This document shows positions 1 through 64,000 of a DNA stretch of 64,000 nt, one piece after another. How positions within the stretch are numbered: position 1 is the first letter of the stretch; the number at the start of each line of letters is the position of its first letter. The position numbers and the translations under genes were made by a program. This stretch comes from Obrimoposthia wandeli (lineage: Eukaryota): NCBI GenBank assembly GCA_977020255.1, contig CDROCS010001361.1:186001-250000 (forward strand). The letters run 5' to 3'. The notes below the pieces were generated by a model. It made no database searches. It was given only the letters and a program-made list of their open reading frames with translations, and was not told the origin of the DNA.

Positions 1-500
1 CAGACGCCAAAGAAAATTTTCAAAAAAGCGAAAAGATCTTAAAATAGAGACAAAGTCCTTGGGAAAATGTAACATTTACAATTTGTAAGCCAAGTGCATG
101 AACAGATTGTTCAACAGCGTATGCGACCCATTAGAATAAATCCATCAATATTTCCAGTTTGTGACATAGCATACTTCAAACTTCTTTGAGAAGTCAATAA
201 ATATTCATCGATGTTTGAGCTGTATTATTTGATGGTAATTTGTAAAAGAGTTTGTCTTCTTTGGTGAAAAAGGATAGATAATGTGCATCTCTTTGCGGTA
301 GTAAGTCATTTGAGTGCCTTGTCACCAAGACTTTATTCATTGAGCCTTGAAGTCAACAGTTCCGAAGCTTACTTTAATAAGAAACGTTCTCCGACCAGAT
401 TATTTAATTCTTCTTCATCAAAAAAAGGCTGAGATGCTGACGAGTTACCAATAAAGTATCCATCAAGCGAATTCTCAGTTGGCACCGTTTCTTCATCACT
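1..500 (-). mobile_element. Decayed DNA transposase remnant, probably CMC/Chapaev-like, intronic
   Basis: Manual minus-strand translation across stops and frameshifts gives QPFFDEEELNNLV..LLK*ASELLTSRLNE, then TYYRK.DAHYLSFFTKEDKLFY, then FIDFS.RSLKYA. These follow the order of motifs I recall from this transposase family (ELNDLVRDL.LSK..AELLASRL; WRLFIDSSKRSLK). The family name is from memory. Confidence 0.45.
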
Positions 501-823
501 GAAACATCAAGTAAATTGTGAACTGGACGCCTTGTAGTTTTCCTGTTATTATGATTTATTTCAGTTAAGATAATGAAATAATAAAAGTCATAATAGTAGA
601 TTTTTTTGATTTAAACAAAATTACAATATTTTTTTAATAATATAATATACTATAATGTACAATTTGATAGAAATAATAAAAAAAAACATTATACAAATCC
701 TAGCCCTGATGGAACACAATATTGTTATTTTGAATTTATCATATTCTAAGTTCAGCTTTAAAATCTCAAACACGAAGATGAGCGTTGGCCTGCGTAATGA
801 TTGTCGATCTTTGTGAACCTCAG

Positions 824-1020
824 GCATGCATCTACAACCATTATTCGCCGCGGGGCTTCTAGGTGATAAGGATGTCGAACTGAACCATACAGATGTTGAG
901 ATTGTCCAAGGTAACACTCGGGAAAAAGGACTGGTGTTATCAGCGCTGTGTGGATTGAGCTTCAACAGCAGCATCAGTACATTTTCACCGGGATCCGCAA
1001 CTGCATCATACATTAGCGAG
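824..1020 (+). CDS. Internal exon, N-terminal half of a discoidin-like domain
   Basis: cctcag|GC ATG CAT...AGC GAG|gtaagc; translates (C/G)MHLQPLFAAGLLGDKDVEL...EKGLVLS...SYISE. It starts in phase 1, so an upstream exon is required, and ends in phase 0, matching the next exon. Confidence 0.7.
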
Positions 1021-4000
1021 GTAAGCTTCGAATTACTTTGATCCATACCAACTAGTATGACTATATTTGTTTTCAAAAGTTTGAAAATAATTGAACTATT
1101 ATTTATTGAAATATATTGATTGAGTTTTACTAATTTATTTAACATCAAATTTTCAAATTGGGATTTAGCCGCGATACAGCCTATTTCTTACTAACATTAG
1201 CAATCATTGTAGACTGTTTATCTTCATTTTAAAAGTAATGAACGAAATTTAATTGAATGTAGTATATTGTCATTCTAATGGTACAATAGCATTTTCGATT
1301 TATACTTCGTTATTCGAAAAGATAATTAAGACATATTATTCATTTTCGTCTTTATGATGATTCGCAACATTGCATTGATTTGTTTCTATTGACTATGAAA
1401 TCAGATTTCTGATATAGAAAATCTTATTAATGAAATATTTATATGGATGAAATCAAGACAATTGAAGTTGACTGATAGTAAAACTGAGGCAATATTATCT
1501 GAATCTAAGTGTAATAGAAATCGTATTAAAATAAAAGAAGTTTCGTACTTGTCGGGGAAAATATTATTTATTTAAAAATAAAATAAAGAACAACAGATGC
1601 GTTCTTGATAAAAATATTACATTGAACTGCCAAAGTAATAAGCTGATAAGAACAGTCACACCGAAAAAACCTTACTACTGAGATAACTACAATGATAACG
1701 CAAAAATTGATTTTCAAAATTCTTTACGGTTTAATATTCCAGTATATAAATTAAATCGCTTGCAAACAATTTAAACATAGTCATCAGATTTAGATTCAAA
1801 TTAAAGAAAGTGCTGTTACAAGTAAACATTTAATTAATATCCGTTGGTTTCCCATCAATACCATAATTAGATTCAAGTTCCTTCTTATTATCGAAAATGT
1901 ATTCCTGTGTATCTTAAGAGCATCGGCGATGACTGCAGATTGGTTAAGAAGTTATCAAATAATAAAACAGAGTGCTGGATTATTTGACAATTTATGCTCG
2001 GAATTCTTACAACAATTTACAAATGATTATAGGGAACTGTAACAATGTTGAAAAATTCAAGGAGTAGCTGATGACTTCAGAAAACATTACGAATAATAAT
2101 GGAAAACAGGAAGTGTTTTTCAGTAATAAATCTTATATTAAATATATTATTGCTATCATTATTGTTATAACAAACACTAACATTTCTTTGCCAAACCACA
2201 GGTCAATATATACGGCGATGGTGTGGAGTTTCTGGAAGAATACAGCTTACTGACTGACGACGGTCGAATTCTGAAAAGTAAAGCGGATGTTCAGCAATGT
2301 TCTGGCCGAAAAAGAATTATTGTCGATTCATTTGCATCTCTGATTCATTTGGTCTTTAGAACTTCTGTTTGTACTCATGGTGTCAAGAGAAATACCATAT
2401 TTGTGGAGATCCTGGGATGGTTTACTACCAAAAAAGGCAAGATTTGTTTTCCCTTTTATTTCTTATTGATTTATTTTATGAAAGTGTTCATTTATAGTTT
2501 GTAATACACAACGTTCAAAATGATATATAAATCTAGAAGTAACTAAGATTGTATCGTATTGTTTTTGTTTGTTTAAAGTAATTGCAGCATAAACATTGTT
2601 TACTTAAATATTTGGTTAAATTAAGGAAATTACAAAAATACTCTGTCTGGTGGGTATAGAAAACGAACAGGAAAACAGAAAGAGTTTTCACGAAGAGAGA
2701 AAAGCCTATTTATAATATCAAGATTGAACATTTGAAGGTGAAAGCGAGGAGATTGAAGAAAAACAACTTTCTCTTTATAGTAAGGAACTGTCATAATCTA
2801 TATCTCACATGGCAGCTAAGAGTATTTTCGAAAGTTCGAGTGTTATAGAGTTAGTATAACAGCAGTTGAAAACAGTAGCAGCTGATAGTTATTAAGAAAC
2901 TCGTCTGGAATTTGCAAAATATCCTTTGAAGCCTTTAGCGCTGTGCCGGGAGTGGGACATAAGTTTTTAAAATGTTTTGTAGAGATCATGTTCTCTATGA
3001 CCTTCGCCAACAACATTGTTATTTCACAATTTTCAACCCAAAATAGTAACACACAGTTAAGAGCAGTAAATAATTAAGGGAAATTAATTTTCTACAGAAT
3101 CTAACACTTACTTTTATAATTGATGGTCTTTTAATAATAAATAATCAAACCAAATTTGACATTTTTACACGCTGTTATGATTTTATTTTATGTACTAAAA
3201 TAGAATTTTCAGAATAAGTTTTTGTTCAAATATATATGTTACGGACTGTAAGTACCTAACGCGTTTGATGCTTTTAGTACTTTAAAAATATAGTCGTCTT
3301 TTAAAATAGTTTATTAAAACAAAGTTGGTTCGAAAAGGAAACGCTCCTCTCCCATAATTTTATAACAATATAATCTATATAATCTTTGTATAAAATTTTT
3401 TAAATTTCAGATTGTAACTCTAGAACGGGAACAGTATACCGATTTGAAGAACAGTTGAAAATTGGCAATAACAAAATGTCACTGCAATTAAAAACCGACG
3501 GTGAATATATAAGAAATGTGTATATGATAGCACAAAAAAATTTATTAATTGATCAATTAAGAATTGAATTCATTCCCGCTGAAGATGGAGATCGAAGAAA
3601 ATATAAAATAGAACATTTCAAAATAACCAAGTACAAAATATCTTTCACAAACAAAACGAAACTCCTATGCGTTCCTGTACCTAATATTTCTAAACTACAA
3701 TTAGAAATAGTGACAAAAACAACAGAAAGCGTACAAATAAACATAGAAACAGGTTGCACAAAAGTTGGAAAAACTACAGAAAAATTTCAAACAACAAAAT
3801 CACCAATCAAAAACAAAACTTCAACAACTACAAAAAAGTCGATTTCAACAAAAGAAATAAACGTAAAAACAACCACCAAAAAGTCCAAGATAATTATCAA
3901 AAGCTCAACGAAAAAAAGAATAACCAAAACTATAAAAAGCACAAAGACACCAAAAACATCAACAACAAAAAAGCCAGTTAAGGCCTGCAAACCGAAGAAA

Positions 4001-7000
4001 ATCTTGCAAGACAAGAGACTGACTGACATCAAAGTGACACCAAAGGTAACGAAAGAAGACGAAGATAAATTGAGACCAAATCCCAAAAAACCGAAAGACG
4101 GTTTGGTCTTGACTACAGGAAACAAGAAGATCGTGGTAAGAATCAGTGAGGGCAAGAAGCCGAAGAAGCCAAACAGAATCACGAAAACTGGCCTGAAATT
4201 CCCAGACGAAACTCCAGACAAGAAGGTGGGCGACATCTTTGAGTCAGTAACGGTGACGTTTGTGAAAGAAGTCAAACCGAAGAAGGGCAGCAACGAACCG
4301 AGAAGAGTAAAACAGATTATCACAGTACCGAAAACGAGCACTCTAAAGAAACTGAATAATGTCGTCAGCGACAAAAATACACCACGAAATGTGAAGAAGA
4401 TCATTATTGAGTTGGTGGTGAAGAAGCCAGTAAAGACTACATTGAACGTGAAAGGTTGCGTGAAGAGACGCATTGTGACGACAAGCACAACGAAGAAGAG
4501 CAAACCCGAAACGACAACAACAACAAAGAAGCCGCCCAAGGCCTGCAAACCGAAGAAAATCTTGCAAGACAAGAGACTGACTGATATCAAAGTGACACCA
4601 AAGGTAACGAAAGAAGATGAAGATAAATTGAGACCAAATCCCAAAAAGCCGAAAGACGGTTTGGTTTTGACTACAGGAACCAAGAAGATCGTGGTAAGAA
4701 TCAGTGAGGGCAAGAAACCGACGAAGCCGAACAAAATCACAACAACTGGAGTAAAATTGCCAGAAGAAAATCCAGATAAGAAGGTGAGTGACATATTTGA
4801 ATCAGTAACGGTGACGTTTGTGAAAGAGATTAAGCCAAAGAAGGGCAGCAACGTTCCGAGAAAAGTAAGAGAGACTATTAAAGTTCCGAAGGAGATCACT
4901 GTAGAAGAATTGGAAAATGTTGTCAGTGACAGAAAGAAACCACGAAATGTGAAGAAGATCATTATTGAGTTGGTGGTGAAGAAGCCAGTAAAGACTACAT
5001 TGAACGTGAAAGGTTGCGTGAAGAGACGCATTGTGACGACAAGCACAACGAAAAAGAGCAAACCCGAAACGACAACAACAACAAAGAAGCCGGTCAAGGC
5101 CTGCACAATCAAGAAAATATTGCAAGACAAGAGACTGACTGACATCAAAGTGACACCAAAGGTAACGAAAGAAGACGAAGATAAATTGAGACCAAATCCC
5201 AAAAAACCGAAAGACGGTTTGGTCTTGACTACAGGAAACAAGAAGATCGTGGTAAGAATCAGTGAGGGCAAGAAGCCGAAGAAGCCAAACAGAATCACGA
5301 AAACTGGCCTGAAATTCCCAGACGAAACTCCAGACAAGAAGGTGGGCGACATCTTTGAGTCAGTAACGGTGACGTTTGTGAAAGAAGTCAAACCGAAGAA
5401 GGGCAGCAACGAACCGAGAAGAGTAAAACAGATTATCACAGTACCGAAAACGAGCACTCTAAAGAAACTGAATAATGTCGTCAGCGACAAAAATACACCA
5501 CGAAATGTGAAGAAGATCATTATTGAGTTGGTGGTGAAGAAGCCAGTAAAGACTACATTGAACGTGAAAGGTTGCGTGAAGAGACGCATTGTGACGACAA
5601 GCACAACGAAGAAGAGCAAACCCGAAACGACAACAACAACAAAGAAGCCGGTCAAGGCCTGCACAATCAAGAAAATCTTGCAAGACAAGAGACTGACTGA
5701 CATCAAAGTGACACCAAAGGTAACGAAAGAAGACGAAGATAAATTGAGACCAAATCCCAAAAAGCCGAAAGACGGTTTGGTTTTGACTACAGGAACCAAG
5801 AAGATCGTGGTAAGAATCAGTGAGGGCAAGAAACCGACGAAGCCGAACAAAATCACGAAAACTGGCCTGAAATTCCCAGACGAAACGCCAGACAAGAAGG
5901 TGGGCGACATCTTTGAGTCAGTAACGGTGACGTTTGTGAAAGAAGTCAAACCGAAGAAGGGCAGCAACGAACCGAGAAGAGTAAAACAGATTATCACAGT
6001 ACCGAAAACGAGCACTCTAAAGAAACTGAATAATGTCGTCAGCGACAGAAAGAAACCACGAAATGTGAAGAAGATCATTATTGAGTTGGTGGTGAAGAAG
6101 CCAGTAAAGACTACATTGAACGTGAAAGGTTGCGTGAAGAGACGCATTGTGACGACAAGCACAACGAAGAAGAGCAAACCCGAAACGACAACAACAACAA
6201 AGAAGCCGCCCAAGGCCTGCAAACCGAAGAAAATCTTGCAAGACAAGAGACTGACTGATATCAAAGTGACACCAAAGGTAACGAAAGAAGATGAAGATAA
6301 ATTGAGACCAAATCCCAAAAAGCCGAAAGACGGTTTGGTTTTGACTACAGGAACCAAGAAGATCGTGGTAAGAATCAGTGAGGGCAAGAAACCGACGAAG
6401 CCGAACAAAATCACAACAACTGGAGTAAAATTGCCAGAAGAAAATCCAGATAAGAAGGTGAGTGACATATTTGAATCAGTAACGGTGACGTTTGTGAAAG
6501 AGATTAAGCCAAAGAAGGGCAGCAACGTTCCGAGAAAAGTAAGAGAGACTATTAAAGTTCCGAAGGAGATCACTGTAGAAGAATTGGAAAATGTTGTCAG
6601 TGACAGAAAGAAACCACGAAATGTGAAGAAGATCATTATTGAGTTGGTGGTGAAGAAGCCAGTAAAGACTACATTGAACGTGAAAGGTTGCGTGAAGAGA
6701 CGCATTGTGACGACAAGCACAACGAAGAAGAGCAAACCCGAAACGACAACAACAACAAAGAAGCCGGTCAAGGCCTGCACAATCAAGAAAATCTTGCAAG
6801 ACAAGAGACTGACTGACATCAAAGTGACACCAAAGGTAACGAAAGAAGACGAAGATAAATTGAGACCAAATCCCAAAAAACCGAAAGACGGTTTGGTCTT
6901 GACTACAGGAAACAAGAAGATCGTGGTAAGAATCAGTGAGGGCAAGAAACCGACGAAGCCGAACAAAATCACGAAAACTGGCCTGAAATTCCCAGACGAA

Positions 7001-10000
7001 ACGCCAGACAAGAAGGTGGGCGACATCTTTGAGTCAGTAACGGTGACGTTTGTGAAAGAAGTCAAACCGAAGAAGGGCAGCAACGAACCGAGAAGAGTAA
7101 AACAGATTATCACAGTACCGAAAACGAGCACTCTAAAGAAACTGAATAATGTCGTCAGCGACAAAAATACACCACGAAATGTGAAGAAGATCATTATTGA
7201 GTTGGTGGTGAAGAAGCCAGTAAAGACTACATTGAACGTGAAAGGTTGCGTGAAGAGACGCATTGTGACGACAAGCACAACGAAGAAGAGCAAACCCGAA
7301 ACGACAACAACAACAAAGAAGCCGCCCAAGGCCTGCAAACCGAAGAAAATCTTGCAAGACAAGAGACTGACTGATATCAAAGTGACACCAAAGGTAACGA
7401 AAGAAGATGAAGATAAATTGAGACCAAATCCCAAAAAGCCGAAAGACGGTTTGGTTTTGACTACAGGAACCAAGAAGATCGTGGTAAGAATCAGTGAGGG
7501 CAAGAAACCGACGAAGCCGAACAAAATCACAACAACTGGAGTAAAATTGCCAGAAGAAAATCCAGATAAGAAGGTGAGTGACATATTTGAATCAGTAACG
7601 GTGACGTTTGTGAAAGAGATTAAGCCAAAGAAGGGCAGCAACGTTCCGAGAAAAGTAAGAGAGACTATTAAAGTTCCGAAGGAGATCACTGTAGAAGAAT
7701 TGGAAAATGTTGTCAGTGACAGAAAGAAACCACGAAATGTGAAGAAGATCATTATTGAGTTGGTGGTGAAGAAGCCAGTAAAGACTACATTGAACGTGAA
7801 AGGTTGCGTGAAGAGACGCATTGTGACGACAAGCACAACGAAAAAGAGCAAACCCGAAACGACAACAACAACAAAGAAGCCGGTCAAGGCCTGCACAATC
7901 AAGAAAATATTGCAAGACAAGAGACTGACTGACATCAAAGTGACACCAAAGGTAACGAAAGAAGACGAAGATAAATTGAGACCAAATCCCAAAAAACCGA
8001 AAGACGGTTTGGTCTTGACTACAGGAAACAAGAAGATCGTGGTAAGAATCAGTGAGGGCAAGAAGCCGAAGAAGCCAAACAGAATCACGAAAACTGGCCT
8101 GAAATTCCCAGACGAAACTCCAGACAAGAAGGTGGGCGACATCTTTGAGTCAGTAACGGTGACGTTTGTGAAAGAAGTCAAACCGAAGAAGGGCAGCAAC
8201 GAACCGAGAAGAGTAAAACAGATTATCACAGTACCGAAAACGAGCACTCTAAAGAAACTGAATAATGTCGTCAGCGACAAAAATACACCACGAAATGTGA
8301 AGAAGATCATTATTGAGTTGGTGGTGAAGAAGCCAGTAAAGACTACATTGAACGTGAAAGGTTGCGTGAAGAGACGCATTGTGACGACAAGCACAACGAA
8401 GAAGAGCAAACCCGAAACGACAACAACAACAAAGAAGCCGCCCAAGGCCTGCAAACCGAAGAAAATCTTGCAAGACAAGAGACTGACTGATATCAAAGTG
8501 ACACCAAAGGTAACGAAAGAAGATGAAGATAAATTGAGACCAAATCCCAAAAAGCCGAAAGACGGTTTGGTTTTGACTACAGGAACCAAGAAGATCGTGG
8601 TAAGAATCAGTGAGGGCAAGAAACCGACGAAGCCGAACAAAATCACAACAACTGGAGTAAAATTGCCAGAAGAAAATCCAGATAAGAAGGTGAGTGACAT
8701 ATTTGAATCAGTAACGGTGACGTTTGTGAAAGAGATTAAGCCAAAGAAGGGCAGCAACGTTCCGAGAAAAGTAAGAGAGACTATTAAAGTTCCGAAGGAG
8801 ATCACTGTAGAAGAATTGGAAAATGTTGTCAGTGACAGAAAGAAACCACGAAATGTGAAGAAGATCATTATTGAGTTGGTGGTGAAGAAGCCAGTAAAGA
8901 CTACATTGAACGTGAAAGGTTGCGTGAAGAGACGCATTGTGACGACAAGCACAACGAAAAAGAGCAAACCCGAAACGACAACAACAACAAAGAAGCCGGT
9001 CAAGGCCTGCACAATCAAGAAAATATTGCAAGACAAGAGACTGACTGACATCAAAGTGACACCAAAGGTAACGAAAGAAGACGAAGATAAATTGAGACCA
9101 AATCCCAAAAAACCGAAAGACGGTTTGGTTTTGACTACAGGAAACAAGAAGATCGTGGTAAGAATCAGTGAGGGCAAGAAGCCGAAGAAGCCAAACAGAA
9201 TCACGAAAACTGGCCTGAAATTCCCAGACGAAACGCCAGACAAGAAGGTGGGCGACATCTTTGAGTCAGTAACGGTGACGTTTGTGAAAGAAGTCAAACC
9301 GAAGAAGGGCAGCAACGAACCGAGAAGAGTAAAACAGATTATCACAGTACCGAAAACGAGCACTCTAAAGAAACTGAATAATGTCGTCAGCGACAAAAAT
9401 ACACCACGAAATGTGAAGAAGATCATTATTGAGTTGGTGGTGAAGAAGCCAGTAAAGACTACATTGAACGTGAAAGGTTGCGTGAAGAGACGCATTGTGA
9501 CGACAAGCACAACGAAGAAGAGCAAACCCGAAACGACAACAACAACAAAGAAACCGGTCAAGGCCTGCAAACCGAAGAAAATCTTGCAAGACAAGAGACT
9601 GACTGATATCAAAGTGACACCAAAGGTAACGAAAGAAGATGAAGATAAATTGAGACCAAATCCCAAAAAGCCGAAAGACGGTTTGGTTTTGACTACAGGA
9701 ACCAAGAAGATCGTGGTAAGAATCAGTGAGGGCAAGAAACCGACGAAGCCGAACAGAATCACGAGAACTGGCCTGAAATTCCCAGACGAAACGCCAGACA
9801 AGAAGGTGGGCGACATCTTTGAGTCAGTAACGGTGACGTTTGTGAAAGAAGTCAAACCGAAGAAGGGCAGCAACGAACCGAGAAGAGTAAAACAGATTAT
9901 CACAGTACCGAAAACGAGCACTCTAAAGAAACTGAATAATGTCGTCAGCGACAGCAAGACACCACGAAATGTGAAGAAGATCATTATTGAGTTGGTGGTG

Positions 10001-13000
10001 AAGAAGCCAGTAAAGACTACATTGAACGTGAAAGGTTGCGTGAAGAGACGCATTGTGACGACAAGCACAACGAAGAAGAGCAAACCCGAAACGACAACAA
10101 CAACAAAGAAGCCGGTCAAGGCCTGCACAATCAAGAAAATCTTGCAAGACAAGAGACTGACTGACATCAAAGTGACACCAAAGGTAACGAAAGAAGACGA
10201 AGATAAATTGAGACCAAATCCCAAAAAGCCGAAAGACGGTTTGGTTTTGACTACAGGAACCAAGAAGATCGTGGTAAGAATCAGTGAGGGCAAGAAACCG
10301 ACGAAGCCGAACAGAATCACGAGAACTGGCCTGAAATTCCCAGACGAAACGCCAGACAAGAAGGTGGGCGACATCTTTGAGTCAGTAACGGTGACGTTTG
10401 TGAAAGAAGTCAAACCGAAGAAGGGCAGCAACGAACCGAGAAGAGTAAAACAGATTATCACAGTACCGAAAACGAGCACTCTAAAGAAACTGAATAATGT
10501 CGTCAGCGACAGCAAGACACCACGAAATGTGAAGAAGATCATTATTGAGTTGGTGGTGAAGAAGCCAGTAAAGACTACATTGAACGTGAAAGGTTGCGTG
10601 AAGAGACGCATTGTGACGACAAGCACAACGAAGAAGAGCAAACCCGAAACGACAACAACAACAAAGAAACCGGTCAAGGCCTGCAAACCGAAGAAAATCT
10701 TGCAAGACAAGAGACTGACTGATATCAAAGTGACACCAAAGGTAACGAAAGAAGATGAAGATAAATTGAGACCAAATCCCAAAAAGCCGAAAGACGGTTT
10801 GGTTTTGACTACAGGAACCAAGAAGATCGTGGTAAGAATCAGTGAGGGCAAGAAACCGACGAAGCCGAACAGAATCACAGCAACTGGAGTAAAATTGCCA
10901 GAAGAAAATCCAGATAAGAAGGTGAGTGACATATTTGAATCAGTAACGGTGACGTTTGTGAAAGAGATTAAGCCAAAGAAGGGCAGCAACGTTCCGAGAA
11001 AAGTAAGAGAGACTATTAAAGTTCCGAAAGAGATCACTGTAGAAGAATTGGAAAATGTTGTCAGTGGCAGAAAGAAACCACGAAATGTGAAGAAGATCAT
11101 TATTGAGTTGGTGGTGAAGAAGCCAGTAAAGACTACATTGAACGTGAAAGGTTGCGTGAAGAGACGCATTGTGACGACAAGCACAACGAAGAAGAGCAAA
11201 CCCGAAACGACAACAACAACAAAGAAGCCGGTCAAGGCCTGCACAATCAAGAAAATCTTGCAAGACAAGAGACTGACTGACATCAAAGTGACACCAAAGG
11301 TAACGAAAGAAGACGAAGATAAATTGAGACCAAATCCCAAAAAGCCGAAAGACGGTTTGGTCTTGACTACAGGAAACAAGAAGATCGTGGTAAGAATCAG
11401 TGAGGGCAAGAAGCCGAAGAAGCCAAACAGAATCACGAAAACTGGCCTGAAATTCCCAGACGAAACGCCAGACAAGAAGGTGGGCGACATCTTTGAGTCA
11501 GTAACGGTGACGTTTGTGAAAGAAGTCAAACCGAAGAAGGGCAGCAACGAACCGAGAAGAGTAAAACAGATTATCACAGTACCGAAAACGAGCACTCTAA
11601 AGAAACTGAATAATGTCGTCAGCGACAAAAATACACCACGAAATGTGAAGAAGATCATTATTGAGTTGGTGGTGAAGAAGCCAGTAAAGACTACATTGAA
11701 CGTGAAAGGTTGCGTGAAGAGACGCATTGTGACGACAAGCACAACGAAGAAGAGCAAACCCGAAACGACAACAACAACAAAGAAACCGGTCAAGGCCTGC
11801 AAACCGAAGAAAATCTTGCAAGACAAGAGACTGACTGATATCAAAGTGACACCAAAGGTAACGAAAGAAGATGAAGATAAATTGAGACCAAATCCCAAAA
11901 AGCCGAAAGACGGTTTGGTTTTGACTACAGGAACCAAGAAGATCGTGGTAAGAATCAGTGAGGGCAAGAAACCGACGAAGCCGAACAAAATCACAACAAC
12001 TGGAGTAAAATTGCCAGAAGAAAATCCAGATAAGAAGGTGAGTGACATATTTGAATCAGTAACGGTGACGTTTGTGAAAGAGATTAAGCCAAAGAAGGGC
12101 AGCAACGTTCCGAGAAAAGTAAGAGAGACTATTAAAGTTCCGAAGGAGATCACTGTAGAAGAATTGGAAAATGTTGTCAGTGACAGAAAGAAACCACGAA
12201 ATGTGAAGAAGATCATTATTGAGTTGGTGGTGAAGAAGCCAGTAAAGACTACATTGAACGTGAAAGGTTGCGTGAAGAGACGCATTGTGACGACAAGCAC
12301 AACGAAAAAAGAGCAAACCCGAAACGACAACAACAACAAAGAAGCCGGTCAAGGCCTGCACAATCAAGAAAATATTGCAAGACAAGAGACTGACTGACAT
12401 CAAAGTGACACCAAAGGTAACGAAAGAAGACGAAGATAAATTGAGACCAAATCCCAAAAATCCAAAAGACGGTTTGGTTTTGACTACAGGAACCAAGAAG
12501 ATCGTGGTAAGAATCAGTGAGGGCAAGAAACCGACGAAGCCGAACAGAATCACGAGAACTGGCCTGAAATTCCCAGACGAAACGCCAGACAAGAAGGTGG
12601 GCGACATCTTTGAGTCAGTAACGGTGACGTTTGTGAAAGAAGTCAAACCGAAGAAGGGCAGCAACGAACCGAGAAGAGTAAAACAGATTATCACAGTACC
12701 GAAAACGAGCACTCTAAAGAAACTGAATAATGTCGTCAGCGACAAAAATACACCACGAAATGTGAAGAAGATCATTATTGAGTTGGTGGTGAAGAAGCCA
12801 GTAAAGACTACATTGAACGTGAAAGGTTGCGTGAAGAGACGCATTGTGACGACAAGCACAACGAAGAAGAGCAAACCCGAAACGACAACAACAACAAAGA
12901 AACCGGTCAAGGCCTGCAAACCGAAGAAAATCTTGCAAGACAAGAGACTGACTGATATCAAAGTGACACCAAAGGTAACGAAAGAAGATGAAGATAAATT

Positions 13001-16000
13001 GAGACCAAATCCCAAAAAGCCGAAAGACGGTTTGGTTTTGACTACAGGAACCAAGAAGATCGTGGTAAGAATCAGTGAGGGCAAGAAACCGACGAAGCCG
13101 AACAAAATCACAACAACTGGAGTAAAATTGCCAGAAGAAAATCCAGATAAGAAGGTGAGTGACATATTTGAATCAGTAACGGTGACGTTTGTGAAAGAGA
13201 TTAAGCCAAAGAAGGGCAGCAACGTTCCGAGAAAAGTAAGAGAGACTATTAAAGTTCCGAAGGAGATCACTGTAGAAGAATTGGAAAATGTTGTCAGTGA
13301 CAGAAAGAAACCACGAAATGTGAAGAAGATCATTATTGAGTTGGTGGTGAAGAAGCCAGTAAAGACTACATTGAACGTGAAAGGTTGCGTGAAGAGACGC
13401 ATTGTGACGACAAGCACAACGAAAAAGAGCAAACCCGAAACGACAACAACAACAAAGAAGCCGGTCAAGGCCTGCACAATCAAGAAAATATTGCAAGACA
13501 AGAGACTGACTGACATCAAAGTGACACCAAAGGTAACGAAAGAAGACGAAGATAAATTGAGACCAAATCCCAAAAATCCAAAAGACGGTTTGGTCTTGAC
13601 TACAGGAAACAAGAAGATCGTGGTAAGAATCAGTGAGGGCAAGAAGCCGAAGAAGCCAAACAGAATCACGAAAACTGGCCTGAAATTCCCAGACGAAACG
13701 CCAGACAAGAAGGTGGGCGACATCTTTGAGTCAGTAACGGTGACGTTTGTGAAAGAAGTCAAACCGAAGAAGGGCAGCAACGAACCGAGAAGAGTAAAAC
13801 AGATTATCACAGTACCGAAAACGAGCACTCTAAAGAAACTGAATAATGTCGTCAGCGACAAAAATACACCACGAAATGTGAAGAAGATCATTATTGAGTT
13901 GGTGGTGAAGAAGCCAGTAAAGACTACATTGAACGTGAAAGGTTGCGTGAAGAGACGCATTGTGACGACAAGCACAACGAAGAAGAGCAAACCCGAAACG
14001 ACAACAACAACAAAGAAGCCGCAAGGCCTGCAAACCGAAGAAAATCTTGCAAGACAAGAGACTGACTGATATCAAAGTGACACCAAAGGTAACGAAAGAA
14101 GATGAAGATAAATTGAGACCAAATCCCAAAAAGCCGAAAGACGGTTTGGTTTTGACTACAGGAACCAAGAAGATCGTGGTAAGAATCAGTGAGGGCAAGA
14201 AACCGACGAAGCCGAACAAAATCACAACAACTGGAGTAAAATTGCCAGAAGAAAATCAGATAAGAAGGTGAGTGACATATTTGAATCAGTAACGGTGACG
14301 TTTGTGAAAGAGATTAAGCCAAAGAAGGGCAGCAACGTTCCGAGAAAAGTAAGAGAGACTATTAAAGTTCCGAAGGAGATCACTGTAGAAGAATTGGAAA
14401 ATGTTGTCAGTGACAGAAAGAAACCACGAAATGTGAAGAAGATCATTATTGAGTTGGTGGTGAAGAAGCCAGTAAAGACTACATTGAACGTGAAAGGTTG
14501 CGTGAAGAGACGCATTGTGACGACAAGCACAACGACACAGCGCAACTCCGAAACGACAACAACAACAAAGAAGCCGGTCAAGGCCTGCACAATCAAGAAA
14601 ATCTTGCAAGACAAGAGACTGACTGACATCAAAGTGACACCAAAGGTAACGAAAGAAGACGAAGATAAATTGAGACCAAATCCCAAAAAGCCGAAAGACG
14701 GTTTGGTTTTGACTACAGGAACCAAGAAGATCGTGGTAAGAATCAGTGAGGGCAAGAAACCGACGAAGCCGAACAGAATCACAGCAACTGGAGTAAAATT
14801 GCCAGAAGAAACGCCAGACAAGAAGGTGGGCGACATCTTTGAGTCAGTAACGGTGACGTTTGTGAAAGAAGTCAAACCGAAGAAGGGCAGCAACGAACCG
14901 AGAAGAGTAAAACAGATTATCACAGTACCGAAAACGAGCACTCTAAAGAAACTGAATAATGTCGTCAGCGACAGAAAGACACCACGAAATGTGAAGAAGA
15001 TCATTATTGAGTTGGTGGTGAAGAAGCCAGTAAAGACTACATTGAACGTGAAAGGTTGCGTGAAGAGACGCATTGTGACGACAAGCACAACGAAGAAGAG
15101 CAAACCCGAAACGACAACAACAACAAAGAAGCCGGTCAAGGCCTGCACAATCAAGAAAATCTTGCAAGACAAGAGACTGACTGACATCAAAGTGACACCA
15201 AAGGTAACGAAAGAAGACGAAGATAAATTGAGACCAAATCCCAAAAAGCCGAAAGACGGTTTGGTTTTGACTACAGGAACCAAGAAGATCGTGGTAAGAA
15301 TCAGTGAGGGCAAGAAACCGACGAAGCCGAACAGAATCACGAGAACTGGCCTGAAATTCCCAGACGAAACGCCAGACAAGAAGGTGGGCGACATCTTTGA
15401 GTCAGTAACGGTGACGTTTGTGAAAGAAGTCAAACCGAAGAAGGGCAGCAACGAACCGAGAAGAGTAAAACAGATTATCACAGTACCGAAAACGAGCACT
15501 CTAAAGAAACTGAATAATGTCGTCAGCGACAAAAATACACCACGAAATGTGAAGAAGATCATTATTGAGTTGGTGGTGAAGAAGCCAGTAAAGACTACAT
15601 TGAACGTGAAAGGTTGCGTGAAGAGACGCATTGTGACGACAAGCACAACGAAGAAGAGCAAACCCGAAACGACAACAACAACAAAGAAACCGGTCAAGGC
15701 CTGCAAACCGAAGAAAATCTTGCAAGACAAGAGACTGACTGATATCAAAGTGACACCAAAGGTAACGAAAGAAGATGAAGATAAATTGAGACCAAATCCC
15801 AAAAAGCCGAAAGACGGTTTGGTTTTGACTACAGGAACCAAGAAGATCGTGGTAAGAATCAGTGAGGGCAAGAAACCGACGAAGCCGAACAAAATCACAA
15901 CAACTGGAGTAAAATTGCCAGAAGAAAATCCAGATAAGAAGGTGAGTGACATATTTGAATCAGTAACGGTGACGTTTGTGAAAGAGATTAAGCCAAAGAA

Positions 16001-19000
16001 GGGCAGCAACGTTCCGAGAAAAGTAAGAGAGACTATTAAAGTTCCGAAGGAGATCACTGTAGAAGAATTGGAAAATGTTGTCAGTGACAGAAAGAAACCA
16101 CGAAATGTGAAGAAGATCATTATTGAGTTGGTGGTGAAGAAGCCAGTAAAGACTACATTGAACGTGAAAGGTTGCGTGAAGAGACGCATTGTGACGACAA
16201 GCACAACGAAAAAGAGCAAACCCGAAACGACAACAACAACAAAGAAGCCGGTCAAGGCCTGCACAATCAAGAAAATATTGCAAGACAAGAGACTGACTGA
16301 CATCAAAGTGACACCAAAGGTAACGAAAGAAGACGAAGATAAATTGAGACCAAATCCCAAAAAACCGAAAGACGGTTTGGTCTTGACTACAGGAAACAAG
16401 AAGATCGTGGTAAGAATCAGTGAGGGCAAGAAGCCGAAGAAGCCAAACAGAATCACGAAAACTGGCCTGAAATTCCCAGACGAAACTCCAGACAAGAAGG
16501 TGGGCGACATCTTTGAGTCAGTAACGGTGACGTTTGTGAAAGAAGTCAAACCGAAGAAGGGCAGCAACGAACCGAGAAGAGTAAAACAGATTATCACAGT
16601 ACCGAAAACGAGCACTCTAAAGAAACTGAATAATGTCGTCAGCGACAGAAAGAAACCACGAAATGTGAAGAAGATCATTATTGAGTTGGTGGTGAAGAAG
16701 CCAGTAAAGACTACATTGAACGTGAAAGGTTGCGTGAAGAGACGCATTGTGACGACAAGCACAACGAAGAAGAGCAAACCCGAAACGACAACAACAACAA
16801 AGAAGCCGGTCAAGGCCTGCACAATCAAGAAAATCTTGCAAGACAAGAGACTGACTGACATCAAAGTGACACCAAAGGTAACGAAAGAAGACGAAGATAA
16901 ATTGAGACCAAATCCCAAAAAGCCGAAAGACGGTTTGGTTTTGACTACAGGAACCAAGAAGATCGTGGTAAGAATCAGTGAGGGCAAGAAACAGAAGAAG
17001 CCAACAGAATCACGAAAACGGGCCTTAAATTCCCAGACGAAACGCCAGACAAGAAGGTGGGCGACATCTTTGAGTCAGTAACGGTGACGTTTGTGAAAGA
17101 AGTCAAACCGAAGAAGGGCAGCAACAAACCGAGAAGAGTAAAACAGATTATCACAGTACCGAAAACGAGCACTCTAAAGAAACTGAATAATGTCGTCAGC
17201 GACAGCAAGACACCACGAAATGTGAAGAAGATCATTATTGAGTTGGTGGTGAAGAAGCCAGTAAAGACTACATTGAACGTGAAAGGTTGCGTGAAGAGAC
17301 GCATTGTGACGACAAGCACAACGAAGAAGAGCAAACCCGAAACGACAACAACAACAAAGAAGCCGGTCAAGGCCTGCACAATCAAGAAAATCTTGCAAGA
17401 CAAGAGACTGACTGATATCAAAGTGACACCAAAGGTAACGAAAGAAGATGAAGATAAATTGAGACCAAATCCCAAAAAGCCGAAAGACGGTTTGGTTTTG
17501 ACTACAGGAACCAAGAAGATCGTGGTAAGAATCAGTGAGGGCAAGAAACCGACGAAGCCGAACAGAATCACAGCAACTGGAGTAAAATTGCCAGAAGAAA
17601 ATCCAGATAAGAAGGTGAGTGACATATTTGAATCAGTAACGGTGACGTTTGTGAAAGAGATTAAGCCAAAGAAGGGCAGCAACGTTCCGAGAAAAGTAAG
17701 AGAGACTATTAAAGTTCCGAAGGAGATCACTGTAGAAGAATTGGAAAATGTTGTCAGTGACAGAAAGAAACCACGAAATGTGAAGAAGATCATTATTGAG
17801 TTGGTGGTGAAGAAGCCAGTAAAGACTACATTGAACGTGAAAGGTTGCGTGAAGAGACGCATTGTGACGACAAGCACAACGAAAAAGAGCAAACCCGAAA
17901 CGACAACAACAACAAAGAAGCCGGTCAAGGCCTGCACAATCAAGAAAATATTGCAAGACAAGAGACTGACTGACATCAAAGTGACACCAAAGGTAACGAA
18001 AGAAGACGAAGATAAATTGAGACCAAATCCCAAAAATCCAAAATACTTTTTGGTCTTGACTACAGGAAACAAGAAGATCGTGGTAAGAATCAGTGAGGGC
18101 AAGAAGCCGAAGAAGCCAAACAGAATCACGAAAACTGGCCTGAAATTCCCAGACGAAACTCCAGACAAGAAGGTGGGCGACATCTTTGAGTCAGTAACGG
18201 TGACGTTTGTGAAAGAAGTCAAACCGAAGAAGGGCAGCAACGAACCGAGAAGAGTAAAACAGATTATCACAGTACCGAAAACGAGCACTCTAAAGAAACT
18301 GAATAATGTCGTCAGCGACAAAAATACACCACGAAATGTGAAGAAGATCATTATTGAGTTGGTGGTGAAGAAGCCAGTAAAGACTACATTGAACGTGAAA
18401 GGTTGCGTGAAGAGACGCATTGTGACGACAAGCACAACGAAGAAGAGCAAACCCGAAACGACAACAACAACAAAGAAGCCGCCCAAGGCCTGCAAACCGA
18501 AGAAAATCTTGCAAGACAAGAGACTGACTGATATCAAAGTGACACCAAAGGTAACGAAAGAAGATGAAGATAAATTGAGACCAAATCCCAAAAAGCCGAA
18601 AGACGGTTTGGTTTTGACTACAGGAACCAAGAAGATCGTGGTAAGAATCAGTGAGGGCAAGAAACCGACGAAGCCGAACAAAATCACAACAACTGGAGTA
18701 AAATTGCCAGAAGAAAATCCAGATAAGAAGGTGAGTGACATATTTGAATCAGTAACGGTGACGTTTGTGAAAGAAGTCAAACCGAAGAAGGGCAGCAACG
18801 TTCCGAGAAAAGTAAGAGAGACTATTAAAGTTCCGAAGGAGATCACTGTAGAAGAATTGGAAAATGTTGTCAGTGACAGAAAGAAACCACGAAATGTGAA
18901 GAAGATCATTATTGAGTTGGTGGTGAAGAAGCCAGTAAAGACTACATTGAACGTGAAAGGTTGCGTGAAGAGACGCATTGTGACGACAAGCACAACGAAA

Positions 19001-22000
19001 AAGAGCAAACCCGAAACGACAACAACAACAAAGAAGCCGGTCAAGGCCTGCACAATCAAGAAAATATTGCAAGACAAGAGACTGACTGACATCAAAGTGA
19101 CACCAAAGGTAACGAAAGAAGACGAAGATAAATTGAGACCAAATCCCAAAAAACCGAAAGACGGTTTGGTCTTGACTACAGGAAACAAGAAGATCGTGGT
19201 AAGAATCAGTGAGGGCAAGAAGCCGAAGAAGCCAAACAGAATCACGAAAACTGGCCTGAAATTCCCAGACGAAACTCCAGACAAGAAGGTGGGCGACATC
19301 TTTGAGTCAGTAACGGTGACGTTTGTGAAAGAAGTCAAACCGAAGAAGGGCAGCAACGAACCGAGAAGAGTAAAACAGATTATCACAGTACCGAAAACGA
19401 GCACTCTAAAGAAACTGAATAATGTCGTCAGCGACAAAAATACACCACGAAATGTGAAGAAGATCATTATTGAGTTGGTGGTGAAGAAGCCAGTAAAGAC
19501 TACATTGAACGTGAAAGGTTGCGTGAAGAGACGCATTGTGACGACAAGCACAACGAAGAAGAGCAAACCCGAAACGACAACAACAACAAAGAAACCGGTC
19601 AAGGCCTGCAAACCGAAGAAAATCTTGCAAGACAAGAGACTGACTGATATCAAAGTGACACCAAAGGTAACGAAAGAAGATGAAGATAAATTGAGACCAA
19701 ATCCCAAAAAGCCGAAAGACGGTTTGGTTTTGACTACAGGAACCAAGAAGATCGTGGTAAGAATCAGTGAGGGCAAGAAACCGACGAAGCCGAACAAAAT
19801 CACAACAACTGGAGTAAAATTGCCAGAAGAAAATCCAGATAAGAAGGTGAGTGACATATTTGAATCAGTAACGGTGACGTTTGTGAAAGAGATTAAGCCA
19901 AAGAAGGGCAGCAACGTTCCGAGAAAAGTAAGAGAGACTATTAAAGTTCCGAAGGAGATCACTGTAGAAGAATTGGAAAATGTTGTCAGTGACAGAAAGA
20001 AACCACGAAATGTGAAGAAGATCATTATTGAGTTGGTGGTGAAGAAGCCAGTAAAGACTACATTGAACGTGAAAGGTTGCGTGAAGAGACGCATTGTGAC
20101 GACAAGCACAACGAAAAAGAGCAAACCCGAAACGACAACAACAACAAAGAAGCCGGTCAAGGCCTGCACAATCAAGAAAATATTGCAAGACAAGAGACTG
20201 ACTGACATCAAAGTGACACCAAAGGTAACGAAAGAAGACGAAGATAAATTGAGACCAAATCCCAAAAAGCCGAAAGACGGTTTGGTTTTGACTACAGGAA
20301 CCAAGAAGATCGTGGTAAGAATCAGTGAGGGCAAGAAGCCGAAGAAGCCAAACAGAATCACGAAAACTGGCCTGAAATTCCCAGACGAAACGCCAGACAA
20401 GAAGGTGGGCGACATCTTTGAGTCAGTAACGGTGACGTTTGTGAAAGAAGTCAAACCGAAGAAGGGCAGCAACGAACCGAGAAGAGTAAAACAGATTATC
20501 ACAGTACCGAAAACGAGCACTCTAAAGAAACTGAATAATGTCGTCAGCGACAAAAATACACCACGAAATGTGAAGAAGATCATTATTGAGTTGGTGGTGA
20601 AGAAGCCAGTAAAGACTACATTGAACGTGAAAGGTTGCGTGAAGAGACGCATTGTGACGACAAGCACAACGAAGAAGAGCAAACCCGAAACGACAACAAC
20701 AACAAAGAAACCGGTCAAGGCCTGCAAACCGAAGAAAATCTTGCAAGACAAGAGACTGACTGATATCAAAGTGACACCAAAGGTAACGAAAGAAGATGAA
20801 GATAAATTGAGACCAAATCCCAAAAAGCCGAAAGACGGTTTGGTTTTGACTACAGGAACCAAGAAGATCGTGGTAAGAATCAGTGAGGGCAAGAAACCGA
20901 CGAAGCCGAACAGAATCACAGCAACTGGAGTAAAATTGCCAGAAGAAAATCCAGATAAGAAGGTGAGTGACATATTTGAATCAGTAACGGTGACGTTTGT
21001 GAAAGAGATTAAGCCAAAGAAGGGCAGCAACGTTCCGAGAAAAGTAAGAGAGACTATTAAAGTTCCGAAAGAGATCACTGTAGAAGAATTGGAAAATGTT
21101 GTCAGTGGCAGAAAGAAACCACGAAATGTGAAGAAGATCATTATTGAGTTGGTGGTGAAGAAGCCAGTAAAGACTACATTGAACGTGAAAGGTTGCGTGA
21201 AGAGACGCATTGTGACGACAAGCACAACGAAGAAGAGCAAACCCGAAACGACAACAACAACAAAGAAGCCGGTCAAGGCCTGCACAATCAAGAAAATCTT
21301 GCAAGACAAGAGACTGACTGACATCAAAGTGACACCAAAGGTAACGAAAGAAGACGAAGATAAATTGAGACCAAATCCCAAAAAGCCGAAAGACGGTTTG
21401 GTTTTGACTACAGGAACCAAGAAGATCGTGGTAAGAATCAGTGAGGGCAAGAAACCGACGAAGCCGAACAGAATCACGAGAACTGGCCTGAAATTCCCAG
21501 ACGAAACGCCAGACAAGAAGGTGGGCGACATCTTTGAGTCAGTAACGGTGACGTTTGTGAAAGAAGTCAAACCGAAGAAGGGCAGCAACGAACCGAGAAG
21601 AGTAAAACAGATTATCACAGTACCGAAAACGAGCACTCTAAAGAAACTGAATAATGTCGTCAGCGACAGCAAGACACCACGAAATGTGAAGAAGATCATT
21701 ATTGAGTTGGTGGTGAAGAAGCCAGTAAAGACTACATTGAACGTGAAAGGTTGCGTGAAGAGACGCATTGTGACGACAAGCACAACGAAGAAGAGCAAAC
21801 CCGAAACGACAACAACAACAAAGAAGCCGGTCAAGGCCTGCACAATCAAGAAAATCTTGCAAGACAAGAGACTGACTGACATCAAAGTGACACCAAAGGT
21901 AACGAAAGAAGACGAAGATAAATTGAGACCAAATCCCAAAAAGCCGAAAGACGGTTTGGTTTTGACTACAGGAACCAAGAAGATCGTGGTAAGAATCAGT

Positions 22001-25000
22001 GAGGGCAAGAAACCGACGAAGCCGAACAGAATCACGAGAACTGGCCTGAAATTCCCAGACGAAACGCCAGACAAGAAGGTGGGCGACATCTTTGAGTCAG
22101 TAACGGTGACGTTTGTGAAAGAAGTCAAACCGAAGAAGGGCAGCAACGAACCGAGAAGAGTAAAACAGATTATCACAGTACCGAAAACGAGCACTCTAAA
22201 GAAACTGAATAATGTCGTCAGCGACAGCAAGACACCACGAAATGTGAAGAAGATCATTATTGAGTTGGTGGTGAAGAAGCCAGTAAAGACTACATTGAAC
22301 GTGAAAGGTTGCGTGAAGAGACGCATTGTGACGACAAGCACAACGAAGAAGAGCAAACCCGAAACGACAACAACAACAAAGAAGCCGGTCAAGGCCTGCA
22401 CAATCAAGAAAATCTTGCAAGACAAGAGACTGACTGACATCAAAGTGACACCAAAGGTAACGAAAGAAGACGAAGATAAATTGAGACCAAATCCCAAAAA
22501 GCCGAAAGACGGTTTGGTTTTGACTACAGGAACCAAGAAGATCGTGGTAAGAATCAGTGAGGGCAAGAAACCGACGAAGCCGAACAGAATCACGAGAACT
22601 GGCCTGAAATTCCCAGACGAAACGCCAGACAAGAAGGTGGGCGACATCTTTGAGTCAGTAACGGTGACGTTTGTGAAAGAAGTCAAACCGAAGAAGGGCA
22701 GCAACGAACCGAGAAGAGTAAAACAGATTATCACAGTACCGAAAACGAGCACTCTAAAGAAACTGAATAATGTCGTCAGCGACAGCAAGACACCACGAAA
22801 TGTGAAGAAGATCATTATTGAGTTGGTGGTGAAGAAGCCAGTAAAGACTACATTGAACGTGAAAGGTTGCGTGAAGAGACGCATTGTGACGACAAGCACA
22901 ACGAAGAAGAGCAAACCCGAAACGACAACAACAACAAAGAAGCCGGTCAAGGCCTGCACAATCAAGAAAATCTTGCAAGACAAGAGACTGACTGACATCA
23001 AAGTGACACCAAAGGTAACGAAAGAAGACGAAGATAAATTGAGACCAAATCCCAAAAAGCCGAAAGACGGTTTGGTTTTGACTACAGGAACCAAGAAGAT
23101 CGTGGTAAGAATCAGTGAGGGCAAGAAACCGACGAAGCCGAACAGAATCACGAGAACTGGCCTGAAATTCCCAGACGAAACGCCAGACAAGAAGGTGGGC
23201 GACATCTTTGAGTCAGTAACGGTGACGTTTGTGAAAGAAGTCAAACCGAAGAAGGGCAGCAACGAACCGAGAAGAGTAAAACAGATTATCACAGTACCGA
23301 AAACGAGCACTCTAAAGAAACTGAATAATGTCGTCAGCGACAGCAAGACACCACGAAATGTGAAGAAGATCATTATTGAGTTGGTGGTGAAGAAGCCAGT
23401 AAAGACTACATTGAACGTGAAAGGTTGCGTGAAGAGACGCATTGTGACGACAAGCACAACGAAGAAGAGCAAACCCGAAACGACAACAACAACAAAGAAG
23501 CCGGTCAAGGCCTGCACAATCAAGAAAATCTTGCAAGACAAGAGACTGACTGACATCAAAGTGACACCAAAGGTAACGAAAGAAGACGAAGATAAATTGA
23601 GACCAAATCCCAAAAAGCCGAAAGACGGTTTGGTTTTGACTACAGGAACCAAGAAGATCGTGGTAAGAATCAGTGAGGGCAAGAAACCGACGAAGCCGAA
23701 CAGAATCACGAGAACTGGCCTGAAATTCCCAGACGAAACGCCAGACAAGAAGGTGGGCGACATCTTTGAGTCAGTAACGGTGACGTTTGTGAAAGAAGTC
23801 AAACCGAAGAAGGGCAGCAACGAACCGAGAAGAGTAAAACAGATTATCACAGTACCGAAAACGAGCACTCTAAAGAAACTGAATAATGTCGTCAGCGACA
23901 GCAAGACACCACGAAATGTGAAGAAGATCATTATTGAGTTGGTGGTGAAGAAGCCAGTAAAGACTACATTGAACGTGAAAGGTTGCGTGAAGAGACGCAT
24001 TGTGACGACAAGCACAACGAAGAAGAGCAAACCCGAAACGACAACAACAACAAAGAAGCCGGTCAAGGCCTGCACAATCAAGAAAATCTTGCAAGACAAG
24101 AGACTGACTGACATCAAAGTGACACCAAAGGTAACGAAAGAAGACGAAGATAAATTGAGACCAAATCCCAAAAAGCCGAAAGACGGTTTGGTTTTGACTA
24201 CAGGAACCAAGAAGATCGTGGTAAGAATCAGTGAGGGCAAGAAACCGACGAAGCCGAACAGAATCACGAGAACTGGCCTGAAATTCCCAGACGAAACGCC
24301 AGACAAGAAGGTGGGCGACATCTTTGAGTCAGTAACGGTGACGTTTGTGAAAGAAGTCAAACCGAAGAAGGGCAGCAACGAACCGAGAAGAGTAAAACAG
24401 ATTATCACAGTACCGAAAACGAGCACTCTAAAGAAACTGAATAATGTCGTCAGCGACAGCAAGACACCACGAAATGTGAAGAAGATCATTATTGAGTTGG
24501 TGGTGAAGAAGCCAGTAAAGACTACATTGAACGTGAAAGGTTGCGTGAAGAGACGCATTGTGACGACAAGCACAACGAAGAAGAGCAAACCCGAAACGAC
24601 AACAACAACAAAGAAGCCGGTCAAGGCCTGCACAATCAAGAAAATCTTGCAAGACAAGAGACTGACTGACATCAAAGTGACACCAAAGGTAACGAAAGAA
24701 GACGAAGATAAATTGAGACCAAATCCCAAAAAGCCGAAAGACGGTTTGGTTTTGACTACAGGAACCAAGAAGATCGTGGTAAGAATCAGTGAGGGCAAGA
24801 AACCGACGAAGCCGAACAGAATCACGAGAACTGGCCTGAAATTCCCAGACGAAACGCCAGACAAGAAGGTGGGCGACATCTTTGAGTCAGTAACGGTGAC
24901 GTTTGTGAAAGAAGTCAAACCGAAGAAGGGCAGCAACGAACCGAGAAGAGTAAAACAGATTATCACAGTACCGAAAACGAGCACTCTAAAGAAACTGAAT

Positions 25001-28000
25001 AATGTCGTCAGCGACAGCAAGACACCACGAAATGTGAAGAAGATCATTATTGAGTTGGTGGTGAAGAAGCCAGTAAAGACTACATTGAACGTGAAAGGTT
25101 GCGTGAAGAGACGCATTGTGACGACAAGCACAACGAAGAAGAGCAAACCCGAAACGACAACAACAACAAAGAAGCCGGTCAAGGCCTGCACAATCAAGAA
25201 AATCTTGCAAGACAAGAGACTGACTGACATCAAAGTGACACCAAAGGTAACGAAAGAAGACGAAGATAAATTGAGACCAAATCCCAAAAAGCCGAAAGAC
25301 GGTTTGGTTTTGACTACAGGAACCAAGAAGATCGTGGTAAGAATCAGTGAGGGCAAGAAACCGACGAAGCCGAACAGAATCACGAGAACTGGCCTGAAAT
25401 TCCCAGACGAAACGCCAGACAAGAAGGTGGGCGACATCTTTGAGTCAGTAACGGTGACGTTTGTGAAAGAAGTCAAACCGAAGAAGGGCAGCAACGAACC
25501 GAGAAGAGTAAAACAGATTATCACAGTACCGAAAACGAGCACTCTAAAGAAACTGAATAATGTCGTCAGCGACAGCAAGACACCACGAAATGTGAAGAAG
25601 ATCATTATTGAGTTGGTGGTGAAGAAGCCAGTAAAGACTACATTGAACGTGAAAGGTTGCGTGAAGAGACGCATTGTGACGACAAGCACAACGAAGAAGA
25701 GCAAACCCGAAACGACAACAACAACAAAGAAGCCGGTCAAGGCCTGCACAATCAAGAAAATCTTGCAAGACAAGAGACTGACTGACATCAAAGTGACACC
25801 AAAGGTAACGAAAGAAGACGAAGATAAATTGAGACCAAATCCCAAAAAGCCGAAAGACGGTTTGGTTTTGACTACAGGAACCAAGAAGATCGTGGTAAGA
25901 ATCAGTGAGGGCAAGAAACCGACGAAGCCGAACAGAATCACGAGAACTGGCCTGAAATTCCCAGACGAAACGCCAGACAAGAAGGTGGGCGACATCTTTG
26001 AGTCAGTAACGGTGACGTTTGTGAAAGAAGTCAAACCGAAGAAGGGCAGCAACGAACCGAGAAGAGTAAAACAGATTATCACAGTACCGAAAACGAGCAC
26101 TCTAAAGAAACTGAATAATGTCGTCAGCGACAGCAAGACACCACGAAATGTGAAGAAGATCATTATTGAGTTGGTGGTGAAGAAGCCAGTAAAGACTACA
26201 TTGAACGTGAAAGGTTGCGTGAAGAGACGCATTGTGACGACAAGCACAACGAAGAAGAGCAAACCCGAAACGACAACAACAACAAAGAAGCCGGTCAAGG
26301 CCTGCACAATCAAGAAAATCTTGCAAGACAAGAGACTGACTGACATCAAAGTGACACCAAAGGTAACGAAAGAAGACGAAGATAAATTGAGACCAAATCC
26401 CAAAAAGCCGAAAGACGGTTTGGTTTTGACTACAGGAACCAAGAAGATCGTGGTAAGAATCAGTGAGGGCAAGAAACCGACGAAGCCGAACAGAATCACG
26501 AGAACTGGCCTGAAATTCCCAGACGAAACGCCAGACAAGAAGGTGGGCGACATCTTTGAGTCAGTAACGGTGACGTTTGTGAAAGAAGTCAAACCGAAGA
26601 AGGGCAGCAACGAACCGAGAAGAGTAAAACAGATTATCACAGTACCGAAAACGAGCACTCTAAAGAAACTGAATAATGTCGTCAGCGACAGCAAGACACC
26701 ACGAAATGTGAAGAAGATCATTATTGAGTTGGTGGTGAAGAAGCCAGTAAAGACTACATTGAACGTGAAAGGTTGCGTGAAGAGACGCATTGTGACGACA
26801 AGCACAACGAAGAAGAGCAAACCCGAAACGACAACAACAACAAAGAAGCCGGTCAAGGCCTGCACAATCAAGAAAATCTTGCAAGACAAGAGACTGACTG
26901 ACATCAAAGTGACACCAAAGGTAACGAAAGAAGACGAAGATAAATTGAGACCAAATCCCAAAAAGCCGAAAGACGGTTTGGTTTTGACTACAGGAACCAA
27001 GAAGATCGTGGTAAGAATCAGTGAGGGCAAGAAACCGACGAAGCCGAACAGAATCACGAGAACTGGCCTGAAATTCCCAGACGAAACGCCAGACAAGAAG
27101 GTGGGCGACATCTTTGAGTCAGTAACGGTGACGTTTGTGAAAGAAGTCAAACCGAAGAAGGGCAGCAACGAACCGAGAAGAGTAAAACAGATTATCACAG
27201 TACCGAAAACGAGCACTCTAAAGAAACTGAATAATGTCGTCAGCGACAGCAAGACACCACGAAATGTGAAGAAGATCATTATTGAGTTGGTGGTGAAGAA
27301 GCCAGTAAAGACTACATTGAACGTGAAAGGTTGCGTGAAGAGACGCATTGTGACGACAAGCACAACGAAGAAGAGCAAACCCGAAACGACAACAACAACA
27401 AAGAAGCCGGTCAAGGCCTGCACAATCAAGAAAATCTTGCAAGACAAGAGACTGACTGACATCAAAGTGACACCAAAGGTAACGAAAGAAGACGAAGATA
27501 AATTGAGACCAAATCCCAAAAGCCGAAAGACGGTTTGGGTTGACTACAGGAACCAAGAAGATCGTGGTAAGAATCAGTGAGGGCAAGAAACCGACGAAGC
27601 CGAACAGAATCACGAGAACTGGCCTGAAATTCCCAGACGAAACGCCAGACAAGAAGGTGGGCGACATCTTTGAGTCAGTAACGGTGACGTTTGTGAAAGA
27701 AGTCAAACCGAAGAAGGGCAGCAACGAACCGAGAAGAGTAAAACAGATTATCACAGTACCGAAAACGAGCACTCTAAAGAAACTGAATAATGTCGTCAGC
27801 GACAGCAAGACACCACGAAATGTGAAGAAGATCATTATTGAGTTGGTGGTGAAGAAGCCAGTAAAGACTACATTGAACGTGAAAGGTTGCGTGAAGAGAC
27901 GCATTGTGACGACAAGCACAACGAAGAAGAGCAAACCCGAAACGACAACAACAACAAAGAAGCCGGTCAAGGCCTGCACAATCAAGAAAATCTTGCAAGA

Positions 28001-31000
28001 CAAGAGACTGACTGACATCAAAGTGACACCAAAGGTAACGAAAGAAGACGAAGATAAATTGAGACCAAATCCCAAAAAGCCGAAAGACGGTTTGGTTTTG
28101 ACTACAGGAACCAAGAAGATCGTGGTAAGAATCAGTGAGGGCAAGAAACCGACGAAGCCGAACAGAATCACGAGAACTGGCCTGAAATTCCCAGACGAAA
28201 CGCCAGACAAGAAGGTGGGCGACATCTTTGAGTCAGTAACGGTGACGTTTGTGAAAGAAGTCAAACCGAAGAAGGGCAGCAACGAACCGAGAAGAGTAAA
28301 ACAGATTATCACAGTACCGAAAACGAGCACTCTAAAGAAACTGAATAATGTCGTCAGCGACAGCAAGACACCACGAAATGTGAAGAAGATCATTATTGAG
28401 TTGGTGGTGAAGAAGCCAGTAAAGACTACATTGAACGTGAAAGGTTGCGTGAAGAGACGCATTGTGACGACAAGCACAACGAAGAAGAGCAAACCCGAAA
28501 CGACAACAACAACAAAGAAGCCGGTCAAGGCCTGCACAATCAAGAAAATCTTGCAAGACAAGAGACTGACTGACATCAAAGTGACACCAAAGGTAACGAA
28601 AGAAGACGAAGATAAATTGAGACCAAATCCCAAAAAGCCGAAAGACGGTTTGGTCTTTACTTTAGGAAACAAGAAAGTAGTTATTACAATCAATGAAGAG
28701 GTCAAATCTGAGATTCCGAACCGAATTATATCAACTGGTTTGATTTTGTTTAAAGAGAAAAATTGCACAAAAATTGGCGAGTTATTCGAATTTATTACTG
28801 TTATTTTCGTTATTGAATTTAAACCTGAAAATAAAAATAAATTACCGGTTACGATAAATGAAATTATTGGAGTTCCAAAAGATAAAAATTTGCAATCTCT
28901 AAAAAATGTTCTGAATGAGCGCAAAAATATCAGAGGTGTGAAACTGATCATTTTTGAATTTAGTCTGAAGAAAGTCGTTACGATGAGCCTAAATATTAAA
29001 GGTTGCTGGCGAAAACGTATTGAGGTGAAAAAATGTAACATTTTACGAAATAAATTTTTAACAAGAATTACAGTTATACCGAAAGTGAAGAAAGGTGAAA
29101 AGGAGAAATTGAGACCTAACCCAGCAAACCCGAAGGACGGCCTTTTATTACCTAAAGGACCTAGAACTGTCAATGTTACATTTACTGGACAAACGATTAC
29201 TGGTAAAAGAGTTTTAGCAACAGGAATAATTTTACCGACAGTTAAGAATTGTACAAAAGTTGGTCAGATGTTCAAGTTTATTAATGTGACATTTATAATA
29301 GAAGGCAAAGTCGATTCAAGTAATAAAAAACAAATACTTGAAAAAGAGACTTTAACTGTCTCAAATAAAACAAATTTGCAAGCATTAAAAAATATTTTAA
29401 ACGAACAGAAAAATCTGAAAAATGTCAGAAAAATAATATTTAAATTTAATTTAATCAAAAAGGTGAAAGTTTTATTATATATAAAAAGGTGTTGGAAAAC
29501 TTTTATTGAAGAAAAATCGTCAACAACAAAAACAACTAAATATTGTACTAAAAGAAATATCATCAAAGACAGAAAGTTGACAACAATCAAAGCTACGAGT
29601 GGCCTTAAGAAGGGCGACGAAAAGAAACTGCGACCAGACCCAAGTAAGCCAAAGGAGGGCTTGGTCTTGAAGCCCGGAGTGAAGAAGATTGAAGTGATAG
29701 TTAGCAAAGGAACACCGACTGAAAAAGTAGAAAAGGTGACTGCTGTAGGAGTGAAGCTTGTAGACAAAAAGCCAACAGACAAGGTTAGCGAAGTATTTGA
29801 TAGCATTAAATTCATTGTCGAAAGCGAAACAAAAGAAAAGAAACCTGACGGAAGCAAGAAAACCAAAACTACTACCATTGTGGTACCGAAGACGGCAACA
29901 GTGAAGGATGTGAAAAATGTACTGAAATCGGAGATTCCAAAGGTAACGAAGATCACGCTTGAGACAAAGGTGAAGAAGGATGTGAAGGTGACTCTGAATG
30001 TGAAGGGTTGTGTGAAAAACAAGACACAAACAACAACTCCAGCCGTAAAAGAACAAGCGTTTGTTTGCAAGAAACCAGTAGCACTGATCCAGAAAAAGAA
30101 GATGGTGGCTGTAAAAGCAACACCAACGTTGAAGAAGGGCGACGAAACGAAGATAAGATTTGATCCCAAAAAACCGAAACAGGCCGCACAGCTGGGTGCT
30201 GGAAAACAAGTAATTGAAGTTACACTACCCGAAGGTCAGAAGATTGCTGTAGTGAAATTCGGACTGGTATTTGGCGAGGAGAAGGATACAACAGATGCAA
30301 AGAAGGTTGTTAAGAATGTCGAATTGGTTATGACAAGAATCAGATCATCGTATGGTAAATTGGTTGGCAGAGACAAGAAGGTCAAAGTGCAGAAATTGAA
30401 AACAGTGAAAGACCTAAAGAACCTGATGGCAATTAGACAGGTGACTAATGTGAACAAAGTTGTACTGAAGTTCGAAACCGTCAAGGCTGTGAAGGTGGCT
30501 GTTAAATTCTCTGGGTGTAAACAACCAAAGAGAGTGACAACAACAACCAAATCAACGAAGAAATGCACCGGAAAGAAGATCATCGAAGACAAAAGTTGAC
30601 AACAATCAAAGGTACGAGTGGCCTTAAGAAGGGCGACGAAAAGAAACTGCGACCAGACCAAGTAAGCCAAAGGAGGGCTTGGTCTTGAAGCCAGTGAAGA
30701 AGATTGAAGTGATAGTTAGCAAAGGAACACCGACTGAAAAAGTAGAAAAGGTGACTGCTGTAGGAGTGAAGCTTGTAGACAAAAAGCCAACAGACAAGGT
30801 TAGCGAAGTATTTGATAGCATTAAATTCATTGTCGAAAGCGAAACAAAAGAAAAAAACCTGACGGAAGCAAGAAAACCAAAACTACTACCATTGTGGTAC
30901 CGAAGACGGCAACAGTGAAGGATGTGAAAAATGTACTGAAATCGGAGATTCCAAAGGTAACGAAGATCACGCTTGAGACAAAGGTGAAGAAGGATGTGAA

Positions 31001-34000
31001 GGTGACTCTGAATGTGAAGGGTTGTGTGAAAAACAAGACACAAACAACAACTCCAGCCGTAAAAGAACAAGCGTTTGTTTGCAAGAAACCAGTAGCACTG
31101 ATCCAGAAAAAGAAGATGGTGGCTGTAAAAGCAACACCAACGTTGAAGAAGGGCGACGAAACGAAGATAAGATTTGATCCCAAAAAACCGAAACAGGCCG
31201 CACAGCTGGGTGCTGGAAAACAAGTAATTGAAGTTACACTACCCGAAGGTCAGAAGATTGCTGTAGTGAAATTCGGACTGGTATTTGGCGAGGAGAAGGA
31301 TACAACAGATGCAAAGAAGGTTGTTAAGAATGTCGAATTGGTTATGACAAGAATCAGATCATCGTATGGTAAATTGGTTGGCAGAGACAAGAAGGTCAAA
31401 GTGCAGAAATTGAAAACAGTGAAAGACCTAAAGAACCTGATGGCAATTAGACAGGTGACTAATGTGAACAAAGTTGTACTGAAGTTCGAAACCGTCAAGG
31501 CTGTGAAGGTGGCTGTTAAATTCTCTGGGTGTAAACAACCAAAGAGAGTGACAACAACAACCAAATCAACGAAGAAATGCACCGGAAAGAAGATCATCGA
31601 AGACAAAAAGTTGACAACAATCAAAGGTACGAGTGGCCTTAAGAAGGGCGACGAAAAGAAACTGCGACCAGACCCAAGTAAGCCAAAGGAGGGCTTGGTC
31701 TTGAAGCCCGGAGTGAAGAAGATTGAAGTGATAGTTAGCAAAGGAACACCGACTGAAAAAGTAGAAAAGGTGACTGCTGTAGGAGTGAAGCTTGTAGACA
31801 AAAAGCCAACAGACAAGGTTAGCGAAGTATTTGATAGCATTAAATTCATTGTCGAAAGCGAAACAAAAGAAAAGAAACCTGACGGAAGCAAGAAAACCAA
31901 AACTACTACCATTGTGGTACCGAAGACGGCAACAGTGAAGGATGTGAAAAATGTACTGAAATCGGAGATTCCAAAGGTAACGAAGATCACGCTTGAGACA
32001 AAGGTGAAGAAGGATGTGAAGGTGACTCTGAATGTGAAGGGTTGTGTGAAAAACAAGACACAAACAACAACTCCAGCCGTAAAGAACAAGCGTTTGTTTG
32101 CAAGAAACCAGTAGCACTGATCCAGAAAAAGAAGATGGTGGCTGTAAAAGCAACACCAACGTTGAAGAAGGGCGACGAAACGAAGATAAGATTTGATCCC
32201 AAAAAACCGAAACAGGCCGCACAGCTGGGTGCTGGAAAACAAGTAATTGAAGTTACACTACCCGAAGGTCAGAAGATTGCTGTAGTGAAATTCGGACTGG
32301 TATTTGGCGAGGAGAAGGATACAACAGATGCAAAGAAGGTTGTTAAGAATGTCGAATTGGTTATGACAAGAATCAGATCATCGTATGGTAAATTGGTTGG
32401 CAGAGACAAGAAGGTCAAAGTGCAGAAATTGAAAACAGTGAAAGACCTAAAGAACCTGATGGCAATTAGACAGGTGACTAATGTGAACAAAGTTGTACTG
32501 AAGTTCGAAACCGTCAAGGCTGTGAAGGTGGCTGTTAAATTCTCTGGGTGTAAACAACCAAAGAGAGTGACAACAACAACCAAATCAACGAAGAAATGCA
32601 CCGGAAAGAAGATCATCGAAGACAAAAAGTTGACAACAATCAAAGGTACGAGTGGCCTTAAGAAGGGCGACGAAAAGAAACTGCGACCAGACCCAAGTAA
32701 GCCAAAGGAGGGCTTGGTCTTGAAGCCCGGAGTGAAGAAGATTGAAGTGATAGTTAGCAAAGGAACACCGACTGAAAAAGTAGAAAAGGTGACTGCTGTA
32801 GGAGTGAAGCTTGTAGACAAAAAGCCAACAGACAAGGTTAGCGAAGTATTTGATAGCATTAAATTCATTGTCGAAAGCGAAACAAAAGAAAAGAAACCTG
32901 ACGGAAGCAAGAAAACCAAAACTACTACCATTGTGGTACCGAAGACGGCAACAGTGAAGGATGTGAAAAATGTACTGAAATCGGAGATTCCAAAGGTAAC
33001 GAAGATCACGCTTGAGACAAAGGTGAAGAAGGATGTGAAGGTGACTCTGAATGTGAAGGGTTGTGTGAAAAACAAGACACAAACAACAACTCCAGCCGTA
33101 AAAGAACAAGCGTTTGTTTGCAAGAAACCAGTAGCACTGATCCAGAAAAAGAAGATGGTGGCTGTAAAAGCAACACCAACGTTGAAGAAGGGCGACGAAA
33201 CGAAGATAAGATTTGATCCCAAAAAACCGAAACAGGCCGCACAGCTGGGTGCTGGAAAACAAGTAATTGAAGTTACACTACCCGAAGGTCAGAAGATTGC
33301 TGTAGTGAAATTCGGACTGGTATTTGGCGAGGAGAAGGATACAACAGATGCAAAGAAGGTTGTTAAGAATGTCGAATTGGTTATGACAAGAATCAGATCA
33401 TCGTATGGTAAATTGGTTGGCAGAGACAAGAAGGTCAAAGTGCAGAAATTGAAAACAGTGAAAGACCTAAAGAACCTGATGGCAATTAGACAGGTGACTA
33501 ATGTGAACAAAGTTGTACTGAAGTTCGAAACCGTCAAGGCTGTGAAGGTGGCTGTTAAATTCTCTGGGTGTAAACAACCAAAGAGAGTGACAACAACAAC
33601 CAAATCAACGAAGAAATGCACCGGAAAGAAGATCATCGAAGACAAAAAGTTGACAACAATCAAAGGTACGAGTGGCCTTAAGAAGGGCGACGAAAAGAAA
33701 CTGCGACCAGACCCAAGTAAGCCAAAGGAGGGCTTGGTCTTGAAGCCAGTGAAGAAGATTGAAGTGATAGTTAGCAAAGGAACACCGACTGAAAAAGTAG
33801 AAAAGGTGACTGCTGTAGGAGTGAAGCTTGTAGACAAAAAGCCAACAGACAAGGTTAGCGAAGTATTTGATAGCATTAAATTCATTGTCGAAAGCGAAAC
33901 AAAAGAAAAAAACCTGACGGAAGCAAGAAAACCAAAACTACTACCATTGTGGTACCGAAGACGGCAACAGTGAAGGATGTGAAAAATGTACTGAAATCGG

Positions 34001-37000
34001 AGATTCCAAAGGTAACGAAGATCACGCTTGAGACAAAGGTGAAGAAGGATGTGAAGGTGACTCTGAATGTGAAGGGTTGTGTGAAAAACAAGACACAAAC
34101 AACAACTCCAGCCGTAAAAGAACAAGCGTTTGTTTGCAAGAAACCAGTAGCACTGATCCAGAAAAAGAAGATGGTGGCTGTAAAAGCAACACCAACGTTG
34201 AAGAAGGGCGACGAAACGAAGATAAGATTTGATCCCAAAAAACCGAAACAGGCCGCACAGCTGGGTGCTGGAAAACAAGTAATTGAAGTTACACTACCCG
34301 AAGGTCAGAAGATTGCTGTAGTGAAATTCGGACTGGTATTTGGCGAGGAGAAGGATACAACAGATGCAAAGAAGGTTGTTAAGAATGTCGAATTGGTTAT
34401 GACAAGAATCAGATCATCGTATGGTAAATTGGTTGGCAGAGACAAGAAGGTCAAAGTGCAGAAATTGAAAACAGTGAAAGACCTAAAGAACCTGATGGCA
34501 ATTAGACAGGTGACTAATGTGAACAAAGTTGTACTGAAGTTCGAAACCGTCAAGGCTGTGAAGGTGGCTGTTAAATTCTCTGGGTGTAAACAACCAAAGA
34601 GAGTGACAACAACAACCAAATCAACGAAGAAATGCACCGGAAAGAAGATCATCGAAGACAAAAAGTTGACAACAATCAAAGGTACGAGTGGCCTTAAGAA
34701 GGGCGACGAAAAGAAACTGCGACCAGACCCAAGTAAGCCAAAGGAGGGCTTGGTCTTGAAGCCCGGAGTGAAGAAGATTGAAGTGATAGTTAGCAAAGGA
34801 ACACCGACTGAAAAAGTAGAAAAGGTGACTGCTGTAGGAGTGAAGCTTGTAGACAAAAAGCCAACAGACAAGGTTAGCGAAGTATTTGATAGCATTAAAT
34901 TCATTGTCGAAAGCGAAACAAAAGAAAAGAAACCTGACGGAAGCAAGAAAACCAAAACTACTACCATTGTGGTACCGAAGACGGCAACAGTGAAGGATGT
35001 GAAAAATGTACTGAAATCGGAGATTCCAAAGGTAACGAAGATCACGCTTGAGACAAAGGTGAAGAAGGATGTGAAGGTGACTCTGAATGTGAAGGGTTGT
35101 GTGAAAAACAAGACACAAACAACAACTCCAGCCGTAAAAGAACAAGCGTTTGTTTGCAAGAAACCAGTAGCACTGATCCAGAAAAAGAAGATGGTGGCTG
35201 TAAAAGCAACACCAACGTTGAAACAGAAGAACGAAACGCAGAAAAGATTTGATCCCAAAAAACCGAAACAGGCCGCACAGCTGGGTGCTGGAAAACAAGT
35301 AATTGAAGTTACACTACCCGAAGGTCAGAAGATTGCTGTAGTGAAATTCGGACTGGTATTTGGCGAGGAGAAGGATACAACAGATGCAAAGAAGGTTGTT
35401 AAGAATGTCGAATTGGTTATGACAAGAATCAGATCATCGTATGGTAAATTGGTTGGCAGAGACAAGAAGGTCAAAGTGCAGAAATTGAAAACAGTGAAAG
35501 ACCTAAAGAACCTGATGGCAATTAGACAGGTGACTAATGTGAACAAAGTTGTACTGAAGTTCGAAACCGTCAAGGCTGTGAAGGTGGCTGTTAAATTCTC
35601 TGGGTGTAAACAACCAAAGAGAGTGACAACAACAACCAAATCAACGAAGAAATGCACCGGAAAGAAGATCATCGAAGACAAAAAGTTGACAACAATCAAA
35701 GGTACGAGTGGCCTTAAGAAGGGCGACGAAAAGAAACTGCGACCAGACCCAAGTAAGCCAAAGGAGGGCTTGGTCTTGAAGCCCGGAGTGAAGAAGATTG
35801 AAGTGATAGTTAGCAAAGGAACACCGACTGAAAAAGTAGAAAAGGTGACTGCTGTAGGAGTGAAGCTTGTAGACAAAAAGCCAACAGACAAGGTTAGCGA
35901 AGTATTTGATAGCATTAAATTCATTGTCGAAAGCGAAACAAAAGAAAAGAAACCTGACGGAAGCAAGAAAACCAAAACTACTACCATTGTGGTACCGAAG
36001 ACGGCAACAGTGAAGGATGTGAAAAATGTACTGAAATCGGAGATTCCAAAGGTAACGAAGATCACGCTTGAGACAAAGGTGAAGAAGGATGTGAAGGTGA
36101 CTCTGAATGTGAAGGGTTGTGTGAAAAACAAGACACAAACAACAACTCCAGCCGTAAAAGAACAAGCGTTTGTTTGCAAGAAACCAGTAGCACTGATCCA
36201 GAAAAAGAAGATGGTGGCTGTAAAAGCAACACCAACGTTGAAGAAGGGCGACGAAACGAAGATAAGATTTGATCCCAAAAAACCGAAACAGGCCGCACAG
36301 CTGGGTGCTGGAAAACAAGTAATTGAAGTTACACTACCCGAAGGTCAGAAGATTGCTGTAGTGAAATTCGGACTGGTATTTGGCGAGGAGAAGGATACAA
36401 CAGATGCAAAGAAGGTTGTTAAGAATGTCGAATTGGTTATGACAAGAATCAGATCATCGTATGGTAAATTGGTTGGCAGAGACAAGAAGGTCAAAGTGCA
36501 GAAATTGAAAACAGTGAAAGACCTAAAGAACCTGATGGCAATTAGACAGGTGACTAATGTGAACAAAGTTGTACTGAAGTTCGAAACCGTCAAGGCTGTG
36601 AAGGTGGCTGTTAAATTCTCTGGGTGTAAACAACCAAAGAGAGTGACAACAACAACCAAATCAACGAAGAAATGCACCGGAAAGAAGATCATCGAAGACA
36701 AAAGTTGACAACAATCAAAGGTACGAGTGGCCTTAAGAAGGGCGACGAAAAGAAACTGCGACCAGACCCAAGTAAGCCAAAGGAGGGCTTGGTCTTGAAG
36801 CCCGGAGTGAAGAAGATTGAAGTGATAGTTAGCAAAGGAACACCGACTGAAAAAGTAGAAAAGGTGACTGCTGTAGGAGTGAAGCTTGTAGACAAAAAGC
36901 CAACAGACAAGGTTAGCGAAGTATTTGATAGCATTAAATTCATTGTCGAAAGCGAAACAAAAGAAAAGAAACCTGACGGAAGCAAGAAAACCAAAACTAC

Positions 37001-40000
37001 TACCATTGTGGTACCGAAGACGGCAACAGTGAAGGATGTGAAAAATGTACTGAAATCGGAGATTCCAAAGGTAACGAAGATCACGCTTGAGACAAAGGTG
37101 AAGAAGGATGTGAAGGTGACTCTGAATGTGAAGGGTTGTGTGAAAAACAAGACACAAACAACAACTCCAGCCGTAAAAGAACAAGCGTTTGTTTGCAAGA
37201 AACCAGTAGCACTGATCCAGAAAAAGAAGATGGTGGCTGTAAAAGCAACACCAACGTTGAAGAAGGGCGACGAAACGAAGATAAGATTTGATCCCAAAAA
37301 ACCGAAACAGGCCGCACAGCTGGGTGCTGGAAAACAAGTAATTGAAGTTACACTACCCGAAGGTCAGAAGATTGCTGTAGTGAAATTCGGACTGGTATTT
37401 GGCGAGGAGAAGGATACAACAGATGCAAAGAAGGTTGTTAAGAATGTCGAATTGGTTATGACAAGAATCAGATCATCGTATGGTAAATTGGTTGGCAGAG
37501 ACAAGAAGGTCAAAGTGCAGAAATTGAAAACAGTGAAAGACCTAAAGAACCTGATGGCAATTAGACAGGTGACTAATGTGAACAAAGTTGTACTGAAGTT
37601 CGAAACCGTCAAGGCTGTGAAGGTGGCTGTTAAATTCTCTGGGTGTAAACAACCAAAGAGAGTGACAACAACAACCAAATCAACGAAGAAATGCACCGGA
37701 AAGAAGATCATCGAAGACAAAAAGTTGACAACAATCAAAGGTACGAGTGGCCTTAAGAAGGGCGACGAAAAGAAACTGCGACCAGACCCAAGTAAGCCAA
37801 AGGAGGGCTTGGTCTTGAAGCCCGGAGTGAAGAAGATTGAAGTGATAGTTAGCAAAGGAACACCGACTGAAAAAGTAGAAAAGGTGACTGCTGTAGGAGT
37901 GAAGCTTGTAGACAAAAAGCCAACAGACAAGGTTAGCGAAGTATTTGATAGCATTAAATTCATTGTCGAAAGCGAAACAAAAGAAAAGAAACCTGACGGA
38001 AGCAAGAAAACCAAAACTACTACCATTGTGGTACCGAAGACGGCAACAGTGAAGGATGTGAAAAATGTACTGAAATCGGAGATTCCAAAGGTAACGAAGA
38101 TCACGCTTGAGACAAAGGTGAAGAAGGATGTGAAGGTGACTCTGAATGTGAAGGGTTGTGTGAAAAACAAGACACAAACAACAACTCCAGCCGTAAAAGA
38201 ACAAGCGTTTGTTTGCAAGAAACCAGTAGCACTGATCCAGAAAAAGAAGATGGTGGCTGTAAAAGCAACACCAACGTTGAAGAAGGGCGACGAAACGAAG
38301 ATAAGATTTGATCCCAAAAAACCGAAACAGGCCGCACAGCTGGGTGCTGGAAAACAAGTAATTGAAGTTACACTACCCGAAGGTCAGAAGATTGCTGTAG
38401 TGAAATTCGGACTGGTATTTGGCGAGGAGAAGGATACAACAGATGCAAAGAAGGTTGTTAAGAATGTCGAATTGGTTATGACAAGAATCAGATCATCGTA
38501 TGGTAAATTGGTTGGCAGAGACAAGAAGGTCAAAGTGCAGAAATTGAAAACAGTGAAAGACCTAAAGAACCTGATGGCAATTAGACAGGTGACTAATGTG
38601 AACAAAGTTGTACTGAAGTTCGAAACCGTCAAGGCTGTGAAGGTGGCTGTTAAATTCTCTGGGTGTAAACAACCAAAGAGAGTGACAACAACAACCAAAT
38701 CAACGAAGAAATGCACCGGAAAGAAGATCATCGAAGACAAAAAGTTGACAACAATCAAAGGTACGAGTGGCCTTAAGAAGGGCGACGAAAAGAAACTGCG
38801 ACCAGACCCAAGTAAGCCAAAGGAGGGCTTGGTCTTGAAGCCCGGAGTGAAGAAGATTGAAGTGATAGTTAGCAAAGGAACACCGACTGAAAAAGTAGAA
38901 AAGGTGACTGCTGTAGGAGTGAAGCTTGTAGACAAAAAGCCAACAGACAAGGTTAGCGAAGTATTTGATAGCATTAAATTCATTGTCGAAAGCGAAACAA
39001 AAGAAAAGAAACCTGACGGAAGCAAGAAAACCAAAACTACTACCATTGTGGTACCGAAGACGGCAACAGTGAAGGATGTGAAAAATGTACTGAAATCGGA
39101 GATTCCAAAGGTAACGAAGATCACGCTTGAGACAAAGGTGAAGAAGGATGTGAAGGTGACTCTGAATGTGAAGGGTTGTGTGAAAAACAAGACACAAACA
39201 ACAACTCCAGCCGTAAAAGAACAAGCGTTTGTTTGCAAGAAACCAGTAGCACTGATCCAGAAAAAGAAGATGGTGGCTGTAAAAGCAACACCAACGTTGA
39301 AGAAGGGCGACGAAACGAAGATAAGATTTGATCCCAAAAAACCGAAACAGGCCGCACAGCTGGGTGCTGGAAAACAAGTAATTGAAGTTACACTACCCGA
39401 AGGTCAGAAGATTGCTGTAGTGAAATTCGGACTGGTATTTGGCGAGGAGAAGGATACAACAGATGCAAAGAAGGTTGTTAAGAATGTCGAATTGGTTATG
39501 ACAAGAATCAGATCATCGTATGGTAAATTGGTTGGCAGAGACAAGAAGGTCAAAGTGCAGAAATTGAAAACAGTGAAAGACCTAAAGAACCTGATGGCAA
39601 TTAGACAGGTGACTAATGTGAACAAAGTTGTACTGAAGTTCGAAACCGTCAAGGCTGTGAAGGTGGCTGTTAAATTCTCTGGGTGTAAACAACCAAAGAG
39701 AGTGACAACAACAACCAAATCAACGAAGAAATGCACCGGAAAGAAGATCATCGAAGACAAAAAGTTGACAACAATCAAAGGTACGAGTGGCCTTAAGAAG
39801 GGCGACGAAAAGAAACTGCGACCAGACCCAAGTAAGCCAAAGGAGGGCTTGGTCTTGAAGCCCGGAGTGAAGAAGATTGAAGTGATAGTTAGCAAAGGAA
39901 CACCGACTGAAAAAGTAGAAAAGGTGACTGCTGTAGGAGTGAAGCTTGTAGACAAAAAGCCAACAGACAAGGTTAGCGAAGTATTTGATAGCATTAAATT

Positions 40001-43000
40001 CATTGTCGAAAGCGAAACAAAAGAAAAGAAACCTGACGGAAGCAAGAAAACCAAAACTACTACCATTGTGGTACCGAAGACGGCAACAGTGAAGGATGTG
40101 AAAAATGTACTGAAATCGGAGATTCCAAAGGTAACGAAGATCACGCTTGAGACAAAGGTGAAGAAGGATGTGAAGGTGACTCTGAATGTGAAGGGTTGTG
40201 TGAAAAACAAGACACAAACAACAACTCCAGCCGTAAAAGAACAAGCGTTTGTTTGCAAGAAACCAGTAGCACTGATCCAGAAAAAGAAGATGGTGGCTGT
40301 AAAAGCAACACCAACGTTGAAGAAGGGCGACGAAACGAAGATAAGATTTGATCCCAAAAACCGAAACAGGCCGCACAGCTGGGTGCTGGAAAACAAGTAA
40401 TTGAAGTTACACTACCCGAAGGTCAGAAGATTGCTGTAGTGAAATTCGGACTGGTATTTGGCGAGGAGAAGGATACAACAGATGCAAAGAAGGTTGTTAA
40501 GAATGTCGAATTGGTTATGACAAGAATCAGATCATCGTATGGTAAATTGGTTGGCAGAGACAAGAAGGTCAAAGTGCAGAAATTGAAAACAGTGAAAGAC
40601 CTAAAGAACCTGATGGCAATTAGACAGGTGACTAATGTGAACAAAGTTGTACTGAAGTTCGAAACCGTCAAGGCTGTGAAGGTGGCTGTTAAATTCTCTG
40701 GGTGTAAACAACCAAAGAGAGTGACAACAACAACCAAATCAACGAAGAAATGCACCGGAAAGAAGATCATCGAAGACAAAAAGTTGACAACAATCAAAGG
40801 TACGAGTGGCCTTAAGAAGGGCGACGAAAAGAAACTGCGACCAGACCCAAGTAAGCCAAAGGAGGGCTTGGTCTTGAAGCCAGGAGTGAAGAAGATTGAA
40901 GTGATAGTTAGCAAAGGAACACCGACTGAAAAAGTAGAAAAGGTGACTGCTGTAGGAGTGAAGCTTGTAGACAAAAAGCCAACAGACAAGGTTAGCGAAG
41001 TATTTGATAGCATTAAATTCATTGTCGAAAGCGAAACAAAAGAAAAGAAACCTGACGGAAGCAAGAAAACCAAAACTACTACCATTGTGGTACCGAAGAC
41101 GGCAACAGTGAAGGATGTGAAAAATGTACTGAAATCGGAGATTCCAAAGGTAACGAAGATCACGCTTGAGACAAAGGTGAAGAAGGATGTGAAGGTGACT
41201 CTGAATGTGAAGGGTTGTGTGAAAAACAAGACACAAACAACAACTCCAGCCGTAAAAGAACAAGCGTTTGTTTGCAAGAAACCAGTAGCACTGATCCAGA
41301 AAAAGAAGATGGTGGCTGTAAAAGCAACACCAACGTTGAAGAAGGGCGACGAAACGAAGATAAGATTTGATCCCAAAAAACCGAAACAGGCCGCACAGCT
41401 GGGTGCTGGAAAACAAGTAATTGAAGTTACACTACCCGAAGGTCAGAAGATTGCTGTAGTGAAATTCGGACTGGTATTTGGCGAGGAGAAGGATACAACA
41501 GATGCAAAGAAGGTTGTTAAGAATGTCGAATTGGTTATGACAAGAATCAGATCATCGTATGGCAAATTGGTTGGCAGAGACAAGAAGGTCAAAGTGCAGA
41601 AATTGAAAACAGTGAAAGACCTAAAGAACCTGATGGCAATTAGACAGGTGACTAATGTGAACAAAGTTGTACTGAAGTTCGAAACCGTCAAGGCTGTGAA
41701 GGTGGCTGTTAAATTCTCTGGGTGTAAACAACCAAAGAGAGTGACAACAACAACCAAATCAACGAAGAAATGCACCGGAAAGAAGATCATCGAAGACAAA
41801 AAGTTGACAACAATCAAAGGTACGAGTGGCCTTAAGAAGGGCGACGAAAAGAAACTGCGACCAGACCCAAGTAAGCCAAAGGAGGGCTTGGTCTTGAAGC
41901 CCGGAGTGAAGAAGATTGAAGTGATAGTTAGCAAAGGAACACCGACTGAAAAAGTAGAAAAGGTGACTGCTGTAGGAGTGAAGCTTGTAGACAAAAAGCC
42001 AACAGACAAGGTTAGCGAAGTATTTGATAGCATTAAATTCATTGTCGAAAGCGAAACAAAAGAAAAGAAACCTGACGGAAGCAAGAAAACCAAAACTACT
42101 ACCATTGTGGTACCGAAGACGGCAACAGTGAAGGATGTGAAAAATGTACTGAAATCGGAGATTCCAAAGGTAACGAAGATCACGCTTGAGACAAAGGTGA
42201 AGAAGGATGTGAAGGTGACTCTGAATGTGAAGGGTTGTGTGAAAAACAAGACACAAACAACAACTCCAGCCGTAAAAGAACAAGCGTTTGTTTGCAAGAA
42301 ACCAGTAGCACTGATCCAGAAAAAGAAGATGGTGGCTGTAAAAGCAACACCAACGTTGAAGAAGGGCGACGAAACGAAGATAAGATTTGATCCCAAAAAT
42401 CCGAAACAGGCCGCACAGCTGGGTGCTGGAAAACAAGTAATTGAAGTCACACTACCCGAAGGTCAGAAGATTGCTGTAGTGAAATTCGGACTGGTATTTG
42501 GCGAGGAGAAGGATACAACAGATGCAAAGAAGGTTGTTAAGAATGTCGAATTGGTTATGACAAGAATCAGATCATCGTATGGTAAATTGGTTGGCAGAGA
42601 CAAGAAGGTCAAAGTGCAGAAATTGAAAACAGTGAAAGACCTAAAGAACCTGATGGCAATTAGACAGGTGACTAATGTGAACAAAGTTGTACTGAAGTTC
42701 GAAACCGTCAAGGCTGTGAAGGTGGCTGTTAAATTCTCTGGGTGTAAACAACCAAAGAGAGTGACAACAACAACCAAATCAACGAAGAAATGCACCGGAA
42801 AGAAGATCATCGAAGACAAAAAGTTGACAACAATCAAAGGTACGAGTGGCCTTAAGAAGGGCGACGAAAAGAAACTGCGACCAGACCCAAGTAAGCCAAA
42901 GGAGGGCTTGGTCTTGAAGCCCGGAGTGAAGAAGATTGAAGTGATAGTTAGCAAAGGAACACCGACTGAAAAAGTAGAAAAGGTGACTGCTGTAGGAGTG

Positions 43001-46000
43001 AAGCTTGTAGACAAAAAGCCAACAGACAAGGTTAGCGAAGTATTTGATAGCATTAAATTCATTGTCGAAAGCGAAACAAAAGAAAAGAAACCTGACGGAA
43101 GCAAGAAAACCAAAACTACTACCATTGTGGTACCGAAGACGGCAACAGTGAAGGATGTGAAAAATGTACTGAAATCGGAGATTCCAAAGGTAACGAAGAT
43201 CACGCTTGAGACAAAGGTGAAGAAGGATGTGAAGGTGACTCTGAATGTGAAGGGTTGTGTGAAAAACAAGACACAAACAACAACTCCAGCCGTAAAAGAA
43301 CAAGCGTTTGTTTGCAAGAAACCAGTAGCACTGATCCAGAAAAAGAAGATGGTGGCTGTAAAAGCAACACCAACGTTGAAGAAGGGCGACGAAACGAAGA
43401 TAAGATTTGATCCCAAAAATCCGAAACAGGCCGCACAGCTGGGTGCTGGAAAACAAGTAATTGAAGTCACACTACCCGAAGGTCAGAAGATTGCTGTAGT
43501 GAAATTCGGACTGGTATTTGGCGAGGAGAAGGATACAACAGATGCAAAGAAGGTTGTTAAGAATGTCGAATTGGTTATGACAAGAATCAGATCATCGTAT
43601 GGCAAATTGGTTGGCAGAGACAAGAAGGTCAAAGTGCAGAAATTGAAAACAGTGAAAGACCTAAAGAACCTGATGGCAATTAGACAGGTGACTAATGTGA
43701 ACAAAGTTGTACTGAAGTTCGAAACCGTCAAGGCTGTGAAGGTGGCTGTTAAATTCTCTGGGTGTAAACAACCAAAGAGAGTGACAACAACAACCAAATC
43801 AACGAAGAAATGCACCGGAAAGAAGATCATCGAAGACAAAAAGTTGACAACAATCAAAGGTACGAGTGGCCTTAAGAAGGGCGACGAAAAGAAACTGCGA
43901 CCAGACCCAAGTAAGCCAAAGGAGGGCTTGGTCTTGAAGCCCGGTGAAGAAGATTGAAGTGATAGTTAGCAAAGGAACACCGACTGAAAAAGTAGAAAAG
44001 GTGACTGCTGTAGGAGTGAAGCTTGTAGACAAAAAGCCAACAGACAAGGTTAGCGAAGTATTTGATAGCATTAAATTCATTGTCGAAAGCGAAACAAAAG
44101 AAAAGAAACCTGACGGAAGCAAGAAAACCAAAACTACTACCATTGTGGTACCGAAGACGGCAACAGTGAAGGATGTGAAAAATGTACTGAAATCGGAGAT
44201 TCCAAAGGTAACGAAGATCACGCTTGAGACAAAGGTGAAGAAGGATGTGAAGGTGACTCTGAATGTGAAGGGTTGTGTGAAAAACAAGACACAAACAACA
44301 ACTCCAGCCGTAAAAGAACAAGCGTTTGTTTGCAAGAAACCAGTAGCACTGATCCAGAAAAAGAAGATGGTGGCTGTAAAAGCAACACCAACGTTGAAGA
44401 AGGGCGACGAAACGAAGATAAGATTTGATCCCAAAAAACCGAAACAGGCCGCACAGCTGGGTGCTGGAAAACAAATAATTGAAGTTACACTACCCGAAGG
44501 TCAGAAGATTGCTGTAGTGAAATTCGGACTGGTATTTGGCGAGGAGAAGGATACAACAGATGCAAAGAAGGTTGTTAAGAATGTCGAATTGGTTATGACA
44601 AGAATCAGATCATCGTATGGCAAATTGGTTGGCAGAGACAAGAAGGTCAAAGTGCAGAAATTGAAAACAGTGAAAGACCTAAAGAACCTGATGGCAATTA
44701 GACAGGTGTCTAATGTGAACAAAGTTGTACTGAGGTTCGAAACCGTCAAGGCTGTGAAGGTGGCTGTTAAATTCTCTGGGTGTAAACAACCAAAGAGAGT
44801 GACAACAACAACCAAATCAACGAAGAAATGCACCGGAAAGAAGATCATCGAAGACAAAAAGTTGACAACAATCAAAGGTACGAGTGGCCTTAAGAAGGGC
44901 GACGAAAAGAAACTGCGACCAGACCCAAGTAAGCCAAAGGAGGGCTTGGTCTTGAAGCCCGGAGTGAAGAAGATTGAAGTGATAGTTAGCAAAAGAACAC
45001 CGACTGAAAAAGTAGAAAAGGTGACTGCTGTAGGAGTGAAGCTTGTAGACAAAAAGCCAACAGACAAGGTTAGCGAAGTATTTGATAGCATTAAATTCAT
45101 TGTCGAAAGCGAAACAAAAGAAAAGAAACCTGACGGAAGCAAGAAAACCAAAACTACTACCATTGTGGTACCGAAGACGGCAACAGTGAAGGATGTGAAA
45201 AATGTACTGAAATCGGAGATTCCAAAGGTAACGAAGATCACGCTTGAGACAAAGGTGAAGAAGGATGTGAAGGTGACTCTGAATGTGAAGGGTTGTGTGA
45301 AAAACAAGACACAAACAACAACTCCAGCCGTAAAAGAACAAGCGTTTGTTTGCAAGAAACCAGTAGCACTGATCCAGAAAAAGAAGATGGTGGCTGTAAA
45401 AGCAACACCAACGTTGAAGAAGGGCGACGAAACGAAGATAAGATTTGATCCCAAAAAACCGAAACAGGCCGCACAGCTGGGTGCTGGAAAACAAGTAATT
45501 GAAGTTACACTACCCGAAGGTCAGAAGATTGCTGTAGTGAAATTCGGATTGGTATTTGGCGAGGAGAAGGATACAACAGATGCAAAGAAGGTTGTTAAGA
45601 ATGTCGAATTGGTTATGACAAGAATCAGATCATCGTATGGCAAATTGGTTGGCAGAGACAAGAAGGTCAAAGTGCAGAAATTGAAAACAGTGAAAGACCT
45701 AAAGAACCTGATGGCAATTAGACAGGTGACTAATGTGAACAAAGTTGTACTGAAGTTCGAAACCGTCAAGGCTGTGAAGGTGGCTGTTAAATTCTCTGGG
45801 TGTAAACAACCAAAGAGAGTGACAACAACAACCAAATCAACGAAGAAATGCACCGGAAAGAAGATCATCGAAGACAAAAGTTGACAACAATCAAAGGTAC
45901 GAGTGGCCTTAAGAAGGGCGACGAAAAGAAACTGCGACCAGACCCAAGTAAGCCAAAGGAGGGCTTGGTCTTGAAGCCCGGAGTGAAGAAGATTGAAGTG

Positions 46001-49000
46001 ATAGTTAGCAAAAGAACACCGACTGAAAAAGTAGAAAAGGTGACTGCTGTAGGAGTGAAGCTTGTAGACAAAAAGCCAACAGACAAGGTTAGCGAAGTAT
46101 TTGATAGCATTAAATTCATTGTCGAAAGCGAAACAAAAGAAAAGAAACCTGACGGAAGCAAGAAAACCAAAACTACTACCATTGTGGTACCGAAGACGGC
46201 AACAGTGAAGGATGTGAAAATGTACTGAAATCGGAGATTCCAAAGGTAACGAAGATCACGCTTGAGACAAAGGTGAAGAAGGATGTGAAGGTGACTCTGA
46301 ATGTGAAGGGTTGTGTGAAAAACAAGACACAAACAACAACTCCAGCCGTAAAAGAACAAGCGTTTGTTTGCAAGAAACCAGTAGCACTGATCCAGAAAAA
46401 AGAAGATGGTGGCTGTAAAAGCAACACCAACGTTGAAGAAGGGCGACGAAACGAAGATAAGATTTGATCCCAAAAATCCGAAACAGGCCGCACAGCTGGG
46501 TGCTGGAAAACAAGTAATTGAAGTTACACTACCCGAAGGTCAGAAGATTGCTGTAGTGAAATTCGGATTGGTATTTGGCGAGGAGAAGGATACAACAGAT
46601 GCAAAGAAGGTTGTTAAGAATGTCGAATTGGTTATGACAAGAATCAGATCATCGTATGGCAAATTGGTTGGCAGAGACAAGAAGGTCAAAGTGCAGAAAT
46701 TGAAAACAGTGAAAGACCTAAAGAACCTGATGGCAATTAGACAGGTGACTAATGTGAACAAAGTTGTACTGAAGTTCGAAACCGTCAAGGCTGTGAAGGT
46801 GGCTGTTAAATTCTCTGGGTGTAAACAACCAAAGAGAGTGACAACAACAACCAAATCAACGAAGAAATGCACCGGAAAGAAGATCATCGAAGACAAAAAG
46901 TTGACAACAATCAAAGGTACGAGTGGCCTTAAGAAGGGCGACGAAAAGAAACTGCGACCAGACCCAAGTAAGCCAAAGGAGGGCTTGGTCTTGAAGCCCG
47001 GAGTGAAGAAGATTGAAGTGATAGTTAGCAAAAGAACACCGACTGAAAAAGTAGAAAAGGTGACTGCTGTAGGAGTGAAGCTTGTAGACAAAAAGCCAAC
47101 AGACAAGGTTAGCGAAGTATTTGATAGCATTAAATTCATTGTCGAAAGCGAAACAAAAGAAAAGAAACCTGACGGAAGCAAGAAAACCAAAACTACTACC
47201 ATTGTGGTACCGAAGACGGCAACAGTGAAGGATGTGAAAAATGTACTGAAATCGGAGATTCCAAAGGTAACGAAGATCACGCTTGAGACAAAGGTGAAGA
47301 AGGATGTGAAGGTGACTCTGAATGTGAAGGGTTGTGTGAAAAACAAGACACAAACAACAACTCCAGCCGTAAAAGAACAAGCGTTTGTTTGCAAGAAACC
47401 AGTAGCACTGATCCAGAAAAAGAAGATGGTGGCTGTAAAAGCAACACCAACGTTGAAGAAGGGCGACGAAACGAAGATAAGATTTGATCCCAAAAATCCG
47501 AAACAGGCCGCACAGCTGGGTGCTGGAAAACAAGTAATTGAAGTTACACTACCCGAAGGTCAGAAGATTGCTGTAGTGAAATTCGGATTGGTATTTGGCG
47601 AGGAGAAGGATACAACAGATGCAAAGAAGGTTGTTAAGAATGTCGAATTGGTTATGACAAGAATCAGATCATCGTATGGCAAATTGGTTGGCAGAGACAA
47701 GAAGGTCAAAGTGCAGAAATTGAAAACAGTGAAAGACCTAAAGAACCTGATGGCAATTAGACAGGTGACTAATGTGAACAAAGTTGTACTGAAGTTCGAA
47801 ACCGTCAAGGCTGTGAAGGTGGCTGTTAAATTCTCTGGGTGTAAACAACCAAAGAGAGTGACAACAACAACCAAATCAACGAAGAAATGCACCGGAAAGA
47901 AGATCATCGAAGACAAAAAGTTGACAACAATCAAAGGTACGAGTGGCCTTAAGAAGGGCGACGAAAAGAAACTGCGACCAGACCCAAGTAAGCCAAAGGA
48001 GGGCTTGGTCTTGAAGCCCGGAGTGAAGAAGATTGAAGTGATAGTTAGCAAAAGAACACCGACTGAAAAAGTAGAAAAGGTGACTGCTGTAGGAGTGAAG
48101 CTTGTAGACAAAAAGCCAACAGACAAGGTTAGCGAAGTATTTGATAGCATTAAATTCATTGTCGAAAGCGAAACAAAAGAAAAGAAACCTGACGGAAGCA
48201 AGAAAACCAAAACTACTACCATTGTGGTACCGAAGACGGCAACAGTGAAGGATGTGAAAAATGTACTGAAATCGGAGATTCCAAAGGTAACGAAGATCAC
48301 GCTTGAGACAAAGGTGAAGAAGGATGTGAAGGTGACTCTGAATGTGAAGGGTTGTGTGAAAAACAAGACACAAACAACAACTCCAGCCGTAAAAGAACAA
48401 GCGTTTGTTTGCAAGAAACCAGTAGCACTGATCCAGAAAAAGAAGATGGTGGCTGTAAAAGCAACACCAACGTTGAAGAAGGGCGACGAAACGAAGATAA
48501 GATTTGATCCCAAAAATCCGAAACAGGCCGCACAGCTGGGTGCTGGAAAACAAGTAATTGAAGTTACACTACCCGAAGGTCAGAAGATTGCTGTAGTGAA
48601 ATTCGGATTGGTATTTGGCGAGGAGAAGGATACAACAGATGCAAAGAAGGTTGTTAAGAATGTCGAATTGGTTATGACAAGAATCAGATCATCGTATGGC
48701 AAATTGGTTGGCAGAGACAAGAAGGTCAAAGTGCAGAAATTGAAAACAGTGAAAGACCTAAAGAACCTGATGGCAATTAGACAGGTGTCTAATGTGAACA
48801 AAGTTGTACTGAGGTTCGAAACCGTCAAGGCTGTGAAAGTTTCTCTCACATTGAAGGCATGTATACAATTGGATATCGCTGGTACTACTACTGTTAATGT
48901 TTTGGATCAGACATTCAAATGTAATCTACCGACTTCTCTATTCGACTCAGTTTCCAGTGCAGTTATATCGAAAGATCCTGCAATGTCACGCCCGAATTTG

Positions 49001-52000
49001 AATCGCTTGAAGTATTCATTGAGCAATCGCCTTGTTGGAGCTGATATAATCCGTGGCCGTCAAGAGATCAACATTACTCTTGGTTTTGGTATTGTTGCCA
49101 CTCTCACAGATGTCGGCCTGATCTTTCCTCGGTTGCCTATCGGTGGGAACTCTTCCACTGTGCTCAGCGATCTGTCTGTCACCATCACTCGCCTGCGTCA
49201 ACGCTACGGCCAGCTACAGCCTAGTTATATCAGACTTACGCCCAGCCTGCCTGTCAGTCTCCAGACTCTCAGAACTCTTCTCATTTCACAGTACACAAGT
49301 GTCAATGAGATCAGCATCTCCTTCATCAATCTGAGATCATCCAATCTCCTTGTCAACATATCTGGTTGCTACTTCAATCAGAAGCTTACAACGACCACTC
49401 AGGCACCAGTAGCATGCGTGCATCTTGGTAAATCGTACCCAACCGGCAAAATATTCCCCAGTTCAGTAGAGTGCATGTACTCGTGAGTTGAATTTACGTT
49501 TTAATTTTTTAACTGTTTACTTTGAATTTACACGTTTTTTAACAATAAAAAATCGAAGAGTAAATTTCGAACAAATGCTATGAAATTGGTTATTTAAATT
49601 AGACTTTAATGTTTGAAAATGCTATGAGTGATCAGAAACATTCTGTTTCTTAAAGAGACTAAAATATTGGAAATATTTAACTAGCTTAATTTCCGATTTC
49701 AAAACTGTATGTTATGTTTAAGACATAGCTTCTTCTCCAAGAAGATTAAATATTTGTTAAGAAACATCAAATCCCGAATTGATTTTAAATCGATTATTTA
49801 TTGAATTGTTACCAATTTATCCACTGTATGGATTTTTAAAATAATATATATATTCTTAAATCTAGATATCGTGTAAAGCCTGAAGTATAAGGCCTGTTTT
49901 TTAAACTGTTTTATTGAAATAGTAAACAGCAAATTGACCAAAATTTAGGCCATGACTTTTAATAAAAGTATAATATTTATGTTAACAATATTTAAATAAA
50001 ATTTTCCTAAAAATTATTAGTATTTGGATTTTATAGCTATAATGTAATTAATATAAATGGACTGCATTTGCTACCTTTGTTTAATGTATCATAATGCAAA
50101 TTTGGTATACGTTTAGAAAAATTAATAAAAACTGAATAAAAATTTTAAATAAAATTTTTGTTTTTGATGTCTTAAAGTATTTTTTAAATGATTTTCATTT
50201 ATAGGAATTTATATTTTTATTCATTATACTTAAGATATTTTAAATTTTTACTATAAAATATTCAAAACATTTTAATATTTTATAATTTTGATTTACCTGA
50301 AGAATTTATATTTGTATTTTTAAATGTTTGCAATATATATTTTAAATGTTTTATTTAAATTTCATCTACATTATTCAGAAATTAGTTTACTTAATATAAT
50401 GTAAATTTTATATATTTTCTTAAATTTTGTTATTTATAGATTTGCCGAATTATTTTTGTTGGACATATTTGTGTTCAGAAAGGTTAATGGAAATTTGTCT
50501 AAACCAACTATTTTATATAATTTAAGGAAATATAATTATATCTTCTGGTGCAAATTCCTTACTACCTACAACTTTTCGCAATATTAGTGTAACTTTATTA
50601 AAAAATTTCTGTTATATATATATTTAAATGTTAGCAATATAAATGTTAAATTTTATTTACATTATTTAGAAATCAGTTTACTTAATATAATGTTTTAATT
50701 TGTATATATTCTTATTTATACATGTGATAATTTTGTTATATTTCATTTTTCTTATCAGAAAAGACAATTGAAATTTGTCCAAATCACCTGTTGTGTAATA
50801 ATTTTGTAAGTCTTTGTACTTTTCATTTCGGTAAATATAATGTCAGTTTTATGTCAGATATTTTTTTCTTACTTACATTAAATTAAATATGAAATATTAT
50901 GGTTATTCAGTTGATTTTATTAAATGAATGCATAGCGACATTTATTTTCTATATATATTAAATTTTTACGACTAATCTCTGATTTTATATATTTTCGAAA
51001 CACTGTTTAACTATTGAAAACATTAAGAGTGTCAGAAAGGATAGTTTAAATCACAGTGGTTTATGGTGTTATAACATTTCGAATAGAAAATGTCAACTGT
51101 AACACAAAATAAATATTTAAGACATTTTGGATTTATTCAGATTAAAGAAATATATAAATTATTTTCAAAAAAATATTGTATTTATAAATGAGTCTGATAT
51201 TCAATAGTTCTATGGTAATGTCTAATCGAAATGTGAAATATTGACATAGCAATTAAGTAAGTGACCTGGTGCAGATAGTTTTAGTCTTTTCTGCTGTGCA
51301 GAGTGTGCACAAATGGCCGTATCGTACCCATTGTGAAGTGCCGGGAAACGTGGTCGGCATGGTCGGATTGCTCGAAGCCTTGTGGGGCCGGAAGAAGCAG
51401 TCGGCGCAAGATATGCGTACTCAATCCGGTAATAAAGTCCATCAAAGCGAGTGTGCTGCTAAAGAGCATCAAAGAGTCCTGCATGTACCGTATCGAGTCG
51501 CAACCATGCTTCAAGAAACCGTGTCTAGGTAATGTGGTCTTTTGGTTGACGGTTTTGAGGAACTTTGGGAAAAGCCATTTTTATTGAGGATTTGTAAAAT
51601 TTTAACTGTTTATAAATGTCATATACGACTTGTTTCCTTGCGAGCATGTCCCTTTGCTGGAGCCATATCATGTGTAATTGGGCCTGTGCTTTTGCAGAGG
51701 CATGCAAAATGAGCCAGTGGTCTTCGTGGAGCGAATGCAGAAATCAGACGTGCCGCAGCGAATACCAAACACGGTACCGAGTGGTCGTCAGCACAAACAA
51801 GAAGGTGCAGTGCCAAGAACCTCTCGTACAATCGAAGAGATGTGTCAAACCTAAATGTAAGTTAATAAGTGATCTTGCTGATTTTTCTTTTTGTAAAAGA
51901 AACTTATTGAAAACTGAACGTTTTTTTTAAGGTAGGGATTTAAATAACTAAAGGGACTATGAAGATTTTTTTGATCCCAGAAGTGCAGTGATCGATATTT

Positions 52001-55000
52001 CTATTATCGCACTAAGAGCGAAGTTATCGAAGACATTATTAGATACTAATGAAATAACGTCACGACCTTTTTTTTTTGGACTTCCCTCCACTTTGTCATA
52101 AATTTAGAGAACCCCTCAAAATGACGTTACATTTAACTACTCATAATTGAAAAAAGATTTTAAAATCAAAATACTCCACAATATTGTCTAAAGTAGAAGC
52201 GTATATACGGTTTTCATCAGAGCACCTTTAACATTGAGGATAGAAATAGGGTTGACATCAGAACTTAGACTTTCTCCGATCACGAGTATTTCATGAAGTC
52301 TCGAGGTCGACAAAGTGTTCTTTGACCGTTGCAGTATTTGTGTTTGGATTGCCACACATATTATACCTTTTTTTCAGCACAAACAATTCGTAGACAGCAA
52401 AAAAATTTGGAAATTATTTATTAAATGATCAAAATTCATATGAATATCGTCGCACGAGTTTCTTTCATAAGCTTTGATTGTATTTATTTATCTATTAACG
52501 GCTGTCCAAGCAGTGTCATAACGTCACATAGCTTTTGCTGTTCCGTGGTGCAACGTAAAACGTTTTTGACCCATTTAGGAGCGCAAAAAAAAATGCTCAA
52601 ATCCGATAAAAACAAACAACTATTTCGGTGAAATTTAATTCTAAACTTATTTGGCCAGTTTGTCCAAAGAAAATTATTGTCATAACTTTTAAAACTTTGT
52701 TTTACAACATGCGATATTAAAAGATGGAAAGCGGGAAAGATCCTATTATTTTCTAGGGTGAATTCGAAATTATCTTAACATTGGAAAAGGAGCATTGCTG
52801 CAAATGGGGACTCGAAATATATATATATATATATATTGTTTTAATCATTATTTGGCACATATGGATTACAATATGAGATATACTACGTTTCTACGATCAT
52901 GTAATATTTCATCACAAAATACGTGCTTATCGCTGTTTTTATTGCTGATTTACGTTTCGCCTTATCTTTGCTCAACAAATAAACATTATGAATTATTTTA
53001 AGTCTATTAGTAACTGAGGGAGAATAAAGAAGAAATTTTAGTAGAGCCCAACAGTTTTTCTGCGCCAGAAACGAAATCTTTTAGCTAGACTGGACAATGA
53101 TTAAATGCATAATCGGACAATAATTGAGACTCAATTTATGTTTTAGCAATATAAGGAAACATTTCAATAATCTCAGACTCGACCATGCCTCAGTATACAT
53201 TCTGGTTACATAATCGTCTGGTATAGGTCCGTGTGAGGAGAACGCGGTGATGGACAGCTGCGCCAACAAGATCTGTCCCAGCAGTTGCGATCACATGAAC
53301 CCTCGAGTCAAGTGCGAGCCGGCTGACACAAGCAAGTGTATCCGTGCCTGCGTATGCAAGACTGGTTACCTCTACCGGGGTCATAAGTGCGTTCCTCGGC
53401 GCAACTGCGACTGCATCAAACCCGTCTTCCGGGGCTGGTTCCAGACTACAACTTCTTCTTCGCTTTCCGGAGGGCTATCCACCAAGGTTAGTGGCGACAC
53501 GACCTTCTGAAGGACCTTCATAACATATACAGTATAATCCCCTTATAAGGAACCACCAAGGGCTCATTTAAAGGGTTCATGAAAATTTATTTCTGTATCA
53601 AATTGCATTAGTAACATTAAATTTAAATGTCAATTGATGAATGTGATCCTTATTGTTTCGTTTTACTATATCAATTTTATCTATAAGATATGGCGCCAGA
53701 AACAAAACGTGCCCAAATTGTTGCATTAAAAAATGCTGGAATTTCTAACAGTGATATAGTAAAGCAGCTGGGTGTGTGTCGCAAAACCGTTTTCAACGTC
53801 TGGAAACGACATAATGAGGAGGCTACAACATTTGAGAAACCTAATCTAGGACGAAAAAGGTCAATCCGTACAAAACGAGTTGCTGAAGCTGTGATGAAAC
53901 GAATCAAGAGGGATCCCCATAGGAGCATGAGAAAAACTGCAAAAGCTATGAATCTCAAAATCCTCAATGCATAGGATATTTAAAAAGGATTTACTGATGA
54001 CTGCATACAAAAAGCAATCTAGGCAGTTAATTTCAGGTGCTTCCAAGAAGAAACGGCTCAACAGGGGCAGAATTATGTTAGCAAAAATGAAGCGCGCCGG
54101 CGAAAAAAAATTGATCTGGTCTGATGAGAAGATATTTACCGTGGAGGCAGTTGCTAATAAGCAAAATGATAGAATTTACGCACGTCATTCTACAGATCTT
54201 CCCGAAGGTAGCAGAACACATTTCAAGCGACAGAAACCAGCTGGAGTCATGGTGTGGGCTGCAGTTGCTTCTGATGGGTCTAAGTCCCTCTGATATTCGT
54301 CGATGAAGGTGTTAAGGTGAACACTAATGTATACATCAAAATTTTGGATGAAAACGTGTTACCCTGGATCACTAGCACATTTGGAGAGAATTATGTATTT
54401 ACTCAAGATGGTGCACCGGCTCACACTCTAATTTGACTCAAAAATGGTGTAAAGATCATTTTTCTGAATTCTGGGACAAGAACGTATGGCCTCCCTCAAG
54501 TCCAGACATTAACCCAATGGACTTTTCTATTTTGTCTATCTTAGAGAGCAATGTTTCCTCTAAATCATACTCAAATGTAGCTGCTCTAAAAGAAGCTCTT
54601 CTTAACACATGGTCCAAGTTTGATGAGGAGGTGGTGCGGCGATCTTGTCAATCAGTGACCACTCTTTTACAGGCTATGGTGAAAGCAAAAGGCGGCCATT
54701 TTGAGATTTGACTATTTTAATATATTAGCAAAATATATGTAAACGTATGGTCCGAGTTTTATTATTCTATCTTAAGTTAACATTGAATAATTTAAAAAAA
54801 AAACATGGGTAAGTCATTATGGGACACCCTGTAGATTACATCTTTGAATTTCTGTTGAAAATTTCCCTTGTCAGGCGACCGGCACTGGGAAATCGGGAGC
54901 TCCGGGTACCAATAGCCAGATGTCATCGTCAACTCTTACGCCCACCACAACACAGTATGTGAGCACTGCCAAGCCAATTGTGGACTTTCCGCAGCTTAAC

Positions 55001-58000
55001 ATCGACCGGTTCAAAGAACTATTCAAACAAAAATCTCAGGGAACGCCACCATGGCTACCTGGACAAACGCCACAAATTAAGTATATGTAAGTTTCTTCAG
55101 AATATTCCTACACAAATGTCATTTTCCAATCTCTGGTGCATATATGGCATAAATATCTATCTATTTCTGTCTGATTTCTACTTAATTATTAACAGATATC
55201 ATTTAATATAGCTACGTGATATCGAAATTTAAAGGTTCATAACTTTTTTTAAACTAAGCAGTTCGTCATAAAACTGAATTCATCAAAATGTTTCAAAGTG
55301 CCTTTGTTGGTCTATAATATTGTAATTTCAGATAAAAATAAGAACCGACTATGTAATATCACTTTAAATATTTCAAATAAGCCATATTCTGATATTTTTG
55401 TAGATTATTTGTCTTCATTCCTTAAGAGATTAATATGCTTATAATGAGTTTCCAACAAAGTCGCCTGCCTTTTTGTCAAAATTTATAGAAAATAAAATTA
55501 CAAGCTCAATTTTTTTGAGAAGAAAGGACGAAAATAGAAAGCTGACCATTCAAAGATCTTAATCGAAGAAATAAGACTATGAAGCCTTAACAATAGTTTG
55601 CCATCAGCAATGAGAAAGTGTAAAAATATTGAAGAATGCAGAAAAAACAAATATTATATTCTTTCGATTAAAAAAGAATATGTTTTTTCAATTCAAAAAA
55701 AACTTTTTTTTTCTTTCGTTTTTTATCACTACAATAAATACTATGTTTTAAATCGCGGTTAGTAATATTTTGGAACGGGATATCTTGTGGTTATAATTAG
55801 AGAATGGTTTATACTATATACCTTTCATTCGATGTTTATTAAACTACAAAAGTGTTGATATTTTTATATGGAAAATCCATCTATTGTTGTCACCGGAATT
55901 GGGGAGTTGTCAGCTCGCATATGGGGTGAGTTCATATAGACCAATTTTTGAGAGTGCCTTTATCATGAAGGGCCACGGAACCATTCTATCCGGGCACGAC
56001 GCCGGCAGGAGCGACCATCAAACCACCAGTAGAGACAACCCGTGTCATCACTATCGCGCCACCACCAAAGGGCCTTACTGCCTCTCCACCAGACCCTAAC
56101 AAGAAGCATACTCCTGCCCCACTCGGCTTCATTGTCACAGCAAGGGCCGGACAGCCACCGCCTGCTGTCACAGGAGCTCCAGTATCGCCATCGCCGCCAC
56201 CACCGTCCGGAGGCAACAACAATCAGCCGGGAGCAGCCTCCAAGGGACCATCCGGAGGAAGTGAGACTCCTTATGTGGTGCTCAAGAGAGAATCCCTGTA
56301 TAAGTCTTAGGCCAAAGGTTGAAGGAAATATGTCCATTATCTACTTTCATCATGAATTACTATCCACTTGTGGTATCCCATCAGCTCCAACAATATCCAT
56401 CTGAAAATAATAAAACACATTTCGACTAGTTGTTTCCACTCCTCTCTCAAACTTCCTGTAATTATCCTAATTTTGTTGCGTCCGATAATCCTATTACTCT
56501 GAATGCATCTGATTCTTACTATTTCAACATTGTTTTCCCCTTGGGCCAGAGCTGCATAAATGTTCATCCACTCGTTTCCAATGACTTCACAGTGGCTGCG
56601 GATCGAAGTAAACACGCTTGCTATCCATATTATTTCCAACTCTGCCAGTCAACCTATCTATCTCTATGTCATCTCTATCACAGTTTCTTTTGAGATATCC
56701 AGAAAACCACTGAACTGAATATTGTAAACCATGTTAATTTATCAACTCCACATAAAGAGCAAACAGTTTGTTGCCTCAGTCTCCCAGCTACAGGTTTGGA
56801 GTCGTGTCTCGTATTGTATACTAGAATCCACCTTACTCGCGCAGATGCCGCTTCGCCGACTCCCAATCCTGGGGTCAGTCCGAATTCCGGCAAGCCAAAG
56901 GGTAGCGGCCAACCAGGCTCCTCTGGCAGAACATCCAGTCCACTACCGGGTAGTGCCTCCACCACGGACGTCTCTATCTTCGACAAGGACCGAGTCACCG
57001 CTAATTCTACACTGCTTGTCAACTGCCAAGTATGGTACGTCCACAAGCACTCGTGTCACCACACATCACTCGGTTGCATCATGGGGACTACGAAAAATAT
57101 TCACAAAAATTAACTTTTATTTTAAAATATCATACCCCAAGTTCTTAATAAACCGTATATCAAAAATTATACAAAATTTCTGCAACAGAAAAAGTTTAGA
57201 TATTTTTGAGTGATAAAAGTATTACTTGAAAATTGATTTTGTCGTTAATCTGAGTATAATTTAACATTTTTCATGTCTTTTCCTTTCAGCGTCTGTACTA
57301 ATGGATTACTGAAGTGCTCCGGTCCTCCTTGTAAATGTGAGTGCACTTTGAACAATTTTATATTTACACTGCGTAAAAATAACAACTGTTATCATTTCCC
57401 TTTAATTAAATATCATATTTGTAATCTAAATGTTTTATTACAAAAGTCAACTTAAAAATTCCATCTCATTCGGATTTTGAGATATCGACATGGTCAAATA
57501 ACACCTTAACATTGATATATATATAGAGTGATATCAATTCGTTATCAGGTACTATCTGCTATGAAAACACAAAGTGCTTCTATTAGTTTCTGATAGATTC
57601 TGTTGTTGCAAACGTTAGCCAAGTATTTCAGTTTGTTATTTCGAAAGATTCAAACTTCTTACTGATATTTAACTGACCATGATTTAATAATAAAGGTTCT
57701 CTAGACATCGAAATTTCGTAATATTTATTCCTTTTATCATTTTCCATAATAATCTCTTCATCTATCTACATCGAATAAAGAAAATTTGAAAGTTACAACG
57801 ATAATTTTATGAATTATAACAAATTTTTAAAAATAACTAAACATTGAGACTGTAAACAGAGAAGCCTTAAATGGATACGTTGCCTTAATGCTTTCAATAT
57901 TTATAGTAATTTTCATCATAATCAAAGCGTTCAAATTCGGATACTTGTCTAGACTCATTGTGTTAGAGAAAGGCAGTGATTACTGTGGTGGGGGTATACA

Positions 58001-59635
58001 GCTTCAGAGACCGGATGGAGCGAGTGGAGCGGCTGGTCTCCCTGCAGTGCTGTCTGTCACCGCGGCATCAAGCGTCGATTCCGCCGTTGTCAGTCCGGCC
58101 TCAACTGCGCATCTGCCAAGGACAAAACGGTGCTCCCTACCGGGATCCGGCGAGTCGACCTTGGTAGTGGGGTCCAGGCCGAAGAGAGCCATTGCGATGT
58201 TCCGCGTTGCTCATGCGTCTTCTCTCGAGACGTTTTCAAGGTCGGTGAAACATTCGCGTGTAAAATTTATATAGCCCTACATGACAGTTCAGGATTTTTG
58301 TACATTTCCTTTTTTCGATATGGCCACCTTATCATGCAGACTTAAATCCCGTTGAAAATATTTGGGGTTTACTCAAAAGAAGCATTTGAAAGGAATCCCA
58401 TTAAAAACAAAAGAACAGCTTAAATCAAGAAATCACCTGGTGCTGATGAATTCCTGTGAAAACACTCAAAAACAAATTCCTAAAGTACATGGAATTTCGT
58501 TAACCTCGAGTAATCTTGTATAATGGTCGATGTACAAAGTATAAACAATATATATATATTAACACAATACAGCGATTCGTAGATTGGAACTTTTTTGGTG
58601 TTTTATAGTAAAGTATTTTTAGTTTTTCAGGTAAATTAAGAATATAATTCAACATAAAATTTCGCAGCTATTTTATAACATTTCATTTATGTTAGGTTTC
58701 TTATTTCAATCTGAAAATGTCGAGGTCAAGACTTCTAGGAGGCTTTAAAATAAGCATTTGTCCCGTTAAGCATATTTAGCCTAAATAAAAGGTAGTTACT
58801 AATTTTTTTTCTCTCATATTGTGTGACTGATTTGATATTATCCATAATATATTGAAATTTAAACTTACATTTTATTACTTATAAATAAATGTAGTAATTT
58901 ATGTATTGTTTAAAATTAATTACTGGATAAATTTGTCAGTTTGCTAGATTATCCTGATAAATATCACGCCCACAAATGCGTAGATCTATCTTGGAGAAGA
59001 GGACGTACGCAAGTACAAGATGGACCTCAATATCGTCTGGGTAGAGAAGGACGGCAAGAAGGGTCTCACCCACGCCAGTGAACAACTGCGCCCGGGAGAC
59101 ATTGTTCCTAGTGAAGAGACGGCCTTGATAAACTGCGGACACTGGTGAGACTTACTTTTTCTGGCTCTTCATGCTAAGTAGATAATAAATTATATCATTT
59201 TAAATAATGGTGTTTATTTATAATTTATCAATGCTGATACAGACTTGATAATGCTGAAGAATGGATACAAGGAACCCATTATAGAGAAACAACTACATTC
59301 CGTTATATATGAGTTCTAGTGAAATCCTTCATATTATTTGTATGATCGTCCCATATTCCATTGGATTTCGACAGTTCAAAATAACTGTAAACAAAGTGTG
59401 GCCACAAATAGGGCTTGTTTCACAATTATTTAAAGTATGTAATATGATTTCTAACACACCTTCTGCTAGTTCCGTACGTATTTTAAATAAACAAAGTAAA
59501 TTGTTATGAAATTAATTAGATGGCTTTCTTTTTTAAGTCAATTTTTGAGTAACACTATAATTCTAAATTAATTTACCTTTTTATTTCAGCAAATGCAACA
59601 ACGGAAGATTTGAGTGTCAGCGTGACTGCAAATAA
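824..59635 (+). CDS. Giant multi-exon gene: secreted Lys/Thr-rich repetitive protein with discoidin-like repeats and C-terminal TSP1/TIL/VWC modules (flatworm adhesive protein ap2-like); 5' end outside window
   Basis: Exons 824-1020, 2202-2436, 3411-49482, 51302-51528, 51698-51856, 53227-53486, 54875-55086, 55971-56260, 56845-57034, 57290-57336, 58002-58240, 58984-59144, 59590-59635. All 12 junctions have AG acceptors, GT (one GC) donors and matching phases (0,1,2,1,1,0,2,1,2,1,0,2). The joined frame ends ...KCNNGRFECQRDCK*. Nominal coding length in the window is about 48.3 kb (about 16,100 codons). Confidence 0.85.
1160..1900 (+). mobile_element. Decayed L2/CR1-clade LINE reverse transcriptase remnant in intron
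   Basis: Broken but ordered motifs: DLAA.DT (about 1162), YTSLFEKIIKTYYSF/RLYDDSQ (YADD region, about 1300-1370), IENLINEIFIWMKSRQLKLTDSKTEAIL (about 1415-1497), NRLQTI (about 1755), HLINIRWFPINTIIRFKFLLI (about 1827-1890; L2-type LHWLP..RI.FK motif). Confidence 0.6.
2202..2436 (+). CDS. Internal exon, C-terminal half of a discoidin-like domain
   Basis: Branch-point-like CTAAC at about 2177, ccacag| acceptor; translates VNIYGDGVEFLEEYSLL...FASLIHLVFRTSVCTHGVKRNTIFVEILGWFTTKK. It ends AAG|gcaaga in phase 1. Confidence 0.75.
2437..3410 (+). other. Non-canonical GC-AG intron
   Basis: Donor AAG|GCAAGA and acceptor tttcag|AT. G+AT=Asp joins the exon in frame to the 3455 ORF frame (D-C-N-S-R-T-G-T-V-Y-R-F-E-E-Q-L-K-I-G). 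Confidence 0.65.
3411..49482 (+). CDS. Giant ~46-kb coding exon (repeat core), broken in this sequence by about 16-18 small indels
   Basis: Continuous protein-repeat coding with no intron-like insert. Consecutive ORF-track ORFs (2980, 564, 937, 3507, 1019 ... 1026 aa) continue the same repeats in shifted frames. It ends TAC TC|gtgagt in phase 2. Confidence 0.8.
3986..28532 (+). repeat. Coding tandem array A: 44 x 558 bp (186 aa), with alpha and beta variants
   Basis: Period of 558 bp, also visible in the spacing of the minus-strand shadow ORFs. Unit: CKPKKILQDKRLTDIKV...VKTTLNVKGC plus linker VKRRIVTTSTTKKSKPETTTTTKKPVKA. 13 units are beta type (KEITVEELEN). Confidence 0.95.
28533..29543 (+). 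repeat. Two single-copy divergent (relic) units between arrays A and B
   Basis: Same skeleton (KLRPNP..PKDGL ... SLNIKGC / LLYIKRC) but strongly diverged and AT-rich; each carries an additional NCT motif. Confidence 0.85.
29544..48862 (+). repeat. Coding tandem array B: 19 x ~1020 bp (340 aa) heterodimer B1+B2
   Basis: B1 is CTGKKIIEDKKLTTIK...VKVTLNVKGC and B2 is CKKPVALIQKKKMV...VAVKFSGC, joined by short Thr-rich linkers. I counted 19 B1 starts from 29544 to about 47890. Confidence 0.95.
48863..49482 (+). CDS. Unique Lys-poor terminal repeat unit plus start of a VWC-like module
   Basis: CNLPTSLFDS...LLVNISGC, then a TTTTQAP linker, then CVHLGKSYPTGKIFPSSVECMYS, which continues in the next exon as VCTNGRIVPIVKC. 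Confidence 0.75.
51302..51528 (+). CDS. Exon: end of VWC-like module and TSP1 domain
   Basis: gtgcag|A GTG TGC...CTA G|gtaatg; WSAWSDCSKPCGAGRSSRRKIC...QPCFKKPC (WSxWxxCSxxCGxG..R motif). Confidence 0.9.
51698..51856 (+). CDS. Exon: spondin-type TSP1 domain
   Basis: ttgcag|AG GCA TGC...AAA T|gtaagt; CKMSQWSSWSECRNQTCRSEYQTRYRVV...CQEPLVQSKRC. Confidence 0.9.
53227..53486 (+). CDS. Exon: TIL (trypsin-inhibitor-like cysteine-rich) domain
   Basis: gtatag|GT CCG...ACC AAG|gttagt; CEENAVMDSCANKICPSSC...CEPADTSKCIRACVCKTGYLYRGHKCVPRRNC (10-Cys TIL pattern). Confidence 0.9.
53690..54831 (+). mobile_element. Defective Tc1/mariner-superfamily transposon, maT (DD37D) type, intronic
   Basis: HTH N-terminus MAPETKRAQIVAL..., WSDEKIF, TQDGAPAH, WPPSSPDINPMDF. 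There are 37 residues between the last two Asp after restoring one lost base, and three frameshifts (about 53955, 54288, 54428). The right TIR ...CATGGGTAAGTCATTATGGGACACCCTG is followed by TA (54832-54833). Confidence 0.9.
54875..55086 (+). CDS. Exon: Ser/Thr/Gly/Pro-rich linker
   Basis: ttgtcag|GCG ACC...TAT AT|gtaagt; ATGTGKSGAPGTNSQMSSSTLTPTTTQY...PPWLPGQTPQIKY. The phases fit both neighbours. Confidence 0.8.
55440..55660 (+). mobile_element. Possible decayed 3' end of an L2/CR1-type LINE ORF2
   Basis: Fragments NEFPTKSPAFLS and NSLPSAMRKCKNIEECRK resemble the C-terminal WNSLP..IR motif. They are short and degenerate. Confidence 0.3.
55971..56260 (+). CDS. Exon: Pro/Thr/Gly-rich low-complexity region
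   Basis: atgaag|G GCC ACG...GGA A|gtgaga; ATEPFYPGTTPAGATIKPPVETT...VSPSPPPPSGGNNNQPGAASKGPSGG. It is a GC-rich island in AT-rich intron. Confidence 0.8.
56845..57034 (+). CDS. Exon: Gly/Ser/Pro-rich linker and start of VWC-like Cys cluster
   Basis: cgcgcag|AT GCC...GTA TG|gtacgt; AASPTPNPGVSPNSGKPKGSG...DRVTANSTLLVNCQV(C). Confidence 0.8.
57290..57336 (+). CDS. Small exon completing a VWC-like module
   Basis: ctttcag|C GTC TGT...AAA T|gtgagt; gives NCQVCVCTNGLLKCSGPPCK. Confidence 0.85.
58002..58240 (+). CDS. Exon: TSP1 domain
   Basis: atacag|CT TCA GAG...TTC AAG|gtcggt; GWSEWSGWSPCSAVCHRGIKRRFRRC...EESHCDVPRCSC. Confidence 0.85.
58984..59144 (+). CDS. Penultimate exon
   Basis: gcgtag|ATC TAT...CAC TG|gtgaga; IYLGEEDVRKYKMDLNIVWVEKDGKKGLTHASEQLRPGDIVPSEETALINCGH(C). 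Confidence 0.8.
59590..59635 (+). CDS. Terminal coding exon
   Basis: tttcag|C AAA TGC AAC AAC GGA AGA TTT GAG TGT CAG CGT GAC TGC AAA TAA; completes NCGHCKCNNGRFEC. Confidence 0.85.
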
Positions 59636-59681
59636 ACCGAACAGTTTGAAATGATCTTGATCAATATTCTGAAAATTACAC

Positions 59682-59687
59682 AATAAA
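59682..59687 (+). terminator. Candidate polyadenylation signal of the giant gene
   Basis: AATAAA 46 nt after the stop codon, followed by a T-rich tract. AATAAA is common in AT-rich DNA, so support is positional only. Confidence 0.45.
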
Positions 59688-60577
59688 TTTATGCCTATAT
59701 TTGTCTCTTTTATTCGACATTATGTACCCTTTTATTTGGAAATCCTAAAACTTTAAAAAAAATATTACAGTAATTATTTAAAAAACATCTTATTTATCTA
59801 CATTTTGAACTGAATAAGAATTTTATGCTATTGATGTTTAACCGTTAATAGCAAATTGTGCTTAAATGTGTTATGCTCACGAACGCAGTCTCCATCGACT
59901 CTAATTTTAGAGCATCTATTTAATATTCTTATCAGATGTTCCTATCAAAAGTTAATCGACTACAATTTCAAATTCAAAATTATATTTAACCTATTTAAAT
60001 GCACATTTAAAAAAACACATAATAATCATATAATTTGAAATATTACTAAATTTAAAAATCTTAATTATCTAAATTTTGAACTGAAAACGAGTTTTATGCT
60101 GCTGCTGTTATCTACCTACTTTAGGCTAAAAGGTTATATAGCCAACACTTTGACAGTGTATATTCAAATTAGAAGGCGTAATATTCAGTGAAATGACAAA
60201 CGTAGTAAATGCATCGACGATGGAATATATTTAAATATTTGAAAGATGGAGTATTTATCGTTGCTTTAATATTTCTAAAAAATTGTAGATTCTAATGCAA
60301 GATTTTGTAGATACTAATGCAAGATTTATTGCAAATGTAACCCTTGGGAAAAAAAACTATTATGTGTGTATTCTTTAGAAAACTATTTATTCGGGTTAAA
60401 TTATATCATGCTCACATTGTCGTTAGGATCAAAAGATATTTTACTATAGGTTACGTCATAAGGTTAAAGATGTTCTTTTATTAATTTCCTATTTAAAAAG
60501 AGGGGTTATTGAAATGTTATAAATTATTATTGTTTATAAATGAAAAAACAAATTAGAAAACAAAGATACAAAAACAT

Positions 60578-61015
60578 TTATTTACTTATTCCATCAAGTA
60601 TTTTCCATATAGAAGTCACCAATCCACTAGGTCCGATCTTGTAACTTTGTATCTTCATATTTATATTCCATTGTAATCCAGTTGGGCATTCAATTAATAT
60701 TGATCCATATATATTTCTGAAAATGGCTTCATCTCCTTTGATAATGAATTTGGGTTCTTGTAGACAATACTCACAATTAATTTTTGTAAGTATTTTATTT
60801 ATTCTTTCAACATCAATTTTAATAATATTTGAAATGAGGTAATTGAATTTCTGTTTTTCCACCGATACTGTAAATCTGAAATTATAATGGATGGGGTTCT
60901 TGAGAAAATGCATCTCGTAACCATGATAAGTATGAACACGTTGATACAAATCGGTAATGGCTTGCATTTTGATAAAAAAAATATGAAATTTCTCATCGTT
61001 TATATATAAAATCAA
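60578..61015 (-). CDS. Orphan intronless ORF (130-145 aa), possibly of viral or mobile-element origin
   Basis: An uninterrupted ORF in very AT-rich DNA with globular-like composition (MQAITDLYQRVHTYHGYEMHFLKNPIHYNF...). I recognise no family. Confidence 0.4.
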   Translation of the reverse strand: MILYINDEKFHIFFIKMQAITDLYQRVHTYHGYEMHFLKNPIHYNFRFTVSVEKQKFNYLISNIIKIDVERINKILTKINCEYCLQEPKFIIKGDEAIFRNIYGSILIECPTGLQWNINMKIQSYKIGPSGLVTSIWKILDGISK

Positions 61016-61215
61016 TGTAGATAATAACCAATGAGAGTTAAATGGTGTGTTTATAGAACATTATTAATTATTAATTATTTAAAACAAATTATCTATAGAA
61101 TATTCTAGTTAAATATTTATATTATATTTGTTTTATCGCATCAATGAATTAATTATTAAAAAAAAAGTGTTTGATTAATCGATTTTATCAGTAAATCATA
61201 AATTAAAATTACATC

Positions 61216-61407
61216 ATGGAAGAGGAAAAAATGGAGATGATCCGCAAAAGAATTCTGGATCTTGAAGAAATATCCTTTAAAGAGAAAGTACAGAAGCTTC
61301 AACCGTTTATGATCAGAGAAGCTTTGGAGGTAGAGGAGATACCTGGGTTTGTGAGATTTAACCCAGGGCATGTCCCTACATTTATTCATGCTCCTCAGTG
61401 GACTTGA
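61216..61407 (+). CDS. Orphan 63-aa ORF, divergent from the previous ORF
   Basis: MEEEKMEMIRKRILDLEEISFKEKVQKLQPF...; it is a purine-rich coding-like island followed by a stem-loop and AATAAA. Confidence 0.45.
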   Translation: MEEEKMEMIRKRILDLEEISFKEKVQKLQPFMIREALEVEEIPGFVRFNPGHVPTFIHAPQWT

Positions 61408-61441
61408 TTAATTACAAAGTAACCTATGAGAATGAACAACC

Positions 61442-61457
61442 GGCCCTCTTCAGGGCC
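61442..61457 (+). promoter_or_regulatory. Histone-mRNA-type 3' stem-loop
   Basis: GGCCCT-CTTC-AGGGCC: a perfect 6-bp stem with a 4-nt loop, an A/C-rich 5' flank (ACAACC), 34 nt after the stop codon and immediately followed by AAATAAA. Confidence 0.6.
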
Positions 61458-61797
61458 AAATAAAACTTTGATTGTGTCTTTTTTATTATTATTTTATTGT
61501 TATTGCCTACGTTTCTTTTTAAAATACTTAACATTATAATTTTTGTAGGTATAAAGTCTAAAGTAAACATAAGGTCTATTCATTTTATAAATATTTAGTT
61601 TTCATTTAACCTTTTTTATTTAATATTTATCCTATTACTTAAGATCTAAACTATATAAGTTTTAATTAGTAGTCTAAAAAAAGAAGACATTTTTAGCACA
61701 TATTTTGCAAATAGTTGTAAAAAGTTTAAATATATTTTTTAAATTATAAGCTGTTAATAAATATTTTTAAATGTTTCTGCATACTATCAAATTGGTT

Positions 61798-62280
61798 AAC
61801 ATAAATTATAAGGAAAGGTTTTAAGCTCAATCAAGGATATACCTTTTCGCAAATCGAAACCTCAACAATATCGTCCCAAGTGTCTAGATTATACTATAAT
61901 ACTCTTTAAATCTGGTAAATTATTTTATTATAAAATATTAATATTTTTAAGGCTCCTGCCGAGTAATGGGGTGTAAAAAGGTGTTAGATGAAAGAAATTT
62001 ACCATTTTATATATAAATCGAAAGAATTCAATCGATTACTGTTAGTGTTGACTTGGAACATTGAACAAATCTTAACAAGATGAGTGAAAATATGGGAATT
62101 GATGCTGTTTATGAACCCGAAATATTTCCCGGACTTCGTTGTATTAAGTATAATCCACTTTGTGTAAACATTTTTGCAAGTGGGAAAGTTATGATTTTAG
62201 GTTTAAAGACTTTAGATTATGTATTTCTAGTTGAAATTATTTTGTATAATATATCTCTGTTCACTTGTGTTTTTTTTTGA
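61798..62280 (+). pseudogene. Highly divergent TBP-like (TATA-binding protein fold) pseudogene with an apparent 37-nt intron
   Basis: Reconstruction: NINYK/GKVLSSIKDIPF...YTIILFKSG|intron 61915-61951 gt..ag|SCRVMGCKK...*IERIQSITVSVDLEH*TNLNKMSE...AVYEPEIFPGLRCIKYNPLCVNIFASGKVMILG. Both TBP repeat signatures (LFxSG..xxG and YEPExFPGL...IFxSGKxxIxG) are present, with two stops and one frameshift. Confidence 0.75.
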
Positions 62281-62580
62281 TTTATAAACAAAGCTTATTT
62301 TGATCTAAAATAATTGTTATTGTTAGGATTAGGTTTTGATTAAAATTGAATAATTAATTGATTAAATAGTAAAATGAAAATCCTTGGAAGCAAGGTTGGA
62401 ATTAAATAAATTAATATCAGAATTAAAATTGTTAGTTTAAATAGTAAATAAATATTAAGAGGACCACGAAGGTCGTGTGTAATGCGTAAATATATAAGAT
62501 ATTAGTTTAAAAAACAAGGGGCCCAAAAACAGAATTGCCAAGAAGGAAAAGACTTACAAGAAAAGTACAATTAGAAGAAA

Positions 62581-62623
62581 ATTCAGCCACGTCACAACAT
62601 TAGCAATTCAGCCACGTCACAAC
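62581..62623 (+). repeat. Direct repeat, 2 x ATTCAGCCACGTCACAAC (25-bp spacing)
   Basis: Exact 18-mer twice; it contains CACGTCA (CRE/ATF-like core). Confidence 0.7.
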
Positions 62624-62919
62624 AGCTGTTCTGAGGTAATTAATTACTTACTTGACTCAGTTGAGGAAATCCTTGCAGAGACAATTCCCGAGAAAAAGTG
62701 AGTCAACAATCCACGAGAAGGAATCGATTGCAGCTGTCCAGAAGAATAACTGCACACACACACCTGCATAGAAATAGACTATATAAGTCTACACATAAAC
62801 CAATACTCACCCCAAAAAGAGAAGAATCCATATTGCACCAGGAGAAGAAATAGACGAGACGAATCAAAGGTAAGAGGAGAAAAAACATCGTCACCAAGTT
62901 AACACAATACGCGCAGGTC

Positions 62920-63091
62920 TTGCAGCTCAATCTCACAAGTTTGCCTCGCTGCTCCGTTCAAGTTGCAGCTCAATCTCACAAGTTTGCCTCGCTGCTCCGT
63001 TCAAGTTGCAGCTCAATCTCACAAGTTTGCCCCGCTGCTCCGTTCAAGTTGCAGCTCAATCTCACAAGTTTGCCCCACTGCTCAGTTCTAA
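62920..63091 (+). repeat. Minisatellite, 4 x 43 bp
   Basis: Unit TTGCAGCTCAATCTCACAAGTTTGCCTCGCTGCTCCGTTCAAG, degrading towards the 3' end. Confidence 0.9.
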
Positions 63092-63244
63092 GTTGCAGTG
63101 CTCAGTACCACAGGCAATTCCACTGCTCAGTCACAGCTTGCCGTCCAGCAGTTTCTCATCTCACCCATTTCCGTGTCGAGAGAACTATACCAGGAGACGA
63201 GGACTTATTGATAACAGGAGTAACTAAAGGTATAAATACCCGCA

Positions 63245-63775
63245 GAATTGGTAACATTTGATAACGAATATTTGAATCATAAATTAGAAATTGAATTGGT
63301 AACATTTGATAACGAATATTTGAATCATAAATTAGAAATTGAATTGGTAACATTTTGATAACGAATATTTGAATCATAAATTAGAAATTGAATTGGTAAC
63401 ATTTGATAACGAATATTTGAATCATAAATTAGAAATTGAATTGGTAACATTTTGATAACGAATATTTGAATCATAAATTAAAAATTGAATTGGTAACATT
63501 TGATAACGAATATTTGAATCATAAATTAGAAATTGAATTGGTAACATTTTGATAACGAATATTTGAATCATAAATTAGAAATTGAATTGGTAACATTTGA
63601 TAACGAATATTTGAATCATAAATTAGAAATTGAATTGGTAACATTTGATAACGAATATTTGAATCATAAATTAGAAATTGAATTGGTAACATTTTGATAA
63701 CATATATTTTTGAATCGTAAATTAGAAATTGAATTGGTAACATTTTGATAACATATATTTTGAAATCGTAAATTT
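63245..63775 (+). repeat. Minisatellite, 11 x 48/49 bp
   Basis: Unit GAATTGGTAACATTT(T)GATAACGAATATTTGAATCATAAATTAGAAATT; periods 48,48,49,48,49,48,49,48,48,51; the last two copies are diverged. Confidence 0.95.
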
Positions 63776-64000
63776 TAAAGAGGAAGAAATTTTATAAAAA
63801 AATATTTTCTATCAATCTCAACTAACCATAATTTTGAGCAACCAGCTCTGAATTCGTTCCCTATTTTGGAGCAACCAGCTCTTCAAAATCTGTGCCCTGA
63901 GTTTATTCACAAGTTAGAGTAAAGACTCAAATAAGCTAACCGACCTTAACGTAAAATCGATACGTGGTTCATCCCCACTTGTGTAGAGACTTACAGAAGT

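Follow-up and report, generated by a model that had tools for sequence, protein, structure and literature searches.

What does the long plus-strand gene in this 64,000-nt stretch of DNA (hereafter the window) encode, and does its product belong with the ap2 glue proteins of flatworms? The earlier note, made from the sequence alone, had proposed a protein of more than 16,000 aa, read from a phase-consistent model of 13 exons with about 48 kb of coding sequence. Such a model can indeed be built on the + strand: its introns are canonical (GT-AG), the phases are consistent, the stop codon lies at 59633-59635, and the 13 joined exons total 48,197 nt, or about 16,060 codons, in line with the proposed length. 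None of the 12 splice junctions is disrupted, nor is the terminal stop. The phase consistency holds, however, only when frameshifting indels in the core are read through, since the assembled core changes frame at each of them, a point absent from the earlier note. The first in-window exon opens at an acceptor (824), not at a start. Since the acceptor AG occupies 822-823, exon 824..1020 is not the first one and the gene extends further upstream, so that its 5′ end falls outside the window, as would a signal peptide and VWD/LDLa domains if the protein has them. Non-coding GC in the window is 26-31%, and the locus is contained in four sequencing runs, all four genomic. The upstream exons and the parts of the core are as follows.

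824..1020, +: tentative upstream exon (open frame; splice sites, with the donor GTAAGC; phase)
2202..2379, +: tentative upstream exon, ending in ...IHLVFRTSVC (open frame, splice sites, phase)
3411..49482, +: giant core exon of 46,072 nt (acceptor tttcag at 3410, donor GTGAGT at 49483; frame map, repeat anchors)
3413..3757, +: diverged N-terminal domain copy of 115 aa, Cys...Gly-Cys
3758-3988, +: linker after the N-terminal copy, 77 aa, Lys 30%, Thr 27%
about 3968..28532, +: array A, 44 units of 558 bp (186 aa; period, repeat anchors)
28533..29492, +: unique transitional domains T1 and T2 between arrays A and B
about 29493..48862, +: array B, about 19 units of 1020 bp (340 aa; period, repeat anchors)
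48410-48862, +: C1, the last and slightly diverged B1 copy
48920..49369, +: C2, the last domain copy, strongly diverged

The start at 824 is that of the earlier note. The open frame, splice sites and phase speak for the two exons preceding the core, the single leftover base of exon 2202..2379 completing the first codon of the core exon; neither exon, however, matches a Pfam family or the repeat-domain HMM. The end of the second exon (...IHLVFRTSVC) looks like a domain end.

The core exon encodes about 86 domain copies of about 150 aa, joined by short Thr/Lys-rich linkers. Every copy begins with Cys and ends with Gly-Cys, and an alignment of eight diverged copies shows three invariant residues: the two terminal Cys and one Gly. 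The two Cys may form a disulfide between the domain ends, as in domains of the discoidin type. The unit of array A comprises a 158-aa domain and a 28-aa linker VKRRIVTTSTTKKSKPETTTTTKKPVKA; it occurs in two subtypes, A1 and A2, which differ at about 50 nt (about 9%), and 12 copies at 21182-27876 are near-identical. Array B is built from a unit with two diverged domains, B2 and B1, each bearing a Thr-rich linker, and the majority of its units show 0-5 mismatches to the consensus. Thus, the two distinct near-perfect arrays reported earlier were found again, as 44 repeats of 558 bp and about 19 of 1020 bp on the + strand. T1 and T2 are 59% and 38% identical to A1, respectively, and C2 is not Lys-rich (Lys 1.3%, Ser 15%). 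Over the 14,853 in-frame residues of the core, Lys makes up 22.0% and Thr 12.7%, the net charge is about +2,360 and the pI is 10.3, in accord with the polycationic character that had been suggested; Thr runs are present in every repeat linker.

Downstream of the 46-kb exon, 10 small exons follow, all bounded by GT-AG introns and in phase.

51302..51528, +: second half of Cys module 1 (VCTNGRIVPIVKC), then TSP1 number 1 (Pfam TSP_1/TSP1_spondin, splice, phase)
51698..51856, +: TSP1 number 2 (Pfam TSP_1, 32.2 bits, above cut-off; splice, phase)
53227..53486, +: TIL and the start of a Ser/Thr-rich stretch (Pfam TIL, 1.5e-9, 38.3 bits; splice, phase)
53687..54708, +: decayed Tc1/mariner-like transposase remnant, intronic (HTH_23, HTH_29 and HTH_Tnp_IS630 matches)
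54875..54954, +: small Ser/Thr-rich exon (splice, phase)
55971..56260, +: Pro/Thr/Gly/Ala-rich low-complexity exon
56794..57034, +: low-complexity exon ending in the first half of Cys module 2 (...LLVNCQV)
57290..57336, +: micro-exon, second half of Cys module 2 (C-VCTNGLLKCSGPPCK; strong acceptor and donor)
58002..58240, +: TSP1 number 3 and the start of Cys module 3 (Pfam TSP_1, 26.3 bits, above cut-off)
58984..59144, +: middle of Cys module 3 (...ALINCGH; splice, phase; no Pfam family)
59590..59635, +: last coding exon, C-KCNNGRFECQRDCK and then TAA at 59633-59635

The tail thus has the order TSP1-TSP1-TIL-...-TSP1, with exactly three TSP1 domains (Pfam match spans 51285-51584, 51616-51927 and 57980-58342) and one TIL (53214-53507), and a mucin-like stretch of 145 aa, rich in Ser/Thr/Pro/Gly/Ala, lies between the TIL and the third TSP1. 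These domains and the low-complexity stretch had been anticipated in the earlier note, as had the lack of a transmembrane segment: no hydrophobic stretch resembling a membrane span was found. The three modules it called VWC-like fared less well: Pfam does not recognise them, the spliced Cys modules 1 and 3 matching no Pfam family, VWC (PF00093) included, and their resemblance to VWC is one of motif only. Modules 2 and 3 carry CxxCxCxNGxxxC, module 1 having Ser at the middle Cys, and in each of the three a phase-2 intron interrupts the codon of that middle residue. For the small exon 54875..54954, an alternative donor at 55086 is likewise in phase. The transposase remnant, broken across three frames, is outside the gene product; no terminal inverted repeats were found for it.

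The repeat domain is confidently predicted to adopt a galactose-binding-domain-like beta-sandwich: the AF2 model of a single domain (pLDDT 86, pTM 0.82) is a beta-sandwich jelly-roll within the size range of that fold (about 130-160 aa), and in the ESM Atlas it reaches a TM of 0.59-0.65 to F5_F8_type_C and carbohydrate-binding clusters, DOC, SUN and IFT25 folds scoring equally well. In the two-domain model (pTM 0.46), two beads are joined by a linker with pLDDT below 50, so neighbouring domains are predicted to be separate beads with a disordered linker between them. Neither PF00754 nor any other Pfam family matched the domain at E up to 1, and the repeat profile found zero relatives among 1.84 billion proteins, a library that may not include the known ap2 proteins. 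A structural neighbour in the AlphaFold DB is a 'CTCK domain-containing protein'. Discoidin, F5/F8 type C and CBM32 domains occur in the echinoderm adhesives Sfp1, Sfp10/11 and Nectin; unlike these domains, the repeat domain is without a sequence match and its predicted surface is extremely Lys-rich. A discoidin-like fold, even if correctly predicted, is by itself no proof of sugar binding.

The architecture of the protein recalls that of ap2, which in other flatworms is the surface-binding, glycosylated part of the temporary glue. Tmed-ap2 of the polyclad Theama mediterranea (7,228 aa; ON323670) has arrays of 8 × 330 aa and 12 × 230 aa, 22.5% Lys, 11% predicted O-glycosylation sites and C-terminal three TSP1 plus one TIL, and its RNAi renders the animals non-adhesive (PMC9229212). 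The present protein shares with it the two successive arrays, the approximately 22% Lys and the C-terminal three TSP1 plus one TIL, whereas it is larger (more than 16,000 residues vs. 7,228) and its units measure 186 and then 340 aa instead of 330 and 230; the likeness is to the published description of Tmed-ap2, and the signal peptide is known for Tmed-ap2 while the 5′ end here is outside the window. Mile-ap2 of the proseriate Minona ileanae (Mile-ap2a and Mile-ap2b; MK854811, MK854812), which was detected in footprints by mass spectrometry, bears a Thr-rich repeat present 12 times or more in an exon whose length is 15 kb or greater, together with three TSP1 and one TIL (PMC6745481). Here, too, a long Thr-rich repeat sits in one giant exon (46 kb) with three TSP1 and one TIL, but about 86 domains form two arrays, as against about 12 resolved repeats in Minona, and a short loop takes the place of the Thr/Ser-rich insertion within the Mile domain.

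With Mile-ap2a, a comparison at the sequence level was possible over the repeat fragment of about 130 residues printed in the supplement (PMC6745481). The A-type domain is collinear with this fragment via DKLRPN..KDGL.L..G and ESVTV..VK; BLASTP gave 7e-4 and hhalign 7.5e-4 at equivalent domain positions, and in shuffle tests of the local alignment the z values were 4.8 for A1, 5.1 for A2 and 6.9 for T2, with 0 of 500 shuffles attaining the score. The match is modest, with E of about 1e-3 over 19-36 residues and a 70-residue collinear alignment backed only by shuffles, and in the same test the B1, C2 and N copies showed no similarity to the fragment. The suggestion that the repeat core may be undescribed therefore holds in part: the repeat has no Pfam family and no database homologue, but it resembles that of Mile-ap2a. 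What appears not to have been described previously is the predicted discoidin-like fold of these repeats.

Mlig-ap2 of Macrostomum lignano (14,794 aa, with repeats of 21 × 255 aa and 25 × 221 aa) is similar by description in size, two-array core and C-terminal TSP1 plus TIL, but it has two TIL bracketing the TSP1 domains, vs. one TIL here, and the extreme Lys/Arg regions in Macrostomum belong to ap1 (PMC6410801). In Macrostomum it is the glycosylated component that makes contact with the surface. Its flanking domains are not VWC, as the earlier note has it, but VWD/C8/TIL/LDLa at the N-terminus (PMC6410801), an end which in our case is outside the window. The authors report no sequence conservation between the Mlig-ap2 repeats and the Minona repeats. 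SCO-spondin, hemocytin and gel-forming mucins are very large secreted proteins that, like the present one, combine TSP1, TIL and Cys-rich modules with Ser/Thr-rich stretches, whereas the present protein consists mostly of a family-less repeat, predicted to be a beta-sandwich, which those proteins lack. A gel-forming mucin or SCO-spondin was rejected as a candidate: the window holds no VWD-C8-TIL assembly, LDLa or C-terminal cystine knot, and Pfam detected no VWD, C8, LDLa, EMI or CTCK in it, the N-terminus lying outside.

Taken together, two long-repeat arrays, three TSP1 with one TIL, a composition with about 22% Lys and rich in Thr, and a modest sequence similarity lead us to put the probability at roughly two in three that the locus represents the 3′ 48 kb of coding sequence of a flatworm-type ap2 gene. 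On architecture and, to a modest degree, on sequence, its product would join the ap2 adhesive family as a new member with a putative adhesive role.

The assembled core deviates from the repeat consensus by 17 frameshifting indels of 1-2 nt, comprising 15 deletions and 2 insertions, and by two in-frame deletions.

12305..46396, +: span with all 17 frameshifting indels
12305 (+1), 14022 (-2), 14257, 17003, 27518, 27539, +: indels, -1 unless marked
30591, 30658, 30855, 32081, 33910, 36700, 40356, +: indels, all -1
43944 (-2), 45876 (-1), 46217 (-1), 46396 (+1), +: indels
30693, 33748, +: the two in-frame 3-nt deletions

If these 17 frameshifts were true, the gene would be dead: a recently inactivated pseudogene, some of whose lesions had been spread among units by unequal crossing-over. 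Some of the frameshifting indels recur at one repeat position in different units, which could reflect the copying of a mutated unit; one A deletion occurs in non-adjacent units, at 30591, 36700 and 45876, a 3-nt deletion is paired with a G deletion in the units at 29997 and 33050, and the recurring G deletion is outside any pure homopolymer. We nevertheless hold inactivation to be quite unlikely. None of the 61 units (about 44 kb, rich in Lys codons) contains a substitution-type stop codon, though each AAA or AAG is one step from a stop, and the 14 indels vs. 31 substitutions in array B are far from natural mutation spectra. The strong deletion bias is that of the sample's noisy runs, the low-depth X3 and X4 showing like 1-nt-deletion noise in the unique flank. 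Moreover, dN/dS is well below 1 (0.37 for A1 vs. A2, 0.29 for A1 vs. T1, 0.29-0.40 among the diverged copies), and the intact splice junctions and terminal stop also count against decay. Since 17 small indels are accompanied by no substitution stops, the frameshifts are most likely long-read consensus errors in near-identical repeats, not genuine lesions; many of them fall in A-runs, and the recurrence of some at one repeat position would also suit an artefact. The deep accurate run X1 is identical to the assembly in the unique flank while X3 and X4 are noisy, which suggests short-read polishing that was unable to work within near-identical repeats; the Theama authors describe an equivalent assembly problem for their adhesive genes. 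From dN/dS and the lack of substitution stops, the gene probably is or was functional.

A functional gene of ap2 ancestry might still encode something other than a surface-binding glue, namely a secreted, mucin-like but non-adhesive scaffold that belongs to gliding mucus, to cocoon or stalk cement or to the extracellular matrix. The mucin-like Thr-rich linkers and the Ser/Thr/Pro stretch would suit such a role, as would the TSP1 and TIL that many matrix proteins carry; a mucus-protein origin of adhesive proteins has been proposed in the flatworm literature (PMC6745481), and Theama leaves PNA-positive slime as well. We find this rather unlikely, because two giant arrays, 22% Lys and exactly three TSP1 plus one TIL are features of ap2 and not of described mucus proteins, the repeat is similar to that of Mile-ap2a, and the modules of gel-forming mucins (VWD, C8, CTCK) are absent from the window. 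The gene might also be a convergent look-alike from a non-flatworm animal (e.g., a rotifer or chaetognath) unrelated to the ap2 lineage, since huge repeat proteins rich in Thr and Lys and carrying TSP1 and TIL could evolve more than once; the 'CTCK domain-containing protein' of the AlphaFold DB could be cited in support. However, the collinear match between the A-type domain and the Mile-ap2a repeat, which falls at equivalent positions of the domain, along with a C-terminal domain count equal to that of two flatworm ap2 proteins (Tmed-ap2 and Mile-ap2), makes convergence highly improbable.

If the ap2 reading is correct, adhesive gland cells would secrete the protein as a flexible chain of great length, O-glycosylated and composed of lysine-coated beads (net charge about +2,360), whose many cationic beads would provide multivalent binding to negatively charged natural surfaces. 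The Thr-rich linkers would bear mucin-type glycans, and the TSP1/TIL/Cys tail may link the chain to cohesive partner proteins or cross-link it. More speculatively, the ap2 repeat might be an unrecognised lectin-type (CBM32/discoidin-like) domain, with the glue working as a self-complementary chain, an idea which we regard as doubtful. If true, mucin-type O-glycan linkers would separate about 86 lysine-coated sugar-binding beads, and each molecule could attach to anionic or glycan-coated surfaces as well as to the glycans on its neighbours, giving a multivalent network that competing sugars or polyanions could reverse. Flatworm glue would then be mechanistically tied to the FA58C-containing adhesives of echinoderms.

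From about 3.4 to 49.5 kb, the plus strand forms a single long coding tract that is strongly skewed towards purines and towards A, and the GC content of this core (42-45%) stands out against that of the AT-rich, non-coding flanks (26-31%). Downstream of the core exon, ten exons could be chained through canonical GT-AG junctions with consistent phases, ending at a TAA (59633-59635). Two upstream exons were placed by splice site and phase only. Since the exon at 824 opens at an acceptor, the gene starts upstream of the window, where any signal peptide would also be encoded. The 13 exons comprise 48,197 nt, or about 16,060 codons, in agreement with the figures of the earlier note.

Exons of the ap2-like gene and the transposase remnant in one of its introns
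824-1020, + strand: upstream exon, opening at an acceptor
2202-2379, + strand: upstream exon
3411-49482, + strand: core (repeat) exon, acceptor tttcag at 3410, donor GTGAGT
51302-51528, + strand: downstream exon 1, GT-AG, in phase
51698-51856, + strand: downstream exon 2, GT-AG, in phase
53227-53486, + strand: downstream exon 3, GT-AG, in phase
53687-54708, + strand: decayed Tc1/mariner-like transposase in the intron after the TIL exon, matching HTH_23, HTH_29 and an IS630-type HTH
54875-54954 (alternatively to 55086), + strand: downstream exon 4, GT-AG, in phase
55971-56260, + strand: downstream exon 5, GT-AG, in phase
56794-57034, + strand: downstream exon 6, GT-AG, in phase
57290-57336, + strand: downstream exon 7, GT-AG, in phase
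58002-58240, + strand: downstream exon 8, GT-AG, in phase
58984-59144, + strand: downstream exon 9, GT-AG, in phase
59590-59635, + strand: downstream exon 10, GT-AG, in phase, TAA stop

An additional diverged domain in 824-1020 and 2202-2379 looked plausible by eye and was set aside, as the domain HMM gave it no support. The four public runs covering the locus are all genomic, with no RNA-Seq among them, and derive from a single sample; they cover the introns continuously and contain no spliced joints at the locus. A search of the window against Rfam returned no matches. The coding sequence of the intronic transposase is scattered over three frames, and a search for terminal inverted repeats of the element found none. 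In the 3′ flank, a short ORF at 62065-62277 (+), taken with 61207-61404, matched the TATA-binding protein fold family at positions 18-68 of the 85-position profile (Pfam TBP, E 1.5e-7); it has the look of a TBP-like gene or pseudogene that is truncated and lies directly 3′ of the ap2-like gene. Two tandem arrays follow, at 62920-63098 (43 bp x 4.1, 97% matches) and 63245-63774 (48 bp x 10.9, 95% matches).

The core consists of two arrays delimited by k-mer spacing and motif anchors: array A, with an exact 558 bp period (about 3968-28532, 44 units), and array B, with an exact 1020 bp period (about 29493-48862, about 19 units). Each repeat is a domain of 150-158 aa with a Cys at its start and Gly-Cys at its end, followed by a Thr/Lys-rich linker of 20-30 aa, such as VKRRIVTTSTTKKSKPETTTTTKKPVKA. 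The 340-aa B unit comprises two diverged copies of this same domain, while the array A domain occurs in two subtypes (A1 and A2), about 9% apart and partly alternating. Array A includes 12 near-identical copies at 21182-27876, and the units of array B are nearly identical to one another (0-8 mismatches). With the unique diverged copies, one at the N-terminal end (N), two between the arrays (T1, T2) and two at the C-terminal end (C1, C2), the core holds about 86 domains. The differences of the diverged copies are mostly synonymous, with dN/dS of 0.37 (A1 vs. A2) and 0.29 (A1 vs. T1). The composition of the core, taken over 14,853 in-frame residues, is 22.0% Lys, 12.7% Thr and 13.0% Val, with Trp, His and Tyr nearly absent, giving a net charge of about +2,360 and a pI of 10.3. 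Very long mirror ORFs, the longest of 3,514 aa, run along the minus strand at 3787-48553 with the periodicity of the arrays. They were treated as by-products of the repeat codon composition, and the domain HMM had no match on that strand.

The tail of 620 aa reads, in order, Cys module, TSP1, TSP1, TIL, low-complexity sequence, Cys module, TSP1, Cys module. The TIL domain is followed by a Ser/Thr/Pro/Gly/Ala-rich stretch of 145 aa and further low-complexity sequence; no membrane-span-like segment was found in the tail. The three Cys modules share the motif C-x2-C/S-x-C-x-N-G-x3-C, and in all three a phase-2 intron splits the codon of the middle Cys/Ser, a conserved position that supports the exon model. 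Their naming as VWC-like in the earlier note found no corresponding Pfam VWC call.

As assembled, the core does not read through in one frame. A stop-to-stop map gave 14 long open stretches with overlapping ends, hopping among three frames, and alignment of each unit to its own array consensus located 17 frameshifting events, 15 of them deletions and 2 insertions, as well as two 3-nt deletions that keep the frame. Many of the frameshift sites lie within A-runs, and some fall at the identical repeat position in distant units. A reading of the switches as short introns was rejected, since each shifts an otherwise exact repeat period by 1-2 nt. All 61 units, read in the consensus frame, are free of substitution-type stop codons, though one-fifth of the codons are AAA or AAG. 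In the unique flank (48900-53650), a deep run matches the assembly exactly, whereas 1-nt deletions are frequent in two low-depth runs of the same sample, a pattern that points to a hybrid assembly of long and short reads. Given the lack of substitution stops, the mostly synonymous divergence and the 1-nt-deletion noise of the low-depth runs, the frameshifts are quite probably consensus errors of the long reads, left in place because polishing with short reads fails where repeats are near-identical. The alternative, a real and very young pseudogene, is improbable on the same observations. For the draft genome of Theama, its authors describe the same problem in the adhesive genes. The locus calls for caution in annotation, as the assembled gene would look broken or fall into about 14 pieces; unpolished frameshifts of a similar kind may affect other near-identical repeats of this genome.

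No Pfam family fits the repeat units; the matches that arose (UPF0147, DUF3592 and others) were dismissed as sub-threshold noise or repeat-inflated matches to unrelated families. An HMM profile of eight diverged domain copies had no matches among 1.84 billion representative proteins, and the last 1,031 aa of the core gave none when searched for homologues in a word index. The best ESM Atlas feature score for the repeat was 0.56 (ubiquitin-like and bacterial clusters), which is not meaningful. AlphaFold2, run on the eight-copy alignment, predicted a confident all-beta domain (pLDDT 86, pTM 0.82), and the modelled domain is of the galactose-binding-domain-like beta-sandwich fold class. In discoidin domains, a terminal Cys pair ties the domain ends together; the repeat domain resembles them in its invariant terminal Cys pair, which would form a putative disulfide. 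Because a two-domain model (pTM 0.46) yielded two separate beads joined by a disordered linker, the "beads-on-a-string" of the earlier note is a fair description. The searchable literature yielded no published prediction of the structure of ap2 repeats, so that their fold appears to be undescribed.

"Adhesion protein 2" occurs in three experimentally studied flatworm glues (PMC6410801, PMC6745481, PMC9229212). Mlig-ap2 of Macrostomum lignano (14,794 aa) carries 21 repeats of 255 aa and 25 of 221 aa, together with N-terminal VWD/C8/TIL/LDLa and C-terminal TIL/TSP1 domains; this glycosylated protein contacts the surface, and its RNAi yields non-adhesive animals (PMC6410801). Mile-ap2 of Minona ileanae, detected in footprints, has a Thr-rich repeat in at least 12 copies, an exon spanning 15 kb or more, three TSP1 and one TIL (PMC6745481). 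Tmed-ap2 of Theama mediterranea (7,228 aa) has 8 repeats of 330 aa and 12 of 230 aa, 22.5% Lys, predicted O-glycosylation sites at about 11% of residues, three TSP1 and one TIL, and its RNAi likewise gives non-adhesive animals (PMC9229212). The layout of our locus agrees with these proteins feature by feature, and the agreement extends to the numbers of TSP1 and TIL domains and the proportion of Lys. No planarian ap2 was found described in the searchable literature; the AT-rich non-coding DNA of the present locus may point to a triclad-like flatworm.

The first ~400 nt of the Mile-ap2a transcript are given in the supplement to the study of Minona (PMC6745481), and 79 residues translated from them by hand served as a query. 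BLASTP against the A1 domain gave 7e-4, aligning DKLRPN---DKDGLTLPNG to DKLRPNPKKPKDGLVLTTG; hhalign against the eight-copy alignment gave 7.5e-4 at equivalent positions, and Smith-Waterman was collinear over about 70 residues, as far as ESVTV..VK. Shuffle z-scores were 4.8 (A1), 5.1 (A2) and 6.9 (T2), the observed score being reached in 0 of 500 shuffles. As this modest similarity falls at the right position and adds to the shared architecture, we take the repeat to be homologous to the proseriate ap2 repeat. The matching architecture and the repeat similarity bear out the ap2-like reading of the earlier note, to which we give a probability of about 0.68. On Macrostomum two corrections are needed: the extreme Lys/Arg regions belong to ap1, and the published flanking domains of Mlig-ap2 are VWD/C8/TIL/LDLa, not VWC.

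An ap2 of this kind would be secreted from adhesive gland cells and O-glycosylated on its linkers and Ser/Thr/Pro stretch. The long, flexible, polycationic bead chain may bind anionic natural surfaces multivalently, and the TSP1/TIL/Cys-rich tail, by analogy with published flatworm models, would couple it to cohesive partner proteins. That the beads are true lectin domains, binding the glue's own glycans or those of the surface, is a doubtful extension of the predicted fold. A related non-adhesive mucus or cement scaffold, which might also carry such modules, is improbable, the layout and repeat similarity pointing to the adhesive proteins; convergence in a non-flatworm, which would account for a shared layout, is very improbable beside the same repeat similarity. 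As an ap2, the locus is an unusually complete example and not a new system.

Among reversible biological glues, that of flatworms is one of the best understood, with ap2 as its surface-binding part; the giant repeats of ap2 have seldom been assembled, and the repeat units have so far had no structural or family assignment. The locus offers a nearly complete genomic view of an ap2: two arrays with about 86 domains occupy one 46-kb exon, and the TSP1/TIL tail of ten exons is intact. Through this locus the repeats of two distant flatworms are linked by sequence. The models predict that the "repeat of unknown function" would be a discoidin/CBM32-like bead on a mucin-like string, a prediction that bears on biomimetic reversible adhesives.

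Follow-up and report, generated by a model that had tools for sequence, protein, structure and literature searches.

A giant repeat exon of Obrimoposthia wandeli predicted to encode a chain of discoidin-fold modules in a probable counterpart of flatworm ap2

A 64,000-nt stretch of the Obrimoposthia wandeli assembly GCA_977020255.1 (contig CDROCS010001361.1, positions 186,001 to 250,000 of the forward strand; the whole of it is called the window below) is dominated by one repetitive exon of about 46 kb. Taking all of the evidence together, its product is best explained as a counterpart of the flatworm protein ap2, built as a giant chain of at least 85 modules of discoidin fold, and we hold this to be probable. 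The stretch would then carry the central giant exon, encoding about 15,350 aa, of a gene whose secreted product is very large.

Repeat array, downstream domains and likeness to ap2

The features of the exon and of the region downstream of it are as follows.

3411 to about 49480, + strand: giant repeat exon, about 46 kb and about 15,350 codons in abutting or overlapping stop-free segments; acceptor at 3409-3410, donor GTGAGT
3956 to 28448, + strand: A array, 44 copies of a 558-nt unit, with subtypes A1 (e.g. 4460-5017) and A2 (e.g. 5018-5575)
28449-29006 and 29007-29498, + strand: degenerate units D1 and D2, from translation and composition
29499 to 48862, + strand: B array, 19 B1 alternating with 19 B2 units, from the blastn census
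48920 to 49369, + strand: relic unit, 150 aa long with 1.3% Lys; residues 1 and 150 are Cys; C-terminal LVNISGC
51348 to 51425, + strand: TSP1 repeat in the first downstream exon (PF00090, E 1.8e-05; PF19035, E 5e-06)
51703 to 51858, + strand: complete TSP1 repeat (PF00090, E 1.3e-07; PF19028, E 2.4e-08)
53253 to 53408, + strand: cysteine-rich domain of the trypsin-inhibitor-like (TIL) type (PF01826, E 3.1e-08)
58019 to 58099, + strand: third TSP1 repeat, WSEWSGWSPCS... (PF00090, E 8.5e-06)

The blastn census counted 44 A, 19 B1 and 19 B2 units; the period is 186 aa in A (558 nt), 171 aa in B1 (513 nt) and 169 aa in B2 (507 nt). Since copies within a type are 97-100% identical, the unit pattern did not arise by chance. 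The types are also related to one another: tested against 1000 shuffles, B1 and B2 are homologous to A with E-values of 1.7e-33 and 2e-12. An A unit is made up of a Thr/Lys linker of 28 aa and a Cys-to-Cys domain of 158 aa, and the B1 and B2 domains measure 156 and 151 aa. An earlier, sequence-only reading of this DNA had proposed that each unit opens with a Cys and closes with a strand followed by GC. This description holds, with cores of 150-158 aa and the endings TTLNVKGC (A and B1) and VAVKFSGC (B2); the further endings that it quoted were found in D1 at 28449 (SLNIKGC), in an upstream unit at 3413-3757 (INIETGC) and in the relic. Two units end otherwise, the one at 29034-29492 in YIKRC and the last B2 in LTLKAC. 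The Thr-rich linkers that had been noted between the units are present as well, at 15-28 aa with 22-40% Thr+Ser. Over the 13,258 aa of intact units, Lys accounts for 21.9% and Thr for 12.8% of residues; the lysine-rich domains contain 21-25% Lys (about 35 Lys each) and have a net charge of about +19 to +25. In D1 and D2, Lys is lower, Phe and Ile are higher, and each has one additional Cys. The earlier count of about 87 units can be reproduced by adding to the 44, 19 and 19 of the census D1, D2, the relic and the pair of putative units upstream, but only 85 of these are demonstrable, since the upstream pair has no detectable kinship to the others.

Architecture and composition were compared with the published descriptions of Mlig-ap2, Tmed-ap2 and Mile-ap2a/b. 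As the window begins inside the gene, the likeness covers the repeats and the C-terminal side, and not the N-terminal VWD/C8/TIL/LDLa region and signal peptide of ap2. Two successive arrays of long repeats are present here (44 x 186 aa followed by 19 x (171+169) aa), as in ap2 (PMC6410801, PMC9229212); the architecture of Mlig-ap2 is comparable (PMC6410801), and Tmed-ap2 combines two arrays with 22.5% Lys, close to the 21.9% of the present units, three TSP1 repeats and one TIL (PMC9229212). The three TSP1 repeats and single TIL on the C-terminal side equal the count in Tmed-ap2 and Mile-ap2b (PMC9229212, PMC6745481). The one giant exon has a parallel in Mile-ap2, which has three TSP-1 repeats, a TIL and an exon of at least 15 kb (PMC6745481), and Thr-rich segments with potential O-glycosylation sites occur in both systems. 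The repeat lengths differ, being 186 and 171+169 aa here versus 255/221 and 330/230 in published ap2. The ORFs at 55.9-61 kb gave no domain matches and so did not define where the gene ends on its 3' side.

The protein would resemble beads on a string: compact modules, each of about 150 aa and at least 85 in number, joined by Thr/Lys/Pro linkers of 15-28 aa, which may bear mucin-type O-glycans. By analogy with the role of ap2, the rigid modules, with lysines exposed in their thousands, could stick to negatively charged wet surfaces, and the TSP1/TIL end may tie the protein to partner proteins. The same fold might instead serve a purpose other than substrate glue, in mucus, in an egg-capsule or cocoon matrix, or in an extracellular fibre of the SCO-spondin or hemocytin kind. 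TSP1 and TIL are generic matrix modules, and SCO-spondin/hemocytin-type proteins, likewise giant and secreted, also combine discoidin-fold modules with TSP1 and TIL; in those, however, one or two canonical FA58C domains stand amid other modules and no near-identical tandem array dominates. We regard a non-glue role as rather unlikely, because the arrays, the roughly 22% Lys, the Thr linkers, the exact set of three TSP1 and one TIL and the giant exon correspond to ap2 point by point (PMC9229212, PMC6745481, PMC6410801).

Secreted adhesive or cohesive proteins with tandem discoidin-fold domains are also represented by sea urchin Nectin and sea star Sfp1 (PMC10057474). The six tandem FA58C domains of Nectin are canonical, detectable with Pfam and not polycationic, whereas here there would be at least 85 cryptic, lysine-coated ones. 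The published ap2 repeats are described with function and structure unknown, and in the literature searched we found no description of them as discoidin-like; a review of 2025 regards Lys/Arg-rich repeats of this sort as amyloid-prone. It is conceivable, though we put this forward tentatively, that the ap2 "repeats of unknown function", which make up at least two-thirds of the protein, generally form a branch of the discoidin/CBM32 fold that is polycationic, lacks Trp and is an orphan in sequence. In that case, the temporary glues of flatworms and echinoderms (Nectin) would share a folded lectin-type module rather than disordered or amyloid-prone sequence.

Predicted fold of the units and its relation to FA58C

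AlphaFold2 predicted the A unit at 4544-5017 as an eight-stranded beta-sandwich (pLDDT 85.5, pTM 0.81, zero residues below 50) and the relic unit as another eight-stranded one with the strand order of the A unit (pLDDT 77.1, pTM 0.76). The alignments supplied to it contained only 8-10 paralogues, all from this gene, and the unit types folded were A and the relic. Foldseek alone gave weak matches (E 3e-4 to 3e-3, TM 0.4-0.56 and so below 0.6), which were insufficient to settle the fold. In two structure searches run without the Foldseek prefilter, the best 50 chains all belonged to the galactose-binding-domain-like fold (SCOP b.18, clan CL0202), with CBM32, discoidin I, neuropilin b1/b2, fucolectin, DOC/APC10, PITH and IFT25 among them, and the majority of the best 30 structural neighbours were CBM32 or F5/8 type C domains. 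Structure matches in Swiss-Prot and the ESM Atlas agree with this fold; the Atlas shape matches reached TM 0.59-0.64 and included F5_F8_type_C clusters. Residues 1..158 of the A model align with residues 274..424 of neuropilin b1 and 430..583 of b2, which we take to be the Cys-to-Cys FA58C boundaries in UniProt O14786. The confident models of both unit types and their CBM32 and F5/8 type C neighbours support the earlier proposal of folded discoidin-like beta-sandwiches rather than disordered mucin; neither of the two was predicted as disordered, or as an unrelated fold whose terminal Cys do not pair.

Modelling thus supports the assignment of the modules as eight-stranded galactose-binding-domain-like beta-sandwiches, nearest to CBM32 and F5/8 type C. 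What they are predicted to share with the FA58C/CBM32 domains of PF00754 is the distorted jelly-roll of about 150 residues and eight strands. The first and last Cys, as in metazoan FA58C, do not vary among the unit types aligned, and this terminal pair probably forms a disulfide like the one that closes metazoan discoidin domains. At least 85 copies of the discoidin fold in one chain would, to our knowledge, be far beyond any described protein.

At the level of sequence the signal is absent. None of eight unit types compared with Pfam at E <= 10 matched PF00754, giving only sub-threshold noise, and the unit profile retrieved no chain from the PDB sequences at E <= 10. A search of 1.84 billion representative proteins with the unit profile (hmmsearch) returned no homologue; its sole match, a bacterial Ig-like repeat protein, aligned over only 33 residues and was judged spurious. 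A protein homologue search with the relic unit and the tail found nothing, and language-model features of the A unit gave no match (best 0.51). PROSITE-type FA58C signatures have a conserved Trp and end in ...[LM]-R-x-[GE]-x-x-G-C. Neither regular expression matches the units, in which only the strand-plus-GC ending is retained; Trp is absent from every unit aligned to the repeat family. Set against FA58C/CBM32, the units therefore have undetectable sequence similarity, no Trp, no signature motifs and 21-25% Lys. The expectation that profile searches would miss them was correct, but its explanation by Lys bias was too narrow: because the lysine-poor relic was missed too, overall divergence, and not Lys bias alone, accounts for the failure.

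Kinship with FA58C, as judged from the models, lies at the level of the fold; the sequence offers no PF00754 match, Trp or motif as a sign of descent from FA58C. The units could be a galactose-binding-domain-like jelly-roll that came from another family or arose independently, the Cys pair being a parallel solution. We consider this unlikely, given the predominance of CBM32 and F5/8 type C among the best 30 neighbours and the agreement of the unit ends with the neuropilin FA58C boundaries. The best named language-model family of the lysine-poor relic also points to FA58C (F5_F8_type_C, 0.82, a weak look-alike). An extracellular module of about 150 aa whose first and last residues are Cys is the hallmark of FA58C, and the units fit this description.

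On the assignment to the discoidin fold, a common extracellular fold can drift far, to a Trp-free form with about 22% Lys and an undetectable sequence signal, and still be predicted to fold, and profile-based annotation is blind to such units even where they build up a protein exceeding 15,000 aa. The assignment also makes a single 150-aa module testable by expression, disulfide mapping and binding to glycans, polyanions or surfaces; such a module is a possible defined building block for biomimetic glues.

Reading frame and selection

The exon frame is interrupted by about 15 small indels, nearly all of 1 nt within A5-A6 runs.

12305, 14022, 14257, 17003, 27518, 27539, 29548, 32081, 33910, 36700, 40356, 43944, 45876, 46217 and 46396, + strand: indel sites

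In the translated + strand segments there is no in-frame nonsense codon across the 46 kb, all of the breaks being indels. The dN/dS ratio between unit subtypes in the frame of the exon is 0.24-0.31 (0.26 for A2 vs D1). Single-nucleotide changes in A runs are a typical consensus error of long reads, and most of the frame breaks are probably assembly errors rather than decay. Were the roughly 15 breaks genuine, the gene would be dead, or truncated past about 3,000 aa, and the uniformity of the array would come from unequal crossing-over alone. An identical 1-nt deletion (GAAGAC[a]AAAAG) is present in the B1 units at 36700 and 45876, and the frame is also broken at the equivalent B1 point (IIEDKS) near 30596; such recurrence could reflect a mutation spread by unit duplication. 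A single substitution suffices, however, to turn a Lys codon into a stop, and although about 22% of the codons are Lys and thus near a stop, not one nonsense substitution is found. Together with the confinement of nearly all breaks to 1 nt in A5-A6 runs, as in long-read consensus error, and a dN/dS far below 1, this makes a dead gene improbable.

Purifying selection also bears on the idea that the repeats consist of disordered low-complexity sequence, polycationic and mucin-like or prone to form amyloid, and that AlphaFold2 was over-confident from a shallow alignment. The 22% Lys and Thr-rich stretches, the absence of sequence homologues, the shallow paralogue-only alignment and the view in reviews that flatworm glue repeats are Lys/Arg-rich and amyloid-prone (PMC12472103) would suit it, but we judge it very improbable, since A and the relic, at about 15% identity, agree in topology and in their best PDB neighbour, Thr+Ser is 9-17% in the domain cores vs 22-40% in the linkers, Val and Ile are concentrated in the predicted strands (14/21 and 9/12), purifying selection is seen, and the first Cys, the last Cys and one Gly are invariant, the only such columns among unit types down to 15% identity. 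The cores accordingly fail the description of a mucin-type PTS region, which only the 15-28 aa linkers fit.

Minus-strand ORFs, some as long as 3,514 aa, were rejected as genes, being artefacts of the T-poor coding strand. Public sequencing runs over 600-4600, where no frame break lies, look like DNA from a single sample, with no RNA run found, and none of their listed joints is at a predicted intron.

Upstream exons

Upstream of the array lie two putative units, U1 and U2.

826 to 1020, + strand: exon for the first half of U1; AG acceptor before 826, GTAAGC donor after 1020
2202 to 2445, + strand: exon for the second half of U1, ending ...IFVEILGWFTTKK, as read from the sequence
3413 to 3757, + strand: U2, 115 aa, Cys...ETGC, from translation

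The spliced upstream unit that the sequence-only reading had described was reproduced from the exons at 826-1020 and 2202-2445. The first codon of the former is split with an exon beyond the window, and the latter has a probable GC donor (AAG/GCAAGA) and an in-frame joint to 3411. The membership of U1 and U2 in the repeat family was not upheld, as their unit-profile scores were no better than those of shuffled sequences. Neither U1 exon gave a match in Pfam, and the best protein-language-model lead for U2 was GH123_N (0.75), which is not usable. Spliced U1 contains one Trp.

Repeat units and their kinship

The window is AT-rich eukaryotic DNA (G+C ~30% in its non-coding parts) with a strongly A-rich block at ~4-49 kb, where G+C rises to 42-45%. 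On its + strand, stop-free segments abut and overlap one another along this block, the longest reaching 3,532 codons. Units were delimited by cutting the + strand translation after every GC dipeptide, and a census was taken by blastn with four reference units. The layout is as follows.

826-1020 and 2202-2445, + strand: two small upstream exons encoding a spliced unit, U1
3413-3757, + strand: short unit, U2, ahead of the A array
A units, + strand: 44 copies of 558 nt each
28449-29006 and 29007-29498, + strand: two degenerate units between the A and B arrays
B1 units, + strand: 19 copies of 513 nt each, alternating with B2
B2 units, + strand: 19 copies of 507 nt each, alternating with B1
48920-49369, + strand: lysine-poor relic unit after the last B2

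In every type the core measures 150-158 aa, with Cys as both its first and its last residue, and cores are separated by linkers of 15-28 aa (e.g. VKRRIVTTSTTKKSKPETTTTTKKPVKA). Census and translation thus confirm the Cys-bracketed units and linkers described in the sequence-only reading. That reading had counted ~87 units, and 87 are recovered when U1 and U2 are included. In local profile searches scored against 1000 shuffles, kinship was evident between A and B1 (E 1.7e-33), A and B2 (E 2e-12) and B2 and the relic unit (E 4e-7, or 7e-11 when searched the other way), but U1 gave no kinship signal against the unit profile (-2.4 bits) and U2 did not exceed its own shuffles. Consequently, 85 units demonstrably form one family, and by these scores the membership of U1 and U2 is doubtful. 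When unit types are aligned, at identities as low as 15%, no column stays invariant except those of the opening Cys, a single Gly and the closing Cys.

The A units divide into subtypes A1 and A2; identity is ~90% between the subtypes and 96-100% among members of either. Upstream of 21197 the two are interspersed; at 21197-28448, 13 A2-type units stand in succession, all 97.3-97.7% identical to the reference A2, which suggests that one variant expanded locally and recently. The public sequencing runs behave like genomic DNA from one sample. At 3950-4600, single A-unit contigs of the deepest DNA run reach a depth of 4,600-5,000 versus ~50 for unique flanks, a ratio of ~90 copies against the 44-45 A units in the window; the array may have been collapsed, a second one may lie elsewhere, or haplotype effects may have altered the flank depth.

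Reading frame of the repeat exon

The + frame of the repeat exon is the real one, because exons farther downstream, also on the + strand, code for three TSP1 repeats and one TIL domain, dN/dS in this frame is 0.24-0.31 between unit subtypes, and the translated units fold in AlphaFold2. Antisense to the exon, the minus strand at 3787-29173 carries ORFs of great length (up to 3,514 aa), rich in Phe, Leu and Val; we rejected these as a second gene since they are a product of the T-poor coding strand.

The exon contains ~15 frame-breaking indels. A Lys codon is one substitution away from a stop, and Lys makes up ~22% of codons. A real frameshift would agree with the recurrence of the same deletion in two B1 units and with the break of a third B1 unit's frame at the equivalent point, but it is improbable given that not one nonsense substitution was found despite this Lys content, and that nearly all breaks are 1-nt changes within runs of five or six A. 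For these reasons, we take most of the frame breaks to be long-read consensus errors.

Predicted fold and sequence family

The units had been read as lysine-coated discoidin (F5/8 type C, FA58C)-like domains. Two unit types, A1 and the relic, were folded with AlphaFold2 from shallow alignments consisting of paralogues. The A1 model, built on eight aligned unit types, has eight strands, a mean pLDDT of 85.5, a pTM of 0.81 and 0 residues under pLDDT 50. The relic unit, at 1.3% Lys and ~15% identity to A1, has the same strand order (pLDDT 77.1, pTM 0.76). Foldseek E-values against the PDB were weak (3e-4 to 3e-3), and the lists consisted mostly of CBM32, F5/8 type C, discoidin (CASPR2, DDR2), DOC/APC10, PITH and IFT25. 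The matched Swiss-Prot models (NR2C2AP, APC10, PITH, DCBLD1) all share one fold, the same as in the PDB lists; an ESM Atlas shape search gave TM 0.59-0.64, with PF00754 in every member of some matching clusters. Together, the models and their structural neighbours, mainly CBM32 and F5/8 type C, support a discoidin-type fold for the units.

Residues 1..158 of the A model align whole to neuropilin-1 274..424 (b1) and 430..583 (b2), two stretches whose FA58C boundaries are Cys275-Cys424 and Cys431-Cys583, so that the terminal Cys of the units occupy the position of the FA58C disulfide. From the model, we infer a disulfide between the terminal Cys of each unit.

A count over intact units (13,258 aa) gave 21.9% Lys, 12.9% Val, 12.8% Thr, 6.7% Pro and 1.2% Cys, with 0% Trp and 0% His. 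Each domain has a net charge of +19 to +25 and each whole unit one of +25 to +33, giving an estimated total of around +2,300 or above. Of the 35 Lys in the A model, 15 fall in strands and the others in loops rich in Lys and Pro, whereas Val and Ile cluster in strands; this distribution fits a hydrophobic core beneath a lysine-covered surface. Thr+Ser amount to 9-17% in domains versus 22-40% in linkers, and the linkers are thus the mucin-like part.

Profile and motif tests of the unit types for membership in the F5/8 type C sequence family were negative. No unit type matched PF00754 even at E = 10, the unit profile found nothing among PDB sequences, and its sole match among 1.84 billion protein representatives was a bacterial protein judged spurious. 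Two PROSITE-type FA58C patterns did not match the units, and Trp is absent from every unit of the family. Language-model features gave a weak pointer to F5_F8_type_C in the case of the relic unit (0.82) and indicated no family for the A unit (0.51). Profile searches had been expected to miss the domains through Lys bias; the miss did occur, but this bias is only part of the explanation because the relic unit, which is not lysine-rich, was missed too. The family as a whole has diverged very far.

Likeness to flatworm ap2 and neighbouring features

The layout matches that of the flatworm adhesion protein 2 (ap2) proteins, with the N-terminus here lying beyond the window. Mlig-ap2 (14,794 aa) has 21 x 255 aa then 25 x 221 aa repeats and a C-terminal TSP1/TIL region, and is O-glycosylated, surface-binding and essential for adhesion (PMC6410801). 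In Tmed-ap2, whose Lys content is 22.5%, two arrays (330 and 230 aa) occur together with three TSP1 and one TIL (PMC9229212); three TSP-1 and a TIL are likewise found in Mile-ap2, where one exon spans 15 kb or more (PMC6745481, PMC9229212). We therefore lean slightly towards the gene being an ap2 counterpart. The published ap2 descriptions call the function of the repeats unknown, report no conservation of their primary sequence between taxa and make no mention of a discoidin fold (PMC6410801, PMC9229212, PMC6745481); a 2025 review reads such flatworm glue repeats as amyloid-prone (PMC12472103). If the gene is an ap2 counterpart, rigid lysine-coated modules could adsorb to anionic wet surfaces by multivalent electrostatics, with glycosylated linkers serving as spacers and the TSP1/TIL end joining cohesive partners. 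Canonical discoidin domains in tandem have a precedent in a different temporary glue, Nectin of sea urchins (PMC10057474). The units here represent an extreme and novel form of a known fold, in what is probably a known kind of protein.

Several other features lie around the array. A high-copy repeat, probably a transposable-element fragment, occupies part of the intron separating the two upstream exons (1404-2207; summed contig depth 2,900-23,600 versus ~50 for flanks). On the + strand at 53690-54711, in the intron that separates the TIL exon from the third TSP1 exon, lies a decayed Tc1/mariner-like transposase in several frameshifted ORFs, the first of which matches HTH_23, HTH_29 and HTH_Tnp_IS630-type helix-turn-helix domains. 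A short ORF at 62080-62280 matches the TBP domain (PF00352, E 1.1e-06), and 62920-63774 holds two arrays of tandem repeats, one with 4.1 copies of 43 bp and one with 10.9 copies of 48 bp, with higher-order periods of 97 and 145 bp and matches of 95-97%.

Follow-up and report, generated by a model that had tools for sequence, protein, structure and literature searches.

A probable 46-kb coding exon built of tandem discoidin-like repeats

The window analysed here is a stretch of 64,000 nucleotides from Obrimoposthia wandeli (contig CDROCS010001361.1, positions 186,001 to 250,000). Its interval 3411-49482 had been described in the original prediction as a single coding exon, running from an acceptor ending at 3410 to a donor at 49483 with no non-coding interruption. 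Both splice sites were borne out by reading the sequence (Table 1). Between them we found no runs of N and no intron-like AT-rich interruption, and the whole interval consists of repeat-structured, coding-like sequence that amounts, as assembled, to ~15,364 codons and ~85 domains. The absence of anything intron-like stands, but as assembled the reading frame has 17 breaks, which the original prediction had missed.

Table 1. Features of the putative giant exon and of the exons downstream of it, in window coordinates
Feature	Position	Strand	Remarks
3' splice site	3405..3410	+	tttcag/A, sequence read; exon begins 3411, phase 1; open frame runs on from 3404
Non-repeated exon start	3411..3955	+	translations; partial Cys-bounded domain 3413-3757 (115 aa), K/T/S-rich linker
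Array 1	3956..28505	+	unit walk: 44 full units of 558 nt (186 aa)
Single-copy linker	28506..29543	+	two diverged domain copies: L1 28533-29006, L2 29034-29492
Array 2	29544..48215	+	~18 units of 1020 nt (340 aa), 0-8 mismatches per unit
Last diverged unit and exon tail	48216..49482	+	domain without lysine richness at 48920-49369
5' splice site	49483..49488	+	GTGAGT in context CTC/GTGAGT; exon's last base 49482
Stop-free segments	f2 3404-12394; f3 12291-14066; f3 14193-17078	+	
Stop-free segments	f2 16982-27577; f3 27507-30596; f3 30825-32111	+	
Stop-free segments	f2 31997-33970; f1 33880-36705; f3 36630-40397	+	
Stop-free segments	f2 40352-43954; f3 43938-45881; f2 46391-49483	+	
Array 1 indel	12305	+	+A; A6 vs A5 in sister units
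Array 1 indel	14021	+	-GT, CCGG motif
Array 1 indels	14254; 17002	+	-C; -1
Array 1 indels	27517; 27538	+	-A (A4 vs A5); -T
Array 2 indels	30590, 36699, 45875	+	-A, one repeat position, A4 vs A5
Array 2 indel	30657	+	-C
Array 2 indels	30854, 33909	+	-G, one repeat position
Array 2 in-frame deletions	30692, 33747	+	-CGG, CCGG motif as at 43943
Array 2 indels	32080; 40355; 46216	+	-A; -A; -A
Array 2 indel	43943	+	-GA, CCGG motif
Array 2 indel	46396	+	+A
Two TSP1 repeats, downstream exons	51285..51927	+	Pfam TSP_1; own-genome scan agrees
TIL exon (trypsin-inhibitor-like, Cys-rich)	53214..53507	+	Pfam TIL, 38.3 bits
Third TSP1 repeat, exon	57980..58342	+	Pfam TSP_1, 26.3 bits

Two tandem arrays, both missed by Tandem Repeats Finder because their periods are above 500, make up the body of the exon. 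The array 1 unit comprises a 158-aa Cys...GC domain and a 28-aa Thr-rich linker, and comes in two variants (A and B) that are ~50 nt apart. Units are 86-100% identical at the protein level, with 11 consecutive ones (21254-27391), and likewise 27948-28505, being 100% identical. A divergent 45th copy of this unit (L1) opens the single-copy linker, which has no match elsewhere in the assembly except for its array-1-like first 137 nt, found in a fragment (C5134); a 999-nt read contig (28625-29623) covers this unique linker with 0 gaps and 1 substitution. The array 2 unit holds two domains of 156 and 151 aa. A circular read contig in X3 has a period of 1020, matching this array, and an X1 read contig of 4089 nt runs from the array into the last diverged unit.

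Downstream of the giant exon, where exons were searched one by one rather than within a spliced gene model, we found TSP1 and TIL modules. The first two TSP1 repeats scored 21.1 bits (51285-51584, just below the 21.6-bit cut-off) and 32.2 bits (51616-51927). A Pfam search of seven pieces in the 20 kb upstream found nothing. A Cys-bounded exon upstream (L020:6704-7063) was considered as a relative of the repeat unit, and hhalign profile comparison showed no relation.

Each repeat unit is a Cys-bounded domain of ~155 aa followed by a Thr-rich linker, and the product is extremely basic, with 21-23% lysine and a net charge of +32 per 186 aa. Comparing the units yielded dN/dS values of 0.36 (variants A and B) and 0.29 (A against L1). 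Across seven domain variants, 17-85% identical to each other, two Gly and the terminal Cys are retained; 7/7 variants start and end with Cys, the pair that a disulfide joins in F5/8 type C domains, and the fold alignments span residues 1-158. The AF2 model of the domain reached a pLDDT of 85.9 and a pTM of 0.81. When it was compared with 48,161 chains using VIA-align, the best 50 were all galactose-binding-like (Z 8.0-11.4, 119-133 aligned residues). The best match was the CBM32 chain 4a42_B (Z 11.4, rmsd 3.1 over 122 aa), followed in order by IFT25, DOC, F5/8 type C, discoidin I, neuropilin b1 and DDR1; Foldseek pointed weakly to the same families (E 2e-3 to 3e-2). From this model we confidently predict a galactose-binding-like (discoidin/CBM32) fold for the domain.

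The resemblance to the F5/8 type C and CBM32 families thus lies in the fold (Z 8-11.4 over 120-133 residues) and in the Cys residues that open and close the domain, as they do in FA58C, whereas at the sequence level there was no match to PF00754, to any Pfam family or to any PDB sequence. PF00754 (F5_F8_type_C) had no match at E<=1 in five long exon pieces, and the Pfam hits in these pieces (DUF3592, Sde2_N_Ubi and UPF0147) were rejected as chance-level or additive low-complexity matches. A full HMMER scan with a seven-variant profile gave 0 matches in 1.84 billion proteins, a 1030-aa piece used in a word search had no match, and a PDB sequence profile search gave 0 matches at E<=10. The ESM Atlas returned weak F5/8-type-C leads only (0.81-0.83).

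As assembled, 3411-49482 is made of 12 stop-free segments in changing frames and not of one uninterrupted open frame between acceptor and donor; three out-of-frame stretches contain stops (14022-14254, 30591-30854 and 45876-46396). All 12 segments code for these repeat units. Added together, the indels come to -21 nt, which is divisible by 3, and therefore both exon ends share one frame. The interval forms one open frame only if the 17 frame-breaking indels are errors, which is likely. All 17 are of 1-2 nt and were defined relative to identical or near-identical flanks in sister units; 15 are deletions, and most lie in A-runs or at a CCGG motif. They recur at matching repeat positions (30590 = 36699 = 45875; 30854 = 33909; 30692/33747/43943). 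Mini-introns were ruled out as the cause of the breaks, since comparison with unbroken sister units reveals an indel at every break.

We compared these events with 20 dispersed mariner copies in the same assembly. The arrays carry 17 indel events against 11-28 private substitutions, and the mariner copies 13 indels against 179, so that the indel:substitution ratio in the arrays is more than 10-fold higher (Fisher p 6.5e-7 to 1.3e-10). The mariner copy within the window itself has 3 private deletions, and some indels in the contig could thus be real or general errors.

Public read contigs bear directly on one of the 17 sites. At 30590, the extra A is carried by all covering read contigs of X1 (2163/2163 depth units) and X2 (141/141), and the A4 state, found in 3 of the 18 assembled units, occurs in 0 of the X1 and X2 contigs that cover the site. 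The X3 and X4 contigs are without the insertion, but they end or join 2-4 nt from the site and were read as uninformative. For the assembly's version of 30668-30885, nothing in X1 exceeded a depth of 7. We conclude that the frame breaks are likely uncorrected long-read errors in tandem repeats, contradicted by reads at 30590 only. Polishing would fail here because short reads cannot be placed in near-identical tandem repeats, and the 17 breaks would then be consensus errors and not mutations.

It is also conceivable that the frameshifts are real, such that the locus lost its function recently and is now a pseudogene, or that only the first ~3,000 codons are translated and the array is decaying. 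The assembly as written, with its 17 frame breaks and three stop-containing stretches, speaks for this, and the read contigs, being collapsed, drop rare variants and contradict the assembly directly at 1/17 sites, so that a real minority of broken units may be compatible with them. We nevertheless consider real frameshifts quite unlikely: not a single nonsense substitution was found across 46 kb, dN/dS is 0.3, the indel excess over decaying transposon copies is more than 10-fold, and the indels are deletion-biased, concentrated in homopolymers and at CCGG and recurrent at matching positions, with the broken state at 30590 lacking from the covering X1 and X2 contigs.

Very unlikely, in our estimate, is internal cryptic or alternative splicing that removes parts of the arrays and leaves a smaller or variable coding exon. 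There are indeed 13 GTRAGT donor-like sites, one per variant-B unit, but these lie inside conserved coding units under purifying selection; no read contig contains a joint save the trivial 1020-nt repeat circle, and nowhere does the interval have intron-like composition. The original prediction had further expected such an exon to pose problems of exon definition and of translation. The first carries little weight because splice sites in small-intron genomes are paired across introns, so that exon length is not limiting; the flanking introns would be defined in this way here, leaving the exon unconstrained in length. The second is not evident, since the longest A-run in the exon is 7 nt, and poly(A) tracks that stall translation were thereby ruled out.

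The true length of the exon had been said to depend on correct assembly of near-identical repeats. This caveat was apt, although the depth of the read contigs hints at collapse and not at artefactual expansion. Relative to two single-copy contigs of the exon, word depths of array 1, array 2 and unique sequence stood at ~309:43:1 in X1 and 430:22:1 in X2 (contig depth does not equal copy number), as compared with 45:18:1 in the assembly, and X3 points in the same direction. These depths give a hint that the assembly has shortened the arrays and not lengthened them, and its copy numbers would then be lower bounds. A far-reaching version of this, with ~300 units of 558 nt and ~40 units of 1020 nt in one exon of ~200 kb encoding >60,000 residues, is unlikely. 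If true, no longer exon and no larger protein would be known, and the orphan, hyper-basic discoidin-like domain would be present several hundred times.

The opposite possibility, that the assembler over-expanded near-identical repeats and the true exon is much shorter, is highly improbable. It could account for the 11 consecutive array 1 units that are 100% identical, but X1 depth is at least 43-fold for array 2 and ~300-fold for array 1, against 18 and 45 assembled copies, the X2 and X3 depths point the same way, and the share of variants A and B in the reads (11045 vs 5000) fits the assembly's split of ~64:36.

We dismiss the idea of a non-coding satellite that is open by chance in several frames: although the minus strand also has long ORFs and the domain is without sequence relatives, the antisense ORFs are long because the sense strand is purine-rich, and the confident fold model with matches up to Z 11.4, the Cys and Gly columns conserved across copies only 17-45% identical, the dN/dS of 0.3, and the consensus splice sites and TSP1/TIL exons flanking the interval all stand against it.

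Taken together, the splice sites, the shared repeats, dN/dS and the fold make a single very long coding exon the best reading of 3411-49482, as originally proposed, with the broken frame as the one respect in which the proposal does not hold as written; the interval is probably such an exon, its splice junctions being predicted from sequence. We put the probability at about 0.68 that the interval really is one very long coding exon, belonging to a secreted matrix or mucin-like gene, with the 17 breaks being consensus errors. We propose that in this gene of an AT-rich invertebrate, intron-less units may have been duplicated in tandem and homogenised to give the exon, each unit consisting of a predicted Cys-bounded galactose-binding-like beta-sandwich and a Thr-rich, presumably O-glycosylated linker, with the TSP1 and TIL modules following in what would be ordinary small exons. 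Judging from fold and composition, the gene probably encodes a multivalent lectin or matrix protein that is secreted, mucin-like and of giant size, and that could serve as a multivalent scaffold binding glycans or polyanions in a gel, glue or coat.

Genes of this kind are already known among mucins, Balbiani-ring genes and spidroins; the size is extreme. MUC16 and TTN are the textbook record holders for coding exon size, the human MUC16 exon measuring ~21-22 kb. As in mucins, a very large exon holds tandem homogenised units with Thr-rich stretches that are likely O-glycosylated, the product would be secreted or extracellular with Cys-rich modules at its end, and copy number is hard to assemble. 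The mucin-type tandem exon differs here in that only a ~28-aa linker per unit is Thr-rich, the bulk being a folded discoidin-like domain of 150-158 aa in place of a disordered PTS repeat; it is also extremely lysine-rich and at least twice as long, and no VWD, C8, CysD, SEA or CTCK module was found in the pieces scanned downstream or in the 20 kb upstream. SCO-spondin-like proteins (FA58C, TSP1 and TIL) share with this gene TSP1 (n=3, one sub-threshold) and TIL (n=1), but their LDLa, VWD, EMI and CTCK were not detected in the pieces scanned. We know of no protein with ~85 discoidin-like domains in tandem.

The Balbiani ring genes BR1 and BR2 of Chironomus are likewise invertebrate secretory genes with one huge repeat exon and few introns near the ends, and their repeats, which are short (~80 aa), are also basic and contain Cys. 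Sequence and domain kinship is lacking, however: their repeats are not discoidin-like, and TSP1 and TIL are absent from BR genes. Of the four introns in BR1 and BR2, three are close to the 5' end, so that a very long middle exon is left (PMC4602041). The spidroin AgSp1 is a similarly extreme repeat gene, resolved only by long reads that needed short-read correction; unlike the exon described here, its 42,270 bp of coding sequence are split over two exons of ~21 kb (PMC6553539), and it consists of low-complexity silk motifs of an unrelated family.

If its frame is intact, the exon, with 46 kb or more and no fewer than 15,364 codons, would be over twice the size of the MUC16 and TTN exons and larger than each AgSp1 exon, and would serve as a natural experiment on the lengths that intron-defined splicing, transcription and translation can handle. 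A folded lectin-like unit that is extraordinarily positively charged and for which no sequence relatives could be detected suggests an unexplored extracellular gel, glue or coat material. The locus is also a warning: where long reads are assembled over tandem repeats, errors break the frame and copy numbers are not to be trusted, so the assembly by itself supports neither the label "pseudogene" nor the figure of 46 kb.

A scan for HSP70 showed the assembly to be mixed: intact DnaK/HSP70 genes numbered more than 30 and lay on separate contigs, of which some reach megabase size.

The giant exon of the window (3411-49482) is real and remarkable, a repeat exon whose general kind is already known; its intact frame and its true length are both candidate features. 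The exon ends of the original prediction were borne out, with a tttcag acceptor running to 3410 and a GTGAGT donor from 49483, in a window that contains no N runs. Between these sites the G+C content rises sharply from the ~30% of the flanks to 42-45%, with a strong plus-strand purine excess. The claim of a single uninterrupted coding exon holds for both splice sites but not for one open frame: the exon is divided into 12 stop-free segments in changing frames, which appear in the ORF listing as separate ORFs of 406-3507 aa. Known analogues of a giant repeat exon include the VNTR exons of mucins, AgSp1, whose 42,270 bp coding sequence is carried by two exons of ~21 kb each (PMC6553539), and the Balbiani-ring genes, with three of their four introns in proximal positions (PMC4602041).

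Each domain encoded by the repeat unit is 150-158 aa long, has Cys as its first and last residue and leads into a Thr-rich linker. The units are 21-23% lysine and carry a net charge of +32 (array 1, per 186 aa) or +51 (array 2, per 340 aa). Array-1 units come in two variants, A and B, ~50 nt apart, and 11 consecutive units are 100% identical. Beyond its array-1-like first 137 nt, the linker between the arrays has no other match in the assembly; the unit itself was found in the assembly at the giant-exon locus only, except for one 371-nt fragment on another contig. This isolated fragment (G000:C5134:177109-177483, corresponding to L018:5112-5482, minus strand) is 100% identical to window 11266-11636, within one array-1 unit, and could stem from a chimeric read incorporated into the assembly or from recent dispersal of a piece of the gene. 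We also observed, in one array-2 unit, 8 clustered in-frame substitutions (35223-35243) that change KKGDETKI to KQKNETQK; this is a local error of the consensus or else a true variant of the unit.

Features of the giant exon and its downstream flank (window positions)
Feature	Position	Strand	Description
Array 1	3956-28505	+	44 full 558-nt units; the linker begins with a 45th, divergent copy (L1)
Linker	28506-29543	+	single-copy; two diverged domain copies
Array 2	~29544-48215	+	18 units of 1020 nt, two domains each, 0-8 mismatches per unit
Last unit	3' end of giant exon	+	diverged, not lysine-rich
Frame breaks, array 1 (n=6)	12305 (+A); 14021 (-GT); 14254 (-C); 17002 (-1); 27517 (-A); 27538 (-T)
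Frame breaks, array 2 (n=11)	30590; 30657; 30854; 32080; 33909; 36699; 40355; 43943 (-2); 45875; 46216; 46396 (+A)
In-frame -3 deletions (n=2)	30692; 33747
Mariner/Tc1-type element	53646-54800		in an intron of the giant-exon gene
Short tandem array	63245-63774		downstream of gene; period 48/97 nt, ~11 copies
Short tandem array	62920-63098		downstream of gene; period 43 nt, ~4 copies

Comparison of the two array-1 variants gives a dN/dS ratio of 0.36, and comparison of array 1 with the linker copy L1 gives 0.29. Both terminal Cys and two Gly are retained in all seven domain variants (17-85% identity to the first). AlphaFold2, run on a small alignment, returned a confident beta-sandwich (pLDDT 85.9, pTM 0.81). 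Foldseek matches of this model were weak (E >= 2e-3); in an exhaustive structural alignment the top 50 were galactose-binding-like domains only, including CBM32 (Z 11.4, rmsd 3.1, 122 residues), IFT25, DOC, F5/8 type C, discoidin I, neuropilin b1 and DDR1. The unit domain had no match in Pfam, in a word search, among the PDB sequences, or, as a profile, among 1.84 billion proteins; at the sequence level the predicted domain is an orphan.

At every frame break, comparison with sister units of identical or near-identical surrounding sequence shows a small indel. Deletions account for 15 of the 17, and in most cases an A-run is shortened (the exon holds 633 A-runs of at least 4). One CCGG-containing motif is struck by four events (14021, 30692, 33747, 43943); breaks 30590, 36699 and 45875 share one repeat position, as do 30854 and 33909 another. 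The indels sum to a net -21 nt, so that one frame is common to both exon ends. The arrays carry 17 indel events and 11-28 private substitutions, compared with 13 indels and 179 substitutions in 20 dispersed copies of the mariner element found in a downstream intron (Fisher p = 6.5e-7 to 1.3e-10). Real evolution would not normally leave such a mutation spectrum. Nanopore consensus typically shows deletion-biased errors at homopolymers and methylated motifs, and polishing fails where short reads lack unique placement.

Four public read runs of one sample (X1-X4, stored as contigs with depths, run kind unrecorded) were compared with the assembly over window 27392-30885, and resolve one of the 17 frame-break sites, 30590. 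There an extra A is present in 2163 of 2163 X1 depth and in all of X2 (130.9 with A and 10.5 with AA, of 141.4); the A4 state of 3 of the 18 assembled units is found in no covering X1 or X2 contig. No insertion is seen in the X3 and X4 contigs, but these end or join within 2-4 nt of the site, and we therefore read them as uninformative. For the assembly version of 30668-30885, with three more indels, X1 depth never exceeds 7, a hole that proves nothing. Array 2 is matched exactly by an 850-nt contig, and a circular X3 contig has a period of 1020, just as long as one unit without a break. A 999-nt contig covers the single-copy linker with no gaps and one substitution, at 29076, where the assembly has A and every covering X1 and X2 contig has T at full depth, which reflects either a base error left in the assembly or a difference between individuals. 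Separately, some X1 and X2 contigs match just 122 nt of the linker (28790-28911) with unrelated AT-rich sequence on both sides; no second copy of this stretch is present in the assembly, and these contigs may derive from a paralogous exon or from a fragment that was left unassembled.

Contig depth is not copy number, and its ratios are a hint only. In X1, depth was 11045 + 5000 for array 1, 2246 for array 2, and 51.9 and 54.3 for single-copy sequence; in X2 it was ~2500, 131 and 5.8. Set against the assembled ratio of 45:18:1 (array 1 : array 2 : unique), these depths do not show the far lower copy number that had been named beforehand as refuting the exon's length; if anything, they hint at arrays collapsed in the assembly. 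The A:B split in the reads agrees with the assembly. For X3, depth is far greater on the unique 3' contig (151) than on the unique linker (2.3), which would fit a 3'-biased RNA library; as the run type is unrecorded, we do not count this as evidence of expression.

Downstream of the giant exon, on the same strand, lie exons for TSP1 repeats and a TIL domain, which mark a secreted metazoan matrix-type protein. We propose that the product is secreted, O-glycosylated and hyper-basic, with ~85 or more lectin-like domains in one chain, and that it could form a gel, glue or coat by cross-linking glycans or polyanions. The arrays may have grown by unequal crossing-over of intron-less units, a process that would also keep them homogeneous. 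Where introns are very short, splice sites are paired across introns, and a giant exon then poses no exon-definition problem; the intron behind this exon may be as long as ~1.8 kb.

The assembly (G000; 1.35 Gb, 6912 contigs) contains more than 30 full-length intact DnaK/HSP70 genes on separate contigs, some megabase-sized, and is a mixed assembly of host plus microbes. On the contig of the window, 3-20 kb upstream, lie Cys-bounded, non-basic exon pairs (L020:1670-2047, L020:6055-6435, L020:6704-7063 and L019:9412-9675) that resemble split-exon domains in repeated copies, with ...GCF/GCW at their ends. These exons match nothing in Pfam, show no detectable relationship to the giant-exon unit, and may be the 5' part of the giant-exon gene. 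The mariner/Tc1-type element has hundreds of copies in the assembly (573 candidates, 96-98% identity), whose consensus has an open frame of 342 aa; the copy in the window carries 3 private deletions.
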